Part shown: positions 1-45,855 of the stretch, one piece after another
Layout of the letters: each line of letters starts with the position of its first letter
Position numbering within the stretch: position 1 is the first letter of the stretch
NCBI GenBank assembly: GCA_964384165.1
Contig: CAYLKB010000001.1
Coordinates: forward strand, 2,030 to 47,884
Source of the DNA: an uncultured Methanosarcinales archaeon
GTDB lineage: Archaea; Nanobdellota; Nanobdellia; Woesearchaeales; UBA583
Length of the DNA: 45,855 nt
Direction of reading: 5' to 3'
Position numbers and translations under genes: made by a program
The notes under the pieces: generated by a model
What the model was told of the DNA's origin: nothing
Databases searched by the model: none
Seen by the model: only the letters and a program-made list of their open reading frames with translations

Positions 1-59
1 GTGTTGCTGAATTTAATTTCTCTTTATTATCTAGTCCACCACCTAGTACTATTAATGCA

Positions 60-821
60 TTAACCATTGTTAATATTTAATTGTGATATTTTTTTATTTA
101 AGTACCAATCTAGAAGATATTTCAAATTTACTATGTCTTCTTTATTGTATAAGAGAAGTTTTTTTAATGCATTTTCATCTCCATTTTTATATTTTCTCCA
201 AAGTCTTACTGCTTCAAATCCATCTACATTTTCAACTTCAATGTCTCTTGTGATTTGTAGTTCTTTTTCAATTTTTTTTAAACCACCTCTAAGGTCATAT
301 TCTTTAAGTAAATATCGTAAGTCAAGATGCAAAAAATCATATTTTCTTTTTGCTTTTTGTTCTATAAAAGGTAAATCAAATGTTTTTCCATTAAATGTTA
401 CAATTATGTCAAATTCATCAAGTTTATCATATGCTTCTTCAAGGTCTTGGCCTTGTATATAACTTTTAGCTATTTTACCATCATATATCCCTATCATTGT
501 GATTTGGTCTGTCCATCTTGAAAGTCCTGTTGTTTCAATATCAACATATGCAATTTTTCCAAGATTTGCTAGTCTGTAATGAAGATTTGGGTTTAATTTT
601 TCACAAAAATATTTTATATTTGAACAATTTAAATTTTCTATTGAAAAAAATAGTTCAGTTTTGATGTTTTCAAGTTTTGATTTTGGTATGCAGTCTATTT
701 CATCAAATTTTTCAATGAATGTATCCCAGTCTAAAATTCCATTTGCCCATAAAATTTTTTCTGTGTTTTCAGATATTCCTGGAGTGTGACAGAATGTGTT
801 TTTTATCATAAGTTGTTGCAA
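60..821 (-). CDS. RNase H-fold 3'-5' exonuclease (YprB / RNase_H_2-like)
   Basis: 253-aa ORF with the acidic Exo-I-like motif AYVDIETTGL, followed by IVTFNGKTFDLPF and LYNKEDIVNL. This is the pattern of DEDD/RNase H-like YprB-type exonucleases. The overlapping + ORF 67..462 is low-complexity antisense. Confidence 0.65.
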   Translation of the reverse strand: MQQLMIKNTFCHTPGISENTEKILWANGILDWDTFIEKFDEIDCIPKSKLENIKTELFFSIENLNCSNIKYFCEKLNPNLHYRLANLGKIAYVDIETTGLSRWTDQITMIGIYDGKIAKSYIQGQDLEEAYDKLDEFDIIVTFNGKTFDLPFIEQKAKRKYDFLHLDLRYLLKEYDLRGGLKKIEKELQITRDIEVENVDGFEAVRLWRKYKNGDENALKKLLLYNKEDIVNLKYLLDWYLNKKISQLNINNG

Positions 822-870
822 TAAAAAGTGTTTATAAATTTTAATATTTTGATTAACAAGTGAAAGAAAA

Positions 871-1311
871 TTAATGTAATATTTGTTTTTGTTCTTTTAC
901 TTTTTTATATGAAAAATCTTTAGAATATTTACTTTCTATTTTTCCATTATTCTCTATAATAATTAACATTTGTTCAATATCTAATTTCATTTGTTCAGGA
1001 CTTGCTCTTATAGAATAATATTCTGGAGGAAGATCTGTTGAATTATTATAGTATACATATCCTTCAATTCTTTTTGATGTTCTAATTAATACTATTTCAT
1101 AATAAATCTTATTTTTTGAGATAGGGAGTATAAAATCATTTGAATATGAAATATTCTCATTAGTTTCTTCATCATAATAATAATCCATGACTTCCCAGTT
1201 ATTTTTTTCTGCAATTTCTTTAAATATTGAATATTCTACAGGTTCAGAAAATTGTACATCTAATAAATCTTCTATACTCTTATCTGAAGGATGAAATTGA
1301 TATTTGTCCAT
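871..1311 (-). CDS. hypothetical protein
   Basis: 146-aa ORF, same orientation and spacing as its neighbours. No recognisable motif. Confidence 0.45.
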   Translation of the reverse strand: MDKYQFHPSDKSIEDLLDVQFSEPVEYSIFKEIAEKNNWEVMDYYYDEETNENISYSNDFILPISKNKIYYEIVLIRTSKRIEGYVYYNNSTDLPPEYYSIRASPEQMKLDIEQMLIIIENNGKIESKYSKDFSYKKVKEQKQILH

Positions 1312-1372
1312 AATATAATCTTCTTATTAATATTATTTTAAAAATATATTTATTCTTAGATAGAGAATGTGA

Positions 1373-3331
1373 TTACAATATTTCTCTGTTTTCTCTTTCT
1401 TTTTTTATGTTTGAAATGAATTCTTCTATGTTCATTGTAGTTGTTTTGTTTTTTCTATCTCTAAATGATATTGAGTTATTTTTAATGTCTTCATCACCAA
1501 TTATTATCATATAATTTGGTTTATTTTTTTCAAATGATAATCTTATTTTATTTGATACAGTCATTGCTTCGTAGTTTTTTTCAACTCTGAATCCTTCTGA
1601 AAAAAGTTTGTCATAAACTTTATTGCAATAATCTACATGTCTGTCTGCAACATTTATTATTTCTATTTGTACTGGTGCTAGCCATAGTGGGAATTTTCCT
1701 GCAAAGTGTTCTATCATTACTGCCATGAATCTCTCAACACTGCCCAATATTGCTCTGTGTATCATAACTGGTCTTTGAGGTTTTCCTTCTGTAGTTTCGT
1801 ATTTTAATTCGAATCTTTCAGGCAGGTTAAAGTCAAGTTGAATAGTTGCTGTTTGGTGAATTCTATTAATGCAGTCTCTTATCCTAAAATCTATTTTTGG
1901 TCCATAAAATGCACCATCGCCTTCACAAATTTTGTATTCTTTTCCATTTCTTTTAATTGCTGTTGCAAGAGATTTTTCTGCTTTTTCCCACATTTCATCT
2001 GTTCCAAGAGACCCTTCTGGCCTTGTTGAGAGTTCGATTTCGTATGTCATTTGGAATGTATCTTTATAGACATAGTCAACAAGTTGGATTAGTTTGTCAA
2101 TTTCATCTTCTATTTGTTCTAATGTACAAAATACATGAGCATCGTCTTGACAGAATTTTCTAACTCTTGTAAGGCCTGATAAAGTGCCTGATAGTTCATT
2201 TCTGTGTAGGGCTCCAAAGTCTGCAATTCTTAGAGGAAGGTCTTTGTATGATTTGAATTCGTTTCTAAATATTAGACAATGAGATGGACAATTCATTGGT
2301 TTTAATGAAAATTCAACACCTTCAATATCTAGTATGTACATGTCATCTTTATAATGTTCCCAGTGGCCTGATGTTTCCCATAATTTTTTATTGAACATGT
2401 TTGGAGTCATTACTTCTTTGTAATCTTGTTTTCTATATTGTTCTCTTATGAAATTTTGTAATTCTCTATATATAATAAATCCGTTTGGAAGAAAGAAAGC
2501 CATTCCTGGAGCATATTCGTGATTCATGAAAAGGCCCATTTGTTTTCCAATTATTCTATGGTCTCTTTTTTTTGCTTCTTCAAGCATTTTATAATATTCT
2601 TCCATTTCTGAGCTTTTCCAGAATGCAGTACCATATATTCTATTTAATTGTTTATTATTATTATCTCCCCTCCAGTATGCTTTAGTGATTTTTTCCAGTT
2701 TGAATGCTTTTACAAGGCCAGTTCTTGGTAGGTGTGGGCCTGTGCAGAGGTCTGTAAATTCACCTTGAGTGTAGAATTTTAGTTTTCCATCTTCTTCTGT
2801 GGACCCTTCTTCTTTTTCTTCTTCTTTTAAATTACCTTCAAATATTGCTTGAATAATTTCTTGTTTGTATTGGTTGTTCTTGAAAAAATTTATTGCCTCT
2901 TCCTTTGTTTTTGTTAGAAATGATATTTGATAATCTTCTTTAATTATTTTTTTCATTTCATTTTCTATTTTTGGTAGGTCATCGTCTTTTAATTCTTCAA
3001 GGTCTACATCGTAATAAAAACCGTTTTCAATTGCTGGGCCAATAGTTATTTTTGCTTTTGGGTATAATCTTAGAAGAGCTTGAGCAAAAATGTGAGCTGT
3101 TGTATGTCTTAGAATGTTTAAACTTTCTTTTGATTTTTGCGTTATAATTTCTATATCAGAGTCCGTGGTAATGGTAGTGTTCAAATCTATTAATTTGCCG
3201 TTTGCTTTTGCTGCTATTGCTTGTCTTGCAAGGCCTTCAGAAATTGATTCTGAAATTTGTTTTGCACTTACTTGTGATTCGTATACTTTTTCATTACCAT
3301 CGGGAAATCTGATTTTCACCATAGAAATCAT
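1373..3331 (-). CDS. thrS: threonine--tRNA ligase
   Basis: 652 aa. N-terminal TGS-like segment (VKIRFPDG), editing-domain HxxxH motif (HTTAHIFAQA), class II core motifs (FRNEFKSYKDLPLRIADFGALHRNE, RVRKFCQDDAHVF, GAFYGPKID) and a C-terminal anticodon-binding domain. Confidence 0.95.
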   Translation of the reverse strand: MISMVKIRFPDGNEKVYESQVSAKQISESISEGLARQAIAAKANGKLIDLNTTITTDSDIEIITQKSKESLNILRHTTAHIFAQALLRLYPKAKITIGPAIENGFYYDVDLEELKDDDLPKIENEMKKIIKEDYQISFLTKTKEEAINFFKNNQYKQEIIQAIFEGNLKEEEKEEGSTEEDGKLKFYTQGEFTDLCTGPHLPRTGLVKAFKLEKITKAYWRGDNNNKQLNRIYGTAFWKSSEMEEYYKMLEEAKKRDHRIIGKQMGLFMNHEYAPGMAFFLPNGFIIYRELQNFIREQYRKQDYKEVMTPNMFNKKLWETSGHWEHYKDDMYILDIEGVEFSLKPMNCPSHCLIFRNEFKSYKDLPLRIADFGALHRNELSGTLSGLTRVRKFCQDDAHVFCTLEQIEDEIDKLIQLVDYVYKDTFQMTYEIELSTRPEGSLGTDEMWEKAEKSLATAIKRNGKEYKICEGDGAFYGPKIDFRIRDCINRIHQTATIQLDFNLPERFELKYETTEGKPQRPVMIHRAILGSVERFMAVMIEHFAGKFPLWLAPVQIEIINVADRHVDYCNKVYDKLFSEGFRVEKNYEAMTVSNKIRLSFEKNKPNYMIIIGDEDIKNNSISFRDRKNKTTTMNIEEFISNIKKERENREIL

Positions 3332-3564
3332 TAAAAAGGTATATTTTATAAAGTTTTGTTATAAGAAAAGTTTTAATTAATAATTGTGATAAACTCATTT
3401 AATTAAATTTAACCTTTTTTTAACCTTTTTAACAACAAGCCTTTTTAGTAAAACTATTAGCTCATTAATAATTTATATATATTTTAGCTATACTTTTTAT
3501 AATATAAAGTAAGAATTCAAAATAATTGATGTTTGGTCCTTAATAGTTTTTTTTGGAAAATTAA

Positions 3565-4152
3565 TTATAATAATATTGAGGATATTGTTACTAACCCTAT
3601 TAGGATAAAAGAAAAATTAGCAATAATTTCTATTTTATCTTTGTTAAATTTTTTTAATAAAAAATTTCCAAAAATAATTGCAAGTATTGTTAATAAAGAT
3701 AATCCAATTAAAATTCCAATTAATACTAAAATTGGATTATAAAGTGTTGCAAATATGGCTGCCATAATTTGACTTTTATCACCAAATTCTGCAAATAATA
3801 TTATCAAGAGTATTGAAAAAAATGGAGATTTTAGTTCTTTAATTGAAAAAAATTTAATATTTTTATCTTTTTTATGGTTATTTATTTCTTTAATAAAAAA
3901 TCCAGTTATTCCAAAAATAATAAAAATTGATCCTGAGATAATTTTTATCCATAAAATAGATATAAAATTAGAGATTTCATTTGCAAAATAAATAGCAAAT
4001 CCATCAATTATAATAAATGCTAACATTGCTCCAAAAAAAATTTGAAAAAAATTTTTATATTTTGCACTAATTGAAACTACTGCAATTTGTGTCTTATCAC
4101 CAAATTCAGCAATTATAATTGAGATTAATGGAATAAACAAATCTGTAATCAT
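3565..4152 (-). CDS. UPF0016 (GDT1/TMEM165-type) cation transporter
   Basis: 195-aa polytopic membrane protein with two copies of the family-defining E-x-G-D-K-[TS] motif (AEFGDKTQ and AEFGDKSQ), one in each half. Confidence 0.85.
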   Translation of the reverse strand: MITDLFIPLISIIIAEFGDKTQIAVVSISAKYKNFFQIFFGAMLAFIIIDGFAIYFANEISNFISILWIKIISGSIFIIFGITGFFIKEINNHKKDKNIKFFSIKELKSPFFSILLIILFAEFGDKSQIMAAIFATLYNPILVLIGILIGLSLLTILAIIFGNFLLKKFNKDKIEIIANFSFILIGLVTISSILL

Positions 4153-4230
4153 AATAAGAATTACTTAAAACTATTTATAATATTTTTTAATTAAATATAA
4201 TAACTAAAGATTAGAATTATAATTAATATT

Positions 4231-4755
4231 TTAGTTATATTCGTTATCGTATAAGTCAAATGATTTTTTTACATCTGATAGAGCTCTTTCTTTATTATTC
4301 CATTCTCCTACTTCTACTTTTTTGTCCTGCAGGTTTTTATATACTCTGAAAAATTCTCTGATTTCTTCTAAAAAGTGTTTTGAAACGTCAGTAATATCTT
4401 GTGTGTCATTAAATCTTGGGTCTTTGCAAGGTACTGCTAAAACTTTAGCATCTCCATCTCCACCATCAATCATGTCTAATACTCCTATTGCTCTACACTT
4501 TATTAGACAACCAGGAACTAATTCTTCTTCTGACATTACAAGAACATCAAGTGGGTCGCCATCATCCCATAGAGTTTGAGGTACGAATCCATAGTTTGTG
4601 TTATAATGCATTGGTGTGTATAAAACTCTATCATAACAGATAAGGCCTGTTTCTTTATCAACTTCGTATTTTACTCTTGAACCTTTGGGAACTTCAATAA
4701 TTACATTGAATTCTTCAGGTTTTTTTCTGTCTATGTCATGCCATAAATTAGTCAT
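4231..4755 (-). CDS. ppa: inorganic pyrophosphatase (family I)
   Basis: 174 aa with VIIEVPKGSRVKYEVD and DGDPLDVLV signature segments. Confidence 0.93.
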   Translation of the reverse strand: MTNLWHDIDRKKPEEFNVIIEVPKGSRVKYEVDKETGLICYDRVLYTPMHYNTNYGFVPQTLWDDGDPLDVLVMSEEELVPGCLIKCRAIGVLDMIDGGDGDAKVLAVPCKDPRFNDTQDITDVSKHFLEEIREFFRVYKNLQDKKVEVGEWNNKERALSDVKKSFDLYDNEYN

Positions 4756-4802
4756 TGTAATAATAATTAAATCTGAAATATTTATAAGATTAATGTTTGA
4801 TT

Positions 4803-5450
4803 TTATATAAATAGTTGCCCTAAATTTTTGTATCTAAATATAATATACAAGGAATAAATGAAGATTATAATAATGAAAAATAATTTTTCAAGTTCTCCAA
4901 AATACATTAGGGCAATACTTACTGAGAATGCTAAGAATATTGCAAATATCAAATATGAAAATGATTTTTTAACAATTGCAAATATTACAAGAATACTAAT
5001 TGCAAGATTTATTATGAAAATTATTATAAAACTTATAAAAGCAATTTGGGTTGTTTGTAAGAATTTTATATTTAGGTCTATTGGAAGTATACTAAAAATT
5101 AAATTGAAGAATAATAAAGAAAATATATTGATTGATTCAATAGTGGTCCAACCAATAGCAAAAAGAACGGCATTTTTTATACTTTTAGTTTTTACGAATT
5201 TCTTTAATGCTAAGAATTTTGCAATTTCAGTAACTGATATAGTGAAAAATACTATTGCAATAGATGGTAATATATTTGTTACAAAGAAATCTTTGAATAT
5301 TGATTCTACAATTTTGAAAGGAAGTTGGATAAGAAGTACAGCAAAGAATGTTAAGTATCCAAATAGGAGATATTTTATTTTTGGTTTTTCAACTCTGATA
5401 AAAATATATGTTATAAGAAGAGCAAAAACAATTTCTGGAATGTAATTCAT
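4803..5450 (-). CDS. multi-pass membrane protein (function unknown)
   Basis: 215-aa strongly hydrophobic ORF with about 6-7 predicted TM stretches. Preferred over the mirror + ORF 4858..5445, which is K/N-rich and low-complexity. Confidence 0.55.
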   Translation of the reverse strand: MNYIPEIVFALLITYIFIRVEKPKIKYLLFGYLTFFAVLLIQLPFKIVESIFKDFFVTNILPSIAIVFFTISVTEIAKFLALKKFVKTKSIKNAVLFAIGWTTIESINIFSLLFFNLIFSILPIDLNIKFLQTTQIAFISFIIIFIINLAISILVIFAIVKKSFSYLIFAIFLAFSVSIALMYFGELEKLFFIIIIFIYSLYIIFRYKNLGQLFI

Positions 5451-5513
5451 ATTTTTAGATATACAAAAAGATATATAAAGATTTCTTCAATTCTTTTAGT
5501 TATAAGTTATTTT

Positions 5514-5551
5514 GCCAAGATCGCATAATCCGGTATTGCGCAACCCTGGAA
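5514..5551 (+). tRNA. 5' half of chromosomal tRNA-Ser(GGA): acceptor 5' strand, D-arm, anticodon-stem 5' strand, loop nt 32-37
   Basis: GCCAAGA-TC-GCAT-AATCCGGTA-TTGC-G-CAACC-CTGGAA. The acceptor strand GCCAAGA and anticodon-stem strand CAACC are exactly complementary to TCTTGGC and GGTTG at 37304-37345. No T-arm or 3' acceptor strand follows locally. Confidence 0.8.
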
Positions 5552-5553
5552 AG
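5546..5553. repeat. left copy of att core / direct repeat CTGGAAAG
   Basis: An identical 8-mer is found at 37297-37304. It coincides with anticodon loop nt 32-38 plus one further nt. Confidence 0.75.
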
Positions 5554-6536
5554 AACGAGCAATAAGCACTACTTCTCATATTAATCCAAGTGTTGGAATT
5601 GGAAAAACCCAATTAAATGACTTGTATCTATCAAATTCTCAACAATTTGTCAATCAAGTAATCCAAAAAGAAGGAGATACAAATATTGTCCAAAAAGATG
5701 ATTTTATGTTAAAAAGTATATACTTTATAGAGAGAAAAAAATTTGAAAAATATGTGAAAAAGACTTTTTCTACAACTTATAGTGTTAGTGTAACTAATCA
5801 TCTTCAAAAAATATTTGAAAAATATGATGTAAAATCAATTCCAGAGATGAAAAAATTAGTCAATAGTGGAAAAATACATCAAAAAGGTGGAAGTCTTGCT
5901 ATTAGAGTTCTTTTAAATTATTGTGAAAGAAACGATTTAATAGATATTGATGATATAGATGCTATTAGAAGAAGAATAAAAATTGAAAGTAAAGAAAATA
6001 TAGATAGATTTATTCCAAATGATAATGATATTGAGAAATCTATTAATTATATTAAAGAAAATTTAGAAAGAAAACATCTATTGATTTATCATTTTATGAT
6101 ACAAACAGGGTGCAGGTGGACTGAAACTGTTGATTTCTTTAAAACATTTAATGAAAAACATTTAGAAATTGAAGGAGATGTGTGTGCTTACTCTCATTTT
6201 TATTTAAGAGGTAAGAAAACATCTTTCTATTTGCTCTTTACAAAGCAATTATATAATGAATTAAAACCATTTATTGGTAAAATTACTAAAAAGGATATGA
6301 TTTATTTGAAGAGAAAAATACAAAGAGATAAAGAAGAAGGAACAATTTGTTTGAAATATTTGAGAAAATATTGTTTTACTTCTATGATTAAGAGTGGAAT
6401 TACAATTGAAGTTGCTAATATGATTAATGGTAGAAGTCAAAAATCTAATGTAGGCATAACTCACTACTTGAACCAAAAAGAGATTATGATAAAAGAGTAT
6501 CAAAAAGTTATGGAAAAATTCTTGGAATTGGTTTAA
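5547..6536 (+). CDS. SSV-type tyrosine integrase, C-terminal fragment Int(C) (gene partitioned by integration)
   Basis: The frame is open from 5529 through the att core (..QPWKERAISTT..) into ORF 5622..6536. Tyrosine-recombinase-like boxes: MIQTGCRWTE, LRKYCFTSMIKSG, GRSQKSNVGITHYL. It is a paralogue of the intact integrase at 35403..36710 (TGCRWTE/EGDVCAY versus SGARWKS/YGDVAVY). No plausible ATG lies at the junction. Confidence 0.75.
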   Translation, partial: WKERAISTTSHINPSVGIGKTQLNDLYLSNSQQFVNQVIQKEGDTNIVQKDDFMLKSIYFIERKKFEKYVKKTFSTTYSVSVTNHLQKIFEKYDVKSIPEMKKLVNSGKIHQKGGSLAIRVLLNYCERNDLIDIDDIDAIRRRIKIESKENIDRFIPNDNDIEKSINYIKENLERKHLLIYHFMIQTGCRWTETVDFFKTFNEKHLEIEGDVCAYSHFYLRGKKTSFYLLFTKQLYNELKPFIGKITKKDMIYLKRKIQRDKEEGTICLKYLRKYCFTSMIKSGITIEVANMINGRSQKSNVGITHYLNQKEIMIKEYQKVMEKFLELV

Positions 6537-7822
6537 TTATTATTTATTTTTTCAACATATGAAGGATAAGTAATTGGTGATAATTTATAAAAATAATAAT
6601 AAAGACCACACATTTCAAAAAATTCAAAGATATTTTCTAAAACATCATCATCTATCCAAAAATCTTTATAGTAATTACAACCTTCATATAAAAAATTCTT
6701 CATTAAAGAATATTCACCTTCAAATGGTTCATATTTTGATATTTTTTTATATATATTTCTTTCAGAATAAGTAATTATATTCCCAAAAATATCAAATTGA
6801 TTTTTCACATCTATTTTTTTCCTTTCTTTATCCATATCTTTAATAAAGTTTAATAATAGTTTTTTATAATTTCCTTGATATTTTTTTAATAATTTTAATG
6901 TTGAAAAAAATGAATTAAATTCTTCTCCTATTGCTAATATGAATTTTTTATATGTTTCAAGATAATTAAATTTATCACTTTTTTTAAAATTCTTTCTTAT
7001 TTGTTCATCATATATATATTCAAGATATTTGATATAATTATCTTCTACTATTGTTTTTATTATTTTATCATAATTAGAAAAATAAACAGATTTTAATTTT
7101 TTAAATCTTTTAATTTTATAATCTAAATTTTTAGAGTTATAATCAATTGTCATTATTTTATCAATTTCCATTGAATTTATAGTGGCTGTTTCATATTTAG
7201 AATATTGTTTTTTTAATCTACCTTTATTATCAATATTATTTTTAATTTTTTTAAAATTTTCTGTGTTTTGTAATTCTTTATAAAAATTAATTCTATCTAA
7301 ATTTAATTCATCAAGAGTATAATTTATCAAATAAGATATTAAATATTTATTTAATTCATAATAATTATTAGATTTTGAAAAAGTAACTATATTTGTTTCT
7401 TTTATATCTTTCAGGGAAGTATTATAACTACTCAAAGAAATTTTTTTCTTTTTTAATCTATTACTATTTGTATAATATTGAGATTGAATTCCTTTTTTTA
7501 AAATAAATTCTTTTATTTCTTCATAATCATTATGAAAGACTTTTATTACTGTAATTATTAAAAGTATTTCTTGTGTTTTAAAACATCTTATATCCTTAAT
7601 TTCTTTCATAATTAACTCTTTGTTAAAGTTTTCTTTGGGTGGAATTGGCAAATTACATATTTCAGTTTCTAAATTATTTTTAAATTGAAAATACATCTCT
7701 TTCCATCTTTGTTGAATTTTTTTAATTACTTCTTTATCTTTTTTTATTTCATAGTTCTTATGTAAATATTCCTTAAATCCTGTAATAATTTCTGTTTCTA
7801 AAGGAAGACCATTTGATTTCAT
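6533..7822 (-). CDS. hypothetical protein (N/K/Y-rich, 429 aa)
   Basis: Long uninterrupted ORF, convergent with Int(C) with a 4-nt stop overlap. No recognisable motif. Confidence 0.5.
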   Translation of the reverse strand: MKSNGLPLETEIITGFKEYLHKNYEIKKDKEVIKKIQQRWKEMYFQFKNNLETEICNLPIPPKENFNKELIMKEIKDIRCFKTQEILLIITVIKVFHNDYEEIKEFILKKGIQSQYYTNSNRLKKKKISLSSYNTSLKDIKETNIVTFSKSNNYYELNKYLISYLINYTLDELNLDRINFYKELQNTENFKKIKNNIDNKGRLKKQYSKYETATINSMEIDKIMTIDYNSKNLDYKIKRFKKLKSVYFSNYDKIIKTIVEDNYIKYLEYIYDEQIRKNFKKSDKFNYLETYKKFILAIGEEFNSFFSTLKLLKKYQGNYKKLLLNFIKDMDKERKKIDVKNQFDIFGNIITYSERNIYKKISKYEPFEGEYSLMKNFLYEGCNYYKDFWIDDDVLENIFEFFEMCGLYYYFYKLSPITYPSYVEKINNN

Positions 7823-7938
7823 AATAAATTATAATTTATTTTATTTAAATTTCTATCGTTTTAAAATTAATATATAAGGGTTACTTGTAAATCAACAACA
7901 AGTGAAATCTCTATCTTCATAGGTATTAACTATTGTAT

Positions 7939-7955
7939 CCTTGTTTGAAACAAGG
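7939..7955. promoter_or_regulatory. perfect 17-bp palindrome CCTTGTTT-G-AAACAAGG upstream of the wHTH gene (candidate operator)
   Basis: 8-bp arms around one central base, read directly, 16 nt upstream of the ATG at 7971. Confidence 0.35.
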
Positions 7956-7970
7956 TAGTTAAAATTTAAA

Positions 7971-8573
7971 ATGACAAATATTAATTTGACAAATAAAGAA
8001 ATAGATAAACTACCAATTCAAGAAAGAATTGGAACATACTATCTATTGAAAAGAAAAAATGCTACTAATGTAATTATTGCATTAGGTAGAGGTTACAATA
8101 CTGCATCTCAAATTAAGAGAGAATTTAATTTGTATCACAATACAGTATTAATAATATTAAAAGAATTTGAGAATAGAAATATTGTAGAAAAAATAAATAA
8201 AGAAATGAAAAAAAGTTGGACTTTTGCTTTAACTGATTATGGAATTAAATTACTACAAACACTTGGAGAAGAACCAAGTATTAATATCTCAAATAATGAT
8301 GTTGAAATAAATGAAATCAAAGAAGAAGTTAAGGAAAAATCAAAAGAACTTGTTCAAATTACTAATCCTAAAAACAATGTTGCAATGTATGTTAATGGTA
8401 AGTATAAAGAATTAATTGATATTATTGAAAAAGAAACTCCTCATAATAGATATACTATTGCAGATATTGGTTTTAAATTACAATTAATTAAAATTGCAAA
8501 GATGTGTAATGACAATCATAAAGTTAATGATTGGTTTGAGAGGTATGGAAATAATTTAAGTGAGGTGATTTAA
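7971..8573 (+). CDS. winged-helix (ArsR/MarR-like) DNA-binding protein
   Basis: 200 aa. The N-terminal segment NVIIALGRGYNTASQIKREFNLYHNTVLIILKEFENRNIVEK...WTFALTDYGIKLL has an HTH-plus-wing pattern. It is the first gene of a tightly packed + operon running to 10184. Confidence 0.6.
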   Translation: MTNINLTNKEIDKLPIQERIGTYYLLKRKNATNVIIALGRGYNTASQIKREFNLYHNTVLIILKEFENRNIVEKINKEMKKSWTFALTDYGIKLLQTLGEEPSINISNNDVEINEIKEEVKEKSKELVQITNPKNNVAMYVNGKYKELIDIIEKETPHNRYTIADIGFKLQLIKIAKMCNDNHKVNDWFERYGNNLSEVI

Positions 8574-8942
8574 ATGAAAAGTAAAAGTATAAATGACTTA
8601 ACTCATTTTTTGAATAACAATTATAGTATTATACAATGTAAATTTAATAATACTAAATATGAGTTTGAAACAAATATGCCATTAGGTTATTACTATGAGT
8701 TTATTGAATTTGAAATATATGTTTCAAAACAATTAATTAAAAAAGTTCACCCTTGTATTGATTGGACAGAAGAAATTGAACAAGTTTTCAATGATAATAA
8801 TCTAAATAATATTGAAAAATATAATGAAAAACTTCAATTAATAATTACAACGATGGATAATGTGGAAGTCTTTATGTTAATTGATTATTATAATGAAATA
8901 ATTCAAATTATAAGTAGTGAGGAAATGAAAAATGAATTATAA
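8574..8942 (+). CDS. hypothetical protein
   Basis: 122-aa ORF starting 1 nt after the upstream stop, preceded by a GAGGTGA-like SD. Confidence 0.5.
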   Translation: MKSKSINDLTHFLNNNYSIIQCKFNNTKYEFETNMPLGYYYEFIEFEIYVSKQLIKKVHPCIDWTEEIEQVFNDNNLNNIEKYNEKLQLIITTMDNVEVFMLIDYYNEIIQIISSEEMKNEL

Positions 8943-9261
8943 AACTCATAGAAGATGGACTAAAATGGAATATGATAATATGAAACAAGATAGATTAAAT
9001 GGTATGTCTTATGAAGATATTTCATTAAAATACAATCGTGGTTTAGAGGGAGTAAAAAGAAAATTTTTTAGAGGACATAGTAAGGATAAAAGATTGTCTA
9101 AATATATTAATCCACATTTTATTAGAAAATTTAAAGATGATTATTTCAATCAAAATTTGCCAACAAATGAAATTACAAATAAATATGGATTTAATAGAAA
9201 TCAACAGGTATATCAAATTGCTCATAGATTAAAAAAAGAAGGTGAAAAAAGAAAATGTTAA
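8932..9261 (+). CDS. hypothetical protein, possible Myb/SANT-like HTH
   Basis: 109 aa. HRRWTKMEYDNMKQDRLNGMSYEDISLKYNRGLEGVKRKF resembles a Myb-like helix-turn-helix. Overlaps both neighbouring genes. Confidence 0.45.
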   Translation: MNYKTHRRWTKMEYDNMKQDRLNGMSYEDISLKYNRGLEGVKRKFFRGHSKDKRLSKYINPHFIRKFKDDYFNQNLPTNEITNKYGFNRNQQVYQIAHRLKKEGEKRKC

Positions 9262-10184
9262 AAGGAAACAATAAATATCCATTTACAGAAAAATATAGAC
9301 CTAATTGTTGGGGTGATTTAGTTTATAAAGATAAGTGGAAATTAAAGAAAAACTTTGAACTAAATAGAATTACACATCTTTTAGTGTATTCAGAGAGTGG
9401 GGGAACTGGCAAGGGTTCAATTGCCAATATAATTAAAAATCAATATGAACAAACTTTTCTTGAAATTAATTGTGGAATTGATAATGGTAAAGATTATTTA
9501 TCAAAAAGAATTGTTGATATTCCTTCTATAATTAATTGGTATTCTGGGAGAAGAAAAGTTTTATTTATTGATGAAGTTAATAAATTATCTCCTGAAGCAT
9601 TTGAAACTTTAAAAGTTCCTCTTGAAAAATATGCTCATATTTGTATGGTAATAATTGCAACTAATAATATAAAAAAAATTCCACAACCAGTTTTATCAAG
9701 ATTTTATAAAATAGATTTATCAAATCCTGATAAAGATATGATTTTAGAAAGATTAAAATATATTTGTGAAGAAGAAAATGTCCAATATAATGAAGATATA
9801 TTAAGAAATATAATTAAAGATTATTATCCTTCAATTAGAGAAATGATAACACATATTCAAGTAAATCAAGATTATTTATGTGAGGAAGTAGTTAAAAGCA
9901 ATTCACTAACAAAAAAACAAGTTAATTATATTTGGAGAGGATTTATACAAGTAAGAAAAATAATTCCATTATTAAATCATTGTCAAAAGAATAAGTTGAA
10001 TTATTATGATGTTATCAAATCATTAGAAAGTGCAACAAGAATTAGAAATGTTGCTGGTGATAAAACAAATGATATTCAAAGATTAATTGTAGATTACAAA
10101 AACAAAATAATAAATGAACAAAATTCTGACAATTTAATGGAAGAATTTTTACATAAATTTGACAAAATTTTGTCAAAAAAATAA
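9255..10184 (+). CDS. RFC/clamp-loader-like AAA+ ATPase
   Basis: 309 aa. N-terminal EKYRPNCWGDLV (RFC box II-like), P-loop ESGGTGKGS (Lys followed by Gly rather than S/T), Walker B VLFIDEVNKL, sensor region IIATNNIKKIPQPVLSRF. Confidence 0.75.
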   Translation: MLKGNNKYPFTEKYRPNCWGDLVYKDKWKLKKNFELNRITHLLVYSESGGTGKGSIANIIKNQYEQTFLEINCGIDNGKDYLSKRIVDIPSIINWYSGRRKVLFIDEVNKLSPEAFETLKVPLEKYAHICMVIIATNNIKKIPQPVLSRFYKIDLSNPDKDMILERLKYICEEENVQYNEDILRNIIKDYYPSIREMITHIQVNQDYLCEEVVKSNSLTKKQVNYIWRGFIQVRKIIPLLNHCQKNKLNYYDVIKSLESATRIRNVAGDKTNDIQRLIVDYKNKIINEQNSDNLMEEFLHKFDKILSKK

Positions 10185-10684
10185 TTTATTTTTATCCAGC
10201 AGAAAGCTTTATTAACCTGTAAATCCATATAATATTATAATACCAAAACATATTTTTATTGTTGTTTTTTGGTCGTTTAGGTATTATAATCCAAAGTTGA
10301 TTATGGTTCAGATATGGGAAATCAAATCTTGTATCTCTATGGTAATTTATTGCCCCCTTTAATATGGTTTTTGGTATGTGGGTGTAAGAAGGTATCAATT
10401 TGAGAGGTGGTTTTTCCATATATCTGTGATTTTTTGGAAAGTAAGGACATAATTGGAAGTTTCTTATAATACAATAAACACGAAAAATAGGAGTAGAAAT
10501 GGACATAAAAATGATAAAAAATAGTGTAAAAATGGATAAAATTGGTCATAATCTCGTAACTCAATTTCAAAGTATGAAATTTGACTTTACATTATTTTCA
10601 AGAAAAGTAAAAAAAATTAGAAAAATCATCTAAAAATTTACAAATTTAAGACAAATTTTTGTATGAAACTTTACAAAATTACAG

Positions 10685-10816
10685 ATGAGTAAGATGGTAG
10701 AAGTATTAACACAAGAGGAATTTGATGAGCTAACACCAGTTCAACAAGAAGAGTATAGGAACAAATTAACTTATAATTTGGAAGAATTTCGAGATATGGG
10801 AATATATAATAATTGA
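10685..10816 (+). CDS. small acidic ORF (43 aa), hypothetical
   Basis: ATG..TGA read by hand (MSKMVEVLTQEEFDELTPVQQEEYRNKLTYNLEEFRDMGIYNN). Its stop overlaps the start region of the next gene. Below the ORF-track size cutoff. Confidence 0.25.
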   Translation: MSKMVEVLTQEEFDELTPVQQEEYRNKLTYNLEEFRDMGIYNN

Positions 10817-10818
10817 AA

Positions 10819-11082
10819 ATGGGAAATAATAACACAAATACAAAAGAAAATAATGAGTTAGATGAAAAATACATTTTCACATTATTTAATGAATTTGAAA
10901 ATTCAATGCAAGAAGGAAGTATCAAGATTTCAATTAAAGATGCAAAACCAATAGTTATAGAAAATACAATCATTTATGATTATATTAAAAATAATTTTGA
11001 GGGATACAAAAATGAATATCAAGTATTTAGACATTTCATTTATACATTAGTAGAAGAACAAAAAACATTGTCAATAGAATAA
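10819..11082 (+). CDS. hypothetical small protein, paralogue A
   Basis: The ATG at 10819 is preferred over the TTG at 10813. Shares EGSIKISIKDAKPIVIENT...Y...F with the next ORF. Confidence 0.5.
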   Translation: MGNNNTNTKENNELDEKYIFTLFNEFENSMQEGSIKISIKDAKPIVIENTIIYDYIKNNFEGYKNEYQVFRHFIYTLVEEQKTLSIE

Positions 11083-11085
11083 AAA

Positions 11086-11427
11086 ATGGGAGAAAGAACA
11101 TTAGAAGAAGAAAGTAGAGATTTAATCTACAAAGAATTAACACAAAATGAAAATTTTGTAGAAGATTTATTTAAAACTTATAAGACATCAAAAGAAGTTG
11201 TTGAAGATGGGAGTTTGATATTGAGAGTTAAAGATGCAAAACCAATTATCATCTCAACATCATTGATTGGAAAATACATCTCAAAGAATTGTAATGAAAT
11301 AAAAGAAGAGTGCGAGTATCACTTTTTTAAATTATTTTTAACCAATTTAATTGGAGAATGTGTTAGTATGAACATAGGTATAGAAAAAGCACTTGAAGAT
11401 GAAAATGAGTTCCAACAAGCTAAGTAA
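11086..11427 (+). CDS. hypothetical small protein, paralogue B
   Basis: DGSLILRVKDAKPIIISTS..KYISKN..EY.FFKLFLTNL aligns with the upstream ORF (tandem duplication). Confidence 0.5.
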   Translation: MGERTLEEESRDLIYKELTQNENFVEDLFKTYKTSKEVVEDGSLILRVKDAKPIIISTSLIGKYISKNCNEIKEECEYHFFKLFLTNLIGECVSMNIGIEKALEDENEFQQAK

Positions 11428-11539
11428 GAAGGAAATAAGGAGAAATGCTTATATTGGTATTGGATTGTTAGTTATTTTGATTATTTTATTTTATTTGAAC
11501 AACAATATATATAAATAACTAATATAATTATATTTTTAG

Positions 11540-12451
11540 ATGGTTATTTTTAAAGATACTAATGGTAGTTTAAAGAAAGTTAAAGAAATTGGTTTTAATT
11601 TAGAAGAAGAAATGCAAAACCTTGTTGGTAAGAATTTAGATACAATATTTGGTCTTGAATTTGTAAGACACGAATTCTTATTGGATAATTTAAGAATAGA
11701 TACACTTGCATTTAACAAAGAAAATAATTCTTTTGTAATAATTGAATATAAAAATAAACAAAATTTTAGTGTTATTGACCAAGGGTATGCCTACCTATCT
11801 TTAATGTTAAATAACAAAGCAGATTTTATTTTAGAATATAATGAACAAACTAATTCTAATTTAAAAAAAACAGATATAGATTGGTCACAATCAAGAGTTA
11901 TGTTTGTATCTCCTTCTTTCTCAAAATATCAACTTCAAGCAATCAATTTTAAAGACCTACCTTTTGAATTATGGGAAATTTCAAGATATGATAATAATTT
12001 AATTCAAATGAGTAAAATTAAGACTTCTGAAACAAGTGAAAGTATTAAAAAAGTATCAAAAGATATTGCTACAAACATTGTAGATAAAGAAGTTAAAGTA
12101 TATTCAGAAGAAGACCACTTACAAAATATGCCTGAAAAAATCAAGTCATTATATGAAGAATTGAAAAATCAAATATATACTATTGATAATAAAATCGAAC
12201 TTGAACCTAAAAAAATGTATTTAGCATTTAAATCTAATTCTAATTTTGTTGATGTAGTATTAAAAAAGAGTAAAATTAAGATACATCTTAATTTAAAAAA
12301 AGGACAATTAAAGAGTTCATCTGAATTAGTAAGAGATGTTTCAAATATTGGTCATTGGGGGAATGGAGATTATGAAGTTCAATTATCTAATGCAGAAGAT
12401 TTGCCAGTTGTATTGTCTTTAATTAAACAAAGTTATGATTTAAATAATTAA
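11540..12451 (+). CDS. PD-(D/E)XK (NucS-like) nuclease-fold domain fused to a DUF5655-like C-terminal domain
   Basis: 303 aa. LRIDTLAFNKENNSFVIIEYKNK..VIDQGYAYL matches the D...(I/V)E-x-K nuclease core. The C-terminal KKMYLAFKSNSNFVDVVLKKSKIKIHLNLKK is typical of DUF5655. Confidence 0.6.
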   Translation: MVIFKDTNGSLKKVKEIGFNLEEEMQNLVGKNLDTIFGLEFVRHEFLLDNLRIDTLAFNKENNSFVIIEYKNKQNFSVIDQGYAYLSLMLNNKADFILEYNEQTNSNLKKTDIDWSQSRVMFVSPSFSKYQLQAINFKDLPFELWEISRYDNNLIQMSKIKTSETSESIKKVSKDIATNIVDKEVKVYSEEDHLQNMPEKIKSLYEELKNQIYTIDNKIELEPKKMYLAFKSNSNFVDVVLKKSKIKIHLNLKKGQLKSSSELVRDVSNIGHWGNGDYEVQLSNAEDLPVVLSLIKQSYDLNN

Positions 12452-12452
12452 T

Positions 12453-14204
12453 TTAATCTTTATCATATTTTAAATTAACTTGAACTCCTAACAATTTACC
12501 TTCTTCTTTCTCATCACTTAAATATAACACAATATTCTCATTATTTTCTCCAAAAATTCTTTTTTGTTCTTCTTCGTTATATTCTTGCATAATAGTATCG
12601 TATTGGTCTTGATTTAATGAAGCAATATATTGTAAGTTATCATTAATAGTATTTTCATAAGCAAGTCTGAAAAGAATTGCTCTTTGTCTTGGGTCTATTT
12701 CACTAAATAATTTACTATCGTGAAAAAGAAAATTTATATTATGATTATTTCTCGCTTTAAGTAATGTAAAATCAAATGAGAATATTTTTACTGAATTAAC
12801 TCCACCAGAACTATCATCATCTAAACTTGCTTTTATTTCATATCTTAAAGTATTAATATTTTCATTTGGTATAATCTCAATCCCACCTGCTTTATCTTCA
12901 TAAAATTCTCTTGAAAATGACCTGAATAATTGTAAATTCCTTTCTAATATACTTTTTTTATTTTTTAAACTCTTATTTGCTTCAATATCTTGATTTTTAA
13001 ATTCTAATTTTATTTCATTTATTTTATCTTCATATTCTTCTTTCAACTCTTTATATTCTACCAATTTATCATATTGTTTCTTTAATGAATATAAATTATT
13101 ATTAATTACTTCTAATTTTTCAAAAGCACCATATTTTTTTAGGAATAATGATTTTTCATTATAATCTTGTTGAAGTGTAATCATTTGTTTATTTAAGTTC
13201 ATTAATTCTTTTGTTAATTTTTCTTCTTCTATATTTAATCTATATTTTCTATTCTCAATTATTTTGTTATGAAATAAATTAATCTCATCTAATTTTTTTG
13301 TAATTATTTCTCCAAAATGAACATTTGCTTCTTCGTAAACTTTTTTGATTTTTTTTAGATTAATATCAACCTTTAACTCTTTACTCTTTGCAATGTTTTT
13401 CAATGCATTTTCTAATAAAGAAATTTTATTGTTGATAATATGTATTTGAATTCCTATTTGTTTTGTTGTTTTTTCAATTTCATTATAATTTTCAGCAATT
13501 TTAAAATCTTTTTTTTCTTTTTCTAATTTATTAATTCTTTCTTTAATATCATATATACTAAAATTTAATGAATTATCTTGTTGAAAATGTTTTTTTAATA
13601 TCTCATCATTTTCTAAATTATTTAGATTAGTTTTTATTTTGTCCAATTCTCCTTTTAATTGAAATTTGCTATTTATTAAGGAAATGTTTAATCCAAGTAA
13701 ATAACCAGTATTAATTATAGGCGAGTGAGGATTCTTATCTTCATTTTTTACATAGAAATCATAAGAGTTGTAACTTTCTTTTGTAGGTCTAATAAATCTA
13801 CTAATTAAATTTCTAAAAGTTAAATATGGAATATTAGAAGTTATATCAAAAACTTTTTGTCCCATATACTCTCTAAATTTTGTTAAGGAGTATTCTTTGT
13901 CATTGATATAGATTTTCTTTTGATTATTTGCTTGTCTTTTAATTAAATATATTTCATTATTAATCTCAACTGTCAAATAAAACTCCCAATCATTTAATTT
14001 TTTCTTAATATCAGGTATTTCATTAGAACCTAAACAAAAATGAATTAAAGCAATTGTTAAGGATTTTCCAGTTCCATTATATGTTCCCTTTCCACCTTTT
14101 TTATCTGTATCTTTTTTTTTCGCTAAAATTATAGATAAACCTTTCTCATTAAACTCAATTGTTCTAAATGATTCTTTGTTTGCATCTAATTTAATTAATT
14201 TCAA
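12453..14204 (-). CDS. ABC-3C system SMC-like ABC ATPase (DUF2326-type)
   Basis: 583 aa. N-terminal Walker A YNGTGKSLT, a long central coiled coil, C-terminal signature-like DDSSGGVNSVK and Walker B NFLFHDS. Last gene of a 3-gene minus-strand operon with overlapping stop/start codons. Confidence 0.75.
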   Translation of the reverse strand: MKLIKLDANKESFRTIEFNEKGLSIILAKKKDTDKKGGKGTYNGTGKSLTIALIHFCLGSNEIPDIKKKLNDWEFYLTVEINNEIYLIKRQANNQKKIYINDKEYSLTKFREYMGQKVFDITSNIPYLTFRNLISRFIRPTKESYNSYDFYVKNEDKNPHSPIINTGYLLGLNISLINSKFQLKGELDKIKTNLNNLENDEILKKHFQQDNSLNFSIYDIKERINKLEKEKKDFKIAENYNEIEKTTKQIGIQIHIINNKISLLENALKNIAKSKELKVDINLKKIKKVYEEANVHFGEIITKKLDEINLFHNKIIENRKYRLNIEEEKLTKELMNLNKQMITLQQDYNEKSLFLKKYGAFEKLEVINNNLYSLKKQYDKLVEYKELKEEYEDKINEIKLEFKNQDIEANKSLKNKKSILERNLQLFRSFSREFYEDKAGGIEIIPNENINTLRYEIKASLDDDSSGGVNSVKIFSFDFTLLKARNNHNINFLFHDSKLFSEIDPRQRAILFRLAYENTINDNLQYIASLNQDQYDTIMQEYNEEEQKRIFGENNENIVLYLSDEKEEGKLLGVQVNLKYDKD

Positions 14205-14439
14205 CTTCTAATTCACCTTTTTTATTTAATTTAAGAACATTAATAGTATATAAAAAATCAATGCTTAATATAAATGTGTCAAAACTCAATGTTGAAGAAT
14301 ATTTTTTTCCTTTCATTTTTTCAACATCAATCCAAAGTTCATCAACATTTTTTGATTTCTTTTTTAATCTTTCAATTATTATTGAACCAATACCTATTAA
14401 GGATTCAGAATTTTTTATATGTTTTTCTGGAAAAATCAT
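14191..14439 (-). CDS. ABC-3C middle component (small wHTH-like adaptor)
   Basis: 82 aa. ATGA overlap with the upstream gene and a 14-nt overlap with the ATPase. Size, position and the LIGIGSIIIERL...SFDTFILSIDFLYTINVL pattern fit MC proteins. Confidence 0.6.
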   Translation of the reverse strand: MIFPEKHIKNSESLIGIGSIIIERLKKKSKNVDELWIDVEKMKGKKYSSTLSFDTFILSIDFLYTINVLKLNKKGELEVEIN

Positions 14440-15374
14440 TTTTTATTTTTAATTGGTGTTTCAAATATATCACAAGTTTCAAAATAATAGGACATTAATA
14501 CTAATGTAGCATTTAACATTGCTTGATTATTATCTGGAATAGATTTGTTTAGTATATCAAAAAATATCTGATTTTCATCTTTAAATTTCTTTTTTGCATT
14601 ATCATATAATTTTTTAAATTTCTTTTGTAAAATACTTCTATTATTTGAGTTAGATTCAAAATATGTTTCTATATTCCCTACTTGTAAATTAGCAGTTGAT
14701 AATAATGCATCAATATTAGGATTAAGATTGTTAAAGGTAATTTTTTCTTTAAAATCTGGTGCAATTGCTTTTCCTATAAAAGAAGTTTCAACTGGTTGTT
14801 TAAGTAAATAATTAATAACATCAATTAATGCAGACATACTTATATCATCATATAAATCTTCTTGATTAGGAATAAAACCAACTAATGATATAATATCTTG
14901 TTTTCCTAATGAAAAAAATACTTTTTGAATTTTTTCAGAATTAAAAATTTCAAAGTTTATTTTATTATGTTCTTTCTCTAATTCTAACAAACATTTGTGG
15001 ATTGGTTCAGGAACTCCTTCAAACTTATCATTAATAACAAATGAGAAATGTTTTATTTCACAACTTTTATCCCAAAATTTGAATAATCCCTTAAAATCAT
15101 CTTTTAACTTTTTTTTTGCATTAGAGAGTGCATTTATTAATGATTTAGGAGCATATACTTGATAATAATGTCCTTTGGTTTTGTTGAAACCATCATTTTT
15201 CCTATCTCCAATGTTCCCATATGCTTTAACAGCTTGAAAATCAGAATCAAACTTTAATAAAATTTTTACAAAAAAATCTTCAAATGATTGTCCATCTAAT
15301 TCAAATAAAAGATTTTTAAATTTTAATTCATAAAGATAAAACTCACTATTATTTAACATTATAAATATTTGCAA
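14436..15374 (-). CDS. ABC-3C effector component (N-terminal Mrr/REase-like region + helical C-terminal domain)
   Basis: 312 aa. The N-terminal FEDFFVKILL..VKAYGNIGDRKNDGF..YYQVYAP resembles Mrr-type PD-(D/E)xK N-termini. First gene of the operon. Confidence 0.55.
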   Translation of the reverse strand: MQIFIMLNNSEFYLYELKFKNLLFELDGQSFEDFFVKILLKFDSDFQAVKAYGNIGDRKNDGFNKTKGHYYQVYAPKSLINALSNAKKKLKDDFKGLFKFWDKSCEIKHFSFVINDKFEGVPEPIHKCLLELEKEHNKINFEIFNSEKIQKVFFSLGKQDIISLVGFIPNQEDLYDDISMSALIDVINYLLKQPVETSFIGKAIAPDFKEKITFNNLNPNIDALLSTANLQVGNIETYFESNSNNRSILQKKFKKLYDNAKKKFKDENQIFFDILNKSIPDNNQAMLNATLVLMSYYFETCDIFETPIKNKK

Positions 15375-15508
15375 ATTTATTTATATATAAAGTTTGTGCA
15401 ACAACTTGATAGAAATAACTATTTAGGGATAATTTTTGACACTTTTATGCCATCAGTTGTTATAAATAAATAACAAAGTATATAAAAAGGATTTATAGAA
15501 TAATTATT

Positions 15509-18292
15509 ATGGAATTAAATAAGCAACAATTAGATGCAATTCAATCTATTTCTCAACCAACTTTGATTGTTGCAGGTCCAGGAGCAGGAAAAACAAGAGT
15601 AATAGTTGAAAAAATTATTTATTTAGTTAAAGAAAAAAGATATAAACCTGAAAAAATATTTGTTTCAACTTTTACAGTAAAGGCATCAGATGAGTTAAAA
15701 CATAGATTAAGAAAAGAATTAGGAGATTCTGTTGAAAATATGCAAATAGGAACTTTTCATTCATTTTGTCAAACAATGCTTGAAACATATTCTAATGATA
15801 ATGGTTTTGGAACCTCATTTAGAGTTTTAGATGAAGAAGAGCAATATGCTTTAATTTCAAATTTTGCTAATTATGGTTATAGATATGGTCTAAAAGATAT
15901 AATTAAACCTGTTCAAGTTACTGATTTAATAAATATTTTTAATAAAATAACTGAAAATGCAATTGATTCTTATGAATTGATAGAATATGTTCAAGAAGAA
16001 CCTAATAATGATGATAAAGAAAAACGATTAAAGATTGCAGAAGCATATGATAAATATATAGGTCATTTGAAAGATTTACAATTAATGGATTTTGCAAACC
16101 TTCAAAAAGAATTTTTAAATATGATTGAAGATAATTCTGAAATATTAAGTGAAATAAAAAAATCATTTGATTATTATTTAATTGACGAATACCAAGATAC
16201 TAATCCTATACAAAATGAAATCTTAAAACTTCTTGTTAATCCTGAAAATAATATTACTTGTGTTGGTGATGAGGACCAATCAATTTATTCTTTTAGAAAT
16301 GCAACTGTTGAAAACTTTAGAAATTTTCATAATGATTTTAGTAATAGTAAAGAAATTAATTTAGAAACTAATTATCGTTCTACAAAAGATATTATTGATT
16401 TGAGTAATAATTTTATTAAAGAAAATAGAACTTATGAAAAAAAAATAGGTTCTAATAGAGATTCATTTAATAAACCATTAATCATAAAAGGAGTATCTTT
16501 TGAAGATGAAGCAGAGAAAGTAGTAAAATTTATTTTAAATTTAAAAGAAAATAATAAAATACAACATTTTGGAGATGTTGCTGTCCTGTTCAAAAGTGTA
16601 AGATATCACTCAAAAGAATATGTTGAAATGTTTAATAAATTTGAGATTCCATTTGAAATAAAAGGTGATGGAAGTTTGTTAAATGAAAATGAACTTAAAA
16701 CCATTATATATTTGATGGCTTATTTGAAAGACTTTACTCCAAATGAGAAGATAATTGAAAAATGGGATTATTTGGGTTATGAATTATTATTTAATAATGT
16801 ATTAAATCTTAATGAAAAATCAATTGAAATTATTAGACAAAATATTACCTCTGAAAATCTTGATGAATTATTCATATTAGATAAATTAAAAGATTTAAAT
16901 ATTGATAAGGAAGATATTAGAAAATTAATGACATTAAAAAAGACCAAAGAAATGGTTATCAAAAAAGATAAAGGAAAAGATAAATACTCTTTAACTGATT
17001 TATTTTATGATGTATTAAGAACAACTGGTTACTTGAATAGACTTTTTGAGAATACAGAAGATTTAATGAATGAGATTATGATTTCAAATTTGGGAGAATT
17101 GAGTTTAATTATAAATAAATATGAAAACAATGTTGGAAATAATTTCAAAAATTTCATTTATTATTTAACTTATTTACCTGAAGAAAAGAAGAGAGATTCT
17201 GCTTCTAACAACGATGGAAAATCTGTAAAAATTATGACAATTCATCAATCAAAAGGATTACAATTTCCAGTAGTAATTATGGGGACAGTTACTTTTGAGA
17301 GATATAACAAAAAAAGACCTAAATTTGGGGAATTTTTTGAAATACCAAATAAACTTATGATGTTAAAGAAGGAACCAAGTGAAGAAGAAGAAAAAAAAAG
17401 ATTATTTTATGTGGCAATGACAAGAGCTCAAGATTTATTAGTATTTGCAACAACAGATGGAACACAAGTCTCTCCATCAACATTTTTAACAAATGATATT
17501 GGAATTAATAATTTACAAAGTATTGAAAGTTTTAATAAGAAATTAGAAAAAACAGCTGATGAACCTGATAAAATTAAACAAATGACTTATTCAGCAGTTA
17601 ATAACTATTTATCTTGTCCATTTAGATTTAAATTAAATTATGAATATGGATTTCAAACTAAACCTACATATTTTCAAAATTATGGGATTGTTGTTCATAA
17701 TGTTCTTCATAAATTTCATATTGATATAAAAAATAATCAAATAGTTGAAAGAAAATTAAGACAAAGAGTAAGAGAGATAGTTATTTCTTGTTGGATGCCT
17801 GTGTCCAATAATTCATCAAAAGATGAAAAGTTAAGAGAACATTTAATTGAAGAACTTGTTAATTATTATCGTAATGTAAAAGATGATATAAAGGAAATAG
17901 TTGAAATTGAAAAACCATTTTCATATATTGATTCAAATATTGTAATTAAAGGTAGGTTAGATTTAATGATAAAAAATAAAGATGATAAAATCGAATTATG
18001 GGATTTTAAAGCAAGAAATGTAGAAAATATTGATGATACATTTGTTAAAGAACAATTAAAGATGTATAATATTGCTTTACAAAATCAATATAATATTGAT
18101 AACTTAATTGCTTATACATTTAAAGATAATATGAAAACTCCATTTGATAATAGCCAAAAAGAATTAGATAAAACAAAAAAGTTATTAAATAATATCAAAG
18201 AAAGTATAATTAAGAACAAATTTGAAAGGAATTTAAACTCAAAATTCTGTAATTATTGCGATTATAGATTCCTATGTTATAAAAATGGTTGA
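15509..18292 (+). CDS. UvrD/PcrA-type SF1 helicase fused to a Cas4/AddB-like PD-(D/E)XK Fe-S nuclease
   Basis: 927 aa. Helicase motifs AGPGAGKT, IDEYQDTN, VGDEDQSIYSFRNA, TNYRS, TIHQSKGLQFPVV, LFYVAMTRAQ. C-terminal CPFRF...LWDFKAR...QLKMYN...CNYCDYRFLC, i.e. a nuclease core flanked by Cys residues. Confidence 0.85.
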   Translation: MELNKQQLDAIQSISQPTLIVAGPGAGKTRVIVEKIIYLVKEKRYKPEKIFVSTFTVKASDELKHRLRKELGDSVENMQIGTFHSFCQTMLETYSNDNGFGTSFRVLDEEEQYALISNFANYGYRYGLKDIIKPVQVTDLINIFNKITENAIDSYELIEYVQEEPNNDDKEKRLKIAEAYDKYIGHLKDLQLMDFANLQKEFLNMIEDNSEILSEIKKSFDYYLIDEYQDTNPIQNEILKLLVNPENNITCVGDEDQSIYSFRNATVENFRNFHNDFSNSKEINLETNYRSTKDIIDLSNNFIKENRTYEKKIGSNRDSFNKPLIIKGVSFEDEAEKVVKFILNLKENNKIQHFGDVAVLFKSVRYHSKEYVEMFNKFEIPFEIKGDGSLLNENELKTIIYLMAYLKDFTPNEKIIEKWDYLGYELLFNNVLNLNEKSIEIIRQNITSENLDELFILDKLKDLNIDKEDIRKLMTLKKTKEMVIKKDKGKDKYSLTDLFYDVLRTTGYLNRLFENTEDLMNEIMISNLGELSLIINKYENNVGNNFKNFIYYLTYLPEEKKRDSASNNDGKSVKIMTIHQSKGLQFPVVIMGTVTFERYNKKRPKFGEFFEIPNKLMMLKKEPSEEEEKKRLFYVAMTRAQDLLVFATTDGTQVSPSTFLTNDIGINNLQSIESFNKKLEKTADEPDKIKQMTYSAVNNYLSCPFRFKLNYEYGFQTKPTYFQNYGIVVHNVLHKFHIDIKNNQIVERKLRQRVREIVISCWMPVSNNSSKDEKLREHLIEELVNYYRNVKDDIKEIVEIEKPFSYIDSNIVIKGRLDLMIKNKDDKIELWDFKARNVENIDDTFVKEQLKMYNIALQNQYNIDNLIAYTFKDNMKTPFDNSQKELDKTKKLLNNIKESIIKNKFERNLNSKFCNYCDYRFLCYKNG

Positions 18293-19931
18293 AAAAAAAA
18301 TAAAATATAAGGGAGGGTTAGAATTAAATTGGATAAATAAACATCAATCTGTCTATTACGAATATGATGAAAATGGTAATCCTGGAGAGCCAATATGGGT
18401 TGATAAAAATGATATTAGAGTTTCAGAACCAAGAATATTAAAACATATAGAGGACTTTGGAGATACTTCAAATTTAAAGGAACCATTAGATAATGCTTTA
18501 ATAAAAGGAGATAACTTATTAGGATTAAGAACTCTTGTAGAAGAATTCAAAAATAGACCTGAAAAAAATAAAGTAAAATGTGTTTACATAGACCCACCAT
18601 ATAATACAGGTAATGATGATTTTATATACGATGATAATTTAAAACATTCTGAATGGTTAACAATGATGAGAGATAGGTTATTGTTAATTAAAAAATTAAT
18701 GAGAAATGATGGAGTTATATTTATTTCAATTGATGATAATGAAAATCATAGGTTGAGGCTTTTATGTGATGAGATTTTTGGTCCTGAAAATTTTATTGCT
18801 AATATTGTATGGAAAAAAAGAAGTGGTGGTGGGTATACTAATGCTTTACTATCTACAAATCACGAATATGTGTTGGTTTATGCAAAAAATAGAATTAATG
18901 TAGTTTTTAATGATAAAGAAAAAAATATTAATGAACTTAAAAAAAAATATAATTGTGAAGATGAAAAAGGAATTTATAAAAGAAGAGATTTAAGAAAATC
19001 AGGTTCAGCAGATTTAAGAGTTGACAGACCAACAATGTTTTATGAGATTAATGCTCCAGATGATTCAATTATTATTCCTATTCGTCCAAAAGATAAAAAA
19101 GAAGGAAGGTGGTGTGTTGGTAAAAATAAATTTTATGAATTAAAAGATAACAATGATATTGAATTTGTAAAAATAAAAGGACATTGGAAAGTTTATTTAA
19201 AAGAAAGACCATATAAAGAAGAGGGAGTAATGAAGAAAGAAAAATATGAAACTATTTGGGATAATGTAGCATTAAATACACAAGCAAGAAATGAAATTAA
19301 AAATATTTTCCCAGAAAAAGAAAATCCCTTTGATTATCCTAAACCAATAAAATTAATAAAATTTATTTTAAATATTGCAACTAATGAGGGAGATTTAATA
19401 TTAGATTCTTTTGCAGGTTCAGGTTCAACAGGTCAGAGTATATTCGAAATGAATGAAATCACAAAAATACATAGAAAATTTATATTAATTGAATTACAGT
19501 CTAAAATTGCAGAAGAAATTACCAAAGAAAGATTGAATAGGTATATTTTAAATAAAAAGAATGGGTTTGGTTTTAGGTATTATCAACTTGGAGAATCATT
19601 AATTAAAGATAATGATATGAATTGGGATTTAACTTATGAAGAAATAGCAAAAGCATTGTTTTTTACATTTGATTTTTCCTTTGATAATAAAATAAACGAA
19701 AATACTTATTATGGACATAATGAAAAAGCAACTGCTTTATGTATTGTATCTAAAAAATTAAACATATTAAATAAAAACCAAATCGAAGAATTTATTTCAA
19801 AAATAAAAAATAAAAGAGAAAAGTTAGTTATCTATACAAATAATGGTATAGCAATTAAATCAAATGATTTAGATGATTCAATTGTAATTAAAAAAATACC
19901 TGAATCAATATTGAGGAAATATAAATTATAA
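18285..19931 (+). CDS. mod: Type III R-M Mod subunit (beta-class N6-adenine/N4-cytosine DNA methyltransferase)
   Basis: 548 aa. Motif IV VYIDPPYNTGND precedes motif I DSFAGSGSTGQ (beta permutation). The ATG overlaps the helicase stop (ATGGTTGA). Confidence 0.85.
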   Translation: MVEKKIKYKGGLELNWINKHQSVYYEYDENGNPGEPIWVDKNDIRVSEPRILKHIEDFGDTSNLKEPLDNALIKGDNLLGLRTLVEEFKNRPEKNKVKCVYIDPPYNTGNDDFIYDDNLKHSEWLTMMRDRLLLIKKLMRNDGVIFISIDDNENHRLRLLCDEIFGPENFIANIVWKKRSGGGYTNALLSTNHEYVLVYAKNRINVVFNDKEKNINELKKKYNCEDEKGIYKRRDLRKSGSADLRVDRPTMFYEINAPDDSIIIPIRPKDKKEGRWCVGKNKFYELKDNNDIEFVKIKGHWKVYLKERPYKEEGVMKKEKYETIWDNVALNTQARNEIKNIFPEKENPFDYPKPIKLIKFILNIATNEGDLILDSFAGSGSTGQSIFEMNEITKIHRKFILIELQSKIAEEITKERLNRYILNKKNGFGFRYYQLGESLIKDNDMNWDLTYEEIAKALFFTFDFSFDNKINENTYYGHNEKATALCIVSKKLNILNKNQIEEFISKIKNKREKLVIYTNNGIAIKSNDLDDSIVIKKIPESILRKYKL

Positions 19932-19933
19932 AA

Positions 19934-22624
19934 ATGGAATATTACAAAGAGTTAATTAAAGATGAGCAGTATAAAAAAGCATTGGAAAATATTGATGAAG
20001 AATTAATAAAAGATTTACAAGAAGGTATTAATTCAAAATATTCATTTAGAGAATATCAAAAAAAAGCACTTAATGTATTTCATTTTTTTAATAAAATCTC
20101 AAAAGATTATACTTTCAAATATAAATTATATGATGAAAAATATGACAATATTCCCTTTTATGGTTTTGAAATGGCAACAGGAAGTGGAAAAACAATTTTA
20201 CTTGGTTCAAATATATTATATCTAAATAAATATAATAAAATCAAAAACTTTTTAATTATAACTCCTAATAGAACAATATATGAAAAAACAATTAAAAATT
20301 TTGATTTAAATGATATTCATTGTATTTTTTCTAATAACTTGCCCTTTAAATTTAATTTAGTAACAGGAGATAATTATCAAGATAAAAGTTCTAATTATGA
20401 AGAAGATGCTGATTTTAATATATTTGTATTTAATATTAGTAAATTCTTTGAGAAAAATAGTTCTATAATGAACATTGATAAACCTTGGGAAGCAGGTTAT
20501 TGGAAACACCCTAAAACAAACGAAGTAGTTTCATTTAGAGAATATTTACAATTAATAGATTTAGCAATATTAACAGATGAATCCCATCACTATCAAAATT
20601 TTAAAGTTGGAAATACAAATAAGTCGTCAGGAGATATAATCGTTGACCTACAACCAAAACTTGTAATTGAGTATACAGCAACTGCTTTATCTGATGAGAA
20701 AGAGAGAAGAAATCAAAAAATAGTATTCAAATATTCTATCGAAGATTATATTAATGAAGGTTTTGGGAAAAAAGTTAGAGCTTTAGGTATTGATAGTAAA
20801 TTTCAACAAGGATTGACAGAATATGATGATAATGGAAATAAATTAGATGACAAAGTTGAAATAATTGAACAAGATGAAACTAAATTAGTTAGAGCATTAA
20901 TTGTTCATTTATTGAAAAAGAAAGCATTAAAGGATACTATTAAACCAGTTTTATTAATTAGAGGAAGAAGGATTGAGCATCTTGAAAATATATATAATTA
21001 TTTAAAAGAAGTGTCTTACAATGAAGATTTAATTAAAACAACTTATCAACATATGATTAAAGATAAAGAATTCGAAATAAATAAATTAATTAGTGAAGAA
21101 TTAACTATTGAAGAAATAATTTTAGGTATTGAAGAACTTATTGATAAAACTTTTACAATACATAGTGGAAATAGGGACCAAGTTGAAGTTGCTTCTAAAT
21201 TTAATGATATAGAAAATAATGACCAAGAGGTCGTTATACAATATGATATTGCAACAGAAGGTTGGAATATTGATAATGTTTATACGATTTTAATTTTAAG
21301 TAATACTCCTGGGAGTATCAAAACTTATATTAAACAATTAACTGGAAGAGGATTGAGATTATATAAAGAGAAAAGAGAATTTGATAACAATGAAAATTTA
21401 ATGTTGCAACAAAAGGAATTATTACATATGATTTGTGAGAAAGGTAGTAATTTTAAAAAGTTTATTGATGAAGTAAGACAAGATTTAGGTTTGAGTGTTG
21501 GAAATTTTTCAGGAGATAATGAAGAAAAAGAAATTTTAAATGATATGACTTTATCAATAGAAGACATTAGTAAGAATAAAGATGTAAAAGTTCCAAAAAT
21601 TATAATAAATAATGAGTTAGAAATAAATAATATTGATGATTTTTTAAATAGAATTAGTTATGAAAATTTAAGAATTGAAAATTTTTATGATGAGGTTTCA
21701 AATTCTTCATATAGTGATGGTTTTGAAATATTATTAAATGAACAAATTGAACAAGAAGAAAGAAGTTTTCAAGAAGGAGATGAAACAAAAGAAAAGTCTG
21801 ATTCAAATTATAAAATGGCAACATTTTATTTAACTGAACCTGAAAGAAGTAAAATTATTAAAAATATAATATCAGGTCAAAATGTTTTACCTTCAACAAT
21901 AGAAATTAATGAGAGATTAAGAGAAATAATTCTAAAAATTGAAGAACATAGTTTTTATTATAAAGAAAAAGATGGGTATAATGCAAGAAATGATGCAGTA
22001 AAGAAATTTATAAATACTTTATCAAGATACATAATTAGAAGAGTTGATACTTATTATCAATCTAAATGTGTAATAAATAAATATGAATCTATATTTGAGA
22101 TTTTCCACAAATATAAATTTAAAGTAATAATAGATGAAGAAAATCCAAGAATTATAGATAAACAAACTTCTATAAGTAGATGGTTAAGTTCATTTGGAGC
22201 ACAAAAAAGTAAAATAAAGGATTATTATATTACAAATTATAATAAATCATATTATTTGTATAATAATTTTGAAAGTTCTCACGAATTAAAGGTGGCAACT
22301 ATACTTGATAATATTGAAGAAATTGACTTTTGGATTAATGCTAAAAATCAATATTATATGGATTATGGTTTAGGAAAAAGATTCTATCCAGATTTTTTCA
22401 TAAAATTAAGAAATTCTAATAAAATATATGTTGTTGAAGTAAAAGGTGGTCATTTACAAGAAACTACAAGGTCAAAAGATAAAATTCAAGCATTGAAAGA
22501 AGTTAATTTAATTGAGCCAAATAAATTTGAAGGATTATGGTTAGAAGATAAAACAGTTGATAAAATGTATGAACAAACAATTAATACATTTAATCAGTTT
22601 AAAAATTATAATGATTTAAAGTAA
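19934..22624 (+). CDS. res: Type III R-M Res subunit (SF2 helicase + C-terminal PD-(D/E)XK endonuclease)
   Basis: 896 aa. Walker A MATGSGKT, DEAH-like TDESHHY, C-terminal YPDFFIKL...VVEVKG nuclease motif. Starts 2 nt after the mod stop. Confidence 0.85.
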   Translation: MEYYKELIKDEQYKKALENIDEELIKDLQEGINSKYSFREYQKKALNVFHFFNKISKDYTFKYKLYDEKYDNIPFYGFEMATGSGKTILLGSNILYLNKYNKIKNFLIITPNRTIYEKTIKNFDLNDIHCIFSNNLPFKFNLVTGDNYQDKSSNYEEDADFNIFVFNISKFFEKNSSIMNIDKPWEAGYWKHPKTNEVVSFREYLQLIDLAILTDESHHYQNFKVGNTNKSSGDIIVDLQPKLVIEYTATALSDEKERRNQKIVFKYSIEDYINEGFGKKVRALGIDSKFQQGLTEYDDNGNKLDDKVEIIEQDETKLVRALIVHLLKKKALKDTIKPVLLIRGRRIEHLENIYNYLKEVSYNEDLIKTTYQHMIKDKEFEINKLISEELTIEEIILGIEELIDKTFTIHSGNRDQVEVASKFNDIENNDQEVVIQYDIATEGWNIDNVYTILILSNTPGSIKTYIKQLTGRGLRLYKEKREFDNNENLMLQQKELLHMICEKGSNFKKFIDEVRQDLGLSVGNFSGDNEEKEILNDMTLSIEDISKNKDVKVPKIIINNELEINNIDDFLNRISYENLRIENFYDEVSNSSYSDGFEILLNEQIEQEERSFQEGDETKEKSDSNYKMATFYLTEPERSKIIKNIISGQNVLPSTIEINERLREIILKIEEHSFYYKEKDGYNARNDAVKKFINTLSRYIIRRVDTYYQSKCVINKYESIFEIFHKYKFKVIIDEENPRIIDKQTSISRWLSSFGAQKSKIKDYYITNYNKSYYLYNNFESSHELKVATILDNIEEIDFWINAKNQYYMDYGLGKRFYPDFFIKLRNSNKIYVVEVKGGHLQETTRSKDKIQALKEVNLIEPNKFEGLWLEDKTVDKMYEQTINTFNQFKNYNDLK

Positions 22625-22668
22625 ATTAAATCATAATTCTTATAAACAATTAAAATTTTAATTAAGTT

Positions 22669-24351
22669 ATGAGAAATCAAACTGAAACAATAAGTAAACT
22701 TATTAGATTTATTAATAATGAAGAAGAAGAGGGTGGTCTTTGGTTACCAAAGATACAAAGAAAATTTGTTTGGAGTGAAAAACAAATTGAAACTTTATTT
22801 GATTCAATTATGAGAGAGTATCCAATTAGTTCCCTATTAATTTGGAAAACTAAATCAGAAATTGATACAAGAAAGTTTATTGCTTCTTATAATTCTAAAA
22901 TAAAAATTACTGATTTATATATTGAAAATAATAATAAAATCAAAAATTTAGTTTTAGATGGACAACAAAGATTACAAAGTTTATATATTGCTTTAAAAGG
23001 AAGTTATGAAAACAAAGAATTATATTTTAATATATTAAGTGGGGTTTCCAATGATGTAGATGAATTAAAATATGAATTCAAATTTTTTGATAAAAAAAAT
23101 AAAAAAATAAGTGGAAATTGGATTAAATTCAAAGATATAATCAATTCAAGTAAACAATATGACGATATTGCAGAAGATATAATTGACAATTTTAAGAATA
23201 AAAAATTGGAAAAAGATGAAAAAAAAATTATAAGAAACAATATTGCAAGAATTATTAAGTTATTTAAAACAGATGAAATTATTCCCTTTCAAAAATTAGA
23301 TAGTGTTGAAGATAATAGTATTTACGATGAAAATGATATCGTGGAAGTATTTATTAGAGCAAATTCAGGTGGAACTAAATTAGAAAAATCTGATTTATTA
23401 TTTTCCTTATTAACTGCTAATTGGTCAGAAGCAGAAGAAAATATTGAATTATTACAAGAAGAATTAAATTCAGATGGGTTTAAATTTTCAAGAGATTTTA
23501 TTCTTAAAACTTGTTTAACATTATTAGATACAGGGGCTAAATATGATGTAAAAAAATTTAGAAATAAAGAAAATCTTAAAAAAATTGAAGAACAATGGGA
23601 AGGCATTAGTAATGCAATAAAAGATGTTAAAGATTTTTTAGTTACTGAAACTTATGTTAGAACAGATAAAGCAATGCCAAGTTATTTGCCATTAATACCA
23701 TTAATATATTTCAGGTTTAAATATAGAAATGAATGGGATAAAAGAATAAAAAATCTTGATTTATGGTTACTTAAAGTATTAGTAACTGGTGCATTTAGTG
23801 GAAGTCCTGATGGATTAATAGATAAGATTATTAAGAAAATTAATGAAAATAAAACCTTTATTATTGATGATATTAATGAAATCATCATTAATTCAGGTAG
23901 GAATATAAATATAACAAAAGATTTGATTAAGAATACTTATTATGGATATAAAGATTTGTATTTATTATTTAATTTATGGTATTCTCAACATAAATTCAAT
24001 TTCAAACCATCATTTAAAGGAAATGAATTACAAATTGACCATATTTTTCCTCAATCAAAATTAAAAGAAATTAAAGAATTAAATGAAAAAACTGGCAGAC
24101 ACATTATGAGATATAATGTTGGTGAAAGAGATGAAATTGCAAATTGTATGTTATTAACTCAAAAAGAAAATGGAGCATCAGGTAAAACTGATAAACTTCC
24201 TGAAGTTTGGTTTGATGATAAAGATGATGAATATTTAGAAATGCATTTAATTCCAAAAGATAAAAAATTATGGAAACTAAAAAATTTCGAAGAATTTAAA
24301 GAAGAAAGAACTAAATTATTAATTGAAGAATTTCTAAAACTTTTAAATTAA
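22669..24351 (+). CDS. GmrSD-family Type IV (modification-dependent) restriction enzyme, DUF262 + DUF1524
   Basis: 560 aa. N-terminal ParB-like DUF262 (IQRKFVWSEKQIETLFDSI..YPISSLLIW, DGQQRL) and C-terminal His-Me DUF1524 (LQIDHIFPQS ... N). Confidence 0.85.
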   Translation: MRNQTETISKLIRFINNEEEEGGLWLPKIQRKFVWSEKQIETLFDSIMREYPISSLLIWKTKSEIDTRKFIASYNSKIKITDLYIENNNKIKNLVLDGQQRLQSLYIALKGSYENKELYFNILSGVSNDVDELKYEFKFFDKKNKKISGNWIKFKDIINSSKQYDDIAEDIIDNFKNKKLEKDEKKIIRNNIARIIKLFKTDEIIPFQKLDSVEDNSIYDENDIVEVFIRANSGGTKLEKSDLLFSLLTANWSEAEENIELLQEELNSDGFKFSRDFILKTCLTLLDTGAKYDVKKFRNKENLKKIEEQWEGISNAIKDVKDFLVTETYVRTDKAMPSYLPLIPLIYFRFKYRNEWDKRIKNLDLWLLKVLVTGAFSGSPDGLIDKIIKKINENKTFIIDDINEIIINSGRNINITKDLIKNTYYGYKDLYLLFNLWYSQHKFNFKPSFKGNELQIDHIFPQSKLKEIKELNEKTGRHIMRYNVGERDEIANCMLLTQKENGASGKTDKLPEVWFDDKDDEYLEMHLIPKDKKLWKLKNFEEFKEERTKLLIEEFLKLLN

Positions 24352-25820
24352 ATAACTAATTTTTCCAATTCTTCAACTAATTTTACCATTGCAAGTGTAT
24401 CCATTTGACAATACGACAATAAATGATTTCTTATATTTTCAATTTGTTCATCATCAATATATTTAAATATTGAATAAAAATATTCTAAACTCGCATCTCC
24501 ACCATTACCAATTTCCAATTCAGTATAACTCATATTAGGAACTAATGTAGGTAAGACATACTTAATTGATGTTGAACCACATTGAGCATTGTTATAATAC
24601 CAAAAGTTTCTAAAAATATCCCAAAGGTCTACAAATCTTGGCAAGATTGATTTAATCCAATCCTTATATTCAGGCAAAAACTCTCCAACTTCTTTTGTTA
24701 CACTCTTTTCAAAACCTTGATTATAAACTACAATTGAACCAACATCATCAATATTTTCTTTAAGTTTTTTAATAAATTCAGGTCTTGGGTCTTTGTTTCC
24801 TTCTGCCAAAAATTCAATATGTTCTAATTCTCCATTAGGTTCTCTTTGAATATGTAATGAAAATTGGAAAGGAACTCTTTGATAAGGTTTAAATCCATCA
24901 TACATAGGTATAGCACAATTATAAGTTTCATAGTCTAAAAAATATAAAGGATATTCCAAATTTCCCAAGAAATCTTTAATCATATTCTTTTCAATATGTA
25001 AACAATTGTTTTTAGCACAAGTATATTGGACTGATTGTTTTTCACTTAACTTAAATCTTAATGGAATATCTTTTATCTCCATTACATCAAGTTCATCAAA
25101 TAAAGTCATTGCTTTTGTTTTACCTCTTGTTAAATCAAATACATTGTTCTCTGGAAGAAAATTCCAACACAAACTTGGATTAGGACAATCTTTTGGATTA
25201 TCACAATATTCTCCAAATCTTGCTTTATTATATACATTATAATTAATTAAATCAAGTAAACCTTTAATTTTTCTATCAATACCATCATATACTTCTTTTA
25301 CACCTTCACTAACATCTACTTTAACAAATAACTCATTAATATCAATATTTCCATTTCTTACATATTGATTATTTAAATGAAGAATATTATAACTCTTAAT
25401 CTTTAATCCACAATTTTCATAGATATATTTTTGAAATGCCAAGTCTTCAATATGTTCAGGTTTTATTGATGAACTTGCTTTAACTTCAATCACTTCCCAA
25501 CTATCTTTACCAATAGGAACTAAAATGTCTGGTCTTGTAAAACAATTATTAAACATAAAACCAGCTTCAAAGATTGGAACTCTATTTGACAATACTTTAT
25601 TTGTTTCTTCAATAACTGGTTTGAATTTAATTCCTTTGATTTCAATTCCATTCGAAAAAAGTTGTTTTGCATATTCTCCTACAATATGTCCTTCATCAAT
25701 TCTATGTAATGCTTGGTTATTTAAACCATTAAGTTTTTCAGGTTCATATATTTGTGTCCACAAAGAAAGAGGACAAGTAAGACCAAGTTTATATTTAGAT
25801 TTCGTTAAAATTACATTCAT
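24348..25820 (-). CDS. DUF2779 protein (Cas4-like PD-(D/E)XK N-terminal domain + RNase H-like C-terminal domain)
   Basis: 490 aa. N-terminal LTKSKYKLGLTCPLSLW, nuclease core PDILVP..WEVIEVKAS, central YFLDYETYNCAIPMYDGFKPYQRVPFQFSLH, all characteristic of DUF2779. Its stop overlaps the GmrSD stop. Confidence 0.75.
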   Translation of the reverse strand: MNVILTKSKYKLGLTCPLSLWTQIYEPEKLNGLNNQALHRIDEGHIVGEYAKQLFSNGIEIKGIKFKPVIEETNKVLSNRVPIFEAGFMFNNCFTRPDILVPIGKDSWEVIEVKASSSIKPEHIEDLAFQKYIYENCGLKIKSYNILHLNNQYVRNGNIDINELFVKVDVSEGVKEVYDGIDRKIKGLLDLINYNVYNKARFGEYCDNPKDCPNPSLCWNFLPENNVFDLTRGKTKAMTLFDELDVMEIKDIPLRFKLSEKQSVQYTCAKNNCLHIEKNMIKDFLGNLEYPLYFLDYETYNCAIPMYDGFKPYQRVPFQFSLHIQREPNGELEHIEFLAEGNKDPRPEFIKKLKENIDDVGSIVVYNQGFEKSVTKEVGEFLPEYKDWIKSILPRFVDLWDIFRNFWYYNNAQCGSTSIKYVLPTLVPNMSYTELEIGNGGDASLEYFYSIFKYIDDEQIENIRNHLLSYCQMDTLAMVKLVEELEKLVI

Positions 25821-26178
25821 ACAATATCTTCCAAGAAGTTTATTTATTAATTAATCGTTTTTTATACCAAATTCCTAATGCTATTATAATTAACAATCCC
25901 CAAGAGTTCCAATTTGTCATATAAACAGCATTTATACTTGCTAATATTAGAGTTAGATATTCAATTGTATTAATTATATCTTTATCTTTTGAGTTCATAA
26001 CTAAATTATTATATTGTTTCTTTATATATTTTTTGTGAAAATTGTGTTAAAAAAATGTCATAATCCCAACACAAATTTGTCTTTTACTTACACATATCAA
26101 ATAAAGTTTAACGAGTTTTGAATATTTGGGATAAATTTTAATAACAATCTATTTAAAAAACTAAATTCTAAACCAATT

Positions 26179-26328
26179 ATGGAAAATCTATTATTATGGA
26201 ACCAAGATGGAAAACACTATTGTGAATTCACAATAGATAAATCAATTGTTGATAAATACAATTTAAAAGAAGGAGATGAGATTGATATTATTGAATTTTT
26301 TAAAGAAATAAATGTTCTAACACCTTAA
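26179..26328 (+). CDS. small ORF (49 aa), possible AbrB/SpoVT-like fold
   Basis: Hand-translated MENLLLWNQDGKHYCEFTIDKSIVDKYNLKEGDEIDIIEFFKEINVLTP. The IDKSIVDKYNLKEGDEIDI segment resembles swapped-hairpin antitoxin/regulator motifs. Below the ORF-track cutoff. Confidence 0.3.
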   Translation: MENLLLWNQDGKHYCEFTIDKSIVDKYNLKEGDEIDIIEFFKEINVLTP

Positions 26329-26371
26329 ATTAATGAAAAGATTTATTAAATTCTAAAAATATAATCTTATT

Positions 26372-27289
26372 ATGGTTAATAATTACTACTACATTGAAAG
26401 TTATGAATTGTATTTAGATAAAGAAAATACCAAAAATCAATTAGTAGTTTCACAACATAACAATAAACTTGTTGTAATTAATTCAAATGAAGATAAACAA
26501 AAACTTATTGATACTATAAAGGAAAAGGAAATAATTGATGATAAAGAATTTAAAAAATATTTAGATGAAACATTTCCTTCACTTTCTAAACAAATTAAGA
26601 AAATACCTATTGATAGAAATAGATTAAAAAAATATTTTTCTGAAATTTATTCTTATGAAATTCCAGATAATTTATTTGATGGAGATAATTTAATTACTAT
26701 ATTCAAAAATATTTTATCTTTTATTATTAAAAAGATTGATATTGATTTCTATCTTACTAATATTCGTAATGGAAGATTAAAATATGATAAAGAATATCCA
26801 GTTAAAGAAGTATTACATTTTTACTATAAAATGATTTATTTAAATTTCATATTGGAAGAGTTATATTCTTTATTATCAAGTTCTTTAAGATTTCAACAAA
26901 GTAGTTTTATGAAAGAATACTTATTTGAGGATAGAAAAATATCTAAACAAGAATTAGATTTATTTAGACAATTATTTAATGGAACTGGCAAAGGTATTTT
27001 AAATTTTAAAGATGGAATTATAAAAATTCAAAATGAAATTAAAAATAATAATAGAAGGATTAAAAGAATTGGCAATATATTATTAACAGATGATTATAAA
27101 AATGAAGAAAATAACTTAATTCAAATAACAAATGAAATATCTACTTTTTGTGATGAACACATACAAATAACATATAATCAAAAAAAAGAATTTGATAAAT
27201 TATATTTTGAGAATAAAGGTTTTATTAGTTTAAATAAAGTAGATTTTATATTAAGATGGGGTGTAGAAGCATTTAAATATTTTAAATAA
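26372..27289 (+). CDS. hypothetical protein
   Basis: 305-aa ORF with no recognised motif. Confidence 0.5.
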   Translation: MVNNYYYIESYELYLDKENTKNQLVVSQHNNKLVVINSNEDKQKLIDTIKEKEIIDDKEFKKYLDETFPSLSKQIKKIPIDRNRLKKYFSEIYSYEIPDNLFDGDNLITIFKNILSFIIKKIDIDFYLTNIRNGRLKYDKEYPVKEVLHFYYKMIYLNFILEELYSLLSSSLRFQQSSFMKEYLFEDRKISKQELDLFRQLFNGTGKGILNFKDGIIKIQNEIKNNNRRIKRIGNILLTDDYKNEENNLIQITNEISTFCDEHIQITYNQKKEFDKLYFENKGFISLNKVDFILRWGVEAFKYFK

Positions 27290-27526
27290 TTATACTATTC
27301 AACTGATTTTGTTAGTTTTTCATCATATTTTCTATCAATAGAGTTATCTTTTAACTCTTTCAACTCTTTTTTCAATTTTTTATCAAATATTTCATTTATT
27401 TTTGAAAAGTCATTCAATGTTTTTTCTGGGTCCATAATAATTAATTAATCTCTAAATTTATAAAACTTATTATAAAATTACATTTCAGCAGAATTTATAA
27501 ACTATTATGTCTTGCCTTCTGCCACT

Positions 27527-27880
27527 ATGGTATTAGAAAAACCAATATACACATATTCAAGTCAAGATGCAGAAAATGATGGCATCTTTTTAGACATAAG
27601 AAAATTAAATGATAAATGGCAAGATGGTTTGTTTAGTTTTATTACAACAAACTTACTTGAAAAACATCAATATATTATTGATGATGAAATAAATTTAGTT
27701 AATGTTAGTGAATTACTATCACAATGTTTTCTAATTGTTAAGAAAAAAAGTAATAACTTTAAAGATTTTGACCATTTCTTTTCAGGATATGTTGAAAATC
27801 CAAATGGTGAGAAAGTTAAAGTTTTTATTTGTCAAAACGAATTAAGTAAATTTACAATAATGTTACCAGAAGATTATTGA
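27527..27880 (+). CDS. hypothetical protein, DUF6573-like N-terminus
   Basis: The ATG at 27527 is preferred over the TTG at 27512. IYTYSSQDAENDGIFLDI resembles the ..Y.R.qAi.DG.L.Dv.. start of a plasmid-associated family of unknown function. Confidence 0.45.
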   Translation: MVLEKPIYTYSSQDAENDGIFLDIRKLNDKWQDGLFSFITTNLLEKHQYIIDDEINLVNVSELLSQCFLIVKKKSNNFKDFDHFFSGYVENPNGEKVKVFICQNELSKFTIMLPEDY

Positions 27881-28056
27881 GAAATATATTTATTCAATTC
27901 TTTTTCCCCAAGTTCATCACAAACATCTAAATCTATCATAATATAATTAACTTCATAGAAAGAAATATTTAATTTCTTTTCAATTTCTTTCAAAGCATTA
28001 ATAACTTCAACTCTTTTTTTATGTTCTTCAATTACTTCATAAGCACCAAATATCAT
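27874..28056 (-). CDS. hypothetical small protein
   Basis: 60-aa ORF, convergent with the upstream gene. No motif. Confidence 0.3.
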   Translation of the reverse strand: MIFGAYEVIEEHKKRVEVINALKEIEKKLNISFYEVNYIMIDLDVCDELGEKELNKYISQ

Positions 28057-28148
28057 ATAATTATAAAAAACGATTGTTTTAAAAATTTTAATTTATAAAA
28101 TTAAACTATGATTTAATAAACTAAACTATAATAAAATTCTATTTTTTG

Positions 28149-28406
28149 TCAATTTTGTGACAACATTTTGTGAATTTCTTTACCTTTTTTAGTTAATTCA
28201 TAAAATTTTAAATGATAATCATCAGGATTTTTACACTCTACTAAACCTTTTTCTTGTAATTTTTTTAATGTATTACTAACATTAGCAAGATTTAATTTTA
28301 ATTCATTTTTTAGTTCTGTAATAGTTTTTGTTTTGTCATTTAATGCTAAAACAATACTTTTTCTACGACTTCCTTGTAGAACAAAACTATAATCTGAATA
28401 GTCCAT
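28149..28406 (-). CDS. ArsR-like winged-helix transcriptional regulator
   Basis: RRKSIVLALNDKTKTITELKNELKLNLANVSNTLKKLQEKGLVEC...FYELTKKG. The ATG at 28406 is preferred over the TTG at 28430. Confidence 0.65.
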   Translation of the reverse strand: MDYSDYSFVLQGSRRKSIVLALNDKTKTITELKNELKLNLANVSNTLKKLQEKGLVECKNPDDYHLKFYELTKKGKEIHKMLSQN

Positions 28407-28454
28407 AACATTATAACAACATAACAACAATATAAGGAAAGTCGTTATAATGTT
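28407..28454. promoter_or_regulatory. 14-bp inverted repeat (13/14) in a divergent promoter region: AACATTATAACAAC ... GTCGTTATAATGTT
   Basis: Arms at 28407-28420 and 28441-28454, read directly. They lie between the wHTH gene and the divergent zinc-ribbon membrane gene. Confidence 0.3.
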
Positions 28455-28496
28455 GTCGTAAAGTATTTAAACAAATAAATTGAAAAGTATTTATAT

Positions 28497-29303
28497 ATGG
28501 TAATTTATTGTAATAAATGTGGTCAAGAAAATCCTGATGATAGTAAATATTGTTCTAAATGTGGAACTTTAATCAAGGATTATGATAAAGATGAAGTTCA
28601 AACCAAAGAAGAAAAGGTTGAAATAAAAGAGAAAGATAACAAATCTAAAAGTAAAACAATTAATTATGTTGCTTATGGTGTTATTGTAATTTGTGTTTTA
28701 ATAATCTTATTAGTTCCTACTAAAACAGTTTATGAAACAAAACAAGAAAGTTATACATCATATGAAAGTTACATTATTCAAGAACCTTATCTAAAAGAAG
28801 AAACATATACTGAAAGAGAACCATACATTAGTAATGATTGTAATATTATTTATTCTAATGAAATTGATTTTAATAGTATGTGGCAAAAATTACATACTTC
28901 ACAATCAGAATGGGTTGAAATAGGTTGTATGATAACAAATCTTGAAGAATATGAGGTTACATATGATTATATTATTGAAGCAAGAAATCAAGATGATGCA
29001 ATTGAAGACACTCTACAAAGATATGGAGAAATAACATTATCTCCTAAATCCAGCACATCAGTTGGAGAGGTTTCTTATCAATTTCCATTAGATGTAAGTA
29101 GTGGTTATGTTGCAGATTGTATAGTAACTCCAAATGAAATTGAAACTTGTGAAGAAACAACAAGATATAGAAATGTTGAAAAGGAAAGGTCAGTTACAGC
29201 ATACAAAGATGTAACAAAACAAAGACCAGTTACAAAGTATAGAGATGTTGAGATTTCTAAAAAAGTTAATTGGATATTAGGTATAAGTTTATTTTGGAAT
29301 TAA
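28497..29303 (+). CDS. zinc-ribbon, single-pass membrane protein
   Basis: 268 aa. N-terminal CNKCGQENPDDSKYCSKCG zinc ribbon, then a TM segment (VAYGVIVICVLIILLV) and an extracytoplasmic domain. Confidence 0.6.
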   Translation: MVIYCNKCGQENPDDSKYCSKCGTLIKDYDKDEVQTKEEKVEIKEKDNKSKSKTINYVAYGVIVICVLIILLVPTKTVYETKQESYTSYESYIIQEPYLKEETYTEREPYISNDCNIIYSNEIDFNSMWQKLHTSQSEWVEIGCMITNLEEYEVTYDYIIEARNQDDAIEDTLQRYGEITLSPKSSTSVGEVSYQFPLDVSSGYVADCIVTPNEIETCEETTRYRNVEKERSVTAYKDVTKQRPVTKYRDVEISKKVNWILGISLFWN

Positions 29304-29305
29304 AA

Positions 29306-30916
29306 ATGAGTAAGTTTTGTAATAGTTGTGGGAAACAGGTAGGAGATGATGCTAACTTTTGTCCATATTGTCATTATCAATTTCACCAAGATATAGAAGA
29401 AAAACCTAAACAAAATAATTTTTTAAAATATGAATTACCAGCAATCATTATAATAATAATTCTTTTAATATTTGGAATTACATATATCTCATCAATGAAA
29501 AAAGATTATAGAGAACAATTACACCAAGTAGAATTACAAAAACAAGCTGAACAACAAGAAAAAGAATTTTTAGAACAACAAAAATTAATTGAAGAAACAA
29601 ATAGAATAAAAGCAGAAGAACTTCAATCCCAAGTCCATCAAGAAGAACTTGAAAGACAAAAAGAACAAGCAGACCAAGAAAAACAATTTGAAATAGAACA
29701 ACAGCAAACCCAATATAAAAATGAAGATGATAGATTAAATTCTGATACTGATGATGATGGACTAACATTAAGAGAAGAACAAAAACTTGGAACAAATCCA
29801 AATAAAAAAGATAGTGATAACGATGGAATTCCTGATGGAGAAGATACAAATCCAACAGGTGGGGGAAGAAATTTAAATATTAATGTAAGAGATATTAGTG
29901 TAATAGTCCACTCTGATTACTTTGATTATTATAAGAACAAAAAAAGAATTCCTTATTCAAGTGATATGTTTGGTGAAACTTATGTCCAACATAATGAAAA
30001 ATATATTGATACTATTTACAAACAATTATTAAATCTTTCAGAAAAGAAAAATTCAAATATAATCGATGAAATAAGATATTTTATTCACGACTTGAATTAT
30101 GTTTATGACCATACTCTTGGACATAATGATTATCCAAAATATCCTATTGAAACATTAATTGAAGAAACTGGTGATTGTGAAGATACATCTATTCTTATGG
30201 CAAGTTTATTTAAGAGAGCAGGTTATGATGTTGTCTTATTTAATTTACCTGGACATATTTCAGTTGGAATAAAATGTGATTTTGATTATGGTTATACAAA
30301 TTATAATAATAAAAAATATTGTTATGTTGAAAGCACAAGTAAATATGATTGGGAAATTGGAGAAGTTCCAAGTGATTATTTAGATGAGAATAATGAGATT
30401 ATTATTGAAAAGATATATTCTATTTCTGGTGGAGATAATAAAGAGATTGAGTTTAATGACTATGAAACTACAATAGTTAAAGAAGATTTAGATTGGGACA
30501 ATGATGAAGTCTTAAATGATGATGATAATTGTCCTTTTACAGACAATCCTAATCAAGATGATACTGATGGTGATGAAGTTGGAGATGCTTGTGATTTATG
30601 TAAAGATTATATAGGTATTGAACAAATTAATAAAGATAAATATCCAGAAGGAAAGTATATTGGTTGTCACCCTTGCAATGGTTTAGATTTTAGTGATAGT
30701 TGTTGGGATAAAGAAGAATATCAAAAATTTGAAGATGAAAAGAAAATTAAATTTGATGAATACTTGGAAAAATTGAAAGAACAAGCAGAAGCACAAAACA
30801 AAGCAATATGTGAAGCAGAAGGTAAAGTTTTTATCACAGGAGTTGGTTGTATGACATCAGAAGAGTTTTGTAATTATCAAAGTGGAACTTGGACAGGTGA
30901 TGCTTGTTTGATTTAA
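29306..30916 (+). CDS. zinc-ribbon membrane protein with coiled coil, thrombospondin type-3-like Ca-binding repeats and a transglutaminase-like cysteine protease core
   Basis: CNSCGKQVGDDANFCPYCH, one TM segment and a Q/E-rich coiled coil. DTDDDGL..NPNKKDSDNDGIPDGEDTNP and DNCPFTDNPNQDDTDGDEVGDACD are TSP3-like. GDCEDTSILMASLFKRAGYDVVLFNLPGHISVG is a transglutaminase-like Cys-His core. Confidence 0.7.
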   Translation: MSKFCNSCGKQVGDDANFCPYCHYQFHQDIEEKPKQNNFLKYELPAIIIIIILLIFGITYISSMKKDYREQLHQVELQKQAEQQEKEFLEQQKLIEETNRIKAEELQSQVHQEELERQKEQADQEKQFEIEQQQTQYKNEDDRLNSDTDDDGLTLREEQKLGTNPNKKDSDNDGIPDGEDTNPTGGGRNLNINVRDISVIVHSDYFDYYKNKKRIPYSSDMFGETYVQHNEKYIDTIYKQLLNLSEKKNSNIIDEIRYFIHDLNYVYDHTLGHNDYPKYPIETLIEETGDCEDTSILMASLFKRAGYDVVLFNLPGHISVGIKCDFDYGYTNYNNKKYCYVESTSKYDWEIGEVPSDYLDENNEIIIEKIYSISGGDNKEIEFNDYETTIVKEDLDWDNDEVLNDDDNCPFTDNPNQDDTDGDEVGDACDLCKDYIGIEQINKDKYPEGKYIGCHPCNGLDFSDSCWDKEEYQKFEDEKKIKFDEYLEKLKEQAEAQNKAICEAEGKVFITGVGCMTSEEFCNYQSGTWTGDACLI

Positions 30917-30977
30917 ATTATAAAAAAATCAAAACCACACACAACAATTATAAATAATCATCTCAATTAGTTTTATT

Positions 30978-31415
30978 ATGGTAAAATCTAATGATGTTTC
31001 TAATGATAAGTTTAGAGATGCAAGTGACCTAACAGAAAAACAAATGCAGGAACTTGTAGATAAATACACACAACTGCGAGGAACTATTGAAGTTTTGGAA
31101 AAAGAAAGTGAACAAGTTAAGTCCAAACTTGTTGAATATTCTCTATACAAAGAACAAGATGAGTTAAAAGGAACTCATAGGTCATTGAAATTAAACACTT
31201 ATGACACTTTTGAAATGCCACTAAAAGCAGAGAGTAAACCTCTTATTCAATACTTAAAGAAAAAAGATTATTGGGATATTTTCACAGAACTTGATAAAAA
31301 TAAACTTATCAAAGCGATGAAAGAAAAAAAGTTTAATGATGAGGTTATGGAAGAATTAGGAGAATTTGTCAAACCAAAGACAATTTATCGACTTGTTTTT
31401 GACAAAAAAGAGTAA
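30978..31415 (+). CDS. hypothetical protein (coiled-coil N-terminus; weak Mu Gam-like pattern)
   Basis: 145-aa ORF. The similarity judgement is by eye only. Confidence 0.45.
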   Translation: MVKSNDVSNDKFRDASDLTEKQMQELVDKYTQLRGTIEVLEKESEQVKSKLVEYSLYKEQDELKGTHRSLKLNTYDTFEMPLKAESKPLIQYLKKKDYWDIFTELDKNKLIKAMKEKKFNDEVMEELGEFVKPKTIYRLVFDKKE

Positions 31416-31420
31416 TAAAA

Positions 31421-31636
31421 ATGAAAGATTTAGAAGAACAAACATTAGATTTCTTTGAAGAACATTGGGAAGAGATTAGTAAAGAATTAGAAGGGACAAA
31501 TAGAAAAGAATTTGCTAGGGATATGTTTATGAATGGTTTTCTTTTAGCAGTGACCCAATTTAGTCATATGTTAGATGAATATGACAAACACCCAAAGGAA
31601 ATGAGGGAATATTTGAAATCACTCCAAGAAAAATAG
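31421..31636 (+). CDS. hypothetical small protein
   Basis: 71-aa ORF starting 5 nt after the upstream stop. Confidence 0.45.
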   Translation: MKDLEEQTLDFFEEHWEEISKELEGTNRKEFARDMFMNGFLLAVTQFSHMLDEYDKHPKEMREYLKSLQEK

Positions 31637-31790
31637 TGATACTTGCCTGCACTCAATATTTGGGGACTTTTTCATATTAGATAAACAAGAACACTTGAAA
31701 AGCAGTTTAGTGGTTCCAGAGTAACCCAGAATTTGCCAGAATTGAAATTTAAAATATTATAAACTTATTTTTTTGAAAAATTAAAAAAAA

Positions 31791-32411
31791 TTAATTCTCA
31801 TTTTCTAAATAATCTTCAAATAATCTAAACACATCTTCATAATTTAAATTACAACCCAATTCTATTAATTTTTCTTTTGTAAAATAGGACTTTCGTTTTG
31901 ACATAATAAATAACATATAAATGTGTGATGAATAATATCCTGGATTAGTATTAAGATTATCTTCAATATAAAATTCGCACTCTTCTAATTTTCCTGTTTC
32001 ATTGTAAATATCCATATCATATTTATCTTCAATATATGCTTGCTCTAACTCTTCATCTGAACAAATTAAATATTGGGAGATAATATTTAATTCAATTTCA
32101 TCTAATTTTTTTATTTTATCTATTTCTTTTTTTGAAGTTTGATTTTTATTCATATATTCTAAAATATAATCTAAATCTTCCCTTTTATCTTCAATATCAA
32201 GTAAAGAGAAATGTATTGAAAGTGATTTTTTCAATTCCAAAACTCTATCCAAATAAGAAATATTTTTATTTTCCTTATCTATAACTTTGTTTCTTGCATC
32301 AATGAATTCTTTAACTTCATCTTCATTAACCCAAAATTCATTAGCAGTATTACTAATTAATAATGTTAGTCCTTTTTCATATTCTTTTTTTGTTAATTTT
32401 TTTATTACCAT
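31791..32411 (-). CDS. hypothetical protein
   Basis: 206-aa acidic ORF immediately downstream of the P-loop gene (3-nt gap). Confidence 0.5.
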   Translation of the reverse strand: MVIKKLTKKEYEKGLTLLISNTANEFWVNEDEVKEFIDARNKVIDKENKNISYLDRVLELKKSLSIHFSLLDIEDKREDLDYILEYMNKNQTSKKEIDKIKKLDEIELNIISQYLICSDEELEQAYIEDKYDMDIYNETGKLEECEFYIEDNLNTNPGYYSSHIYMLFIMSKRKSYFTKEKLIELGCNLNYEDVFRLFEDYLENEN

Positions 32412-32414
32412 TTT

Positions 32415-34448
32415 TTAATATATTTTGTTTTCATTTAAATAAAAAATCTTGCCAGTATTACCTTTTGTTCTTTTACCAGTATCAAAGGGTATAACATATT
32501 CCTCTCTAATTAAACCCTTCATAACCTTTTGAAATGTTCCTTTGCTACTTAAAGTGTTCAAACAAAAAGTTTCTAATGCTTTATTATGGTCTAACCCTGT
32601 TGCAATAGAATATGCTCCTTCTTGTGCTAATATTTTTATCATCATTGTTTCATCTTCTTGTAAATTTAAAGCATCTTTGATTGTATAATTTGATGAAAAA
32701 TGAATAAACATACTCTCTGTAAGTTTTTGAACTCTTGGTGCAATTAAGTGAATTGCCCACTCATCTACAATTAATTCATTAGGAGAATTATTTTTTTTAT
32801 ATGTTTGATATGCTATTTGTAATAAAAATGCAAACCTTTTAAACATATCTTTAATAGCACTTTCTGATTTTTCTCTAAAATGTTCTAAATAAATTTTATA
32901 ATCAATTTTTTTATTATAAAAAAAATCTACATAATATTGAATAAGATTTATTGCATTTGGAGTAAATTTAATATTACTATATTCTTTAATACTCCAATCA
33001 TCAGGATTATAAATCCTAACTTTACAAGTTTGAACTTCTCCTTTTTTATTCTTCCACTCATCAGACATAAATGTATAAGGTGCATCTTCTTTAATAAAAG
33101 CAAGATTATTAGATTTATCTTTCATAGAAACCAAAACATCTAAAAAAAATTTAGGTCTTAATAATTTATTATCCTTATAATTATCTTGGTTTTTTTCAAA
33201 AGAGGTTAATTTTAACTTTGGTAATTGGAATGGTGTTAATCTTCTCATCATACCTTGGTCATAAAAATCCTGATGTAACTTTTGATTTTGTAAAAATAAA
33301 ATTACTGTGCAATGTGTTTTATATGTTAATAACAAATTTGCACCAGTTATAGGTTTACTTACAAAGCCTTTTGGTATTGGTTCAAGACTATTACAAAAAT
33401 AACCAAATATTTGCTGATTTGTTTGGTTTATTTTTTTCTTATCTAATATATTACTTGCTTCAGGATTAATTATTACATCATTATAGAACATACCATAAGA
33501 TTTAAAATTTTCAATAAATCTATAAGAATTTTCATCAAATGTAACATTTGATACTTTTTCACATCGAGAAAGGTTTTCTTCTGGTTTAAAAATAGCTGGT
33601 TTTAAACTACCTAAATATGTTTCTTGATGACCTGCACCACCTACGATAGATATTTTTTTTTCTAAATGTTTTGAACAATATTCTATTGCATTATGAAATC
33701 TCCCTTTTCCACTCCCTGTTGGACCACAGTAAATTGGGCTACTTCTTGCATCACAACTATCGTGTCCAATAAAAAATGTTATTTTATCTGATACTGCAAT
33801 CCCCATAGCAACAAACATATTATGGAATATAAATGGGTCATATATCTCCCAAGTATTTGTATAAAATAATTTTTTAAAATCTTCAATACAATCCTCTAAA
33901 AATATCTCCAACTCTCGTTCATCTTGATTTGATGTTTCAACAAATTTAGAACTTATTACTTTTGAAAATATTTTTTCATTTTTCAATATTAAATCTATCC
34001 TATAATTTAGAATATAATTTAGGATTGTTGGTTGTTCTAAATTATGTTGATTAAATACCAACTCTTCCTTCATTAAATCTACTACCTTACTTAATTCGTT
34101 AGGAATATCTAAATTCTTTTTTATCTTTTCTTTATAAATTTCTTCATTTGGTATTATCTTAATGAATTTAGATGCAATCAATTTTTCAAATTGTTCTTCT
34201 TCTGGAAATAATTTTTTAAAACTTTCATTAAATATCTCAACAAATCTATTATAATTTATATTTGCCTTTTTGTTCAAAAGAGCATATAGTTCATCAATAC
34301 AATTTTGAAATAAACCATAAATAATCTTTAAAATTTTATTCTTAAAGTTTTCATCTTGATTTATTATTGCAATAATTCTATTTAATATTAGTTTTTGAAA
34401 TTTTTCTTCGCCTTTTTCAAATAATTTTTCTAATTCGTTTTTTGTCAT
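32415..34448 (-). CDS. P-loop NTPase, putative element replication initiator/helicase with a C-terminal wHTH-like tail
   Basis: 677 aa. Walker A YCGPTGSGKG. Its size and its position next to a long AT-rich non-coding region are typical of plasmid/virus Rep-helicases. The family could not be assigned by eye. Confidence 0.6.
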   Translation of the reverse strand: MTKNELEKLFEKGEEKFQKLILNRIIAIINQDENFKNKILKIIYGLFQNCIDELYALLNKKANINYNRFVEIFNESFKKLFPEEEQFEKLIASKFIKIIPNEEIYKEKIKKNLDIPNELSKVVDLMKEELVFNQHNLEQPTILNYILNYRIDLILKNEKIFSKVISSKFVETSNQDERELEIFLEDCIEDFKKLFYTNTWEIYDPFIFHNMFVAMGIAVSDKITFFIGHDSCDARSSPIYCGPTGSGKGRFHNAIEYCSKHLEKKISIVGGAGHQETYLGSLKPAIFKPEENLSRCEKVSNVTFDENSYRFIENFKSYGMFYNDVIINPEASNILDKKKINQTNQQIFGYFCNSLEPIPKGFVSKPITGANLLLTYKTHCTVILFLQNQKLHQDFYDQGMMRRLTPFQLPKLKLTSFEKNQDNYKDNKLLRPKFFLDVLVSMKDKSNNLAFIKEDAPYTFMSDEWKNKKGEVQTCKVRIYNPDDWSIKEYSNIKFTPNAINLIQYYVDFFYNKKIDYKIYLEHFREKSESAIKDMFKRFAFLLQIAYQTYKKNNSPNELIVDEWAIHLIAPRVQKLTESMFIHFSSNYTIKDALNLQEDETMMIKILAQEGAYSIATGLDHNKALETFCLNTLSSKGTFQKVMKGLIREEYVIPFDTGKRTKGNTGKIFYLNENKIY

Positions 34449-34800
34449 TTTCTTACATTTTGAATTTAAAAATACTCAAAAAATAGTAAATATACACAAA
34501 TTTGATACTTTGAATACCTTTTCTTATGTTTTTTCAAATTTTCAACTTTCTCTATATAAAAAAATAGATAACAATAAATAAATAATTCTATAATTAAGTT
34601 TATAGAAAACTCTATTTTTTGAAAAAACACATAAAACCATACTTAAACTACCAAATTTGTCGAAATTAACCATTTTTTAATTATTTTTCTAATATTTCAA
34701 AAAGAAAAACATAGTATTCACTATCAAACTTTTCTTTTTGTCCCTAAATTAATTTAAGTCTATAAATTAATCCTAAACTCTTATGACTAAAATCCATTTT

Positions 34801-35031
34801 TTGGAAGTGTTGGATGTCATAATAATTAATATCTAAAATCTTTTATAAATATTTCTAAAAAAAAATCTTATTTTGGATTTACAGCCCTTCTATCCTCTAA
34901 AATCGAGACATAAGTAAAAGTGTATAATTTTAGTAATTAAGAATAAGATGTAAATATTAGTGTTAATTTTAAAAAATATTTTCGATACATTTATATATGA
35001 AATTAAACTTATTTATATTGGAAGTGTTGGA
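34801..35031. repeat. 14-bp direct repeat TTGGAAGTGTTGGA (34801-34814 and 35018-35031) inside the ~0.8-kb non-coding region
   Basis: Exact 14-mers read directly. A related AAGTGTTGGAAT 12-mer occurs at 5587-5598, about 35 bp inside the left att junction. Confidence 0.6.
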
Positions 35032-35263
35032 ATATAGATAACTTTTATATAAAAGTTAAAATTATTCTTTCATAATTTTTTTAATAACAAATTAATATCT
35101 ATTAGATTATACTATTTTTTCAATCAACCTTACCTTGTTTTTTATCTTCCAAGTATCTCTTAACAAGGTATTTGAAAATTGGATTTTGTAAATGTTCCAA
35201 TCTTTGATTAATTAATTTTTCATCAAGTGGTTTATTTTTTGTAATCTTATAGATTTGTGTCAA

Positions 35264-35467
35264 TTATATGTCAAAATTTTGACAATATTCTTTCACTTTT
35301 TTGTCAATTTTTGGTTTAGTTTGTAGCAGTTGTTGTTGCATATTGATAATAATTGATTTAAGTTCATCAACTTCTTTTTCAAGTTTTGATATTCTTTGTT
35401 CATTAGTTTGTTTTATTTTCTTCAAATAGTTCTTCCCAGTGTAGCAAAGTTTTTTTATATTCTTCAA
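35264..35467 (-). CDS. hypothetical coiled-coil ORF (doubtful)
   Basis: 67-aa ORF overlapping the integrase 3' end by 65 nt. No motif. Confidence 0.3.
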   Translation of the reverse strand: MKNIKKLCYTGKNYLKKIKQTNEQRISKLEKEVDELKSIIINMQQQLLQTKPKIDKKVKEYCQNFDI

Positions 35468-36710
35468 TACAAGTGTTTAATTTTTCAGAATAATTTTTCC
35501 AACCAGGAATTTTTGTTAATCTTGATTGAATAAAATCTGATATAATAAAATCTATTTTTAATGAATTCATATATGACTTGCCATAGTTTCTATGATACTT
35601 AAACCATACTAATTGATTATCTGCTCTATTCTGTAATCTTCTTTTGAAATCGTGTAAAATTATATTTTTGAAATGTTCTGGATTTTGTTCATATATTTCA
35701 ATAATTCTTTTAATTGTTTTTGTTCTACAAAACATAAAAAGACCTTTTTTCTTATCAATTGTTTTCTTTTTAGGTTTTTTTATTTTATAAACTGCAACAT
35801 CACCATATATTTGTAAATTATCATAATTAAAATTTTTAAAACAATCTCTCTCAATACTTTTCCATCTTGCACCACTTTCAACTGATAATTGATACAAAAG
35901 TAAATCAATTTCTGAAATAGGTGGTGATTTTCTGGTTTTCTTAATTGGATTTATAATTAATGTTCTAATTAATCTAATACTCTCTTGCATTTCTTCAAAT
36001 GAGGGCATATAATCATCATATCCATCATTATTTTCTTGTTTTTTTGATTTAATATTTGTTAATATAATTCCAATATGGTCAAAACTTAATAAAGCAAAAC
36101 ATTTACAGAATTCTATAAATTTTCTAAATTGTGATATTGTTGAAACCTCTTCTCTTTGAGAAAGAGCATAATATTCATTAACATTTATGACATTTTCATC
36201 TATAAAAATATGTCTATTTTTGTTAATATGTCTTACTGTTGTATCATCAGTCCAACCAAAACTCCTAATCCAATCTTCAAATTCTTTTTGATTTTGAAGA
36301 TAAATTTTTTGAAGATTAACTTTTTCAACTCTATTATCTGATAAATTTTTTGAAATTTCTGATAGTGTATCAATATACTTTTGTTTTTCACTTATTTTAG
36401 ATTGAAGTTCTTCTTTTTCTTTTTCAAATTCTAATTCTCTTTTTAACCCATTTGTTATGAAACTTATATAATCTTTAACGATATTATAACTTCTTTCACT
36501 TAATTCTTCTTTGAAGATTGAGAGATTTAATAAAGAAAAAGGAATACTACAAATTTGTTCATATGAAATATCTTCATTATCTTGATTTAATAAATTAATC
36601 CAACCACCAAGAATACTCTCTATTACTTGTTTTTCATAAAAATCATCTTGTTTATCTTTTGGTAATGATTTAACTTCTTCAATTTTTTTTAACAAATCTT
36701 TGGGTAACAT
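35403..36710 (-). CDS. tyrosine integrase, intact paralogue of the partitioned integrase
   Basis: 435 aa. LSVESGARWKSIERD..YGDVAVY.. aligns with MIQTGCRWTETVD..EGDVCAY.. of Int(C). C-terminal KYHRNYG...GWKNY. Lies beside the tRNA-Ser gene. Confidence 0.75.
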   Translation of the reverse strand: MLPKDLLKKIEEVKSLPKDKQDDFYEKQVIESILGGWINLLNQDNEDISYEQICSIPFSLLNLSIFKEELSERSYNIVKDYISFITNGLKRELEFEKEKEELQSKISEKQKYIDTLSEISKNLSDNRVEKVNLQKIYLQNQKEFEDWIRSFGWTDDTTVRHINKNRHIFIDENVINVNEYYALSQREEVSTISQFRKFIEFCKCFALLSFDHIGIILTNIKSKKQENNDGYDDYMPSFEEMQESIRLIRTLIINPIKKTRKSPPISEIDLLLYQLSVESGARWKSIERDCFKNFNYDNLQIYGDVAVYKIKKPKKKTIDKKKGLFMFCRTKTIKRIIEIYEQNPEHFKNIILHDFKRRLQNRADNQLVWFKYHRNYGKSYMNSLKIDFIISDFIQSRLTKIPGWKNYSEKLNTCIEEYKKTLLHWEELFEENKTN

Positions 36711-36826
36711 TACTAAATATAATAATAGTATATTTAAAAGAGTTAGCAGACATAAATAAAAGTTTTTAATGGTCTATTAATAATGATTTTAGTTAGTTTA
36801 TAAGAATTATTTCGTTTAAACAAAAA

Positions 36827-36909
36827 CGCCACCAATGGGATTTGAACCCATATGCCCATAAGGGCGTAGATTTCCAGTCTACTGCAATACCAAGTTATGC
36901 GATAGTGGC
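36827..36909 (-). tRNA. tRNA-Ser(GGA), intact, carried inside the element
   Basis: Reverse complement folds as GCCACTA-TC-GCAT-AACTTGGTA-TTGC-A-GTAGA-CTGGAAA-TCTAC-GCCCTTATGGGCAT(long variable arm)-ATGGG-TTCAAAT-CCCAT-TGGTGGC-G. Anticodon GGA, discriminator G, no encoded CCA. Confidence 0.9.
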
Positions 36910-37117
36910 AATATAAACAATCTACTATTTAATAATTTTAATTAATTAGTAGAATATATCTATTATAATAATAAAAATAAAATTCCATTTAAAAGGTTTG
37001 CTAAATGATTTATATTATTGAATAGATATTTTAATTAAAAAAACAGTGAAAAATTATATAAATTAACACTTGTTATTTATTACTTATTTAGTAGGAATTT
37101 ATATACTAAAAGAAACA

Positions 37118-37303
37118 ATGCCAAAGTTAAAATCAACAAAAGAAAGAGTGTTGATTACTATTGACAAAGACTTGTTAAAATTGATAAAACAACAAAATAA
37201 AAGGGTTTCGACATTGATTAACGATGTTTTACAAATGTATTTGTTAAACCATTATAATCAAGAATTAAATGAGTTGTTACTACTTAACGCTCGTTTCTGG
37301 AAA
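37118..37303 (+). CDS. SSV-type integrase N-terminal fragment Int(N) (62 codons up to the att core)
   Basis: The ATG at 37118 follows a TATA-like ATTATATAAA. MPKLKSTKERVLITIDKDLLKLIKQQ.. is RHH-like. The frame runs ..NARFWK into the att core and then continues through the tRNA 3' half to a stop at 37441. Confidence 0.7.
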
Positions 37304-37304
37304 G
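37297..37304. repeat. right copy of att core / direct repeat CTGGAAAG
   Basis: Identical to 5546-5553. Preceded by GCTCGTTT, the reverse complement (with one G.U) of GAACGAGC that follows the left copy. Confidence 0.75.
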
Positions 37305-37346
37305 GTTGTCCCTTTGGGATTCTGGGTTCAAATCCCAGTCTTGGCG
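37303..37346 (+). tRNA. 3' half of chromosomal tRNA-Ser(GGA): nt 38, anticodon-stem 3' strand, long variable arm, T-arm, acceptor 3' strand, discriminator G
   Basis: A-GGTTG-TCCCTTTGGGATT-CTGGG-TTCAAAT-CCCAG-TCTTGGC-G. Complementary to the 5' half at 5514-5551. Joined, the two halves give a canonical 81-nt class II tRNA plus discriminator. Confidence 0.8.
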
Positions 37347-37579
37347 TTACACTTAAGATTGTTCTTTTCACCTTTGTCCTCACTTCTGCTTTGCATAAGT
37401 TTGAGCGAAAAATCATTCTGATTTTTCTGGATGCTTTTTGAACCATGTTCAAAATAGTATGTTTATCTTTTCTAAGAAAAATCTTCATAGAAAAATATTT
37501 TGAATGTTTTTGAAGATATATGACTTTTCTTTTAATTATTATTTGTTATAAGTATTACAGATATATTTTTAAAACTTAA

Positions 37580-38188
37580 ATGTATTATTTATTTATGACA
37601 ACGAAATCTTTATTTAATTTGCCAAAACATCTTAAGAAATCATATAGAATTAATGATAAAGTGGAATCTTCAGGAGTTTATGTTTGTTCTGTTTGTGATA
37701 GCCATAGAGCATTTAGACGAAATGAAAATTTTTCACAATGTCAGAATTGTGTTGATAATAGAAGAAGTGAAACAAATGAGTGGTTATCTACAAATGAGAT
37801 AAGACATTTTATTTCTAAGAATATTAATAATGAGTATGATAGAATAATGTCATTTCAGTTTATAGTTGCTGAAAAAATAACAGCTTTTGCAGGTAATGTA
37901 TGGTTTGCTACAATTCATATAATTTGGTTTACTTCTTGGATTTTAGTTAATATTGGAGTCTTTGGTGAGCAAAGAATTTTCGATTCTTTTCCTTTTGGAC
38001 TCTTAACAATGATCGTATCTCTTGAAGCAATTTTTCTTTCAACATTTATTATGATTAGTCAAAATATGGCAGGAAAGAAAACTGAACTTAGAAATGATCA
38101 TGAATATCAAGTTAATTTGAATACCGAAAAACAAGTTGCAGAAGTGCATGCTATGATAAAAGAGTTATTAAATAGAAAAGATGAGTAG
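37580..38188 (+). CDS. DUF1003 family membrane protein with an N-terminal zinc-ribbon-like CxxC pair
   Basis: 202 aa. CSVCDS...CQNC, then ITAFAGNVWFATIHIIWFTSWILVN...FPFGLLTMIVSLEAIFLSTFIMISQN...HEYQVNL, the conserved DUF1003 core. Confidence 0.75.
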   Translation: MYYLFMTTKSLFNLPKHLKKSYRINDKVESSGVYVCSVCDSHRAFRRNENFSQCQNCVDNRRSETNEWLSTNEIRHFISKNINNEYDRIMSFQFIVAEKITAFAGNVWFATIHIIWFTSWILVNIGVFGEQRIFDSFPFGLLTMIVSLEAIFLSTFIMISQNMAGKKTELRNDHEYQVNLNTEKQVAEVHAMIKELLNRKDE

Positions 38189-38217
38189 CTTATATTATAA
38201 ATCTTATGTGTGTGTGT

Positions 38218-38439
38218 GGCTCTGTCCAGAAATTAATAATAGTGTCAAATATATGAGAGCCATTCAATAAATTCATAGTAAAAAGACCCCGGGGATGTTC
38301 CAATGCGAGGATGTGCAGTGTAAGTGAAATCTCACTGCATTCAAGAATTCATAAAATGAATTGTTGAGAGTCTTTTTGAAAATAAAACTATGATAGCTCA
38401 AATAGACACCATTAAAAAAAAGAATTTCTGGATAAAGCC
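38218..38439. mobile_element. 222-bp MITE-like element (alternatively a structured ncRNA)
   Basis: 17-bp terminal inverted repeats, GGCTCTGTCCAGAAATT and the reverse complement of AATTTCTGGATAAAGCC (15/17 match), flanked on both sides by GTGTGTGT (candidate TSD). The interior has several hairpins and is locally GC-richer. Confidence 0.4.
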
Positions 38440-38463
38440 GTGTGTGTTAATTGTATGTAAAAA

Positions 38464-38880
38464 TTAATTTATTGAATAAGGGAGCATTTTTATTTTGAGA
38501 TTTGCTTCTAAGGAATTAAATTTTTTATTTTGTGTTTGATATAATTTTAATTGAAATGATGTGGTTAATGTTTCAAGGATATATTCTACAATTATGTCTA
38601 GACATTCCATTGGATTTGAATATCCTAAGTTAATACTTGTTTCATAGTCTAGGCCTAGCATTTCTTTAATTGTTGATGAATAGTAATAACTTGGAGAATT
38701 TGGATGAATAGTTTTTGGCTGAGTTTTATACCCATATGCATGAATAAATAGATTTAAAAATTTATCTGGTTCATTTTCTGCAAGCATGTGAATTCCTGCA
38801 ATAAAGTTAAATTGGTTAATGCCATGATTTTTGCTAAAATGTTTGTTTGTTCCTGATTTTATTATTTGAGGAAGACTCAT
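38464..38880 (-). CDS. hypothetical protein
   Basis: 138-aa ORF with no motif. Confidence 0.45.
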   Translation of the reverse strand: MSLPQIIKSGTNKHFSKNHGINQFNFIAGIHMLAENEPDKFLNLFIHAYGYKTQPKTIHPNSPSYYYSSTIKEMLGLDYETSINLGYSNPMECLDIIVEYILETLTTSFQLKLYQTQNKKFNSLEANLKIKMLPYSIN

Positions 38881-39090
38881 ATTTTAAAGGTTTTAGTTTT
38901 CTTTTTAATGTTTTTGTAGAAAGTATGTGGCTTACACAGGGAATATTTAATATAATTTTTTTTATTTAATAAAGAAAAGTATTTTTAATAATTATTTTTA
39001 TAAAAATAATATTCTTTTAAATATCTCTGAATAAATATTTTATTCATTAACTACTGTAAGCTTTATAATTTGTTGTGTATTTTATTTATT

Positions 39091-40035
39091 ATGGTTTATG
39101 AGATTGTTGTTAATTCTGATTATGCAGGAACATCTGTTAAATCTTTTTTAAAAAAGAATATTGATGTGCCTTATCATAATTTGTTTAAATTAATTAAGGA
39201 TAAAAGAATTACATTAAATAAGAAAAAAATAAAGGATGGAGTAATTCTTAAAGAAGGTGATATTATTAAAGTATGGAAAGATGATATCAAACTTAGAGAG
39301 AAAATTATTGTTACAAAAAGAACTCAAGATTTAGGGCTAGAAATAATATATGAAAATAGTGATTTTCTTGTTTTAAATAAGTTTCCAGGTGTTGTTGTAC
39401 AAGGAGCTCAGGATAATGAAAAGTCGTTGTCTTTACATTTAGCTTTTTTAAAGAATAAAAATGCAGATAATACTTCTTTTGATTATATGCATGTACATAG
39501 ACTTGACAAGGATACTAGCGGGGTTTTGGTTTGTGCAAAAAATTTACTTGCCTCTAGAGAATTAAACAGAATTTTTAGGGCAAGAGAAGTTGTAAAAAAA
39601 TATGTTTGTTTGTGTTTTGGTGAGTTTGAAAATTTATCAGGTTCAATTGAGGTTTATATGAAAAGGGCTTATCCTAATTCTAAAGTTAAAAATATAGTTT
39701 GTGAAAGGGCAGATGAGGATTCTAAGTTGTCAATTAGTCAATACAGAGTAGTTGATTCTTTTAATTATGATGGAGATATTTTTAGTTTGGTTGAAGTTGA
39801 GATTAAAACGGGTTTAACTCATCAGATTAGAGTTCATATGAAATATCTTGGCTGTCCAATTGTAGGTGATAGAATGTATGGAAATTCGTTTATAAATACT
39901 AAATTTGAGAATATTCTTGATAGGCAGTTTTTACATGCAAAATCATTAGAATTTGAGTTTAAGGGAAAGAAATATACTTTTGAAGCTAAGATGCCAAATG
40001 ATTTATGCGTTGTTTTAGATAAGATTAAGAAATAA
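39091..40035 (+). CDS. RluA-family pseudouridine synthase (RluD/RluC-like, S4 domain + catalytic domain)
   Basis: HRLDKDTSGVLVCAK catalytic motif, GLTHQIRVHM, N-terminal S4-like segment. The ATG at 39091 is preferred over the TTG at 39070. Confidence 0.85.
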   Translation: MVYEIVVNSDYAGTSVKSFLKKNIDVPYHNLFKLIKDKRITLNKKKIKDGVILKEGDIIKVWKDDIKLREKIIVTKRTQDLGLEIIYENSDFLVLNKFPGVVVQGAQDNEKSLSLHLAFLKNKNADNTSFDYMHVHRLDKDTSGVLVCAKNLLASRELNRIFRAREVVKKYVCLCFGEFENLSGSIEVYMKRAYPNSKVKNIVCERADEDSKLSISQYRVVDSFNYDGDIFSLVEVEIKTGLTHQIRVHMKYLGCPIVGDRMYGNSFINTKFENILDRQFLHAKSLEFEFKGKKYTFEAKMPNDLCVVLDKIKK

Positions 40036-40058
40036 TTTATTATTCTAAATTTTATGGA

Positions 40059-40340
40059 TTAGCATTTATATTCTGGAGTTTGATGATAATTTATAAGTAG
40101 GTTTTCCATATTTTCTTTTATTTGTGGTATGTGTGAAAAACTATTTGAGACATTTGTTATTAATTCTATTCCTTGATAGTAGTTTGTATGCAATAATTGT
40201 TTGTAAACAAAATTGGTAATTGTTACAGGGAATGTTTTTAATATTGGAATTTGATATTCTAAAGCATCTTTTTGTCCGAGTATTGACTTTATTTTGTCAT
40301 ATAATTTATTTCTTGGAATATGAAGTTTTTGATGTATCAT
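40059..40340 (-). CDS. hypothetical protein downstream of the radical SAM gene
   Basis: 93-aa ORF starting 16 nt after the rSAM stop. Ends ..TPEYKC. Confidence 0.4.
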   Translation of the reverse strand: MIHQKLHIPRNKLYDKIKSILGQKDALEYQIPILKTFPVTITNFVYKQLLHTNYYQGIELITNVSNSFSHIPQIKENMENLLINYHQTPEYKC

Positions 40341-40356
40341 TTTTTTGATTAATTAT

Positions 40357-41790
40357 TTAGGTTTTGTTTAAAGTTTCAACTATTTGTTTTACGAGAGGGT
40401 CAAATATTAGTTTTGATTGATATATAGTTTCGTGATGTTTAGCAGTTTTGGTTGGATAATAATTAAATTTTCCCAAGTGATAATAATTTTCAACCATGCA
40501 TGTTCCGCAGTATGGTTTGTAAGTGCATCGATCGCATTTTACATTTTGTTCAAGCATTGAGTTTAATATTGCTTTTGAAGTTTCTTTTCTTTTGAAAATG
40601 TCTGACCATTTGTCTGCAAAAACATTTCCTATTTTAAATTCATCTCTTCCTAGAGCTTCGTTGCAGGTGTAAATGTTTCCATCTGAGAAATATGTTATTT
40701 GGCCCGTTGCTGCACCACATGGACTTTCAAAGTCTGTATGGTATCCTGGTTTGTTTTCAAGAATTTTTATTTCATAGAGTTCTTTTATTCTCTCAGTAAC
40801 TTTTATACCTTTTTTTGAAAGTTCGTTTATGTATTGCATTGATTTTTCATAGAATTTTATGAAATCTTCTTTTGTGTAGAGTATATCTGGCGTGTCTTCA
40901 ACTACCCTTCCAACTTCTGTTAGGGCTCTAATGTCAACAAAATTAACATTGTGTTTTATATATTCATCAATTATTTCTTTATGGTATGGAAGTGAGTGTT
41001 TGGTAATTGTTATTAAAGCATTTACTTTTTCGTCAACGTTTTTTAGTTTGTATAGCTCGTTTAGTTTTTTTATCCAGTATGAGACAGTGTCATATGTTCC
41101 AATTTCTTTGTTATCTTTTGCGTGAATGTATCTGTTTTTGTCATGGACTTGTTTTGGGCCATCAAATGAGGTACAAATTGTAACGTTATTATCTATTAAC
41201 CAGTTAGCTTTTTCTTCTGTCATTAAAGTTAAATTAGATACAACTGTTATGTTTAAGTCTTTGTTGTATTTTTCATTTAATTTTCTTGCATGATTTGTCA
41301 TTTTTTGAAGAATGTCGAATCTGACGGTTGCTTCTCCTCCTTGAAATTCTATTGTTATTGCTTTTGATGGAGATTTCATAATAAATTCAATTATTTTTAA
41401 TGCAGTGTGTTCATTAAGGTCAGTTTTTTCAATAGCATCTGTCATTTTAGCTGCTGATGCAAAGCAGTATGTGCAACTTAGATTGCATCTGTGAGTTGGA
41501 ATTACTATGTGAAGTGATGTACCATTTCCCAAAAATGAGTATCTTTGAGAAGTTTTTTCAACAATGTAATTAAAATTATCCTCAGATACTATAATTGTTT
41601 TTGTTAAGAGTGAAGAATAAAGTTTTTCGTCAATAATTTTGCCTTTTTTTAATTGTCTAAAAGCACTTGAGTTTAAAAAAATAAAGCTTCCTTCGTCTGT
41701 TGTTATAAGATATAATTTGTTTTTTTTGTCATATAATTGATGTCTGTAATAATTTGATATGTAGTCAATTCCTTCTTTTTTTTCGAACAT
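40357..41790 (-). CDS. radical SAM / SPASM-domain maturase (HxsB/HxsC- or anSME-like)
   Basis: 477 aa. CNLSCTYC (CxxxCxxC) cluster. C-terminal SPASM cysteines CGAATGQITYFSDGNIYTC and CDRCTYKPYCGTC. N-terminal ~90-aa extension. Confidence 0.85.
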   Translation of the reverse strand: MFEKKEGIDYISNYYRHQLYDKKNKLYLITTDEGSFIFLNSSAFRQLKKGKIIDEKLYSSLLTKTIIVSEDNFNYIVEKTSQRYSFLGNGTSLHIVIPTHRCNLSCTYCFASAAKMTDAIEKTDLNEHTALKIIEFIMKSPSKAITIEFQGGEATVRFDILQKMTNHARKLNEKYNKDLNITVVSNLTLMTEEKANWLIDNNVTICTSFDGPKQVHDKNRYIHAKDNKEIGTYDTVSYWIKKLNELYKLKNVDEKVNALITITKHSLPYHKEIIDEYIKHNVNFVDIRALTEVGRVVEDTPDILYTKEDFIKFYEKSMQYINELSKKGIKVTERIKELYEIKILENKPGYHTDFESPCGAATGQITYFSDGNIYTCNEALGRDEFKIGNVFADKWSDIFKRKETSKAILNSMLEQNVKCDRCTYKPYCGTCMVENYYHLGKFNYYPTKTAKHHETIYQSKLIFDPLVKQIVETLNKT

Positions 41791-41841
41791 AATTTCTCTT
41801 CAAAGAATAAGTTTATAAATATTACTTTATAGTAAAATTTT

Positions 41842-42171
41842 ATGAAGAACAACTATAGGGTGGATGGAAATGAAATTATTATTAGGGTTAATAAAAATAT
41901 ATATCCTAAGGAAGTAATTATTCAGACAACATATGTTATGCTTGAAGATTTTTATTTTTTAATTGATGAAGATGATAGTAACTATGTTGTTTATATGAAG
42001 CAAAAAAAAGATAGCAATTTAAAAGGTAGTTTTGAGGATTTTGTTTATTCATTTTTTGATGAGCTTGTTGAGTCTCAGAGCTATTTAGACCAACTTAAGA
42101 GAACTTCAGCTATAAGGCAAACAATACTTGAAAAAGCTCTTTTATCGCAAACTCTAGATGATGATGAATAA
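41842..42171 (+). CDS. HxsD-like small protein (tentative)
   Basis: 109 aa. N-terminal IIIRVNKNIYPKEVIIQTTYVMLEDFYFLI and C-terminal FFDELVESQSYLDQLKRTSAIRQTILEKAL resemble the HxsD family pattern (LLNDYxLRE-type C-terminal helix). Divergent from the rSAM gene. Confidence 0.45.
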   Translation: MKNNYRVDGNEIIIRVNKNIYPKEVIIQTTYVMLEDFYFLIDEDDSNYVVYMKQKKDSNLKGSFEDFVYSFFDELVESQSYLDQLKRTSAIRQTILEKALLSQTLDDDE

Positions 42172-42958
42172 AATTATTAATAATAATAGTAATAATAAAA
42201 AAATTAACAATATTTCTCAGAATCTAAAAAATAAATTTTTTGATATAAATAATTTTCCAGTTCATGAAGGTATTTTGGTTTTTCCTATTTCTATGAGTAA
42301 AATTTCTAATTCACAAAGTGCTTTAGAAAATTTCAAATTTGTTGAATTTTTTATAAAAAAAATTAGAAAACCTGTTGTGGGGGCAAATTTTATATATTCT
42401 GATTATTTGTATTTTAATTCAAATGAAAAGGCATCAGTTTTAAAGGCTAAATTTTTACCTCTGATTTTATCGCATAAAAATAATTTTTTTAATATTTTAA
42501 AGAGACATCCATGGTATATAGAAAAATCATTTTCATTTACAACATTTAACCAGATTGTACTTGATTGCAGAAAATTTATGATGTATCTTGGAGAACTTAA
42601 GAAGATTTATTCAAATGATGATGAATTTAAAATGTGGTTAAATAAGGATTTTATTAATACTAAAAAAGATGTTCTTGATGAGAATCAGGTAAATTTTTTT
42701 CTAGAGGAGATTTTACTTTTTTATCTTATTGCTAAAGGAAAAGTAAGATTATTAAATGAATATATACAGGACCACCAAAAATGGGTTTTGATATGCTATC
42801 CAGGAAAACCTTTATATTCTGAAGTTTATTTATTTCAGAAGAATTTTTTTAGGCTTGAAAATAGAGATAATATTTATGAGAATTGTTATTATGATTTGAG
42901 TGATAAAAAATTATATGATTATACAAGAGTAGAACTTGAAAATATTAAATTTGAATGA
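42158..42958 (+). CDS. hypothetical protein; possible tRNA-dependent cyclodipeptide synthase (CDPS)-like fold (tentative)
   Basis: 266 aa. PISMSKISNS lines up ungapped with AlbC GISAGNSYFS (catalytic Ser). NFFLEEILLF aligns with NYVLAEAPLF (catalytic Glu). VLICYP aligns with VLCYH (Y-P as in the XYP subfamily). Ser-to-Glu spacing is 139 versus 145 residues. Eye alignment from memory only. Confidence 0.35.
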   Translation: MMMNKIINNNSNNKKINNISQNLKNKFFDINNFPVHEGILVFPISMSKISNSQSALENFKFVEFFIKKIRKPVVGANFIYSDYLYFNSNEKASVLKAKFLPLILSHKNNFFNILKRHPWYIEKSFSFTTFNQIVLDCRKFMMYLGELKKIYSNDDEFKMWLNKDFINTKKDVLDENQVNFFLEEILLFYLIAKGKVRLLNEYIQDHQKWVLICYPGKPLYSEVYLFQKNFFRLENRDNIYENCYYDLSDKKLYDYTRVELENIKFE

Positions 42959-43067
42959 TTTTATAAGGTTTCTTAAAACAATTTTTATTATCCCTTTTCG
43001 TAGTATTTTATTTTAACTATTATTCAAGAATAAATAATTTATATAATATTTGAAGTTTTTTAAAAGT

Positions 43068-45855
43068 TATGAGTACTAAAGAAAAGGCTGCTGCTAAAAA
43101 AGAAAAAAAAACAGATTCTAAGGTTAATAAAAATCCTGCAGTCATGGATGTTAAAAAAAATGCTAAACCTAAAACTGAAAAAAAATCAGTAGTTATGATA
43201 AAAACTGCAAAAATGGTTACTGGAGAATCAAACTTAAAGAAACCTGATTTGATTTCAAAAACTGATGAACAAGAAGATGATGATGCAAAGAAAATTGAGG
43301 AGAGTTTTAACATTATAAAAAATTTAAATGAACAAGTGAAGAAGACCCAAGAAGTTAAATCAAAATTACAAAAAGATGTTGCAGAACTTTCAAGAAGATT
43401 TGAAAAACATGAGAATAATGCATTAAAAAAAGTAAATCATGAATTTTTTGATATGATAAAGCAAGATATATTAAATGAATTTGGTCCTTTGATTAAAAAA
43501 CTTGATGTAGGTAAAGCAAGAGAAGAAATTTTTAATGAGATTGTAAAAGTAATTGATTTTGAATTAAAAAAAATTAAATCTGATTTTTCAGTTGTAAGTC
43601 GTGATATAAAATCTGATGTTTCTTCTAAAATGAGCGACCTTGAAGGGAAAATTGTTGATGCTGTATCAAATAGTGAAATTATAAAGAGGGAAATTGAAAG
43701 ACTTGAGAAAAGAGATATGTCTAAAATTGGAGAGAATATTGAAAAGAAAATTCATTTGGCTATGGAGAAGTATAATGATAAACTTTTTCATATTTCTACT
43801 CAATATGCAAGAGAAATTGAAATAATGAAAACTGATTTTGAGGCATATAAACAAAAAGCTGATGATTTCTTAATAAATGCAGAAAAAATTAAGAATAAGT
43901 CCTCTGGCGATAGTGGAGGAATTTCTGGTGTTGAATTTACTGCTTTTGAGAGTAAACTTAATAAACTTGAAAATGATACAAATGCGATTAAGAGTTTAGT
44001 TGAAAAATATGAGGATGAGTTATTTAAAAAGACAAAAGATGAAAAAGCAGATATTGAAAAACATGCAAATGAAGTTATAGCTATTGCAGATAAAAAGTTA
44101 AAAGAATTGCAGAATGAGAGAAAAGCGCACGATGAATTTTTAGTTAATAAAGTTAATGAAATTATTGACAATGTTAATGATTTTGAATTTAAACTTGTAA
44201 ATATGGAAAAAAGAGATTCAAAAAATATTAATATTTCTATATCTGAAAAATTTGCAAATCTTAGAGATTCTATATATGAAGAACTTGAAAAAAATTTTGC
44301 AAATAGTATGAAAAAAGCTACTATTGATTTAAAGACTAGTCTTGAAAATTTTGATAAGCAAAAAGAGGAAATTTCAAATCAAATTTCTGACTTTAATAAA
44401 CAATTTCAATCAATGTCTGAGGAATATAAAATATCAATTTCGGATGAGATTAAGAAATTAAAAGAAGAAGAAAAGAAAAATGATGATATGAAAAATAAAG
44501 TAGTTGCTTACTTAAAAGATGAATATGCAAGGGATATAAAAGTAATTGATGATAAATTAAATGAAGTTTCTGAATTTATGAATAATTCTATTAATGCTAT
44601 AGAATATGAAAAAATTGCAGAGAGAGATTATTTGGCAGAGAAAGTAAATGAGGTTATAGATAAATTTGAAGAATTGTCTAAGAAAAATTTAAATGATGTA
44701 CAGGATAGGGGAAAGCTTCTTGAGAATCAAATAAATAAGGTAATGTCAGAGATAGGTGATAAGTTTAAGGAAGATTTTTCAAAACATCTTTTTTCATCAA
44801 ATGAATTTTTAACAAGGATAGAAACTCAGGCTAAGGAAAAAAATAGGGAAATTTCAGAGCATTTGGAAGAAAAATTTGCTCATTCTCGAGTACAATTTGA
44901 TGAGGAGTTTAAAATTCATGTTAATAAATTTGATGAAGAGTTAAAGAAGAAGGAATCAGAGTTTTTAGATAAGCTTTTAGTTATTGAGAGTGAGAAAAGC
45001 CAAATGCTATCTGAACTTAATGCATTCAAAGAAGAAGTTGCAAAATTAACATCAGATTATACTACAAAACTTACACAAGAAGTTGATAAAATTAAAAGGG
45101 AAGAACAAGAGTTTGAAAGTAACAAGGATGAATTTTTAATTCAAATTAAGAATATTTCAGACCAAAAGAAAATTGAGATAGAAGAGTATTTTGATGAGCT
45201 TTCTCTTAAATTGACATCTGTTCTTGCAGAGGAAAAAGAAACGTTTGCAAGGCATGAAAATACATTTAGGGAAATATTTAATGAGAAAATTAATAATTTG
45301 ACTTCATATACTAAAGAGAAATTAGATTTTGTTGAAAAGAAATTTTTAGAAAAATCATATAAGAAAATTGAGACTAAGGCTGATATAGAAGAAAAAAGAC
45401 TATACAAGATTGTTGATGAAGCAGAAAAAAAAATTCAGGAATATAGTAGTGTTTCAGAGAATAATATTGAAGAAGGGAAGAGATTATTAAATAATATTGA
45501 TGATACATTTAAATCAAAAACTGAAGAGTTTGAAAAAATTATAAATAATTTTGAAGATAGAAATCTTGAGTTTGAAGAAAAAGTTAACTTAACTAAAGAA
45601 GGATTTTTAAATGAAGTGCATAAATTCAATGATTTAATTGATGACAAATTTAAAAATTATGATGAAAAGATATTGGGAATGGATAAATTAGTAAATGATA
45701 CTCTTGATGAGGGTGTCAGTGCTATTGACAACAAATATAAAAAATTTGAAGAAGATATAAGAAAACTTCAAGAGGATATAGGAGAAAAAGTTGAAAGTAA
45801 ATTATTGTCTGTTGATGATTTAGAGAAATCTCTTAATGATAAGTTTTCTGAGAAG
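43068..45855 (+). CDS. very large K/E-rich coiled-coil protein, 3'-truncated by the window end (>=929 codons)
   Basis: Translated by hand from the ATG at 43068 to the last base with no stop codon. Absent from the ORF track, probably because it has no in-window stop. All listed minus ORFs between 43020 and 45647 are antisense to it. Confidence 0.75.

Follow-up and report, generated by a model that had tools for sequence, protein, structure and literature searches.

What becomes of a tRNA gene that has been cut through its anticodon loop? In a low-GC (~25%) DPANN archaeon, a relative of the Nanoarchaeota/Woesearchaeota, the two halves of a tRNA-Ser(GGA) gene stand at opposite ends of a long integrated element, and the sequences adjoining them can pair in the manner of an archaeal tRNA intron. 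A preliminary description of this locus took it for a split tRNA gene in which the element behaves as an intron, and held that this would be direct evidence for the proposed link between integrative elements and the origin of split or intron-containing tRNA genes. Here we examine the whole stretch of DNA around the locus, a window of 45,855 nucleotides, together with related elements in other hosts. [quoted passage not shown]

A host tRNA-Ser(GGA) gene in two halves

The two pieces of the host gene are as follows:

5514..5552, + strand: host tRNA-Ser(GGA) 5' half, nt 1-38 with the entire anticodon loop, constituting attL
37304..37347, + strand: host tRNA-Ser(GGA) 3' half, nt 39-73, constituting attR

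The 5' half reads GCCAAGATCGCATAATCCGGTATTGCGCAACCCTGGAA (5514-5551) and the 3' half AGGTTGTCCCTTTGGGATTCTGGGTTCAAATCCCAGTCTTGGCG (37303-37346, plus G73), and the two are perfectly complementary in both the acceptor stem (GCCAAGA/TCTTGGC) and the anticodon stem (CAACC/GGTTG). Joining position 5552 to 37304 yields an 84-nt tRNA-Ser(GGA) that ARAGORN reports free of mismatches, so that two separate loci together make up one cloverleaf; the 21-mer across the predicted host-type junction is GCAACCCTGGAAAGGTTGTCC. AT-rich, TATA-like boxes lie 5' of both halves. The one before the 5' half (ATATATAAAG, 5471-5480), already noted in the preliminary description, is shared with a divergent ORF, and the one before the 3' half with the integrase gene, int. 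Reading the sequence from the int promoter to the 3' half, and just past the 5' half, reveals no oligo-T terminator, so both precursor RNAs could be made. The host halves are perfect, without decay, a state that fits retained function and recent insertion equally.

The halves flank an element with a partitioned integrase

Between the halves lies a mobile element, with the following parts:

5553..37296: integrated element, ~31.75 kb; its left and right modules are conserved and its defence cargo varies
5554..6536, + strand: Int(C), the C-terminal catalytic part of a split SSV-type integrase
37118..37296, + strand: Int(N), the N-terminal, ribbon-helix-helix (RHH)-like part of the same integrase
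35403..36710, - strand: int2, a second, uninterrupted integrase paralog of 435 aa
11540..25820: cargo of anti-virus defence genes
36826..36910, - strand: complete element tRNA-Ser(GGA), the proposed replacement gene

Joining 37118-37303 to 5553-6536 produces a single open frame of 389 aa, and the rejoined protein matches PF16795 (E 3e-25) and aligns from end to end, N-terminal domain included, with the uninterrupted relative P0027 (E 1e-48). The family alignment contains the invariant R, K, R, H and Y motifs, and Int(C) matches the protein P0001 at 100%. The attachment site attP lies within the int ORF at codons ~58-66 (ARFWKERA), and int is accordingly partitioned to both element ends. The ORF that starts at the ATG at 37118 continues across attR and the tRNA 3' half to 37441, in keeping with the earlier placement of the 3' half inside the Int(N) transcript; homologous Int(N) ORFs likewise run into differing host tRNA halves. 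The Int(N) and Int(C) parts at the ends, the rejoined frame and the junctions in relatives bear out the proposal that insertion of a mobile element split the gene.

The left module is common to two related loci (L002 and L003) and the right module to three others (L014-L016). int2 matches PF16795 (E 7e-9), is 25% identical to Int over 333 aa, and is kept in L014, L015 and L019. The cargo, identified with Pfam and PADLOC, comprises PDC-S18, a Lamassu-like PDC-M68/ABC-3C system, a UvrD-nuclease, a type III restriction-modification system, GmrSD/HEC-05 and a DUF2779 protein. A PHROGs search of the conserved backbone proteins for viral hallmarks returned a clamp-loader-like ATPase only, and no capsid or packaging genes.

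The source is a metagenome, and several related contigs end at the D-arm, a stretch that host and element tRNAs have in common; both facts could suggest that the arrangement is an assembly chimera or, if real, an accidental off-target insertion without generality. We regard this as highly improbable, since both junctions recur identically in separate Logan assemblies. In those of SRR7048222, attL is contained in L001, which equals window positions 1274-5611 with 0 mismatches, and attR in L019, which equals 33711-38271, also with 0 mismatches. At least five further samples also contain related elements with the same junctions, next to host alleles that differ. The chimera that the preliminary description itself named as a way to refute its reading is thus not what the independent assemblies show.

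The attachment site shares seven nucleotides with its target

The sequences involved in recombination are:

5546..5552, + strand: left copy of the 7-bp overlap (core) CTGGAAA, the anticodon loop
37297..37303, + strand: right copy of the same overlap
5553..5566, + strand: attP right arm GAACGAGCAATAAG, within the int coding sequence, the 'trailer' of the 5' half
37283..37296, + strand: attP left arm CTTAACGCTCGTTT, the 'leader' of the 3' half

The two junctions are identical over only 7 nt, the anticodon loop CTGGAAA. In this the preliminary description needs correcting: an eighth position, a G, matches by chance in the present host, and T stands there in others. In relatives the host sequence differs at both edges of the loop, with CAACC, CAAGA or CGAGA on the 5' side and GGTTG, GCTTG or TCTTG on the 3' side, and the Int(N) read-through products P0011 and P0012 show two further host alleles. 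The same loop position has been struck in six or more host genes for tRNA-Ser(GGA), all different, and integration into the loop is thus both recurrent and precise.

Rejoining the element's ends gives the attP sequence GCTCGTTTCTGGAAAGAACGAGC, in which the two arms form an 11/14 inverted repeat. The left arm is the same in L014 and L016 and carries a single C-to-T change in L015. The reverse complement of the right arm, CTTATTGCTCGTTC, and the host half-site GGTATTGCGCAACC have TATTGC in common in the same register, and direct reading finds A, G and C at fixed positions in all four half-sites. These features suggest that attP is a simple lox/dif-like site, made up of the 7-bp overlap CTGGAAA between 14-nt imperfect inverted-repeat arms that would be the binding sites of the integrase. 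For the SSV1 integrase, strand exchange takes place at the borders of the anticodon loop, and inverted repeats plus overlap act as the core site (PMC8371274). By analogy, strand exchange at our locus would occur at the loop edges.

Past the core, the element's sequence does not continue the tRNA, and no segment that could rebuild the gene is carried there. Classical SSV-type elements embed a tRNA 3' segment in attP; the attP described here is without one, which is why the host gene was not rebuilt. Within the wider family some members do embed the T-arm in attP, as seen in GSNPS translations, and one locus (L005) has an intact hybrid tRNA. A possible decayed relic of a tRNA 3' end lies in the Int linker at 5583-5596 (12/14; shuffle p ~0.014); it is weaker in L002 and absent in L004, and we keep it merely as a lead.

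Pairing between the flanks resembles a splice site

The preliminary description drew a bulge-helix-bulge (BHB) motif across the two junctions, and the pairing that it gave for the flanks is present in the sequence as claimed, as are its coordinates for the halves and the complementarity of their stems. GAACGAGC (5553-5560) pairs with GCTCGTTT (37289-37296) over 8 bp including one G.U, and beyond a 2x2 loop TAAG (5563-5566) pairs with CTTA (37283-37286). CUGG occurs at both 5546-5549 and 37297-37300, and AAA at both 5550-5552 and 37301-37303. A helix, 3-nt bulge, 4-bp helix, 3-nt bulge and helix can therefore be formally drawn, with cleavage sites that would restore the loop.

Cofolding, the computational check suggested earlier, reproduces the outer helices every time, so that trailer and leader complementarity does adjoin the halves. 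The central helix fares less well. At the junction, the minimum free energy (MFE) structure (-18.6 kcal/mol) contains a central helix of 6 bp, CUGGAA/UUCUGG, and its bulges are AGA and AAA; the canonical 4-bp register lies 0.6 kcal/mol above it at -18.0 kcal/mol, and an open 7x7 loop at -17.4 kcal/mol. The pair probability of CUGG/CUGG, which includes two G.U pairs, is ~0.58 in the cofold, and the central helix contributes ~0.6-1.2 kcal/mol. It is thermodynamically marginal, and because the MFE favours the 6-bp register and the probability is ~0.58, calling the motif 'textbook' was an overstatement.

Each component of the BHB-like appearance has a source other than splicing. The leader and trailer are complementary because they are the inverted-repeat arms of attP around the 7-bp overlap, and the arms are complementary to each other because both putatively bind the same integrase. 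Arms of this kind around an overlap are the usual core of a tyrosine-recombinase site, and complementary flanks are to be expected wherever the overlap of such a site coincides with the anticodon loop (PMC8371274). The CUGG/CUGG helix exists because a GGN-anticodon loop with C32 pairs with itself; with C32, such self-pairing is possible for AGN and GGN anticodons only. Anticodon-stem halves, complementary attP arms and self-pairing nt 32-35 (CUGG) then add up to the look of a BHB. Most probably, then, the intron-like pairing arises incidentally from the site at which the integrase recombines, and does not mark a working splice site.

Covariation between the arms was considered as a discriminator and set aside, because it is compatible with a DNA inverted repeat and an RNA helix alike. 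The C-to-T change in L015 is the only one seen; it would create a G.U pair, and at the same time it replaces Arg by Cys. The two ends of a divergent element were never found on a single contig; pairing the attL of L004 with the attR of L016, which come from sibling runs and are not proven to belong to the same element, would give two U.U mismatches.

The element carries its own tRNA-Ser(GGA)

Whether another tRNA-Ser(GGA) gene exists was a check proposed in the preliminary description, whose reader missed the intact copy within the element. Recognised by ARAGORN and by Rfam (RF00005, 53.7 bits), it lies ~390 nt from attR and ~200 nt upstream of int, and it is kept at the same place in L014, L015 and L016, all three of the related loci whose right end is visible. 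Its copies differ by compensatory double changes, A-U to G-C in the D stem and A-U to U-A in the T stem, and show no disruptive changes. The stems distinguish the two tRNAs: that of the host has GCCAAGA and CAACC, that of the element GCCACTA and GTAGA. This complete gene probably provides decoding in place of the split host gene, and we infer that the host halves are functionless.

The position of the element tRNA also invites another explanation. Reading from 36910 to 36826, the tRNA is followed after 116 nt, directly 3' and on the same strand, by the uninterrupted int2, a diverged paralog of Int; integrated elements of the pNOB8 type classically show this order, a tRNA and then an intact integrase on one strand (PMC3293823). 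The element tRNA could then be the att site of a second element, nested or fused and set there by int2, with the host coping otherwise for the loss of its gene. We think this quite unlikely: across the whole window there is no direct repeat of the 3' part of the element tRNA, nor any other long repeat, and int2, the tRNA and Int(N) occur together in every related right end. Because the three travel together, they belong to the backbone and are not a separate insertion, and the tRNA supplies its function whatever its origin.

The same logic appears in relatives that target other serine tRNAs. Those integrated at tRNA-Ser(GCU) have an orphan 5' half followed, after a spacer of 30 nt, by a complete tRNA-Ser(GCU) and then Int(C). 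Two distinct hosts show this layout, as does a second lineage (P0009), which indicates that disruption with replacement recurs. Orphan 5' halves are also found at UGA-targeting relatives. Genome and metagenome scans returned two loci each, all of them GCU- or UGA-type relatives. Scans of IMG/VR for a free circular attP or an empty site, using integrase relatives and three junction patterns, gave only unrelated chance phage matches; a look-up of the right-flank host gene recovered only the same integrated state; and at the threonyl-tRNA synthetase (ThrRS) of a related host (P0167) the neighbourhood is rearranged and the tRNA absent.

Discussion

Our preferred model, to which we give good though not overwhelming credence, is one of disruption and replacement. 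The element encodes a 389-aa, SSV-type 'suicidal' tyrosine integrase whose attP lies inside its own gene, and the overlap of this site, CTGGAAA, matches the tRNA-Ser(GGA) anticodon loop exactly. The circular element would have been inserted by strand exchange at both loop edges. The insertion divided int between Int(N) and Int(C), just as it divided the tRNA gene between attL and attR, and the element's own tRNA-Ser(GGA) gene would have taken over decoding.

The alternative favoured by the preliminary description is a nascent functional split tRNA, in which the element behaves as a 31.7-kb intron and the halves are spliced in trans. The host's tRNA promoter would make the 5' half and the Int(N) transcript the 3' half; the two would pair through the att arms and tRNA stems, be cut by the splicing endonuclease at 5551|5552 and 37302|37303, and be ligated by RtcB. 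The geometry is exactly as first described, the canonical register is close to the MFE, and cofolding of the full halves gives a cloverleaf with an extended helix (-44.7 kcal/mol), a predicted stable association in which the 3-nt bulges are nearly correctly placed. Both halves are intact, and in all relatives the 3' half is preceded by a conserved TATA-like box and by the start of int. The host, moreover, belongs to the Nanoarchaeota/Woesearchaeota, the group of Nanoarchaeum with its trans-spliced split tRNAs (PMC3218864), and endonucleases of broad specificity occur in DPANN relatives, (alpha-beta)2 in Nanoarchaeum and epsilon2 in ARMAN-2 (PMC6379350).

Against these points, the element family always carries its own, structurally constrained tRNA-Ser(GGA), which a working split gene would make pointless, and the attP inverted repeat accounts fully for the complementarity. 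The central helix, with its two G.U pairs, is an accident of the GGA loop and is not the favoured register, and the UGA and GCU lineages split their targets alike even though their loops (CUUG and CUGC) are incapable of self-pairing and cannot form it. The leader of the 3' half would also be at least ~180 nt long, and it is a translated mRNA. Trans-splicing, which the intact element copy makes unnecessary, is therefore unlikely, and so is the corollary that a split tRNA has been caught at birth in a relative of Nanoarchaeum, giving the cell a second, host-type tRNA-Ser(GGA). The att-site dyad, the intact copy and the UGA and GCU relatives together count against reading the locus as direct evidence of an element acting as an intron.

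Disruption with replacement sets this family apart from known SSV-type systems. With SSV1, pTN3 and pT26-2 it shares the catalytic family (PF16795), an attP within int, a partitioned int and a tRNA-gene target, and with SSV1 an overlap that is the anticodon loop between inverted repeats (PMC8371274). Known members have 40-50 bp or more in common with the tRNA and reconstitute the gene, whereas here the shared sequence is the 7-nt loop and the gene is left split; the replacement tRNA gene lies elsewhere on the element, there is a second, uninterrupted integrase paralog, and the low-GC DPANN host is no hyperthermophile. Genomic islands and prophages in tRNA and tmRNA genes likewise depend on a tyrosine integrase that exploits the anticodon stem-loop dyad, and a displaced tRNA fragment marks the island end (Williams 2002; Islander, PMC4383910). 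Those islands draw on attP sequence to restore their target; our element instead leaves two halves that do not overlap and imports an entire gene.

The locus resembles the split tRNA genes of Nanoarchaeum equitans, Caldivirga maquilingensis and the Desulfurococcales in that the halves lie apart with complementary flanks, the break is equivalent to the canonical position 37/38, and a BHB-like junction can be drawn. Those genes are the sole source of their tRNA and their joined product has been demonstrated, whereas ours is known from sequence alone and has an intact gene of the same anticodon ~390 nt away; here, too, the helix is AT-rich (8+4 bp) with two G.U pairs at its centre, and the 3' half is without a dedicated promoter. 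A recombinase element has been proposed to make tRNA fragments and split genes for the tRNA-Thr of Caldiarchaeum subterraneum (Sugahara et al. 2012, PMC3293823). That model involves a restored tRNA with a duplicated 5' fragment followed by homologous recombination; at our locus one site-specific event would give a pair of complementary halves whose flanks can pair.

Elements that integrate into tRNA genes are usually portrayed as conservative, restoring the gene that they cut. The family described here extends SSV-type suicidal integrases to mesophilic DPANN archaea and adds an archaeal integrase family that shares only the 7-nt loop with its target, leaves the gene in two pieces and brings a substitute tRNA. 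This suggests that a host can come to rely on the element for a tRNA that is essential. A further and less likely reading is that the element tRNA makes the element addictive: unless it were lost by precise excision, the cell would be deprived of tRNA-Ser(GGA).

Mobile elements have long been proposed as the source of split tRNAs and of tRNAs with introns (PMC3218864, PMC3293823). Here, one site-specific recombination would have broken a tRNA where introns canonically lie and left its halves with flanks that pair, in the broad lineage of Nanoarchaeum, and since the host is a relative of the Nanoarchaeota/Woesearchaeota, the locus offers a testable model of split-tRNA origin. On the unlikely reading in which the halves are spliced, every insertion by a tyrosine recombinase into an anticodon loop through an inverted-repeat attP would automatically make the leader/trailer helix of a split tRNA, and both split tRNAs and 37/38 introns would owe their origin to this mechanism.

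Results

A tRNA-Ser(GGA) gene divided by an integrated element

The host of this stretch (G+C about 25%) belongs to the DPANN archaea. The ThrRS it encodes shares 66-72% identity with proteins labelled at NCBI as Nanoarchaeota, Nanoarchaeia or Candidatus Woesearchaeota, and a relative of the integrase discussed below lies in the complete Candidatus Woesearchaeota archaeon genome CP060218.1. The preliminary description proposed that the host's tRNA-Ser(GGA) gene is split into two halves that trans-splicing at a textbook BHB motif would join.

Features of the window
4803-5450, minus strand: divergent 215-aa ORF
5514-5551: 5' half of the host tRNA-Ser(GGA); 5552 is the last nucleotide of the 7-nt loop
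9255-10184, plus strand: clamp-loader-like AAA+ ATPase (phrog_168, E 4e-35), in the conserved left module
11540-25820: defence genes, variable middle of the element
35403-36710, minus strand: int2, an uninterrupted 435-aa PF16795 paralog, 25% identical to Int
36826-36910, minus strand: intact element tRNA-Ser(GGA); about 390 nt separate it from attR, and it precedes the int start by about 200 nt
37303-37346: 3' half of the host tRNA-Ser(GGA), followed by G73

Direct reading places both halves at these sites with perfect acceptor (GCCAAGA/TCTTGGC) and anticodon (CAACC/GGTTG) stems, and ARAGORN calls an 84-nt tRNA-Ser(GGA), drawn without mismatches, from 5552 joined to 37304. Because separate Logan assemblies of run SRR7048222 hold the left junction, attL (contig L001, window 1274-5611), and the right junction, attR (contig L019, window 33711-38271), with zero differences, both junctions are genuine. 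Joining 37118-37303 to 5553-6536 yields a single open 389-aa frame, Int, with the archaeal integrase domain PF16795 (E 3e-25). Among the 1.84 billion cluster representatives searched, 259 proved to be relatives. Several are uninterrupted and full length; these combine an RHH-like N-terminal domain with a catalytic domain, and the linker between the two shows in translation the trace of an embedded tRNA T-arm (for example GDLGSNPS). Since the rejoined frame is open, carries PF16795 and aligns end to end with the uninterrupted protein P0027 (E 1e-48), the 31.75 kb between the cores is an integrated element with an SSV-type 'suicidal' integrase, split by integration into Int(N) and Int(C) as had been described.

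Relatives keep the element's left and right modules. The variable middle encodes PDC-S18, a Lamassu-like PDC-M68/ABC-3C pair with DUF2326, a UvrD helicase fused to a PD-(D/E)XK nuclease, type III R-M (Mod/Res), GmrSD/HEC-05 and DUF2779; other sets occur in related contigs (McrBC and a UvrD-nuclease in L007, HsdM and a CARF protein in L006). In the left module the ATPase is accompanied by four small ORFs and a 429-aa protein without assigned function, and comparison with PHROGs recognised no capsid or packaging genes among the element's conserved backbone proteins.

Two observations concern the left junction. The TATA-like box at 5471-5480, earlier cited for the 5' half, precedes the divergent ORF's start codon by 21-30 nt and may drive that ORF, leaderless, besides or in place of the tRNA half; because a terminator is absent after 5552, host tRNA transcription would continue into Int(C). 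Further in, AATCCAAGTGTTGG (5583-5596) matches the tRNA T-loop/acceptor 3' segment AATCCCAGTCTTGG at 12/14 positions (shuffle p about 0.014), in the same reading frame and one codon off the classical attP place (INPSVG versus SNPSLG). Its counterpart is weaker in L002 and absent from L004. The segment may descend, in decayed form, from an ancestral attP that restored the tRNA.

Geometry of the junctions

The sequence common to attL and attR is CTGGAAA only, the anticodon loop. The element's reconstructed site, attP, is CTTAACGCTCGTTT-CTGGAAA-GAACGAGCAATAAG, in which a 7-bp spacer separates two 14-nt arms, each the inverted repeat of the other at 11/14 positions; this is the layout of an ordinary tyrosine-recombinase core site. 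Strand exchange by SSV1 integrase takes place at the edges of an overlap equivalent to the anticodon loop, inverted repeats on either side of the overlap act as a sufficient site, and tRNA genes resemble attB owing to their 7-nt loop and palindromic stem (PMC8371274).

Half-sites, each written 5'->3' toward the core
Host left: GGTATTGCGCAACC
attP right (reverse complement): CTTATTGCTCGTTC
attP left: CTTAACGCTCGTTT
Host right (reverse complement): CCAAAGGGACAACC

By direct reading, all four half-sites have A at position 4, G at position 7 and C at position 10, and TATTGC is common, in register, to the attP right arm and the host left half-site. We infer that the attP arms bind the integrase; that would account for the complementarity of one arm to the other and so for the 'leader/trailer helix'.

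The described pairing of GAACGAGC (5553-5560) with GCTCGTTT (37289-37296) is present, as are the TAAG/CTTA pairing beyond a 2x2 loop, both CUGG segments and both AAA segments. Insertion leaves two opposed copies of the loop, bordered on one side by the anticodon-stem helix and on the other by the arm helix; a 4-bp helix with 3-nt bulges then arises automatically wherever nt 32-35 can self-pair. With C32-U33, self-pairing is possible for AGN and GGN anticodons only, a set that includes serine-GGA. The BHB geometry is thus possible (canonical 4-bp register, -18.0 kcal/mol on cofolding), but 'textbook' overstates it: the MFE structure (-18.6 kcal/mol) uses a 6-bp CUGGAA/UUCUGG helix with the 5' bulge shifted to AGA, and the CUGG pairs reach a probability of about 0.58. 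With an open 7x7 loop at -17.4 kcal/mol, the predicted energetics of the central helix are marginal. Because the full halves cofold into a cloverleaf plus extended helix at -44.7 kcal/mol, their association in trans is plausible on modelling.

An intact tRNA within the element

The window has one intact tRNA by ARAGORN and Rfam, and it is a further tRNA-Ser(GGA), inside the element at 36826-36910 and unnoticed in the preliminary description. Its stems are unlike the host's (acceptor GCCACTA, anticodon GTAGA/TCTAC). Int(N) used as query retrieved five related ORFs with 73-91% identity to that of the window, and every one continues into a tRNA 3' half that differs from one ORF to the next; all three loci for which DNA was retrieved (L014, L015 and L016) carry the element tRNA at the same place. 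The four copies show two compensatory double changes, one in the D stem (A-U to G-C) and one in the T stem (A-U to U-A), and no disruptive change; paired cells make up 97.9%. Given this shared position, the compensatory changes and the lack of disruptive ones, the element tRNA is under structural constraint throughout the element family.

Beyond the element tRNA lies int2 in L014 and L015, and a truncated, unannotated ORF in L016. In the window the two are encoded on one strand, int2 lying 116 nt past the tRNA, an arrangement known from integrated elements of the pNOB8 type. The int2 protein has the motif GWKNY versus GITHY in Int, and int2 is conserved in L014, L015 and L019. It might serve excision, or a second, tRNA-restoring integration route with the element tRNA as attP.

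Recurrence in other hosts and sister lineages

In Int(C) contigs of relatives, different host 5' halves are joined at the same nucleotide (L002 attL, ...CAAGA-CTGGAAA-GAACGAGC; L004 attL, ...CGAGA-CTGGAAA-AATCGTGC). In attR contigs the host 3' halves start GCTTG, TCTTG and TCTTG and differ in variable arms and T stems, and proteins P0011 and P0012 imply two further host alleles. At least six different host tRNA-Ser(GGA) alleles have thus been split identically; splitting is what the element normally does, and no accident. About 70 nt beyond the attR 3' half, L015 holds (3943-4026) AAGACTGGAAA, then 52 nt with a palindrome (CCAATTGAAC..GTTCAATGG), followed by a second copy of the 3'-half start up to the contig end; this looks like a remnant of another insertion at the same tRNA, or assembler-collapsed population heterogeneity.

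UGA-targeting integrases, 43-45% identical, lie after tRNA-Ser(UGA) 5' halves (L006, L018); their loop has CUUG, for which self-pairing is impossible. The L006 locus is syntenic with the window's host flank: ThrRS, pyrophosphatase, an ORF of about 212-215 aa, then the tRNA, a tRNA-Ser(GGA) 5' half at window 5514 versus a tRNA-Ser(UGA) 5' half at L006 9968, with nearly identical D arms. Either the orthologous tRNA changed anticodon or the attL loop derives from the element. L018 has an orphan 14-nt tRNA 5' fragment, GCCAACTTCGCATA (1552-1566), about 190 nt upstream of its orphan tRNA-Ser(UGA) 5' half (1755-1797); this tRNA locus has been struck more than once, possibly by a D-arm-targeting integrase.

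In GCU-targeting elements (L007 5640-5792; L010, L011 and L017 9751-9903) an orphan 5' half is followed, after a 30-nt spacer, by a complete tRNA-Ser(GCU) and then Int(C), with the frame open throughout. Two hosts that differ in the acceptor stem show this order, as does a second lineage, P0009. The orphan halves of the two hosts differ in the acceptor stem only (GCTGAGG versus GCCAAGG) and are identical from D arm to loop, so the crossover may be in the D-arm region, not the anticodon loop. In the T stem of the complete tRNA that follows, the two hosts differ by a compensatory change (CTGGG/CCCAG versus CAGGG/CCCTG). L005 has the classical arrangement, a single intact hybrid tRNA overlapping the Int(C) start. 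Two strategies, 'restore' and 'replace with a whole gene', are thus found within the family.

Discussion

The element and the junction geometry of the preliminary description are real, while a functioning split tRNA is not supported: the repeated carriage of a whole tRNA speaks against function of the split host genes, and we consider trans-splicing of the host halves improbable. The explanation we favour, with good confidence, is disrupt-and-replace integration that leaves an incidental BHB-like scar. The element shares with SSV-type suicidal integrases its domain, self-splitting gene, tRNA target and loop-sized overlap, but those reconstitute an intact tRNA, whereas this one does not (PMC8371274, PMC4383910). 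Nanoarchaeum-type split tRNAs resemble it in having separate halves with adjoining complementary sequence; in them, however, the tRNA comes from the split gene, a property not found here.

That mobile elements make split tRNAs has been proposed before (PMC3218864; PMC3293823). In the literature searched we found no DPANN suicidal integrase family that leaves its target split and carries a replacement tRNA, and no statement that an inverted-repeat attP centred on the anticodon loop automatically gives split-tRNA flank architecture. The element described here offers a natural case, at once concrete, recent and recurrent, in which site-specific recombination splits tRNA genes in the Nanoarchaeota lineage.

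What the first reader, a model, noticed from the sequence alone, without database searches (positions are those of the whole stretch)
5546..37304. ~31.8-kb integrated element bounded by an 8-bp repeat and a partitioned SSV-type integrase gene
CTGGAAAG occurs at 5546-5553 and at 37297-37304. A 62-codon ORF starting at the ATG at 37118 reads ..NARFWK into the right copy. The frame leaving the left copy reads WK-ERAISTT.. and continues without a stop into the tyrosine-recombinase ORF ending at 6536. Both copies are read TGG-AAA in the same phase, so recombination across the repeat would rebuild one uninterrupted int gene of about 389 codons. An attP site inside int, with Int(N) and Int(C) at opposite ends of the provirus, is the defining feature of SSV-type archaeal integrases. 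Gene content changes from housekeeping to MGE/defense cargo exactly at these two points. The shared core is only 8 bp, whereas classical SSV-type att sites are about 40 bp or longer, so the target tRNA gene is not restored by the element.
Basis: partly seen in the sequence, partly recalled or inferred. Interest (0 to 1): 0.7.

Follow-up and report, generated by a model that had tools for sequence, protein, structure and literature searches.

The report
Integrated element splits tRNA, carries replacement
A 31.75-kb mobile element has inserted into the anticodon loop of an archaeal serine-tRNA gene, cutting both that gene and its own integrase gene in two, and it carries its own copy of the same tRNA, probably as a substitute, which is a strategy proven so far only for some bacterial viruses.

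Summary
CTGGAAAG occurs only at 5546 and 37297. Its first 7 bases are the anticodon loop of a host tRNA-Ser(GGA). Joining the outer flanks rebuilds a perfect tRNA. Joining the inner flanks rebuilds a 389-codon integrase of the archaeal SSV type (Pfam PF16795, E=3e-25; best fold matches are SSV1 integrase). Uninterrupted homologues exist, one on a free 9.5-kb circular element.

Copies of this element in four other samples sit in different tRNA-Ser(GGA) alleles, and in L014 beside different host genes. All break at the same 7-bp loop.

Unlike all described archaeal integrations, the tRNA is not restored. This tRNA is conserved in four copies, and every stem substitution is compensatory.

The best reading is an archaeal, probably DPANN, counterpart of bacteriophage "tRNA-dependent lysogeny", combined with a self-splitting integrase and defence-gene cargo. 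Replacement by the element tRNA is inferred, not shown.

A less likely alternative is that the two tRNA halves pair into a canonical bulge-helix-bulge and are trans-spliced.

The parts
5514..5552 (+). Host tRNA-Ser(GGA) 5' half, from G1 to A38. It is an orphan and is fused to Int(C).
   Evidence: ARAGORN finds a complete tRNA only after in-silico excision. The sequence was read directly. L007 has a different allele of this half in front of the same element.
5546..5552 (+). Left copy of the 7-bp core CTGGAAA, which is the anticodon loop C32-A38 and the inferred overlap region of strand exchange. G5553 is an eighth shared base in this host only.
   Evidence: Window and L007 become identical exactly at C32.
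5553..6536 (+). Int(C), codons 63-389 of the partitioned SSV-type integrase. It contains a helical core-binding-like domain and the catalytic domain. The first in-frame ATG, at 5706 (residue 114), coincides with the start of the folded body.
   Evidence: Pfam PF16795 on residues 215-383. PDB SSV1 Int matches. AlphaFold2 model. Start codons.
6533..10184 (.). Conserved left backbone: ORFs of 429 aa (-), 200, 122 and 109 aa of unknown function, and a 309-aa clamp-loader-like AAA+ ATPase (9255-10184).
   Evidence: 97.5% identical in L007 and 80-87% identical in L008. Pfam AAA and PHROG 168 clamp loader.
11540..25820 (.). Defence cargo: PDC-S18 (DUF5655), an ABC-3C / PDC-M68 system (DUF2326 ATPase, MC6, CTD10), a UvrD-PD-(D/E)XK helicase-nuclease, type III R-M Mod and Res, GmrSD/HEC-05, and a DUF2779 protein.
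   Evidence: Pfam and PADLOC. This region is not matched by the partial contigs L014/L015. Relatives of the integrase family carry other defence sets.
28149..34448 (.). Right backbone: an ArsR-like wHTH protein, two zinc-ribbon proteins, and ORFs of 145, 71, 206 and 677 aa. It is partly conserved in the other copies.
   Evidence: Pfam. The same gene order is seen in L014. 87-89% identical blocks occur in L014 and L015.
35403..36710 (-). Int2, a second and uninterrupted PF16795 integrase paralogue (435 aa, 25% identical to Int1). The conserved Arg, Arg and Tyr align with those of Int1.
   Evidence: Pfam E=6.9e-9. BLASTP against Int1 E=5e-10. Present at the same place in L014 and L015, and partially in L016.
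36826..36909 (-). Element-borne tRNA-Ser(GGA). It shares 61 of 83 positions with the split host tRNA, keeps the same first four acceptor pairs and G73, and is the candidate replacement.
   Evidence: ARAGORN. Rfam RF00005 at 53.7 bits, the only tRNA called in the window. Conserved in L014, L015 and L016 with two compensatory stem changes and no disruptive change.
37118..37303 (+). Int(N), codons 1-62. It is probably a ribbon-helix-helix-like N-terminal domain plus the beginning of a disordered linker. The ORF then reads on into the tRNA 3' half.
   Evidence: Weak BrnA/RHH Pfam hit. Five orthologous Int(N) ends all diverge after ...LNARFWK. The junction lies in the low-pLDDT linker 39-113.
37297..37303 (+). 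Right copy of the 7-bp core CTGGAAA.
37304..37346 (+). Host tRNA-Ser(GGA) 3' half, from G39 to the discriminator G73. It is an orphan.
   Evidence: Three other host alleles occupy the same position in L014, L015 and L016.
37283..37296 (+). Left arm of attP (..CTTAACGCTCGTTT). It is an inverted repeat of 5553-5566 (GAACGAGCAATAAG), and the two arms flank the core in the reconstructed attP.
   Evidence: Read directly. In the RNA co-fold the arms pair as 8 bp, or as 6+4 bp in the MFE structure.

Best explanation
This is an integrated mobile element of 31,751 bp in an AT-rich archaeon, probably a DPANN (Woesearchaeota-like) organism. In its free circular form it would carry one 389-codon SSV-type tyrosine integrase gene. 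The attP site lies in the disordered linker between a small N-terminal domain and the recombinase body. attP consists of a 7-bp core, CTGGAAA, flanked by inverted arms (GCTCGTT / AACGAGC). The core equals the anticodon loop of tRNA-Ser(GGA), whose stem supplies the inverted arms of attB. Strand exchange across the 7-bp loop inserts the element. Because nothing beyond the loop is shared, two genes are cut at once. The integrase is cut into Int(N) of 62 codons and Int(C) of 327 codons. The tRNA is cut into a 5' half and a 3' half that now lie 31.75 kb apart. The element compensates with its own tRNA-Ser(GGA) gene, placed 208 bp upstream of int on the other strand. The host then reads UCU and UCC codons with the element's tRNA and cannot easily lose the element except by precise excision. 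Cargo defence systems ride along. What is shown: the anatomy, the family of the integrase, the recurrence of the same junction in other hosts, and the conservation of the element tRNA. What is inferred: that the element tRNA functionally replaces the host gene, that exchange occurs at the loop borders, and that the element can still move.
For: In-silico excision rebuilds a perfect tRNA-Ser(GGA) and a 389-codon ORF. The ORF is PF16795 at E=3.3e-25, and SSV1 Int is the best sequence and fold match. Three full-length homologues align across residue 62/63. One of them lies on a 9.5-kb circular contig with a tRNA-derived attP in the same linker.

Independent insertions: L007 is 97.5% identical to the element but sits behind a different tRNA-Ser(GGA) allele, and identity starts at C32. 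L014, L015 and L016 have the same Int(N) end fused to three other 3'-half alleles, and L014 lies beside different host genes. Five Int(N) proteins all diverge right after FWK.

The element tRNA is present in all four copies that include that region. It has 7 variable columns, of which 4 form two compensatory pairs and 3 lie in loops. All 24 pairs are kept, while the surrounding DNA is only 83-86% identical. It is the only tRNA that Rfam and ARAGORN call in the window. UCU+UCC make up 30% of Ser codons in both host and element genes.

Precedents: SSV1 Int exchanges strands at the borders of the anticodon loop (review PMC8371274). In mycobacteriophages an 8-10-bp core that fails to rebuild the tRNA, together with a phage tRNA of the same isotype, was shown experimentally to be required for lysogeny (PMC10865867).
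Against: No empty site and no circular junction of this element were found. The rest of the host genome is not available, so a second chromosomal tRNA-Ser(GGA) gene cannot be excluded. There are no expression data for the element tRNA. The covariation rests on three distinct sequences, and 52 of 500 shuffles reach the observed value. The attP arms do not resemble the attB arms, so how a single integrase would recognise both is unexplained. The more distant relatives L004 and L013, which split tRNA-Ser(UGA), could not be checked for a matching tRNA because their right ends are not on the contigs. The host taxon is inferred from relatives (L006 Woesearchaeota), not from this window.
Confidence: 0.75

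Rival explanations
1. The split tRNA is still used. The 5' half would be transcribed from the tRNA promoter and the 3' half as part of the Int(N) transcript. The two would pair through the acceptor and anticodon stems and through the complementary attP arms, forming a bulge-helix-bulge that the archaeal splicing endonuclease cuts and RtcB ligates. This is how the split tRNAs of Nanoarchaeum equitans are made. The element tRNA would then be redundant or a backup.
For: An unconstrained co-fold gives all the tRNA stems plus a bulge-helix-bulge region. The canonical register is h = anticodon stem, H = CUGG/CUGG (2 G-C and 2 G-U pairs), two AAA bulges, and h' = GAACGAGC/GCUCGUUU. It scores -43.7 kcal/mol against an MFE of -44.7. 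Cutting between bulge nucleotides 2 and 3 would give exactly ...A36A37 + A38G39.... The geometry matches the published definition, a 4-bp helix with two 3-nt bulges and the first two anticodon bases inside the helix (PMC4090602). The relatives are DPANN archaea, the group in which split tRNAs were first found.
Against: The h' helix is expected anyway, because recombinase core sites have inverted arms. The MFE structure prefers a 6-bp central helix. In relatives that split tRNA-Ser(UGA) the core is CTTGAAA (L004, L013), so the central helix would be CUUG/CUUG with two U-U mismatches, meaning the property is not conserved. The 3' half would carry a leader of about 190 nt. A conserved replacement tRNA makes splicing unnecessary. 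There are no RNA data.
Confidence: 0.12
2. The region is a composite. Int2 plus the adjacent tRNA would be the footprint of a separate pNOB8-type element, with an intact int next to a tRNA on the same strand, that inserted into a tRNA gene. The tRNA would then be an integration target rather than a replacement.
For: The order tRNA then int2 on the same strand, with 115 bp between them, is the classical pNOB8-type layout as defined in PMC3293823. Int2 is intact and has the conserved Arg, Arg and Tyr.
Against: No direct repeat of any part of the internal tRNA exists elsewhere in the window. The Int2 - tRNA - Int(N) block travels together in four different host contexts, so the tRNA belongs to the mobile element whatever its history. 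Even under this model the tRNA would still complement the split host gene.
Confidence: 0.08
3. The element is a fixed, no longer mobile relic, in effect a domesticated defence island. The host reads UCU and UCC with another tRNA gene elsewhere in the genome, and the element tRNA is ordinary cargo.
For: SSV-type integration destroys the integrase gene and is considered hard to reverse (PMC8371274). No free form was found.
Against: Both integrase halves are free of stop codons here and in all relatives. A 97.5%-identical copy lies in a different host allele, which indicates recent mobility. The tRNA is more conserved than its surroundings and its stem changes are compensatory.
Confidence: 0.05
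4. The two junctions are assembly artefacts.
For: The window comes from a metagenome-type assembly, and only one run carries exactly these flanking proteins.
Against: Separate Logan contigs cross each junction identically. The same two junction types recur in at least five other samples. A chimera would not rebuild both a perfect tRNA and a 389-codon ORF.
Confidence: 0.01

Closest known systems
SSV-type ('suicidal') integrases of archaeal viruses and plasmids: SSV1 and SSV2 (Sulfolobus fuselloviruses), pTN3 and pT26-2 (Thermococcales)
   Same: The catalytic domain is homologous (PF16795; SSV1 Int is the best PDB match by sequence and by fold). attP lies inside the int ORF. Integration into a tRNA gene partitions int into Int(N) and Int(C) at the two ends. 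For SSV1 the overlap region is the anticodon loop (PMC8371274).
   Different: The described members share about 40 bp or more with the tRNA gene and always rebuild it. The review says this holds 'for all integration events'. Here only the 7-bp loop is shared and the tRNA stays split. The host group is also different: the review does not mention DPANN archaea. This element additionally carries a second intact paralogue and its own tRNA.
tRNA-dependent lysogeny of actinobacteriophages such as Fionnbharth, Cluster L phages and Gaia (Guerrero-Bustamante & Hatfull 2024, PMC10865867)
   Same: A tyrosine integrase is used. The common core of 8-10 bp overlaps the anticodon region of a tRNA gene. The tRNA is not reconstructed. 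[quoted passage not shown]
   Different: Those systems are bacterial. They use a lambda-type integrase with arm-type sites, and the int gene stays intact. The requirement for the phage tRNA was proven by genetics there and is only inferred here. Here the integrase gene is split as well, and the host could in principle trans-splice the halves.
Split tRNA genes of Nanoarchaeum equitans, Caldivirga and Desulfurococcales, and the idea that mobile elements created them (Randau & Soll; Chan et al. 2011, PMC3218864; Sugahara et al. 2012, PMC3293823)
   Same: [quoted passage not shown] The trailer and leader are complementary. A BHB motif compatible with cleavage at 37/38 can be drawn.
   Different: In the known cases the halves are proven to be joined and no element is recognisable between them. 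Here the element is plainly present and recent, but joining is untested and a replacement tRNA exists.
pNOB8-type archaeal integrases
   Same: [quoted passage not shown]
   Different: No att duplication was found for it, and it belongs to PF16795 like Int1. Its role is unknown.

Membership tests
SSV-type (type I, 'suicidal') archaeal integrase | Tyrosine-recombinase catalytic domain homologous to SSV1 Int | tested here: met
   PF16795 at E=3.3e-25 and 89 bits against a cutoff of 27. Sequence matches to 3UXU, 3VCF and 4DKS at E about 1e-8. Foldseek target TM-score 0.77-0.81 to the same chains.
SSV-type (type I, 'suicidal') archaeal integrase | attP lies inside the int ORF, so that integration separates Int(N) and Int(C) to opposite ends of the element | tested here: met
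   Int(N) is at 37118-37303 and Int(C) at 5553-6536. They are in phase and give 389 codons when joined. Full-length homologues are collinear across the junction.
SSV-type (type I, 'suicidal') archaeal integrase | Conserved catalytic Arg, Lys, Arg and nucleophilic Tyr | tested here: met
   R250, K284, R333, R356, H366 and Y367 are invariant in alignment A1. R250, R333 and Y367 align with the corresponding SSV1 Int residues. Assigning each residue to a catalytic role rests on general knowledge of the family.
SSV-type (type I, 'suicidal') archaeal integrase | The att site is a long direct repeat (about 40 bp or more) that reconstitutes an intact tRNA gene | tested here: not met
   Only 7 bp are shared (8 in this host). 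No tRNA is called at attL or attR. This is a property of the described members rather than of the enzyme, so the protein is filed as a family member while the integration mode is a variant.
tRNA-dependent lysogeny / integration | A short common core within a tRNA gene, and the tRNA is not reconstructed | tested here: met
tRNA-dependent lysogeny / integration | The element encodes a tRNA with the same anticodon as the disrupted one | tested here: met
   tRNA-Ser(GGA) at 36826-36909(-). It is conserved in L014, L015 and L016.
tRNA-dependent lysogeny / integration | The disrupted host tRNA is single-copy and essential, and the element tRNA is required for survival of the integrant | not testable with these tools
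   Only 14 kb of host DNA is available. Indirect support: UCU+UCC make up 30% of Ser codons.
Trans-spliced split tRNA | Separate 5' and 3' half genes with complementary trailer and leader | tested here: met
   GAACGAGC pairs with GCUCGUUU, and UAAG with CUUA.
Trans-spliced split tRNA | A BHB motif (3-nt bulge, 4-bp helix, 3-nt bulge) that positions cleavage to give the mature sequence | tested here: inconclusive
   The canonical register is possible and lies 1 kcal/mol above the MFE. The MFE structure has a 6-bp helix. The motif is not conserved for the CTTGAAA core of L004 and L013.
Trans-spliced split tRNA | Both halves are expressed and the ligated mature tRNA is detectable | not testable with these tools
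   No RNA data are available.

The most novel reading that the evidence does not exclude
Insertion of this element converts an ordinary tRNA gene, in one step, into a functional split tRNA. The duplicated anticodon loop and the inverted attP arms give the two half-transcripts a ready-made hBHBh' motif that the splicing endonuclease can cut at 37/38. This would be the first case in which the long-postulated origin of Nanoarchaeum-type split tRNA genes by mobile-element integration is caught with the element still in place, in a DPANN lineage.
Probability: 0.12. Interest if true: 0.9.

Novelty: new variant of a known kind. Interest (0 to 1): 0.66.

Why it matters
Textbook and review statements hold that archaeal elements integrating into tRNA genes always rebuild the gene. 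This element and its relatives do not.

The finding extends "tRNA-dependent lysogeny", described in 2024 for mycobacteriophages, to archaea and to an unrelated, self-splitting integrase family. That points to convergent evolution of a strategy that makes the host depend on the element for an essential tRNA.

It also gives SSV-type integrases a foothold in DPANN archaea, whose mobile elements are barely known. These elements shuttle defence islands there.

Annotation pipelines that look for long att repeats or intact tRNAs will miss such elements, and they will under-count tRNA genes in these genomes.

Finally, the finding offers a concrete and testable route from element integration to split tRNA genes.

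Tried and rejected
Empty site:
- The exact-protein look-ups of both flanking host genes found only the same sample, in occupied form.
- The last homology search, on the left-flank 215-aa ORF, returned nothing.
- The likely reason is that the Logan gene call on L002 used the opposite-strand ORF. One search shows that the (-) ORF is the real gene.

Free form:
- The predicted attP junction and the integrase family are both absent from the IMG/VR viral contigs.

Family surveys:
- The genome and metagenome surveys each returned only two loci, so family-wide statistics were not possible.

att site for Int2:
- A k-mer search with the internal tRNA and its flanks against the whole window gave only AT-rich noise and the shared T-loop.

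Extended identity around the core:
- None was found. The attL and attR flanks share no extended identity on either side of the core.

Composition:
- GC content does not mark the element. It is about 20-28% inside and 23-32% outside.

Virus or plasmid:
- PHROGs gave no capsid or other virion hits for the backbone proteins, so whether the element is a virus or a plasmid remains open.

Mis-binning idea:
- I first suspected that L005 (labelled Methanosarcinales) was the same locus as L006. They share only a 1.4-kb block with different flanks, so I dropped that idea.


Full report
**1. The observation**

CTGGAAAG is present exactly twice in the window, at 5546-5553 and 37297-37304, both on the + strand. 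An 8-mer occurring twice in 46 kb of 24% G+C DNA is not remarkable in itself, since 12 of 100 shuffles do as well. The context makes it real.

The 32 bases before the left copy (GCCAAGATCGCATAATCCGGTATTGCGCAACC) and the 43 bases after the right copy (GGTTG...TTCAAATCCCAGTCTTGGCG) are the two parts of one tRNA. When the interval is removed in silico, ARAGORN calls a perfect tRNA-Ser(GGA) with all stems paired. In the window as it stands, neither ARAGORN nor Rfam sees a tRNA at either junction.

The repeat is therefore the anticodon loop, C32-A38, plus G39.

Joining the inner flanks (37118-37304 + 5554-6536) gives one open 389-codon frame. Two separately assembled Logan contigs from the same run cross the two junctions and are identical to the window.

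**2. The joined protein**

It matches Pfam PF16795, "Archaeal phage integrase", at E=3.3e-25 over residues 215-383. Its only sequence relatives among solved structures are the three SSV1 integrase catalytic-domain entries. An AlphaFold2 model has mean pLDDT 67 and is confident for residues ~113-203 and 219-388. Its four best PDB matches are those same SSV1 structures (target TM-score 0.77-0.81), followed by two-domain alignments to XerA, XerH, Tn1549 Int, lambda Int and Cre.

The junction at residue 62/63 lies in a long low-confidence linker (residues 39-113). This linker sits between a small N-terminal helical, possibly ribbon-helix-helix, domain and the recombinase body.

An exhaustive HMMER search of 1.84 billion representative proteins found 258 relatives. 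Most begin after the junction, as expected for integrated copies. Three of them (P0024, P0026, P0028) align from residue 1-8 to residue 382-385.

P0028 is encoded on a 9,660-bp contig with a 141-bp terminal overlap. It was recovered as 100%-identical circular permutations in other samples, so it is a free circular element. Its int gene carries a tRNA T-arm/acceptor segment in the same linker, which is a classical attP. The partition seen in the window is therefore the integrated state of a normally continuous gene.

**3. Independent insertions fix the crossover**

L007, from another sample, is 97.5% identical to window 5523-10894. Its tRNA 5' half is a different allele, with D-loop ACTTGG and anticodon stem CAAGA against ATCCGG and CAACC in the window. 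The two sequences become identical exactly at C32.

Five orthologous Int(N) proteins from other samples are conserved up to ...LNARFWK and then diverge. At the DNA level, L014, L015 and L016 read GTTT-CTGGAAA followed by GCTTG, TCTTG and TCTTG. These are 3' halves of three further tRNA-Ser(GGA) alleles. L014 lies next to different host genes, including an eIF-6 homologue, which marks an archaeon.

The common core is thus the 7-nt anticodon loop. The reconstructed attP has inverted arms, GCTCGTT and AACGAGC, around it. This is the usual layout of a tyrosine-recombinase core site. It also matches the report that SSV1 Int cuts at the borders of the anticodon loop (PMC8371274).

More distant relatives (L004 and L013; Int(C) 43-46% identical) lie in the syntenic position after ThrRS, pyrophosphatase and a membrane protein. 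They split a tRNA-Ser(UGA) in its loop, CTTGAAA.

**4.

(a) The element carries its own tRNA-Ser(GGA) at 36826-36909(-), 208 bp upstream of the int start and divergent from it. It is the only tRNA called in the window (ARAGORN; Rfam 53.7 bits). It shares 61 of 83 positions with the split host tRNA, including the first four acceptor pairs and G73.

The same gene is in the same place in L014, L015 and L016. Among the four copies, seven columns vary. Four of these make two compensatory pairs (A-U to G-C in the D stem, A-U to U-A in the T stem), three are in loops, and none breaks a pair. The flanking DNA is 83-86% identical. With three distinct sequences the shuffle control is weak (52/500), so this is supportive rather than conclusive.

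(b) Directly downstream of that tRNA lies a second, uninterrupted PF16795 integrase, Int2 (35403-36710, 435 aa, 25% identical to Int1). It is conserved in the other copies.

**5. Contents**

The left backbone is shared with L007 and L008. It encodes four ORFans and a clamp-loader-like AAA+ ATPase.

The centre is defence cargo: PDC-S18, an ABC-3C/PDC-M68 system, a UvrD-PD-(D/E)XK helicase-nuclease, a type III R-M system, GmrSD/HEC-05 and a DUF2779 protein.

The right backbone has a wHTH regulator, zinc-ribbon proteins and ORFans. No virion proteins were recognised.

Relatives of the integrase family carry other defence sets, including McrBC, HsdM and a CARF protein.

**6. Mechanism**

The best-supported reading is integration by strand exchange across the 7-bp anticodon loop. 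This splits both int and the tRNA gene, and the element's own tRNA-Ser(GGA) takes over decoding of UCU and UCC, which are 30% of serine codons in both host and element genes.

This matches "tRNA-dependent lysogeny", shown by genetics in mycobacteriophages. In those phages an 8-10-bp common core fails to rebuild the tRNA, and a phage tRNA of the same isotype is required for lysogens to survive (PMC10865867). That paper does not mention archaea. None of the 23 papers in the held library that use the term appears to deal with archaea.

The archaeal review states that integration reconstitutes the tRNA "for all integration events", and it does not mention DPANN.

Int(C) has its first in-frame ATG at residue 114, exactly where the folded body starts. 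A complete two-domain recombinase could therefore still be made after integration. Int2 is another possible source of excision activity. Both ideas are speculative.

**7. Alternative: trans-splicing**

The attP arms are inverted repeats and the loop is duplicated, so the two half-transcripts can pair. The unconstrained co-fold gives the acceptor, D, anticodon, variable and T stems plus a bulge-helix-bulge region.

The canonical hBHBh' register has CUGG/CUGG as the 4-bp helix, two AAA bulges and an 8-bp outer helix. It lies 1 kcal/mol above the MFE. It would yield the exact mature sequence if cut as in canonical 37/38 introns, whose geometry is given in PMC4090602.

Mobile elements have been proposed as the origin of split tRNAs, but only from indirect evidence (PMC3218864 and PMC3293823).

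Against this alternative:
- The outer helix is expected for any recombinase site.
- The MFE structure prefers a 6-bp helix.
- The CTTGAAA core of relatives cannot form the central helix.
- A conserved replacement tRNA is present.

I give this alternative about 0.12.

**8. Limits**

No empty site or circular junction of this element was found. The rest of the host genome is unavailable. The host taxon is inferred from relatives, namely a complete Candidatus Woesearchaeota chromosome and the eIF-6 gene next to L014. There are no expression data.

**9. Verdict**

The protein is a member of the SSV-type integrase family. The integration mode is a new variant for archaea, with a 7-bp core, no restoration of the tRNA, and an element-borne replacement tRNA. 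Its closest functional parallel is bacteriophage tRNA-dependent lysogeny.

Noticed in passing
window 35403-36710 (-): A second, uninterrupted PF16795 integrase paralogue (Int2, 25% identical to Int1) lies directly downstream of the element tRNA. It is conserved with the tRNA and Int(N) in L014, L015 and L016. No att repeat was found for it. It might rescue excision after Int1 is split, or it might act together with Int1, given that the attP and attB arms differ.
   Followed up: partly
L006 9753-9903; L017 ~70-223; also L005, L009 and L012: In a sister clade, an orphan tRNA-Ser(GCU) 5' half ending in its anticodon loop is followed by a 29-nt spacer, a complete tRNA-Ser(GCU) with a different acceptor stem, and then Int(C), all in one open frame. 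A replacement tRNA may therefore be embedded inside the integrase gene. The orphan half in L006 is 40/40 identical to the 5' half of the intact tRNA in L017. L005 and L006 share only this 1.4-kb block, with different flanks on both sides.
   Followed up: partly
L013 ~1553-1580; L015 3945-4026; L016 ~1150-1215: There is extra tRNA debris beside the insertion sites: a second short 5' fragment in L013, another CTGGAAA plus a second 3'-half copy at the contig end in L015, and a degenerate T-arm/acceptor piece in L016. These tRNA-Ser loci seem to be hit repeatedly.
   Followed up: no
L019 (9660 bp); L020-L022: This is a free circular element of about 9.5 kb, with a 141-bp terminal overlap and 100%-identical permuted contigs in four samples. 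It carries an intact integrase homologue (P0028) with a classical tRNA-derived attP in its linker, plus a serine resolvase.
   Followed up: partly
L003 9943-10026: Another relative (P0008) sits directly behind an intact tRNA-Ser(GCU) with no orphan half, which is the classical layout. The downstream genes look like host genes, so this may be a remnant.
   Followed up: no
window 4803-5450 (-) versus 4858-5445 (+): Two long ORFs overlap on opposite strands. The public gene call on the Logan contig L002 uses the + strand ORF, but the - strand ORF is 43-45% identical to the syntenic membrane protein of L004 and L013 (E about 1e-39) and is the real gene.
   Followed up: yes
window 43303-45855 (+): A K/E-rich, coiled-coil-like ORF of at least 851 aa runs off the right end of the window, which explains the strong purine skew there.
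   Followed up: no
window 5513-5552 compared with L004 ~9970-10007 and L013 ~1755-1793: At the syntenic position after ThrRS, pyrophosphatase and the membrane protein, this host has tRNA-Ser(GGA) while the related hosts have tRNA-Ser(UGA). Both are split by related elements.
   Followed up: partly

Follow-up and report, generated by a model that had tools for sequence, protein, structure and literature searches.

A UvrD-Cas4 helicase-nuclease gene coupled to Type III restriction-modification genes in a DPANN archaeal defence island

Background

Type III restriction enzymes such as EcoP15I and EcoP1I modify one strand only, and their cleavage is ATP-dependent, involves two inversely oriented unmethylated sites and takes place ~25–27 bp from the site. 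In bacteria, DNA is degraded by RecBCD after restriction. A neighbourhood combining Type III mod and res genes with a gene for a UvrD-Cas4 fusion protein was reported in 2017 by comparative genomics (Hudaiberdiev et al., BMC Evol Biol 17:232, Fig. 6, PMC5704561). The fusion was found to be monophyletic, with Mod plus Res as its commonest neighbourhood and Dcm plus Vsr as its second context, and most bacteria carrying it also encode RecB. [quoted passage not shown] No experimental follow-up to this association was found in the literature.

Here we describe a locus of this kind in a 45,855-nucleotide stretch of archaeal DNA (the window). A first reading of the window, made from its sequence only, had taken the helicase and mod-res genes together as a sign of a three-component variant of the Type III systems. 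The association itself is not new (PMC5704561), and the locus is one more example of the pattern described since 2017. It shares with the fusions described then the UvrD-like SF1 helicase joined to a pfam12705 Cas4-like nuclease, the Mod/Res neighbourhood and the range of bacteria and mesophilic archaea; unlike them, it belongs to a DPANN host and encodes a helicase-nuclease with 49% identity to its nearest database relative among the matches listed. Three observations are added to the earlier report: 1) the modules have been shuffled, 2) linkage is strict in one Res subfamily but not in its sister clade from the candidate phyla radiation (CPR), and 3) the Mod of Methanosalsum zhilinae is disrupted by an insertion sequence (IS).

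Organization of the locus

The locus, which lies in a DPANN defence island, is a three-gene operon with all genes on the + strand. Gene 1 (15509–18292) encodes the UvrD-Cas4 helicase-nuclease of 927 aa, gene 2 (18285–19931) a Type III Mod of 548 aa, and gene 3 (19934–22624) a Type III Res of 896 aa. The genes are tightly coupled: the stop codon (TGA) of the helicase gene and the start codon (ATG) of mod lie in an 8-nt overlap (ATGGTTGA, 18285–18292, + strand), and the TAA of mod is separated from the ATG of res by a 2-nt gap. Since the Mods of homologous loci align from aa 3–8, the mod start call is supported. The sequence-only reading had located three co-directional ORFs at 15509–22624 together with both of these junctions, and all of these positions were confirmed.

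A scan for promoters and terminators found fewer promoter-like sites than in shuffled sequence and no terminators; as the consensus sequences used are bacterial, this is uninformative for AT-rich archaeal DNA such as that of the window.

The helicase-nuclease

The gene 1 product matches the Pfam families UvrD-helicase (1.3e-74) and UvrD_C (8e-36), with PDDEXK_1 (9.8e-24) at aa 692–923, and has a borderline match to Cas_Cas4 (23.2 bits, cutoff 22.7). Its motor motifs span 15572–17428 on the + strand and comprise Walker A (AGPGAGKT with K28, aa 22–29, 15572–15595), DEYQD (aa 226–230, 16184–16198), motif III (VGDEDQSIY, aa 252–260, 16262–16288), motif V (TIHQSKG, aa 577–583, 17237–17257) and motif VI (VAMTRA, aa 635–640, 17411–17428), with key residues invariant in 27 homologues. 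The PD-(D/E)XK nuclease domain (17582–18277, + strand) contains D818, D832-x-K834 and a QxxxY motif at aa 849–853 (Q849...Y853) as well as four cysteines, C703 and C914-x2-C917-x5-C923, all of which are invariant in the same alignment. From its four-Cys pattern only, the nuclease is predicted to contain an Fe-S cluster like those of AddB and Cas4. The first description of the protein, as an SF1 helicase with all the UvrD motifs and a C-terminal nuclease of the Cas4/AddB type, holds. Nearly all of the best 120 homologues share this architecture, most of them being ~900–950 aa long, and a few are truncated or without the nuclease domain.

The earlier label 'AddA/AddB-like' holds for architecture, but not for family. 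The AF2 model (pLDDT 87) has AddA (4cej_A, 2.8e-34) as its best full-length fold match, followed by UvrD, RecB and AdnAB, whereas the motor is closest in sequence to PcrA/UvrD (PcrA, 2.7e-60 in a search of the PDB) and the protein falls below every NCBIfam equivalog cutoff, scoring 154 bits against AddA_Gpos (cutoff 708) and 137 bits against RecB (cutoff 696). As in AddAB, AdnAB and RecBCD, a UvrD-like SF1 motor is followed by a RecB-family nuclease, and the four-Cys pattern matches that of AddB. AddAB splits the active motor and the Fe-S nuclease between AddA and AddB, whereas gene 1 has both in a single polypeptide; the window holds no gene for a partner subunit, and a scan of window ORFs revealed neither another UvrD-like gene nor a RecC/RecD-like one.

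Several other assignments were considered for the protein and its neighbours. A CRISPR-associated Cas4 was rejected (TIGR00372, 37.7 bits, cutoff 65; no cas genes or array found in the window). Gabija consists of the UvrD-like GajB, without a nuclease domain of the gene 1 type, and GajA, an OLD-family ATPase/TOPRIM protein; GajB models match the helicase core (7.7e-64), but there is no GajA-like neighbour, and this system was also rejected. The same applies to DISARM and BREX, for which partner genes are missing and scores are below cutoff.

The Type III Mod and Res proteins

Mod matches the PADLOC model MTase_III over its full length (1.6e-92) and Pfam N6_N4_Mtase (7.8e-40), and in a sequence search of the PDB it matches the Mod of 6k0w (2.6e-46) and EcoP15I Mod (4.3e-45). 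Its motifs are in the order DPPY (aa 103–106, 18591–18602, + strand), a variable target-recognition region and FAGSGS (aa 376–381, 19410–19427, + strand), and BLAST alignments to homologues break around the middle region. Mod was assigned as a beta-class N6-adenine-type DNA methyltransferase.

Res is very divergent in sequence. It matches Pfam ResIII (3.6e-17) and PADLOC REase_III (3.5e-11, with the model spanning aa 33–504 only), and gave no sequence match in the PDB or NCBIfam. The ATPase motifs TGSGKT (motif I, 20177–20194), DESHH (DExH, 20576–20590), TAT and QLTGRGLR (motif VI, 21335–21358), all on the + strand, are conserved in 43 homologues. At the C-terminus is a PD..ExK motif (PDF...EVK, aa 819–837, 22388–22444, + strand), in which P819, D820 and K837 are invariant in the 43 homologues and E835 in the 4 closest relatives. 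The top Foldseek match of its AF2 model (pLDDT 82) is EcoP15I Res (4zcf_C, 1.4e-17; next match 6e-11), with low TM-scores (0.34/0.45), the domain arrangement being not closely superposable.

The pair thus has the Mod motif order, the Res ATPase motifs, a C-terminal Res nuclease, an overall Res fold like that of EcoP15I and adjacent, co-oriented mod and res genes that characterize Type III systems. EcoP15I and EcoP1I likewise have the DPPY...FxGxG motifs in Mod, the SF2 motifs and C-terminal PD..ExK in Res, and mod before res. The locus differs from them in the very divergent sequence of Res and in the presence of a third, translationally coupled gene upstream.

Genomic setting

The relatives of the threonyl-tRNA synthetase (ThrRS) encoded in the window and its archaeal-type integrases indicate a DPANN (Nanoarchaeota/Woesearchaeota-like) host. 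As a dense defence island, the window also encodes PDC-S18, PDC-M68A/B, GmrSD/HEC-05 and DUF2779 proteins. Since the region holding the locus is flanked by integrase genes, the locus is probably mobile. A second copy of the 3' end of tRNA-Ser, as an att repeat that would delimit an integrated element, was not found, and the relative L098 does not share the gene order around ThrRS on the side of the island. A profile search found no Res relatives in viral contigs, and there was no sign of the module on known viral contigs.

This setting bears on two roles that the helicase-nuclease could have other than degrading invading DNA: its motor might strip long-lived, sliding Res-Mod complexes from DNA, or its nuclease might trim the products of restriction into precursors of CRISPR spacers. 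Protein displacement from DNA is established for UvrD, Rep and PcrA, Cas4-family nucleases process prespacers, and one distant bacterial fusion adjoins a type I-U-like cas locus. However, a strictly conserved nuclease domain would be superfluous for protein displacement, the window has neither a CRISPR array nor cas genes, and CRISPR-Cas is mostly absent from DPANN archaea. We consider these roles extremely unlikely.

Linkage of the three genes in other genomes

The sequence-only reading had proposed that the synteny be surveyed. Mod-res genes were found directly downstream of the helicase gene in 10 of 12 distinct loci of the helicase family, window included, in a sample of a dozen helicase-seeded and Res-seeded loci that is not an exhaustive census; helicase, mod and res thus form a conserved unit. 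The arrangement was present in 6 of the 8 loci looked up with the helicase as seed (L081, L083, L085, L086, L087 and L096), and all sampled helicases at least 41% identical to that of the window have mod-res downstream. With Res as seed, all 3 new relatives (34–41% identity) with enough upstream sequence (L092, L093 and L094) have a helicase-nuclease gene just upstream of mod. A Res-seeded profile search of metagenomes gave 4 loci only, 2 of them with upstream sequence too short to be informative. Across the two homologue lists, 13 further helicase/Res pairs agree exactly in the length of their longest contig, a heuristic sign that both genes are on the same contig. L085 is the one locus with a further UvrD-PDDEXK gene in its neighbourhood. 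At L009, the fusion gene adjoins WYL and cas3 genes.

For comparison, a search of genome contigs with the helicase alignment returned at least 80 loci, all bacterial and with no archaeal orthologues among the matches listed; from this search, which picked generic UvrD motifs, 72 ordinary bacterial UvrD loci were drawn as controls, and none (0/72) has such Mod/Res genes in its flanks. The linkage of the helicase gene with mod-res is not due to chance. A self-contained defence or repair gene clustering with restriction-modification (R-M) genes in islands, with no functional coupling to them, might be expected in a defence island as dense as the window, and the fusion does occur elsewhere: by itself, beside the WYL and cas3 genes of L009, and together with Dcm-Vsr (PMC5704561). 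Such independence is nevertheless very unlikely in view of the controls, of the identical gene order and orientation at 10 loci, where the genes overlap or nearly abut in most cases (7 of the 9 loci compared have a helicase-to-mod gap between -11 and +6 nt), and of the recurrence of the pairing in two clades of the helicase and two families of Mod-Res.

This recurrence is seen in mixed pairings. L093 and L094 combine the Mod-Res subfamily of the window (normalised scores 0.22–0.36) with a distant helicase-nuclease clade (0.12), while at L086 and L087 a helicase close to that of the window (0.37) is joined by a Mod-Res family that is unrelated and longer (0.04). With two distant helicase-nuclease clades and two unrelated Mod-Res lineages in mixed pairings, the combination must have arisen anew or changed hands on more than one occasion. 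This suggests that the combination itself is selected for, and that shared descent alone does not explain it.

The linkage has limits. A Res relative with 30% identity in a CPR bacterium belongs to a two-gene Mod-Res system without a helicase gene, so that linkage is strict within the Res subfamily of the window but not in this sister clade. The helicase orthologues of Methanobacterium and Methanothermobacter stand alone in a housekeeping context, adjoining endonuclease III and tRNA synthetase genes, which indicates that the helicase-nuclease has an R-M-independent function. A role in housekeeping only would suit these Methanobacteriales orthologues, but was rejected for the clade of the window, in which the linkage is both conserved and reshuffled. 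The description of the helicase as an 'obligatory first gene' could not be upheld: Res has a full nuclease of its own, the CPR pair is without a helicase, and the Methanobacteriales orthologues are without mod-res.

The same observations weigh on whether the helicase-nuclease is an integral effector, with Mod-Res as the sensor or loader and the helicase-nuclease as the required degrader, comparable to Cas3 with Cascade or DdmD with DdmE, which would place the locus in a separate three-component class of Type III-like systems. Every Res of the window's subfamily with at least 34% identity and readable upstream sequence has the helicase-nuclease, the start and stop codons overlap, and the helicase gene is the first gene of the operon at every linked locus. 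We nevertheless regard this as unlikely, since the PD..ExK and ATPase motifs of Res are invariant in 43 homologues, indicating that selection maintains Res as a nuclease, the neighbouring Res clade at 30% identity has mod and res only, and tight co-adaptation is hard to reconcile with the pairing of the same helicase clade with an unrelated Mod-Res family. It is similarly doubtful that Mod-Res is a targeting module that hands marked or opened unmethylated DNA to the helicase-nuclease, in which case restriction in vivo would depend on the helicase and the re-pairing would reflect a general docking principle.

The genomic contexts also allow a role in protecting the host, in which the helicase-nuclease would resect accidental R-M breaks in the host chromosome, for instance after island transfer or loss of methylation, and start recombinational repair, lowering the cost of the system. 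This would agree with the stand-alone orthologues beside endonuclease III and tRNA synthetase genes, with the integrase-flanked and probably mobile nature of the locus, and with the predicted role in recombination analogous to that of RecB/AddB (PMC5704561). Yet the loci lie in defence islands, and the locus has no linked gene for a recombinase. Type III enzymes, moreover, rarely cut hemimethylated host DNA, which makes the need for such repair doubtful, and we judge this role distinctly improbable.

Possible mode of action

The explanation we favour, with moderate confidence, is that an EcoP15I-like Type III enzyme is accompanied by an accessory helicase-nuclease that processes DNA after the Res cut in the manner of RecBCD/AddAB. 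Mod would methylate an asymmetric site on host DNA. On an unmethylated invader, Mod-Res would recognise its sites and, driven by ATP, slide and introduce a double-strand break; site recognition, ATP-switched sliding and double-strand cleavage are all established for EcoP15I and EcoP1I. The helicase-nuclease, with a 3'-5' motor of the UvrD/PcrA type, would then load at this break or a nick, unwind and degrade the invader, and thereby block repair, recombination or religation of its DNA. We infer here the order in which the proteins act, the DNA that serves as substrate, and any direct contact that the helicase-nuclease makes with Mod-Res.

This cut-then-degrade mechanism, which the first reading had also put forward, is a plausible proposal. 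It would correspond to the action of RecBCD on restricted DNA, and the Dcm plus Vsr context of other fusions (PMC5704561) fits a processor acting after site-specific incision. Since the Res nuclease is intact and related two-gene systems exist, restriction is probably independent of the helicase, and the helicase-nuclease would be a portable add-on that boosts restriction rather than an essential subunit. That it compensates for a missing RecBCD is made less likely by the presence of RecB in most bacteria with the fusion (PMC5704561).

The logic may match that of Cascade-Cas3, DdmDE, Druantia III DruH-DruE and pAgo-ACE1, in which a site- or structure-specific component acts first and hands over to a nuclease that is processive or of the Cas4 family. 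Druantia III, where a first nuclease (DruH) licenses a helicase-nuclease (DruE), serves as a working analogue. These systems differ from the locus in that their proteins belong to unrelated families, and in that the first component of the locus, Res, is already a complete nuclease.

Conclusion

The loci described here, one of them (L087) in the cultured Methanosarcina sp. 1.H.A.2.2, form a concrete set with defined catalytic residues. If the helicase-nuclease does work with the Type III enzymes, an enzyme for clean-up can be part of the restriction system itself, which would be of greatest relevance in archaea and small-genome symbionts, as these are not known to have RecBCD or AddAB. Such a partnership would also add to a recurring theme of prokaryotic immunity, where a motor-nuclease destroys what another component has recognised as the target.

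Organization of the three-gene operon

ORF calls placed three genes on the + strand, at the positions and in the shared orientation of the sequence-only reading: a helicase-nuclease gene (15509–18292, 927 aa), mod (18285–19931, 548 aa) and res (19934–22624, 896 aa). The overlap of the first two genes and the 2-nt spacing of the last two were likewise borne out, with ATGGTTGA at 18285–18292 common to the helicase stop and the mod start, and 2 nt lying between the mod TAA and the res ATG. Since homologous Mods begin their alignments at residue 3–8 of the window Mod, the overlapping start is taken as the real one. In a protein collection, the window Res (entry P0121) and ThrRS (P0241) have 100% identical entries from a 47,884-nt contig; the helicase-nuclease has no identical entry there (best match, 49% identity), and the source record may contain a different call for this gene.

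The helicase-nuclease matches the Pfam families UvrD-helicase (1.3e-74), UvrD_C and PDDEXK_1 (1e-23, aa 692–923), with a borderline match to Cas_Cas4. In an alignment with 26 homologues, the SF1 motifs (Q7, Walker A at 22–29, DEYQD at 226–230, motif III at 252–260 and R639 of motif VI), the nuclease residues D818, D832, K834, Q849 and Y853, and four cysteines (C703 and C914-x2-C917-x5-C923, the AddB/Cas4 pattern) are all invariant, confirming the UvrD motifs and the C-terminal Cas4/AddB-type nuclease; from the cysteine pattern, an Fe-S cluster is predicted. The nearest PDB sequences to the motor are PcrA, UvrD and Rep (2.7e-60), with much weaker matches to AddA (4e-23), AdnB, GajB and RecB. 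The AlphaFold model is confident (pLDDT 87) and has AddA as its best full-length fold match; the motor matches UvrD and PcrA, and RecB, AdnA/B and AddB rank next. However, the protein falls far below each of the NCBIfam equivalog cutoffs for PcrA, UvrD, AddA, RecB and Cas4. The earlier description "AddA/AddB-like" therefore holds for the architecture, which is of AddA/RecB type with an AddB/Cas4 cysteine pattern, but not for family membership, as the protein lies outside those families.

The window Mod matches the PADLOC model MTase_III over its full length (1.6e-92), has DPPY ahead of FAGSGS, and is similar to EcoP15I Mod in a search of PDB sequences (4.3e-45), by which it qualifies as a bona fide Type III Mod at the sequence level. 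Its central part differs among homologues, as expected of a target-recognition domain. Res is divergent in sequence: the PADLOC model spans only aa 33–504, and searches against PDB and NCBIfam gave no match. It keeps motifs I, II (DESHH), III and VI and a C-terminal PDF...EVK, the key residues of which are invariant in 43 homologues, and the best fold match of its model (pLDDT 82) is EcoP15I Res (1.4e-17; runner-up, 6e-11). With the motifs of both proteins intact and both matching EcoP15I, the R-M pair appears complete by itself.

Host and defence island

The window has a G+C content of about 23%. The nearest named relative of its ThrRS (72% identity) is annotated as Nanoarchaeota, and the remaining named relatives (50–72%) as Nanoarchaeota or Woesearchaeota, supporting the earlier notion of a reduced archaeal host. 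Two archaeal-type integrase genes (Phage_integr_3; 5622–6536 and 35403–36710) and a tRNA-Ser(GGA) (36826–36910) flank about 30 kb in which the defence island is contained, an arrangement that points to one or two integrated elements. A search for an att-like second copy of the tRNA 3' end was negative, and synteny with one relative did not delimit the borders. Within this region are two unannotated blocks: a four-gene cluster on the + strand (7971–10184), ending in an AAA+ clamp-loader-like ATPase (9255–10184), and a pair of zinc-ribbon proteins (28497–29303 and 29270–30916), the second of which has internal low-complexity repeats in its DNA sequence.

The operon lies in a dense defence island. 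It is preceded by PDC-S18/DUF5655 (11540–12451, 8e-126), PDC-M68B/DUF2326 (12453–14204) and PDC-M68A with an ABC-3C CTD10 (14436–15374), the last two on the − strand, and followed, 44 nt 3' of res, by the Type IV restriction enzyme GmrSD/HEC-05 (22669–24351, 1e-108) and then by a convergent DUF2779 gene (24348–25820, − strand), whose product has weak Cas4-like matches at its N-terminus. A DUF5655 (PDC-S18-like) gene is also found directly upstream of the helicase-nuclease in the woesearchaeotal locus L081 (9112–9981); the window's copy, 24% identical to it, lies 3 kb upstream of the helicase-nuclease with the PDC-M68 pair between, and DUF5655 may be a recurrent neighbour.

Conservation and shuffling of the linkage

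In bacteria and mesophilic archaea, Hudaiberdiev et al. (2017; PMC5704561) found UvrD-Cas4 fusions that form one monophyletic group, and they proposed an ancillary defence role for them. The commonest neighbourhood of the fusion is Type III Mod and Res, a second context is Dcm with Vsr, and stand-alone copies also occur. The three-component idea is thus not new, and the window locus is a fairly divergent new example of an association known since 2017. The literature searched, including a 2025 review of restriction-modification biology, yielded no experimental follow-up or named system; PADLOC v2 contains no dedicated model for a helicase plus Type III system, and the helicase matched only its generic GajB and DRT-helicase profiles.

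The synteny anticipated by the sequence-only reading was found in most of the relatives looked up. Among eight loci looked up from the helicase-nuclease, mod-res lies directly 3' of it in six: L081, L083, L085, L086, L087 (Methanosarcina sp. 1.H.A.2.2) and L096 (Methanosalsum zhilinae). Look-ups seeded with Res found a helicase-nuclease just 5' of mod in all three of L092, L093 and L094 (Res 34–41% identical), and 13 further helicase/Res pairs in two homologue lists have matching longest-contig sizes, a heuristic for a shared contig. As a control, these Mod/Res families flank, among the matches listed, 0 of 72 ordinary bacterial UvrD loci and 0 of 8 distant bacterial full-length fusions, by family-specific profiles that could overlook strongly divergent Type III genes. 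These data support the three genes as a conserved functional unit.

The helicase-nuclease stands alone in the other two loci, L088 (Methanobacterium lacus) and L097 (Methanothermobacter tenebrarum). Both proteins are 38% identical to that of the window and are encoded in a housekeeping context, where the next gene is a conserved DUF1232 gene (about 140 aa; L088, 10817–11239; L097, 10730–11155), whose product may be a partner in a role without an R-M link. A host-repair role for the window protein itself is rather improbable. Conversely, a CPR bacterium (L095, Res 30% identical) has mod-res without a helicase. Together with the completeness of the R-M pair, these loci argue against the helicase being "obligatory", as first claimed, and that it is a required degradation effector is considered unlikely.

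Pairwise scores, expressed as fractions of the self-score, were discordant between helicase and Mod-Res. L093 and L094 pair the window's Mod-Res subfamily (0.22–0.36) with a distant helicase-nuclease clade (0.12), whereas L086, L087 and L096 pair a close relative of the window helicase (0.37) with unrelated Mod-Res (0.04), their Mod being longer (about 1020 aa) and their Res (about 1055 aa) carrying ResIII and SWI2_SNF2. The combination has thus come together, by assembly or exchange, on more than one occasion. Such repeated pairing argues for selection on the combination, and the shuffling speaks against both a tightly co-adapted complex and accidental adjacency; mere co-location is accordingly given little credence. 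Between helicase and mod, 7 of 9 loci have a spacing of −11 to +6 nt; the remaining two (L081, 12779–13201; L083, 6192–7295) carry small intervening ORFs that are absent from the window. Both inserts encode a 140-aa protein (35% identity; a weak EVE-domain match in L083), to which the L083 insert adds a 111-aa ORF faintly matching RE_TaqI.

Several relatives' loci showed further features. In L096 (strain DSM 4017, CP002101.1; 10780–14856), a DDE transposase insertion interrupts mod, which is also frameshifted near its start, while the ORFs for the helicase-nuclease and Res are still full-length; the module of this cultured strain seems to be decaying or inactivated. A convergent RadC/UPF0758 gene lies directly 3' of res in both loci with the distant helicase-nuclease clade (L093, 10699–11379; L094, 10672–11325). 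In L085 (4035–9970), a second, longer UvrD-PDDEXK protein (1065 aa; 26% identity to that of the window), flanked by GmrSD_N and HD-domain proteins, lies 5' of the three-gene module and may either act as a partner helicase-nuclease or form a system of its own. A distant bacterial fusion (26% identity) in a Pyrinomonadaceae MAG (L009, 9965–21380) adjoins a TnsA-like ORF, a WYL/WCX regulator, a Cas3-like helicase-HD protein and a Cas_GSU0053 protein, a neighbourhood resembling a type I-U/I-G cas locus and a further defence context for the fusion.

Possible function

The best-supported reading, held at about even chances, is that the helicase-nuclease degrades invader DNA after an EcoP15I-like cut by Mod-Res. 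As in EcoP15I, Mod-Res would discriminate by methylation, undergo an ATP-triggered switch, slide and make a double-strand break; the helicase-nuclease would then enter at this break, or at a nick, and degrade the DNA. The role proposed is that of RecBCD, which degrades DNA after restriction in E. coli, and a comparable two-step logic is documented in DruH-DruE of Druantia III and in pAgo systems that have a Cas4-family partner. The Dcm-Vsr context (PMC5704561) also fits a processor acting after site-specific incision. That the helicase-nuclease instead removes roadblocks or feeds spacers seems very improbable. The finding would gain in interest if restriction does depend on the helicase.

Follow-up and report, generated by a model that had tools for sequence, protein, structure and literature searches.

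Several actinobacteriophages, Fionnbharth and other phages of clusters K4, L and X among them, have been shown experimentally to undergo tRNA-dependent lysogeny (Guerrero-Bustamante & Hatfull, mBio 2024, PMC10865867), and prophage Lj965 of Lactobacillus johnsonii is cited in that paper as a similar case. For Archaea, the overlap region used by the SSV1 integrase is the anticodon loop, and according to a 2021 review of archaeal tyrosine recombinases (PMC8371274), integration in Archaea leaves behind a restored, uninterrupted tRNA gene. Split tRNA genes, on the other side, are described from Nanoarchaeum equitans and Caldivirga (Randau et al. 2005, as summarized in the review PMC4090602), and a mobile-element model for the disruption of tRNA genes has been put forward for Caldiarchaeum (Sugahara et al. 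2012, PMC3293823). The origin of split tRNA genes has long been open, and Kanai (2015) saw "no obvious route" for a late origin.

The locus described here lies in a stretch of 45,855 nucleotides of archaeal DNA, which was analysed as a whole and is called the window below. As in the phages with tRNA-dependent lysogeny (PMC10865867), a tyrosine integrase has used an attB within a host tRNA gene, the core is short (7-8 bp, against about 8-10 bp in the phages) and leaves the tRNA unrebuilt, and a complete tRNA of the same anticodon is carried aboard the element. It differs from them in its archaeal host and in a core that is exactly the 7-nt anticodon loop, in an integrase of the SSV type, rather than a lambda-like enzyme with arm sites, whose own gene is split as well, in that no virion genes were found and a second, intact integrase lies beside the tRNA, and in tRNA halves that are capable of forming a BHB, for which there is no bacterial equivalent. 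Moreover, the need for the tRNA has been shown experimentally in the phages, whereas here it is proposed from the sequence. [quoted passage not shown] Like the split tRNAs of Nanoarchaeum and Caldivirga, the halves are separated at 37/38, have a complementary trailer and leader and could form a BHB, and, as in the Caldiarchaeum model (PMC3293823), the fragmentation is attributed to a mobile element. Unlike in any of these three cases, the cause can be seen directly: the element is intact and has both of its junctions. In contrast to the Nanoarchaeum and Caldivirga genes, the locus has the attP arms as its complementary flanks and holds an intact, putative replacement gene, and trans-splicing is hypothetical.

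The split tRNA-Ser(GGA) gene and the integrated element

The features of the locus are as follows.
5514..5552, plus strand: 5' half of the chromosomal tRNA-Ser(GGA) gene (tRNA positions 1-38), GCCAAGATCGCATAATCCGGTATTGCGCAACC-CTGGAAA, on the attL side and ending in the anticodon loop.
5546..5553, plus strand: left common core CTGGAAA(G), of which only the 7-nt anticodon loop is shared across hosts.
[quoted passage not shown]
5553..6536, plus strand: Int1(C), the C-terminal 327 codons of a split SSV-type integrase, with the catalytic domain, in frame with Int1(N) across the core.
5553..37296, no strand assigned: the integrated element, 31,751 bp with one core copy counted.
35403..36710, minus strand: Int2, intact and 435 aa long, a paralogue of the SSV-type integrase (PF16795 at 6.9e-9), directly downstream of the element tRNA on the same strand.
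36827..36909, minus strand: the element-borne tRNA-Ser(GGA), class II and intact, 83 nt, with no encoded CCA and with discriminator G73.
37098..37105, plus strand: TTTATATA, which lies 12 nt before the start codon of int1 and is a candidate for an archaeal TATA box.
37118..37303, plus strand: Int1(N), the N-terminal 62 codons of the split integrase, with a weak ribbon-helix-helix-like match, ending ...NARFWK on the core.
37289..37296, plus strand: left attP arm, GCTCGTTT, which after integration lies at the right end of the element.
37297..37346, plus strand: right core copy and 3' half of the chromosomal tRNA-Ser(GGA) gene (tRNA positions 39-73), CTGGAAA-GGTTGTCCCTTTGGGATTCTGGGTTCAAATCCCAGTCTTGGCG, on the attR side.

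When the two integrase parts are joined, the frame runs unbroken over the core (...NARFWK/ERAIS..., with a slash at the joint) and gives a reconstituted Int1 of 389 aa, which matches Pfam PF16795 (Phage_integr_3) at 3.3e-25. The profile of the Int1 family finds the SSV1 integrase structures 3UXU, 3VCF and 4DKS at 1e-16, and the nearest viral relatives are the SSV1/fusellovirus integrases, with 27-29% identity. All of the database homologues of Int1 (10/10) are Int(C)-type fragments, and the Int1(N) ORF is also present in four related contigs (L009, L010, L011 and L096). Int1 is, to judge from these comparisons, an SSV-type ("suicidal") archaeal tyrosine integrase whose gene was evidently cut by its own insertion; int1 is split on integration because attP sits inside its own ORF.

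The attP is a palindrome, GCTCGTTT-CTGGAAA-GAACGAGC, whose 7-bp overlap has the same sequence as the anticodon loop in the tRNA-Ser(GGA) of the host. Within the window, CTGGAAAG occurs at two sites only, 5546 and 37297, and the flanks of the core at attL and attR are otherwise unrelated. The eighth core base, G, is a coincidence of the host in the window, as the attR of L009, L011 and L096 reads CTGGAAA-TCTTG. At the joint, the host 5' half reads GCAACCCUGGAA and the 3' half AGGUUGUCC; the predicted empty attB is GCGCAACCCTGGAAAGGTTGTCC and the predicted circular attP is AACGCTCGTTTCTGGAAAGAACGAGCAAT. The halves now lie 31.7 kb apart, and when joined they fold into an 82-nt cloverleaf of -29.6 kcal/mol. 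Since attP and the host gene have no more than the 7-nt anticodon loop in common, that gene is not rebuilt, and an attP without the tRNA 3' half restores no intact host tRNA. Neither junction holds the uninterrupted tRNA gene whose restoration is given as the rule (PMC8371274).

The junction CTGGAAAGAACGAGC is repeated in an independent sample (L007), the same attR arrangement is found in an independent assembly (L001), and equal junctions occur in the independent assemblies L001, L007, L096, L009/L010 and L011. A search for the empty site by way of the left-flank membrane protein met no database record of that protein, and the right-flank DUF1003 protein led to one contig only, with the same occupied arrangement. 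The flanking ThrRS, which is a bacterial-type enzyme, gave 80 loci in a scan of genome contigs, all of them at most 48% identical, mostly bacterial and none of them close. IMG/VR was scanned with three queries, namely the Int1 alignment, the element tRNA and the reconstructed attP. None of them gave a match, and no circular or unintegrated form came to light.

Pfam and PHROGs scans of 30 element ORFs returned genes of defence and replication type. The cargo includes ABC-3C-like genes (DUF2326 plus CTD10), a UvrD-PDDEXK helicase-nuclease, type III Mod and Res, GmrSD, DUF2779 and a clamp-loader-like AAA+ protein. No virion hallmark gene (capsid, portal or terminase) was found in these scans, in which many ORFs were matchless, and for want of virion genes the label "lysogeny" may not fit the element. 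The second integrase, Int2, is 24% identical to Int1 (E = 6e-13). Its dN/dS of 0.19-0.25, at dS of 0.5-0.8 among related elements, indicates purifying selection, and its homologues (71-79% identity) always adjoin the tRNA. Within Int2, the search for a tRNA-like or palindromic attP turned up short inverted repeats and a conserved 33-nt stretch, neither of them convincing or significant.

The element-borne tRNA and its relatives

The intact minus-strand tRNA-Ser(GGA) that the earlier note had placed at 36827-36909 is borne out by each of the methods applied. ARAGORN reports a single complete tRNA across the window, tRNA-Ser(gga) at 36826-36910 on the minus strand; Rfam RF00005 matches 36827-36909 (minus) with 53.7 bits against a gathering score of 29 (E = 6.8e-9, full model covered); and the MFE fold is a cloverleaf of -29.8 kcal/mol with a long variable arm. 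The gene reads GCCACTA TC GCATAACTTGGTATTGC A GTAGA CTGGAAA TCTAC GCCCTTATGGGCAT ATGGG TTCAAAT CCCAT TGGTGGC G, is followed by a T-run 3' of its end, and lies about 390 bp inward from the right end of the integrated element. Anticodon GGA, long variable arm and discriminator G are those of the interrupted chromosomal gene, as had been claimed, and the G73 discriminator is a serine identity feature. The near-identity of the D-arms holds as well: the string TCGCATAA...GGTATTGC is common to the element tRNA and the split host gene, with 3 mismatches, all in the D-loop, and a pattern search for it in the window found 2 occurrences against 0 expected by chance. The stem differences that the note had quoted are correct and preserve the structure, with GCCACTA/TGGTGGC in the acceptor stem of the element tRNA for GCCAAGA/TCTTGGC in the host gene and GTAGA/TCTAC for CAACC/GGTTG in the anticodon stem; the same is true of the T-stem, with ATGGG/CCCAT for CTGGG/CCCAG. 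In an alignment of six related tRNA-Ser sequences, all 24 predicted pairs are kept (24/24), and both sides have changed in 12/24.

Int1(N), the tRNA-Ser(GGA) and the intact Int2 form a module that is present in 8/8 contigs recovered through Int2, in four diverged variants, and the hosts of the module have at least four different tRNA-Ser(GGA) 3' halves. The TTTATATA box is kept in every module variant; following integration, this candidate promoter would transcribe the host 3' half too. The element tRNA is 100% identical to that of L096, 95% to those of L012 and L009 and 92% to that of L011, so that identity among the module variants is 92-100%, against 65-85% for the neighbouring spacers, and the stem differences among the module tRNAs are all compensatory (12:23 A-T to G-C, 49:65 A-T to T-A). 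The element tRNA is a conserved cargo, evidently under strong purifying selection, in every related element with a recovered right end; all of these right ends were recovered via Int2, which adjoins the tRNA, and the survey is therefore biased toward tRNA-carrying elements. The Ser(GGA)-splitting elements recovered through Int2 carry a tRNA that matches their target. In two relatives that split tRNA-Ser(TGA) (L003 and L094), no tRNA was found in the 3-8.5 kb of visible element.

The integrase family appears to retarget between serine isoacceptors via the anticodon-equivalent bases in its own coding sequence, which read TGG-AAA in the int1 of the window and TTG-AAA in the L003-type integrase. 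Four further relatives (L004, L005, L006 and L093) show a host 5' half, a 28-nt spacer and an intact tRNA-Ser(GCT) within the Int(C) ORF. We considered them as a second clear case of a split gene with a replacement and rejected them as such, given that three models fit the arrangement: split plus replacement, classical reconstitution beside an older remnant, and a pTN3-like 5'-half core. As a parallel, they are suggestive.

Replacement, trans-splicing and other readings

The sequence itself shows the junctions, the splitting of the integrase gene, the shortness of the core, and that the element tRNA is conserved and covaries. The interpretation that we think probable is that the element tRNA-Ser(GGA) is a functional, fixed cargo which replaces the split host tRNA, and thus an archaeal counterpart of tRNA-dependent lysogeny. 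Strand exchange by Int1 inside the 7-bp CTGGAAA splits the integrase gene and the host tRNA gene together, and the element tRNA would take over the decoding of UCU and UCC, so that the integration would not be lethal. Such a takeover is proposed because anticodon, discriminator base and class II architecture are the same as in the split gene. Among the host genes in the window, UCY accounts for 27.6% of serine codons, or 15.8 per 1000 codons overall, and therefore the GGA decoding function is needed. Element genes use UCY at 16.7 per 1000 codons, against the 15.8 of host genes; this equal use argues against an element-specific codon demand, and codon supply was rejected as the main reason for the element tRNA. 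The element tRNA is presumably expressed and aminoacylated, and the split host gene would be the only tRNA-Ser(GGA) of the host, which would then depend on the element copy. The proposal of the earlier note that the element brings its own substitute for the disrupted tRNA thus finds support in the same anticodon, the constrained cargo, the 7-8 bp core without rebuilding and the phage precedent (PMC10865867). Its premise that the host gene is disrupted is less secure, since the halves can form a canonical BHB substrate in trans, and if the host tRNA were still made by trans-splicing, the element copy would be redundant.

This alternative, in which the host tRNA survives as a Nanoarchaeum-style split gene and the element tRNA is a back-up or has some other purpose, is in our estimate unlikely. 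It would require the 5' half to be transcribed from its own promoter and the 3' half from the int1 promoter, the attP arms to anneal the two RNAs, and the archaeal splicing endonuclease and a ligase to join them at 37/38. In a hand-derived model that was checked by cofolding, the attL RNA ...CAACC-CUGG-AA/A-GAACGAGC and the attR RNA GCUCGUUU-CUGG-AA/A-GGUUG (a slash marks the cut) would form a BHB in the order h (the anticodon stem), 3-nt bulge, H, 3-nt bulge and h' (8 bp), in which the helix H consists of four CUGG/CUGG pairs that include anticodon bases 34 and 35. The geometry fits the published definition, according to which a canonical BHB has a 4-bp helix with the first two anticodon bases between two 3-nt bulges (PMC4090602). 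In silico, the canonical BHB has -19.7 kcal/mol in the window, 0.6 above the MFE of -20.3, and -18.2 in the L007/L096 host, again 0.6 kcal/mol above an MFE of -18.8; in the MFE register, however, the central helix is 6 bp long, and the endonuclease would cut it incorrectly. The complementary arms would be expected in any case because they are the inverted core-binding sites of the integrase, and the central helix owes its existence solely to the chance self-complementarity of CUGG; in the relatives that split Ser(TGA) or Ser(GCT), no such helix would form. Neither host half has a disabling mutation and the conserved TTTATATA box precedes int1(N), both of which favour this alternative, but the element tRNA is strongly conserved, which argues that a split gene does not suffice by itself. 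It is possible, though doubtful, that the palindromic attP makes a split tRNA gene in one step, with the element tRNA as a safety net until fixation. According to this model, the attP arms would become the complementary trailer and leader, the duplicated CUGG would supply the 4-bp BHB helix, and the int1 promoter would drive the 3' half.

We regard it as improbable that the element tRNA is a generic mobile-element cargo, serving to boost the translation of element genes or to counter an anticodon nuclease of the host or a competitor, with a merely coincidental match to the target. Many viruses do carry tRNAs for translation or counter-defence, the anti-defence idea is raised in PMC10865867, and the element is rich in defence genes, but UCY use does not differ between element and host genes, the tRNA is the only one on the element and has exactly the anticodon of the split gene, and this match holds in all module variants.

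The earlier note had also suggested a remnant attachment site of a second element associated with the adjacent integrase. In a fuller form of this reading, the tRNA would be the reconstituted one at the leftover attL of a pNOB8-type element using Int2 that was later captured or decayed, with no present replacement role. An intact tRNA with an intact integrase gene directly behind it on the same strand is indeed the textbook layout of a type II archaeal attL (PMC3293823), and it is seen here (tRNA 36909-36827, then Int2 36710-35403, both minus); likewise, an intact tRNA-Ser lies directly upstream of an integrase ORF in the relatives L002, L004 and L093. The direct repeat of a pNOB8-type element is missing, however: when the tRNA and its flanks were compared with the window by blastn-short, no further partial copy of the tRNA turned up in the element, where the best other match (14/15 nt at 23671-23685, inside the GmrSD gene, E = 3.3) is at chance level and the rest are AT-rich. 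With a tRNA that is full length and constrained by selection, an Int2 that is intact and has a dN/dS of about 0.2, and a module that always adjoins Int1(N) and accompanies it into different hosts, we consider the suggestion improbable, although a second-element event may be the historical origin of the module rather than the cause of its maintenance.

A further idea of the note was that the different anticodon stem could turn the element copy into a poor attB. The evidence on it is divided. At the two outer anticodon-stem pairs and at positions 26/44, the element copy is consistently unlike every host site seen, but the AGA-CTGGAAA-TCT of the element tRNA (13 bp) is identical to a genuine attB of the same element in another host, CAAGA-CTGGAAA-TCTTG (L007/L096).

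Possible implications for tRNA-dependent integration and split tRNA genes

The combination of a split tRNA gene and an element-borne copy of the same anticodon has so far been described only for bacterial viruses, and in the literature searched we found no archaeal report of tRNA-dependent lysogeny. Nor did a search of the literature since 2013 for a split tRNA together with an integrase yield a paper with both. If the element tRNA does replace the split host tRNA, as we think probable, the locus would extend tRNA-dependent lysogeny from the actinobacteriophages to Archaea and to self-splitting SSV-type integrases. The locus contradicts the statement of the 2021 review that integration always restores the tRNA gene (PMC8371274). 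[quoted passage not shown] Should the one-step origin from a palindromic attP prove true, the locus would be a mobile element caught in the act of giving birth to a split tRNA gene.

The split host gene and its integrase

ARAGORN finds one tRNA in the whole 45.9-kb window, the tRNA-Ser(GGA) borne by the integrated element, and a permissive Rfam scan of the window gave nothing further credible. This tRNA folds as a class II cloverleaf with a variable-arm stem of 4 bp and discriminator G. When its D-arm string was searched across the window with 3 mismatches allowed, a second copy was located at 5521-5539 on the plus strand, and its T-arm/acceptor string has a copy at 37325-37345, likewise on the plus strand. 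A 14/15-nt match to the D-arm at 23671-23685, inside the GmrSD gene, was set aside as chance (E = 3.3).

Features of the element and its junctions
36827-36909, minus strand: element-borne tRNA-Ser(GGA); Infernal/Rfam 53.7 bits (gathering score 29), E = 6.8e-9; ARAGORN bounds 36826-36910
5514-5552, plus strand: host tRNA-Ser(GGA) 5' half, GCCAAGATCGCATAATCCGGTATTGCGCAACC-CTGGAAA, from direct reading of the DNA
37297-37346, plus strand: host tRNA-Ser(GGA) 3' half, CTGGAAA-GGTTGTCCCTTTGGGATTCTGGGTTCAAATCCCAGTCTTGGCG, from direct reading of the DNA
37118-37303, plus strand: Int1(N), N-terminal part of the split integrase, an ORF from 37118 reading ...NARFWK to the core
5553-6536, plus strand: Int1(C), its C-terminal part, where the frame resumes without a stop as ERAISTT...
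35403-36710, minus strand: Int2, intact paralogue of 435 aa, 117 nt downstream of the tRNA on the same strand
12453-25820: defence-type gene block, with DUF2326 and CTD10 (ABC-3C), a UvrD-PDDEXK helicase-nuclease, a type III methylase (Mod) and Res helicase, GmrSD and DUF2779

Joined, the host halves form an 82-nt cloverleaf whose stability equals that of the element copy. The earlier note had described an intact minus-strand tRNA-Ser(GGA) and an interrupted chromosomal one; ARAGORN, Rfam and the fold bear out the first, both halves of the second are present, and the stem differences listed between them proved exact, with pairing preserved.

The junctions share CTGGAAAG alone, which is absent elsewhere in the window (G+C about 24%), and across hosts the common core shrinks to the 7-nt anticodon loop CTGGAAA. 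Since inverted 8-mers just inside the junctions (GAACGAGC at 5553-5560 and GCTCGTTT at 37289-37296) flank the core, attP can be reconstructed as the palindrome GCTCGTTT-CTGGAAA-GAACGAGC. Joined, Int1(N) and Int1(C) give a 389-aa protein matching Pfam PF16795, 'Archaeal phage integrase' (3.3e-25). Self-inflicted splitting of the integrase gene on integration is what characterises the SSV-type 'suicidal' integrases. Structure matches of the Int1 family profile are limited to the SSV1 integrase catalytic domain (3UXU, 3VCF, 4DKS; 1e-16), and a search of 50,697 virus records yielded relatives of the joined protein only in the form of fusellovirus integrases, at 27-29% identity. Integrases of this type are restricted to Archaea and carry PF16795 (PMC8371274). 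On this ground the host is taken to be archaeal; that it may be DPANN-like is a guess drawn from its base composition.

As read from the junctions, tyrosine recombinase exchange falls within a 7-bp overlap that is the anticodon loop, flanked by the anticodon stem in attB and by the 8-bp arms in attP; the overlap region of IntSSV1 is also the anticodon loop (PMC8371274). Whereas a classical SSV-type attP also carries the 3' part of the tRNA, so that the gene is rebuilt, the attP of this element lacks that part, and the host gene is therefore split. According to a review, all archaeal integrations restore the tRNA (PMC8371274), and the locus is an exception to that rule.

A conserved TTTATATA at 37098-37105 precedes the int1 start codon, and the host 3' half lies downstream of int1(N). 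After integration, Int1(N) forms an in-frame fusion with the translated tRNA 3' half, in a 123-codon ORF at 37070-37441; Int1(N) itself (37118-37303) has a weak ribbon-helix-helix-like match to the BrnA antitoxin (E = 8e-4).

A tRNA-Ser(GGA) module in related elements

The element measures 31,751 bp with one core copy counted, and by Pfam and domain matches its cargo is chiefly defence and DNA-metabolism genes, a clamp-loader-like AAA+ protein among them. Its tRNA sits 390 bp inside attR, between the divergent genes int1(N) and int2. Int2 matches PF16795 (6.9e-9), is 24% identical to Int1 and keeps the catalytic R...R...W...Y positions; nt 199-243 of its gene are the most conserved DNA stretch and are not tRNA-like. 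That Int2 serves as the excision enzyme where insertion has destroyed the element's own integrase is only a suggestion.

The Int2 homologues recovered are 71-79% identical, apart from one member of its own 90% cluster, and their contigs (L009, L010, L011, L012, L095, L096) all carry the same module, as does L001, which was assembled independently and has the arrangement found in the window itself. The order is host 3' half, core and Int1(N), then, on the opposite strand, tRNA-Ser(GGA) and Int2. The survey of related elements for a tRNA matching the target thus found a tRNA-Ser(GGA) in every right end, all of them reached via Int2, which adjoins the tRNA, a route that is blind to elements without the module. 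The host 3' halves differ (GGTTG-TCCCTTTGGGA in the window, TCTTG-TCCCTTATGGGA in L009, TCTTG-TTCCTTATGGAA in L011, TCTTG-TTCCTTTTGGAA in L096), and therefore the related elements occupy at least four different host tRNA-Ser(GGA) genes, cut always at the loop. L007, a contig from the same sample as L096, holds the matching attL, ...GCAAGA-CTGGAAA-GAACGAGC, and the Int(C) that comes next is 91% identical to that of the window. In L009, positions 1-130 (reverse complement) hold a second host 3' half copy, ATCTTGTCCCTTATGGGATTGTG, which runs to the contig end and lies some 130 nt past the 3' half at attR; it follows ...TTAAGACTGGAAACCAATTG... and a short hairpin, and has the look of a tandem remnant left by another event.

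The element tRNA is 100% identical to the window's in L096, 95% in L012 and L009 and 92% in L011, while in the same comparison the adjoining spacers drop to 65-85%; Int2 between these elements has dS 0.5-0.8 and dN/dS of about 0.2. Wherever the tRNAs differ, the change is either in a loop or compensatory (12:23 A-T to G-C, 49:65 A-T to T-A). This pattern, with identity exceeding that of the spacers, is strong evidence that the tRNA is functional, selected cargo.

More distant relatives use other serine isoacceptors. In L003 (Int 45% identical), whose ThrRS, pyrophosphatase and membrane protein genes are in synteny with the left flank of the window, a tRNA-Ser(TGA) 5' half at 9969-10020 is fused at CTTGAAA to Int(C), where the window's site is Ser(GGA); L094 has the same target at 1753-1800 with a different element arm. 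The core codons of these Ser(TGA)-splitting integrases (43-46% identical) are TTG-AAA against TGG-AAA in the window, so one base of the integrase ORF agrees with the target's first anticodon base and appears to switch the target isoacceptor. L094 also has an extra tRNA 5' fragment, GCCAACTTCGCATAGGTCCGAG, at 1553-1580, 190 nt upstream of the split 5' half. In the window, the host ThrRS (1373-3331) is bacterial-type: its best matches among 185,579 species genomes are bacterial at up to 48% identity, and one 'uncultured archaeon' contig matches at 45%.

In a further set (L004, L005, L006, L093 and the protein P0009), found in different chromosomal contexts, a 28-nt spacer separates a tRNA-Ser(GCT) 5' half from an intact tRNA-Ser(GCT) through which the Int(C) ORF reads.

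tRNA-Ser(GCT) 5' half with intact tRNA (also in L005 and L006)
L004, 5643-5792
L093, 9750-9903

A second 'split plus replacement' design may be at work here, although two other models fit these left ends, the only ends recovered. In L002 the arrangement is the classical one, with the Int(C) start overlapping an intact tRNA-Ser(GCT). The L003 and L004 elements carry different defence genes (CARF, HsdM, McrBC, UvrD).

Probable replacement of the disrupted tRNA, and alternatives

UCU and UCC make up 27.6% of serine codons in the window's host genes, and a GGA-type decoder is therefore needed. The best supported reading, unproven but probable, is that the element tRNA replaces the disrupted host tRNA, taking over the function that the split gene would have lost.

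The host halves could instead be rejoined by trans-splicing, for the RNA flanks can pair owing to the inverted-repeat arms of attP and the duplicated loop. Downstream of the 5' half the RNA reads ...CAACC-CUGG-AAA-GAACGAGC, and upstream of the 3' half GCUCGUUU-CUGG-AAA-GGUUG.

Pairing regions, predicted to form hBHBh' in trans (likewise L007 with L096)
5546-5560, at the 5' half
37289-37303, at the 3' half

In the canonical bulge-helix-bulge (BHB) register, the anticodon stem is followed by a 3-nt bulge, a 4-bp helix, a 3-nt bulge and an 8-bp helix, with predicted splice sites at 37/38. Anticodon bases 34 and 35 are part of the 4-bp helix, CUGG/CUGG (C-G, U·G, G·U, G-C). The geometry is that of the published archaeal BHB definition and of Nanoarchaeum split tRNAs (PMC4090602). 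This structure lies within 0.6 kcal/mol of the minimum free energy in both hosts (-19.7 against -20.3 kcal/mol in the window, where a different register, whose central helix has 6 bp, gives the minimum; -18.2 against -18.8 in L007/L096). However, the integrase needs palindromic arms anyway, so the motif could be incidental; the central helix rests on the self-complementarity of CUGG, and it would not form in relatives splitting Ser(TGA) (loop CUUGAAA) or with the Ser(GCU) loop CUGCUAA. That the replacement tRNA is so tightly conserved also speaks against the halves being enough by themselves, and we regard trans-splicing, on these folding predictions, as rather unlikely.

The earlier note had proposed that the element copy is a poor attB. 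Its stem-loop is GTAGA-CTGGAAA-TCTAC in every variant, and genuine host sites are CAACC-...-GGTTG and CAAGA-...-TCTTG. The simple form of the idea is weakened because the second host site has exactly the same inner 13 bp, AGA-CTGGAAA-TCT, and because Int1 at 91% identity tolerates changes at the two inner stem pairs; what stands is a consistent difference from all host sites at pairs 27:43 and 28:42 and positions 26/44. The site is inverted relative to attP, about 430 bp away, and were the two to recombine, the int1 promoter and N-terminus would be inverted; module orientation is identical in all recovered modules.

The note's other proposal, a remnant attachment site of a second element tied to Int2, finds a parallel in pNOB8-type attL, which the tRNA-Int2 layout resembles, and capture of such a junction may explain the origin of the module, though not its retention. 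It fares poorly here: a search of the window gave no second partial tRNA copy, both tRNA and Int2 are under selection, and the module moves with Int1. Codon supply to element genes is argued against by their use of UCU/UCC, which is no higher than that of host genes (16.7 vs 15.8 per 1000 codons).

Comparison with tRNA-dependent lysogeny

[quoted passage not shown] All three sequence-level features of that strategy are found at the element's locus. It differs in its archaeal host, its self-splitting integrase with attP inside the ORF and the second intact integrase in the module. A search of the element for virion hallmark genes found none. In the literature searched, uses of the term all concern bacteria, with no archaeal case, and a search since 2013 for 'split tRNA' together with 'integrase' found no paper.

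On the replacement reading, a strategy known from bacteria would recur here in a new form, archaeal and SSV-type. With its BHB-competent halves the locus is of more interest than tRNA cargo alone would make it. It offers a concrete path by which integration could yield a split tRNA gene competent for splicing, a route that the literature calls lacking.
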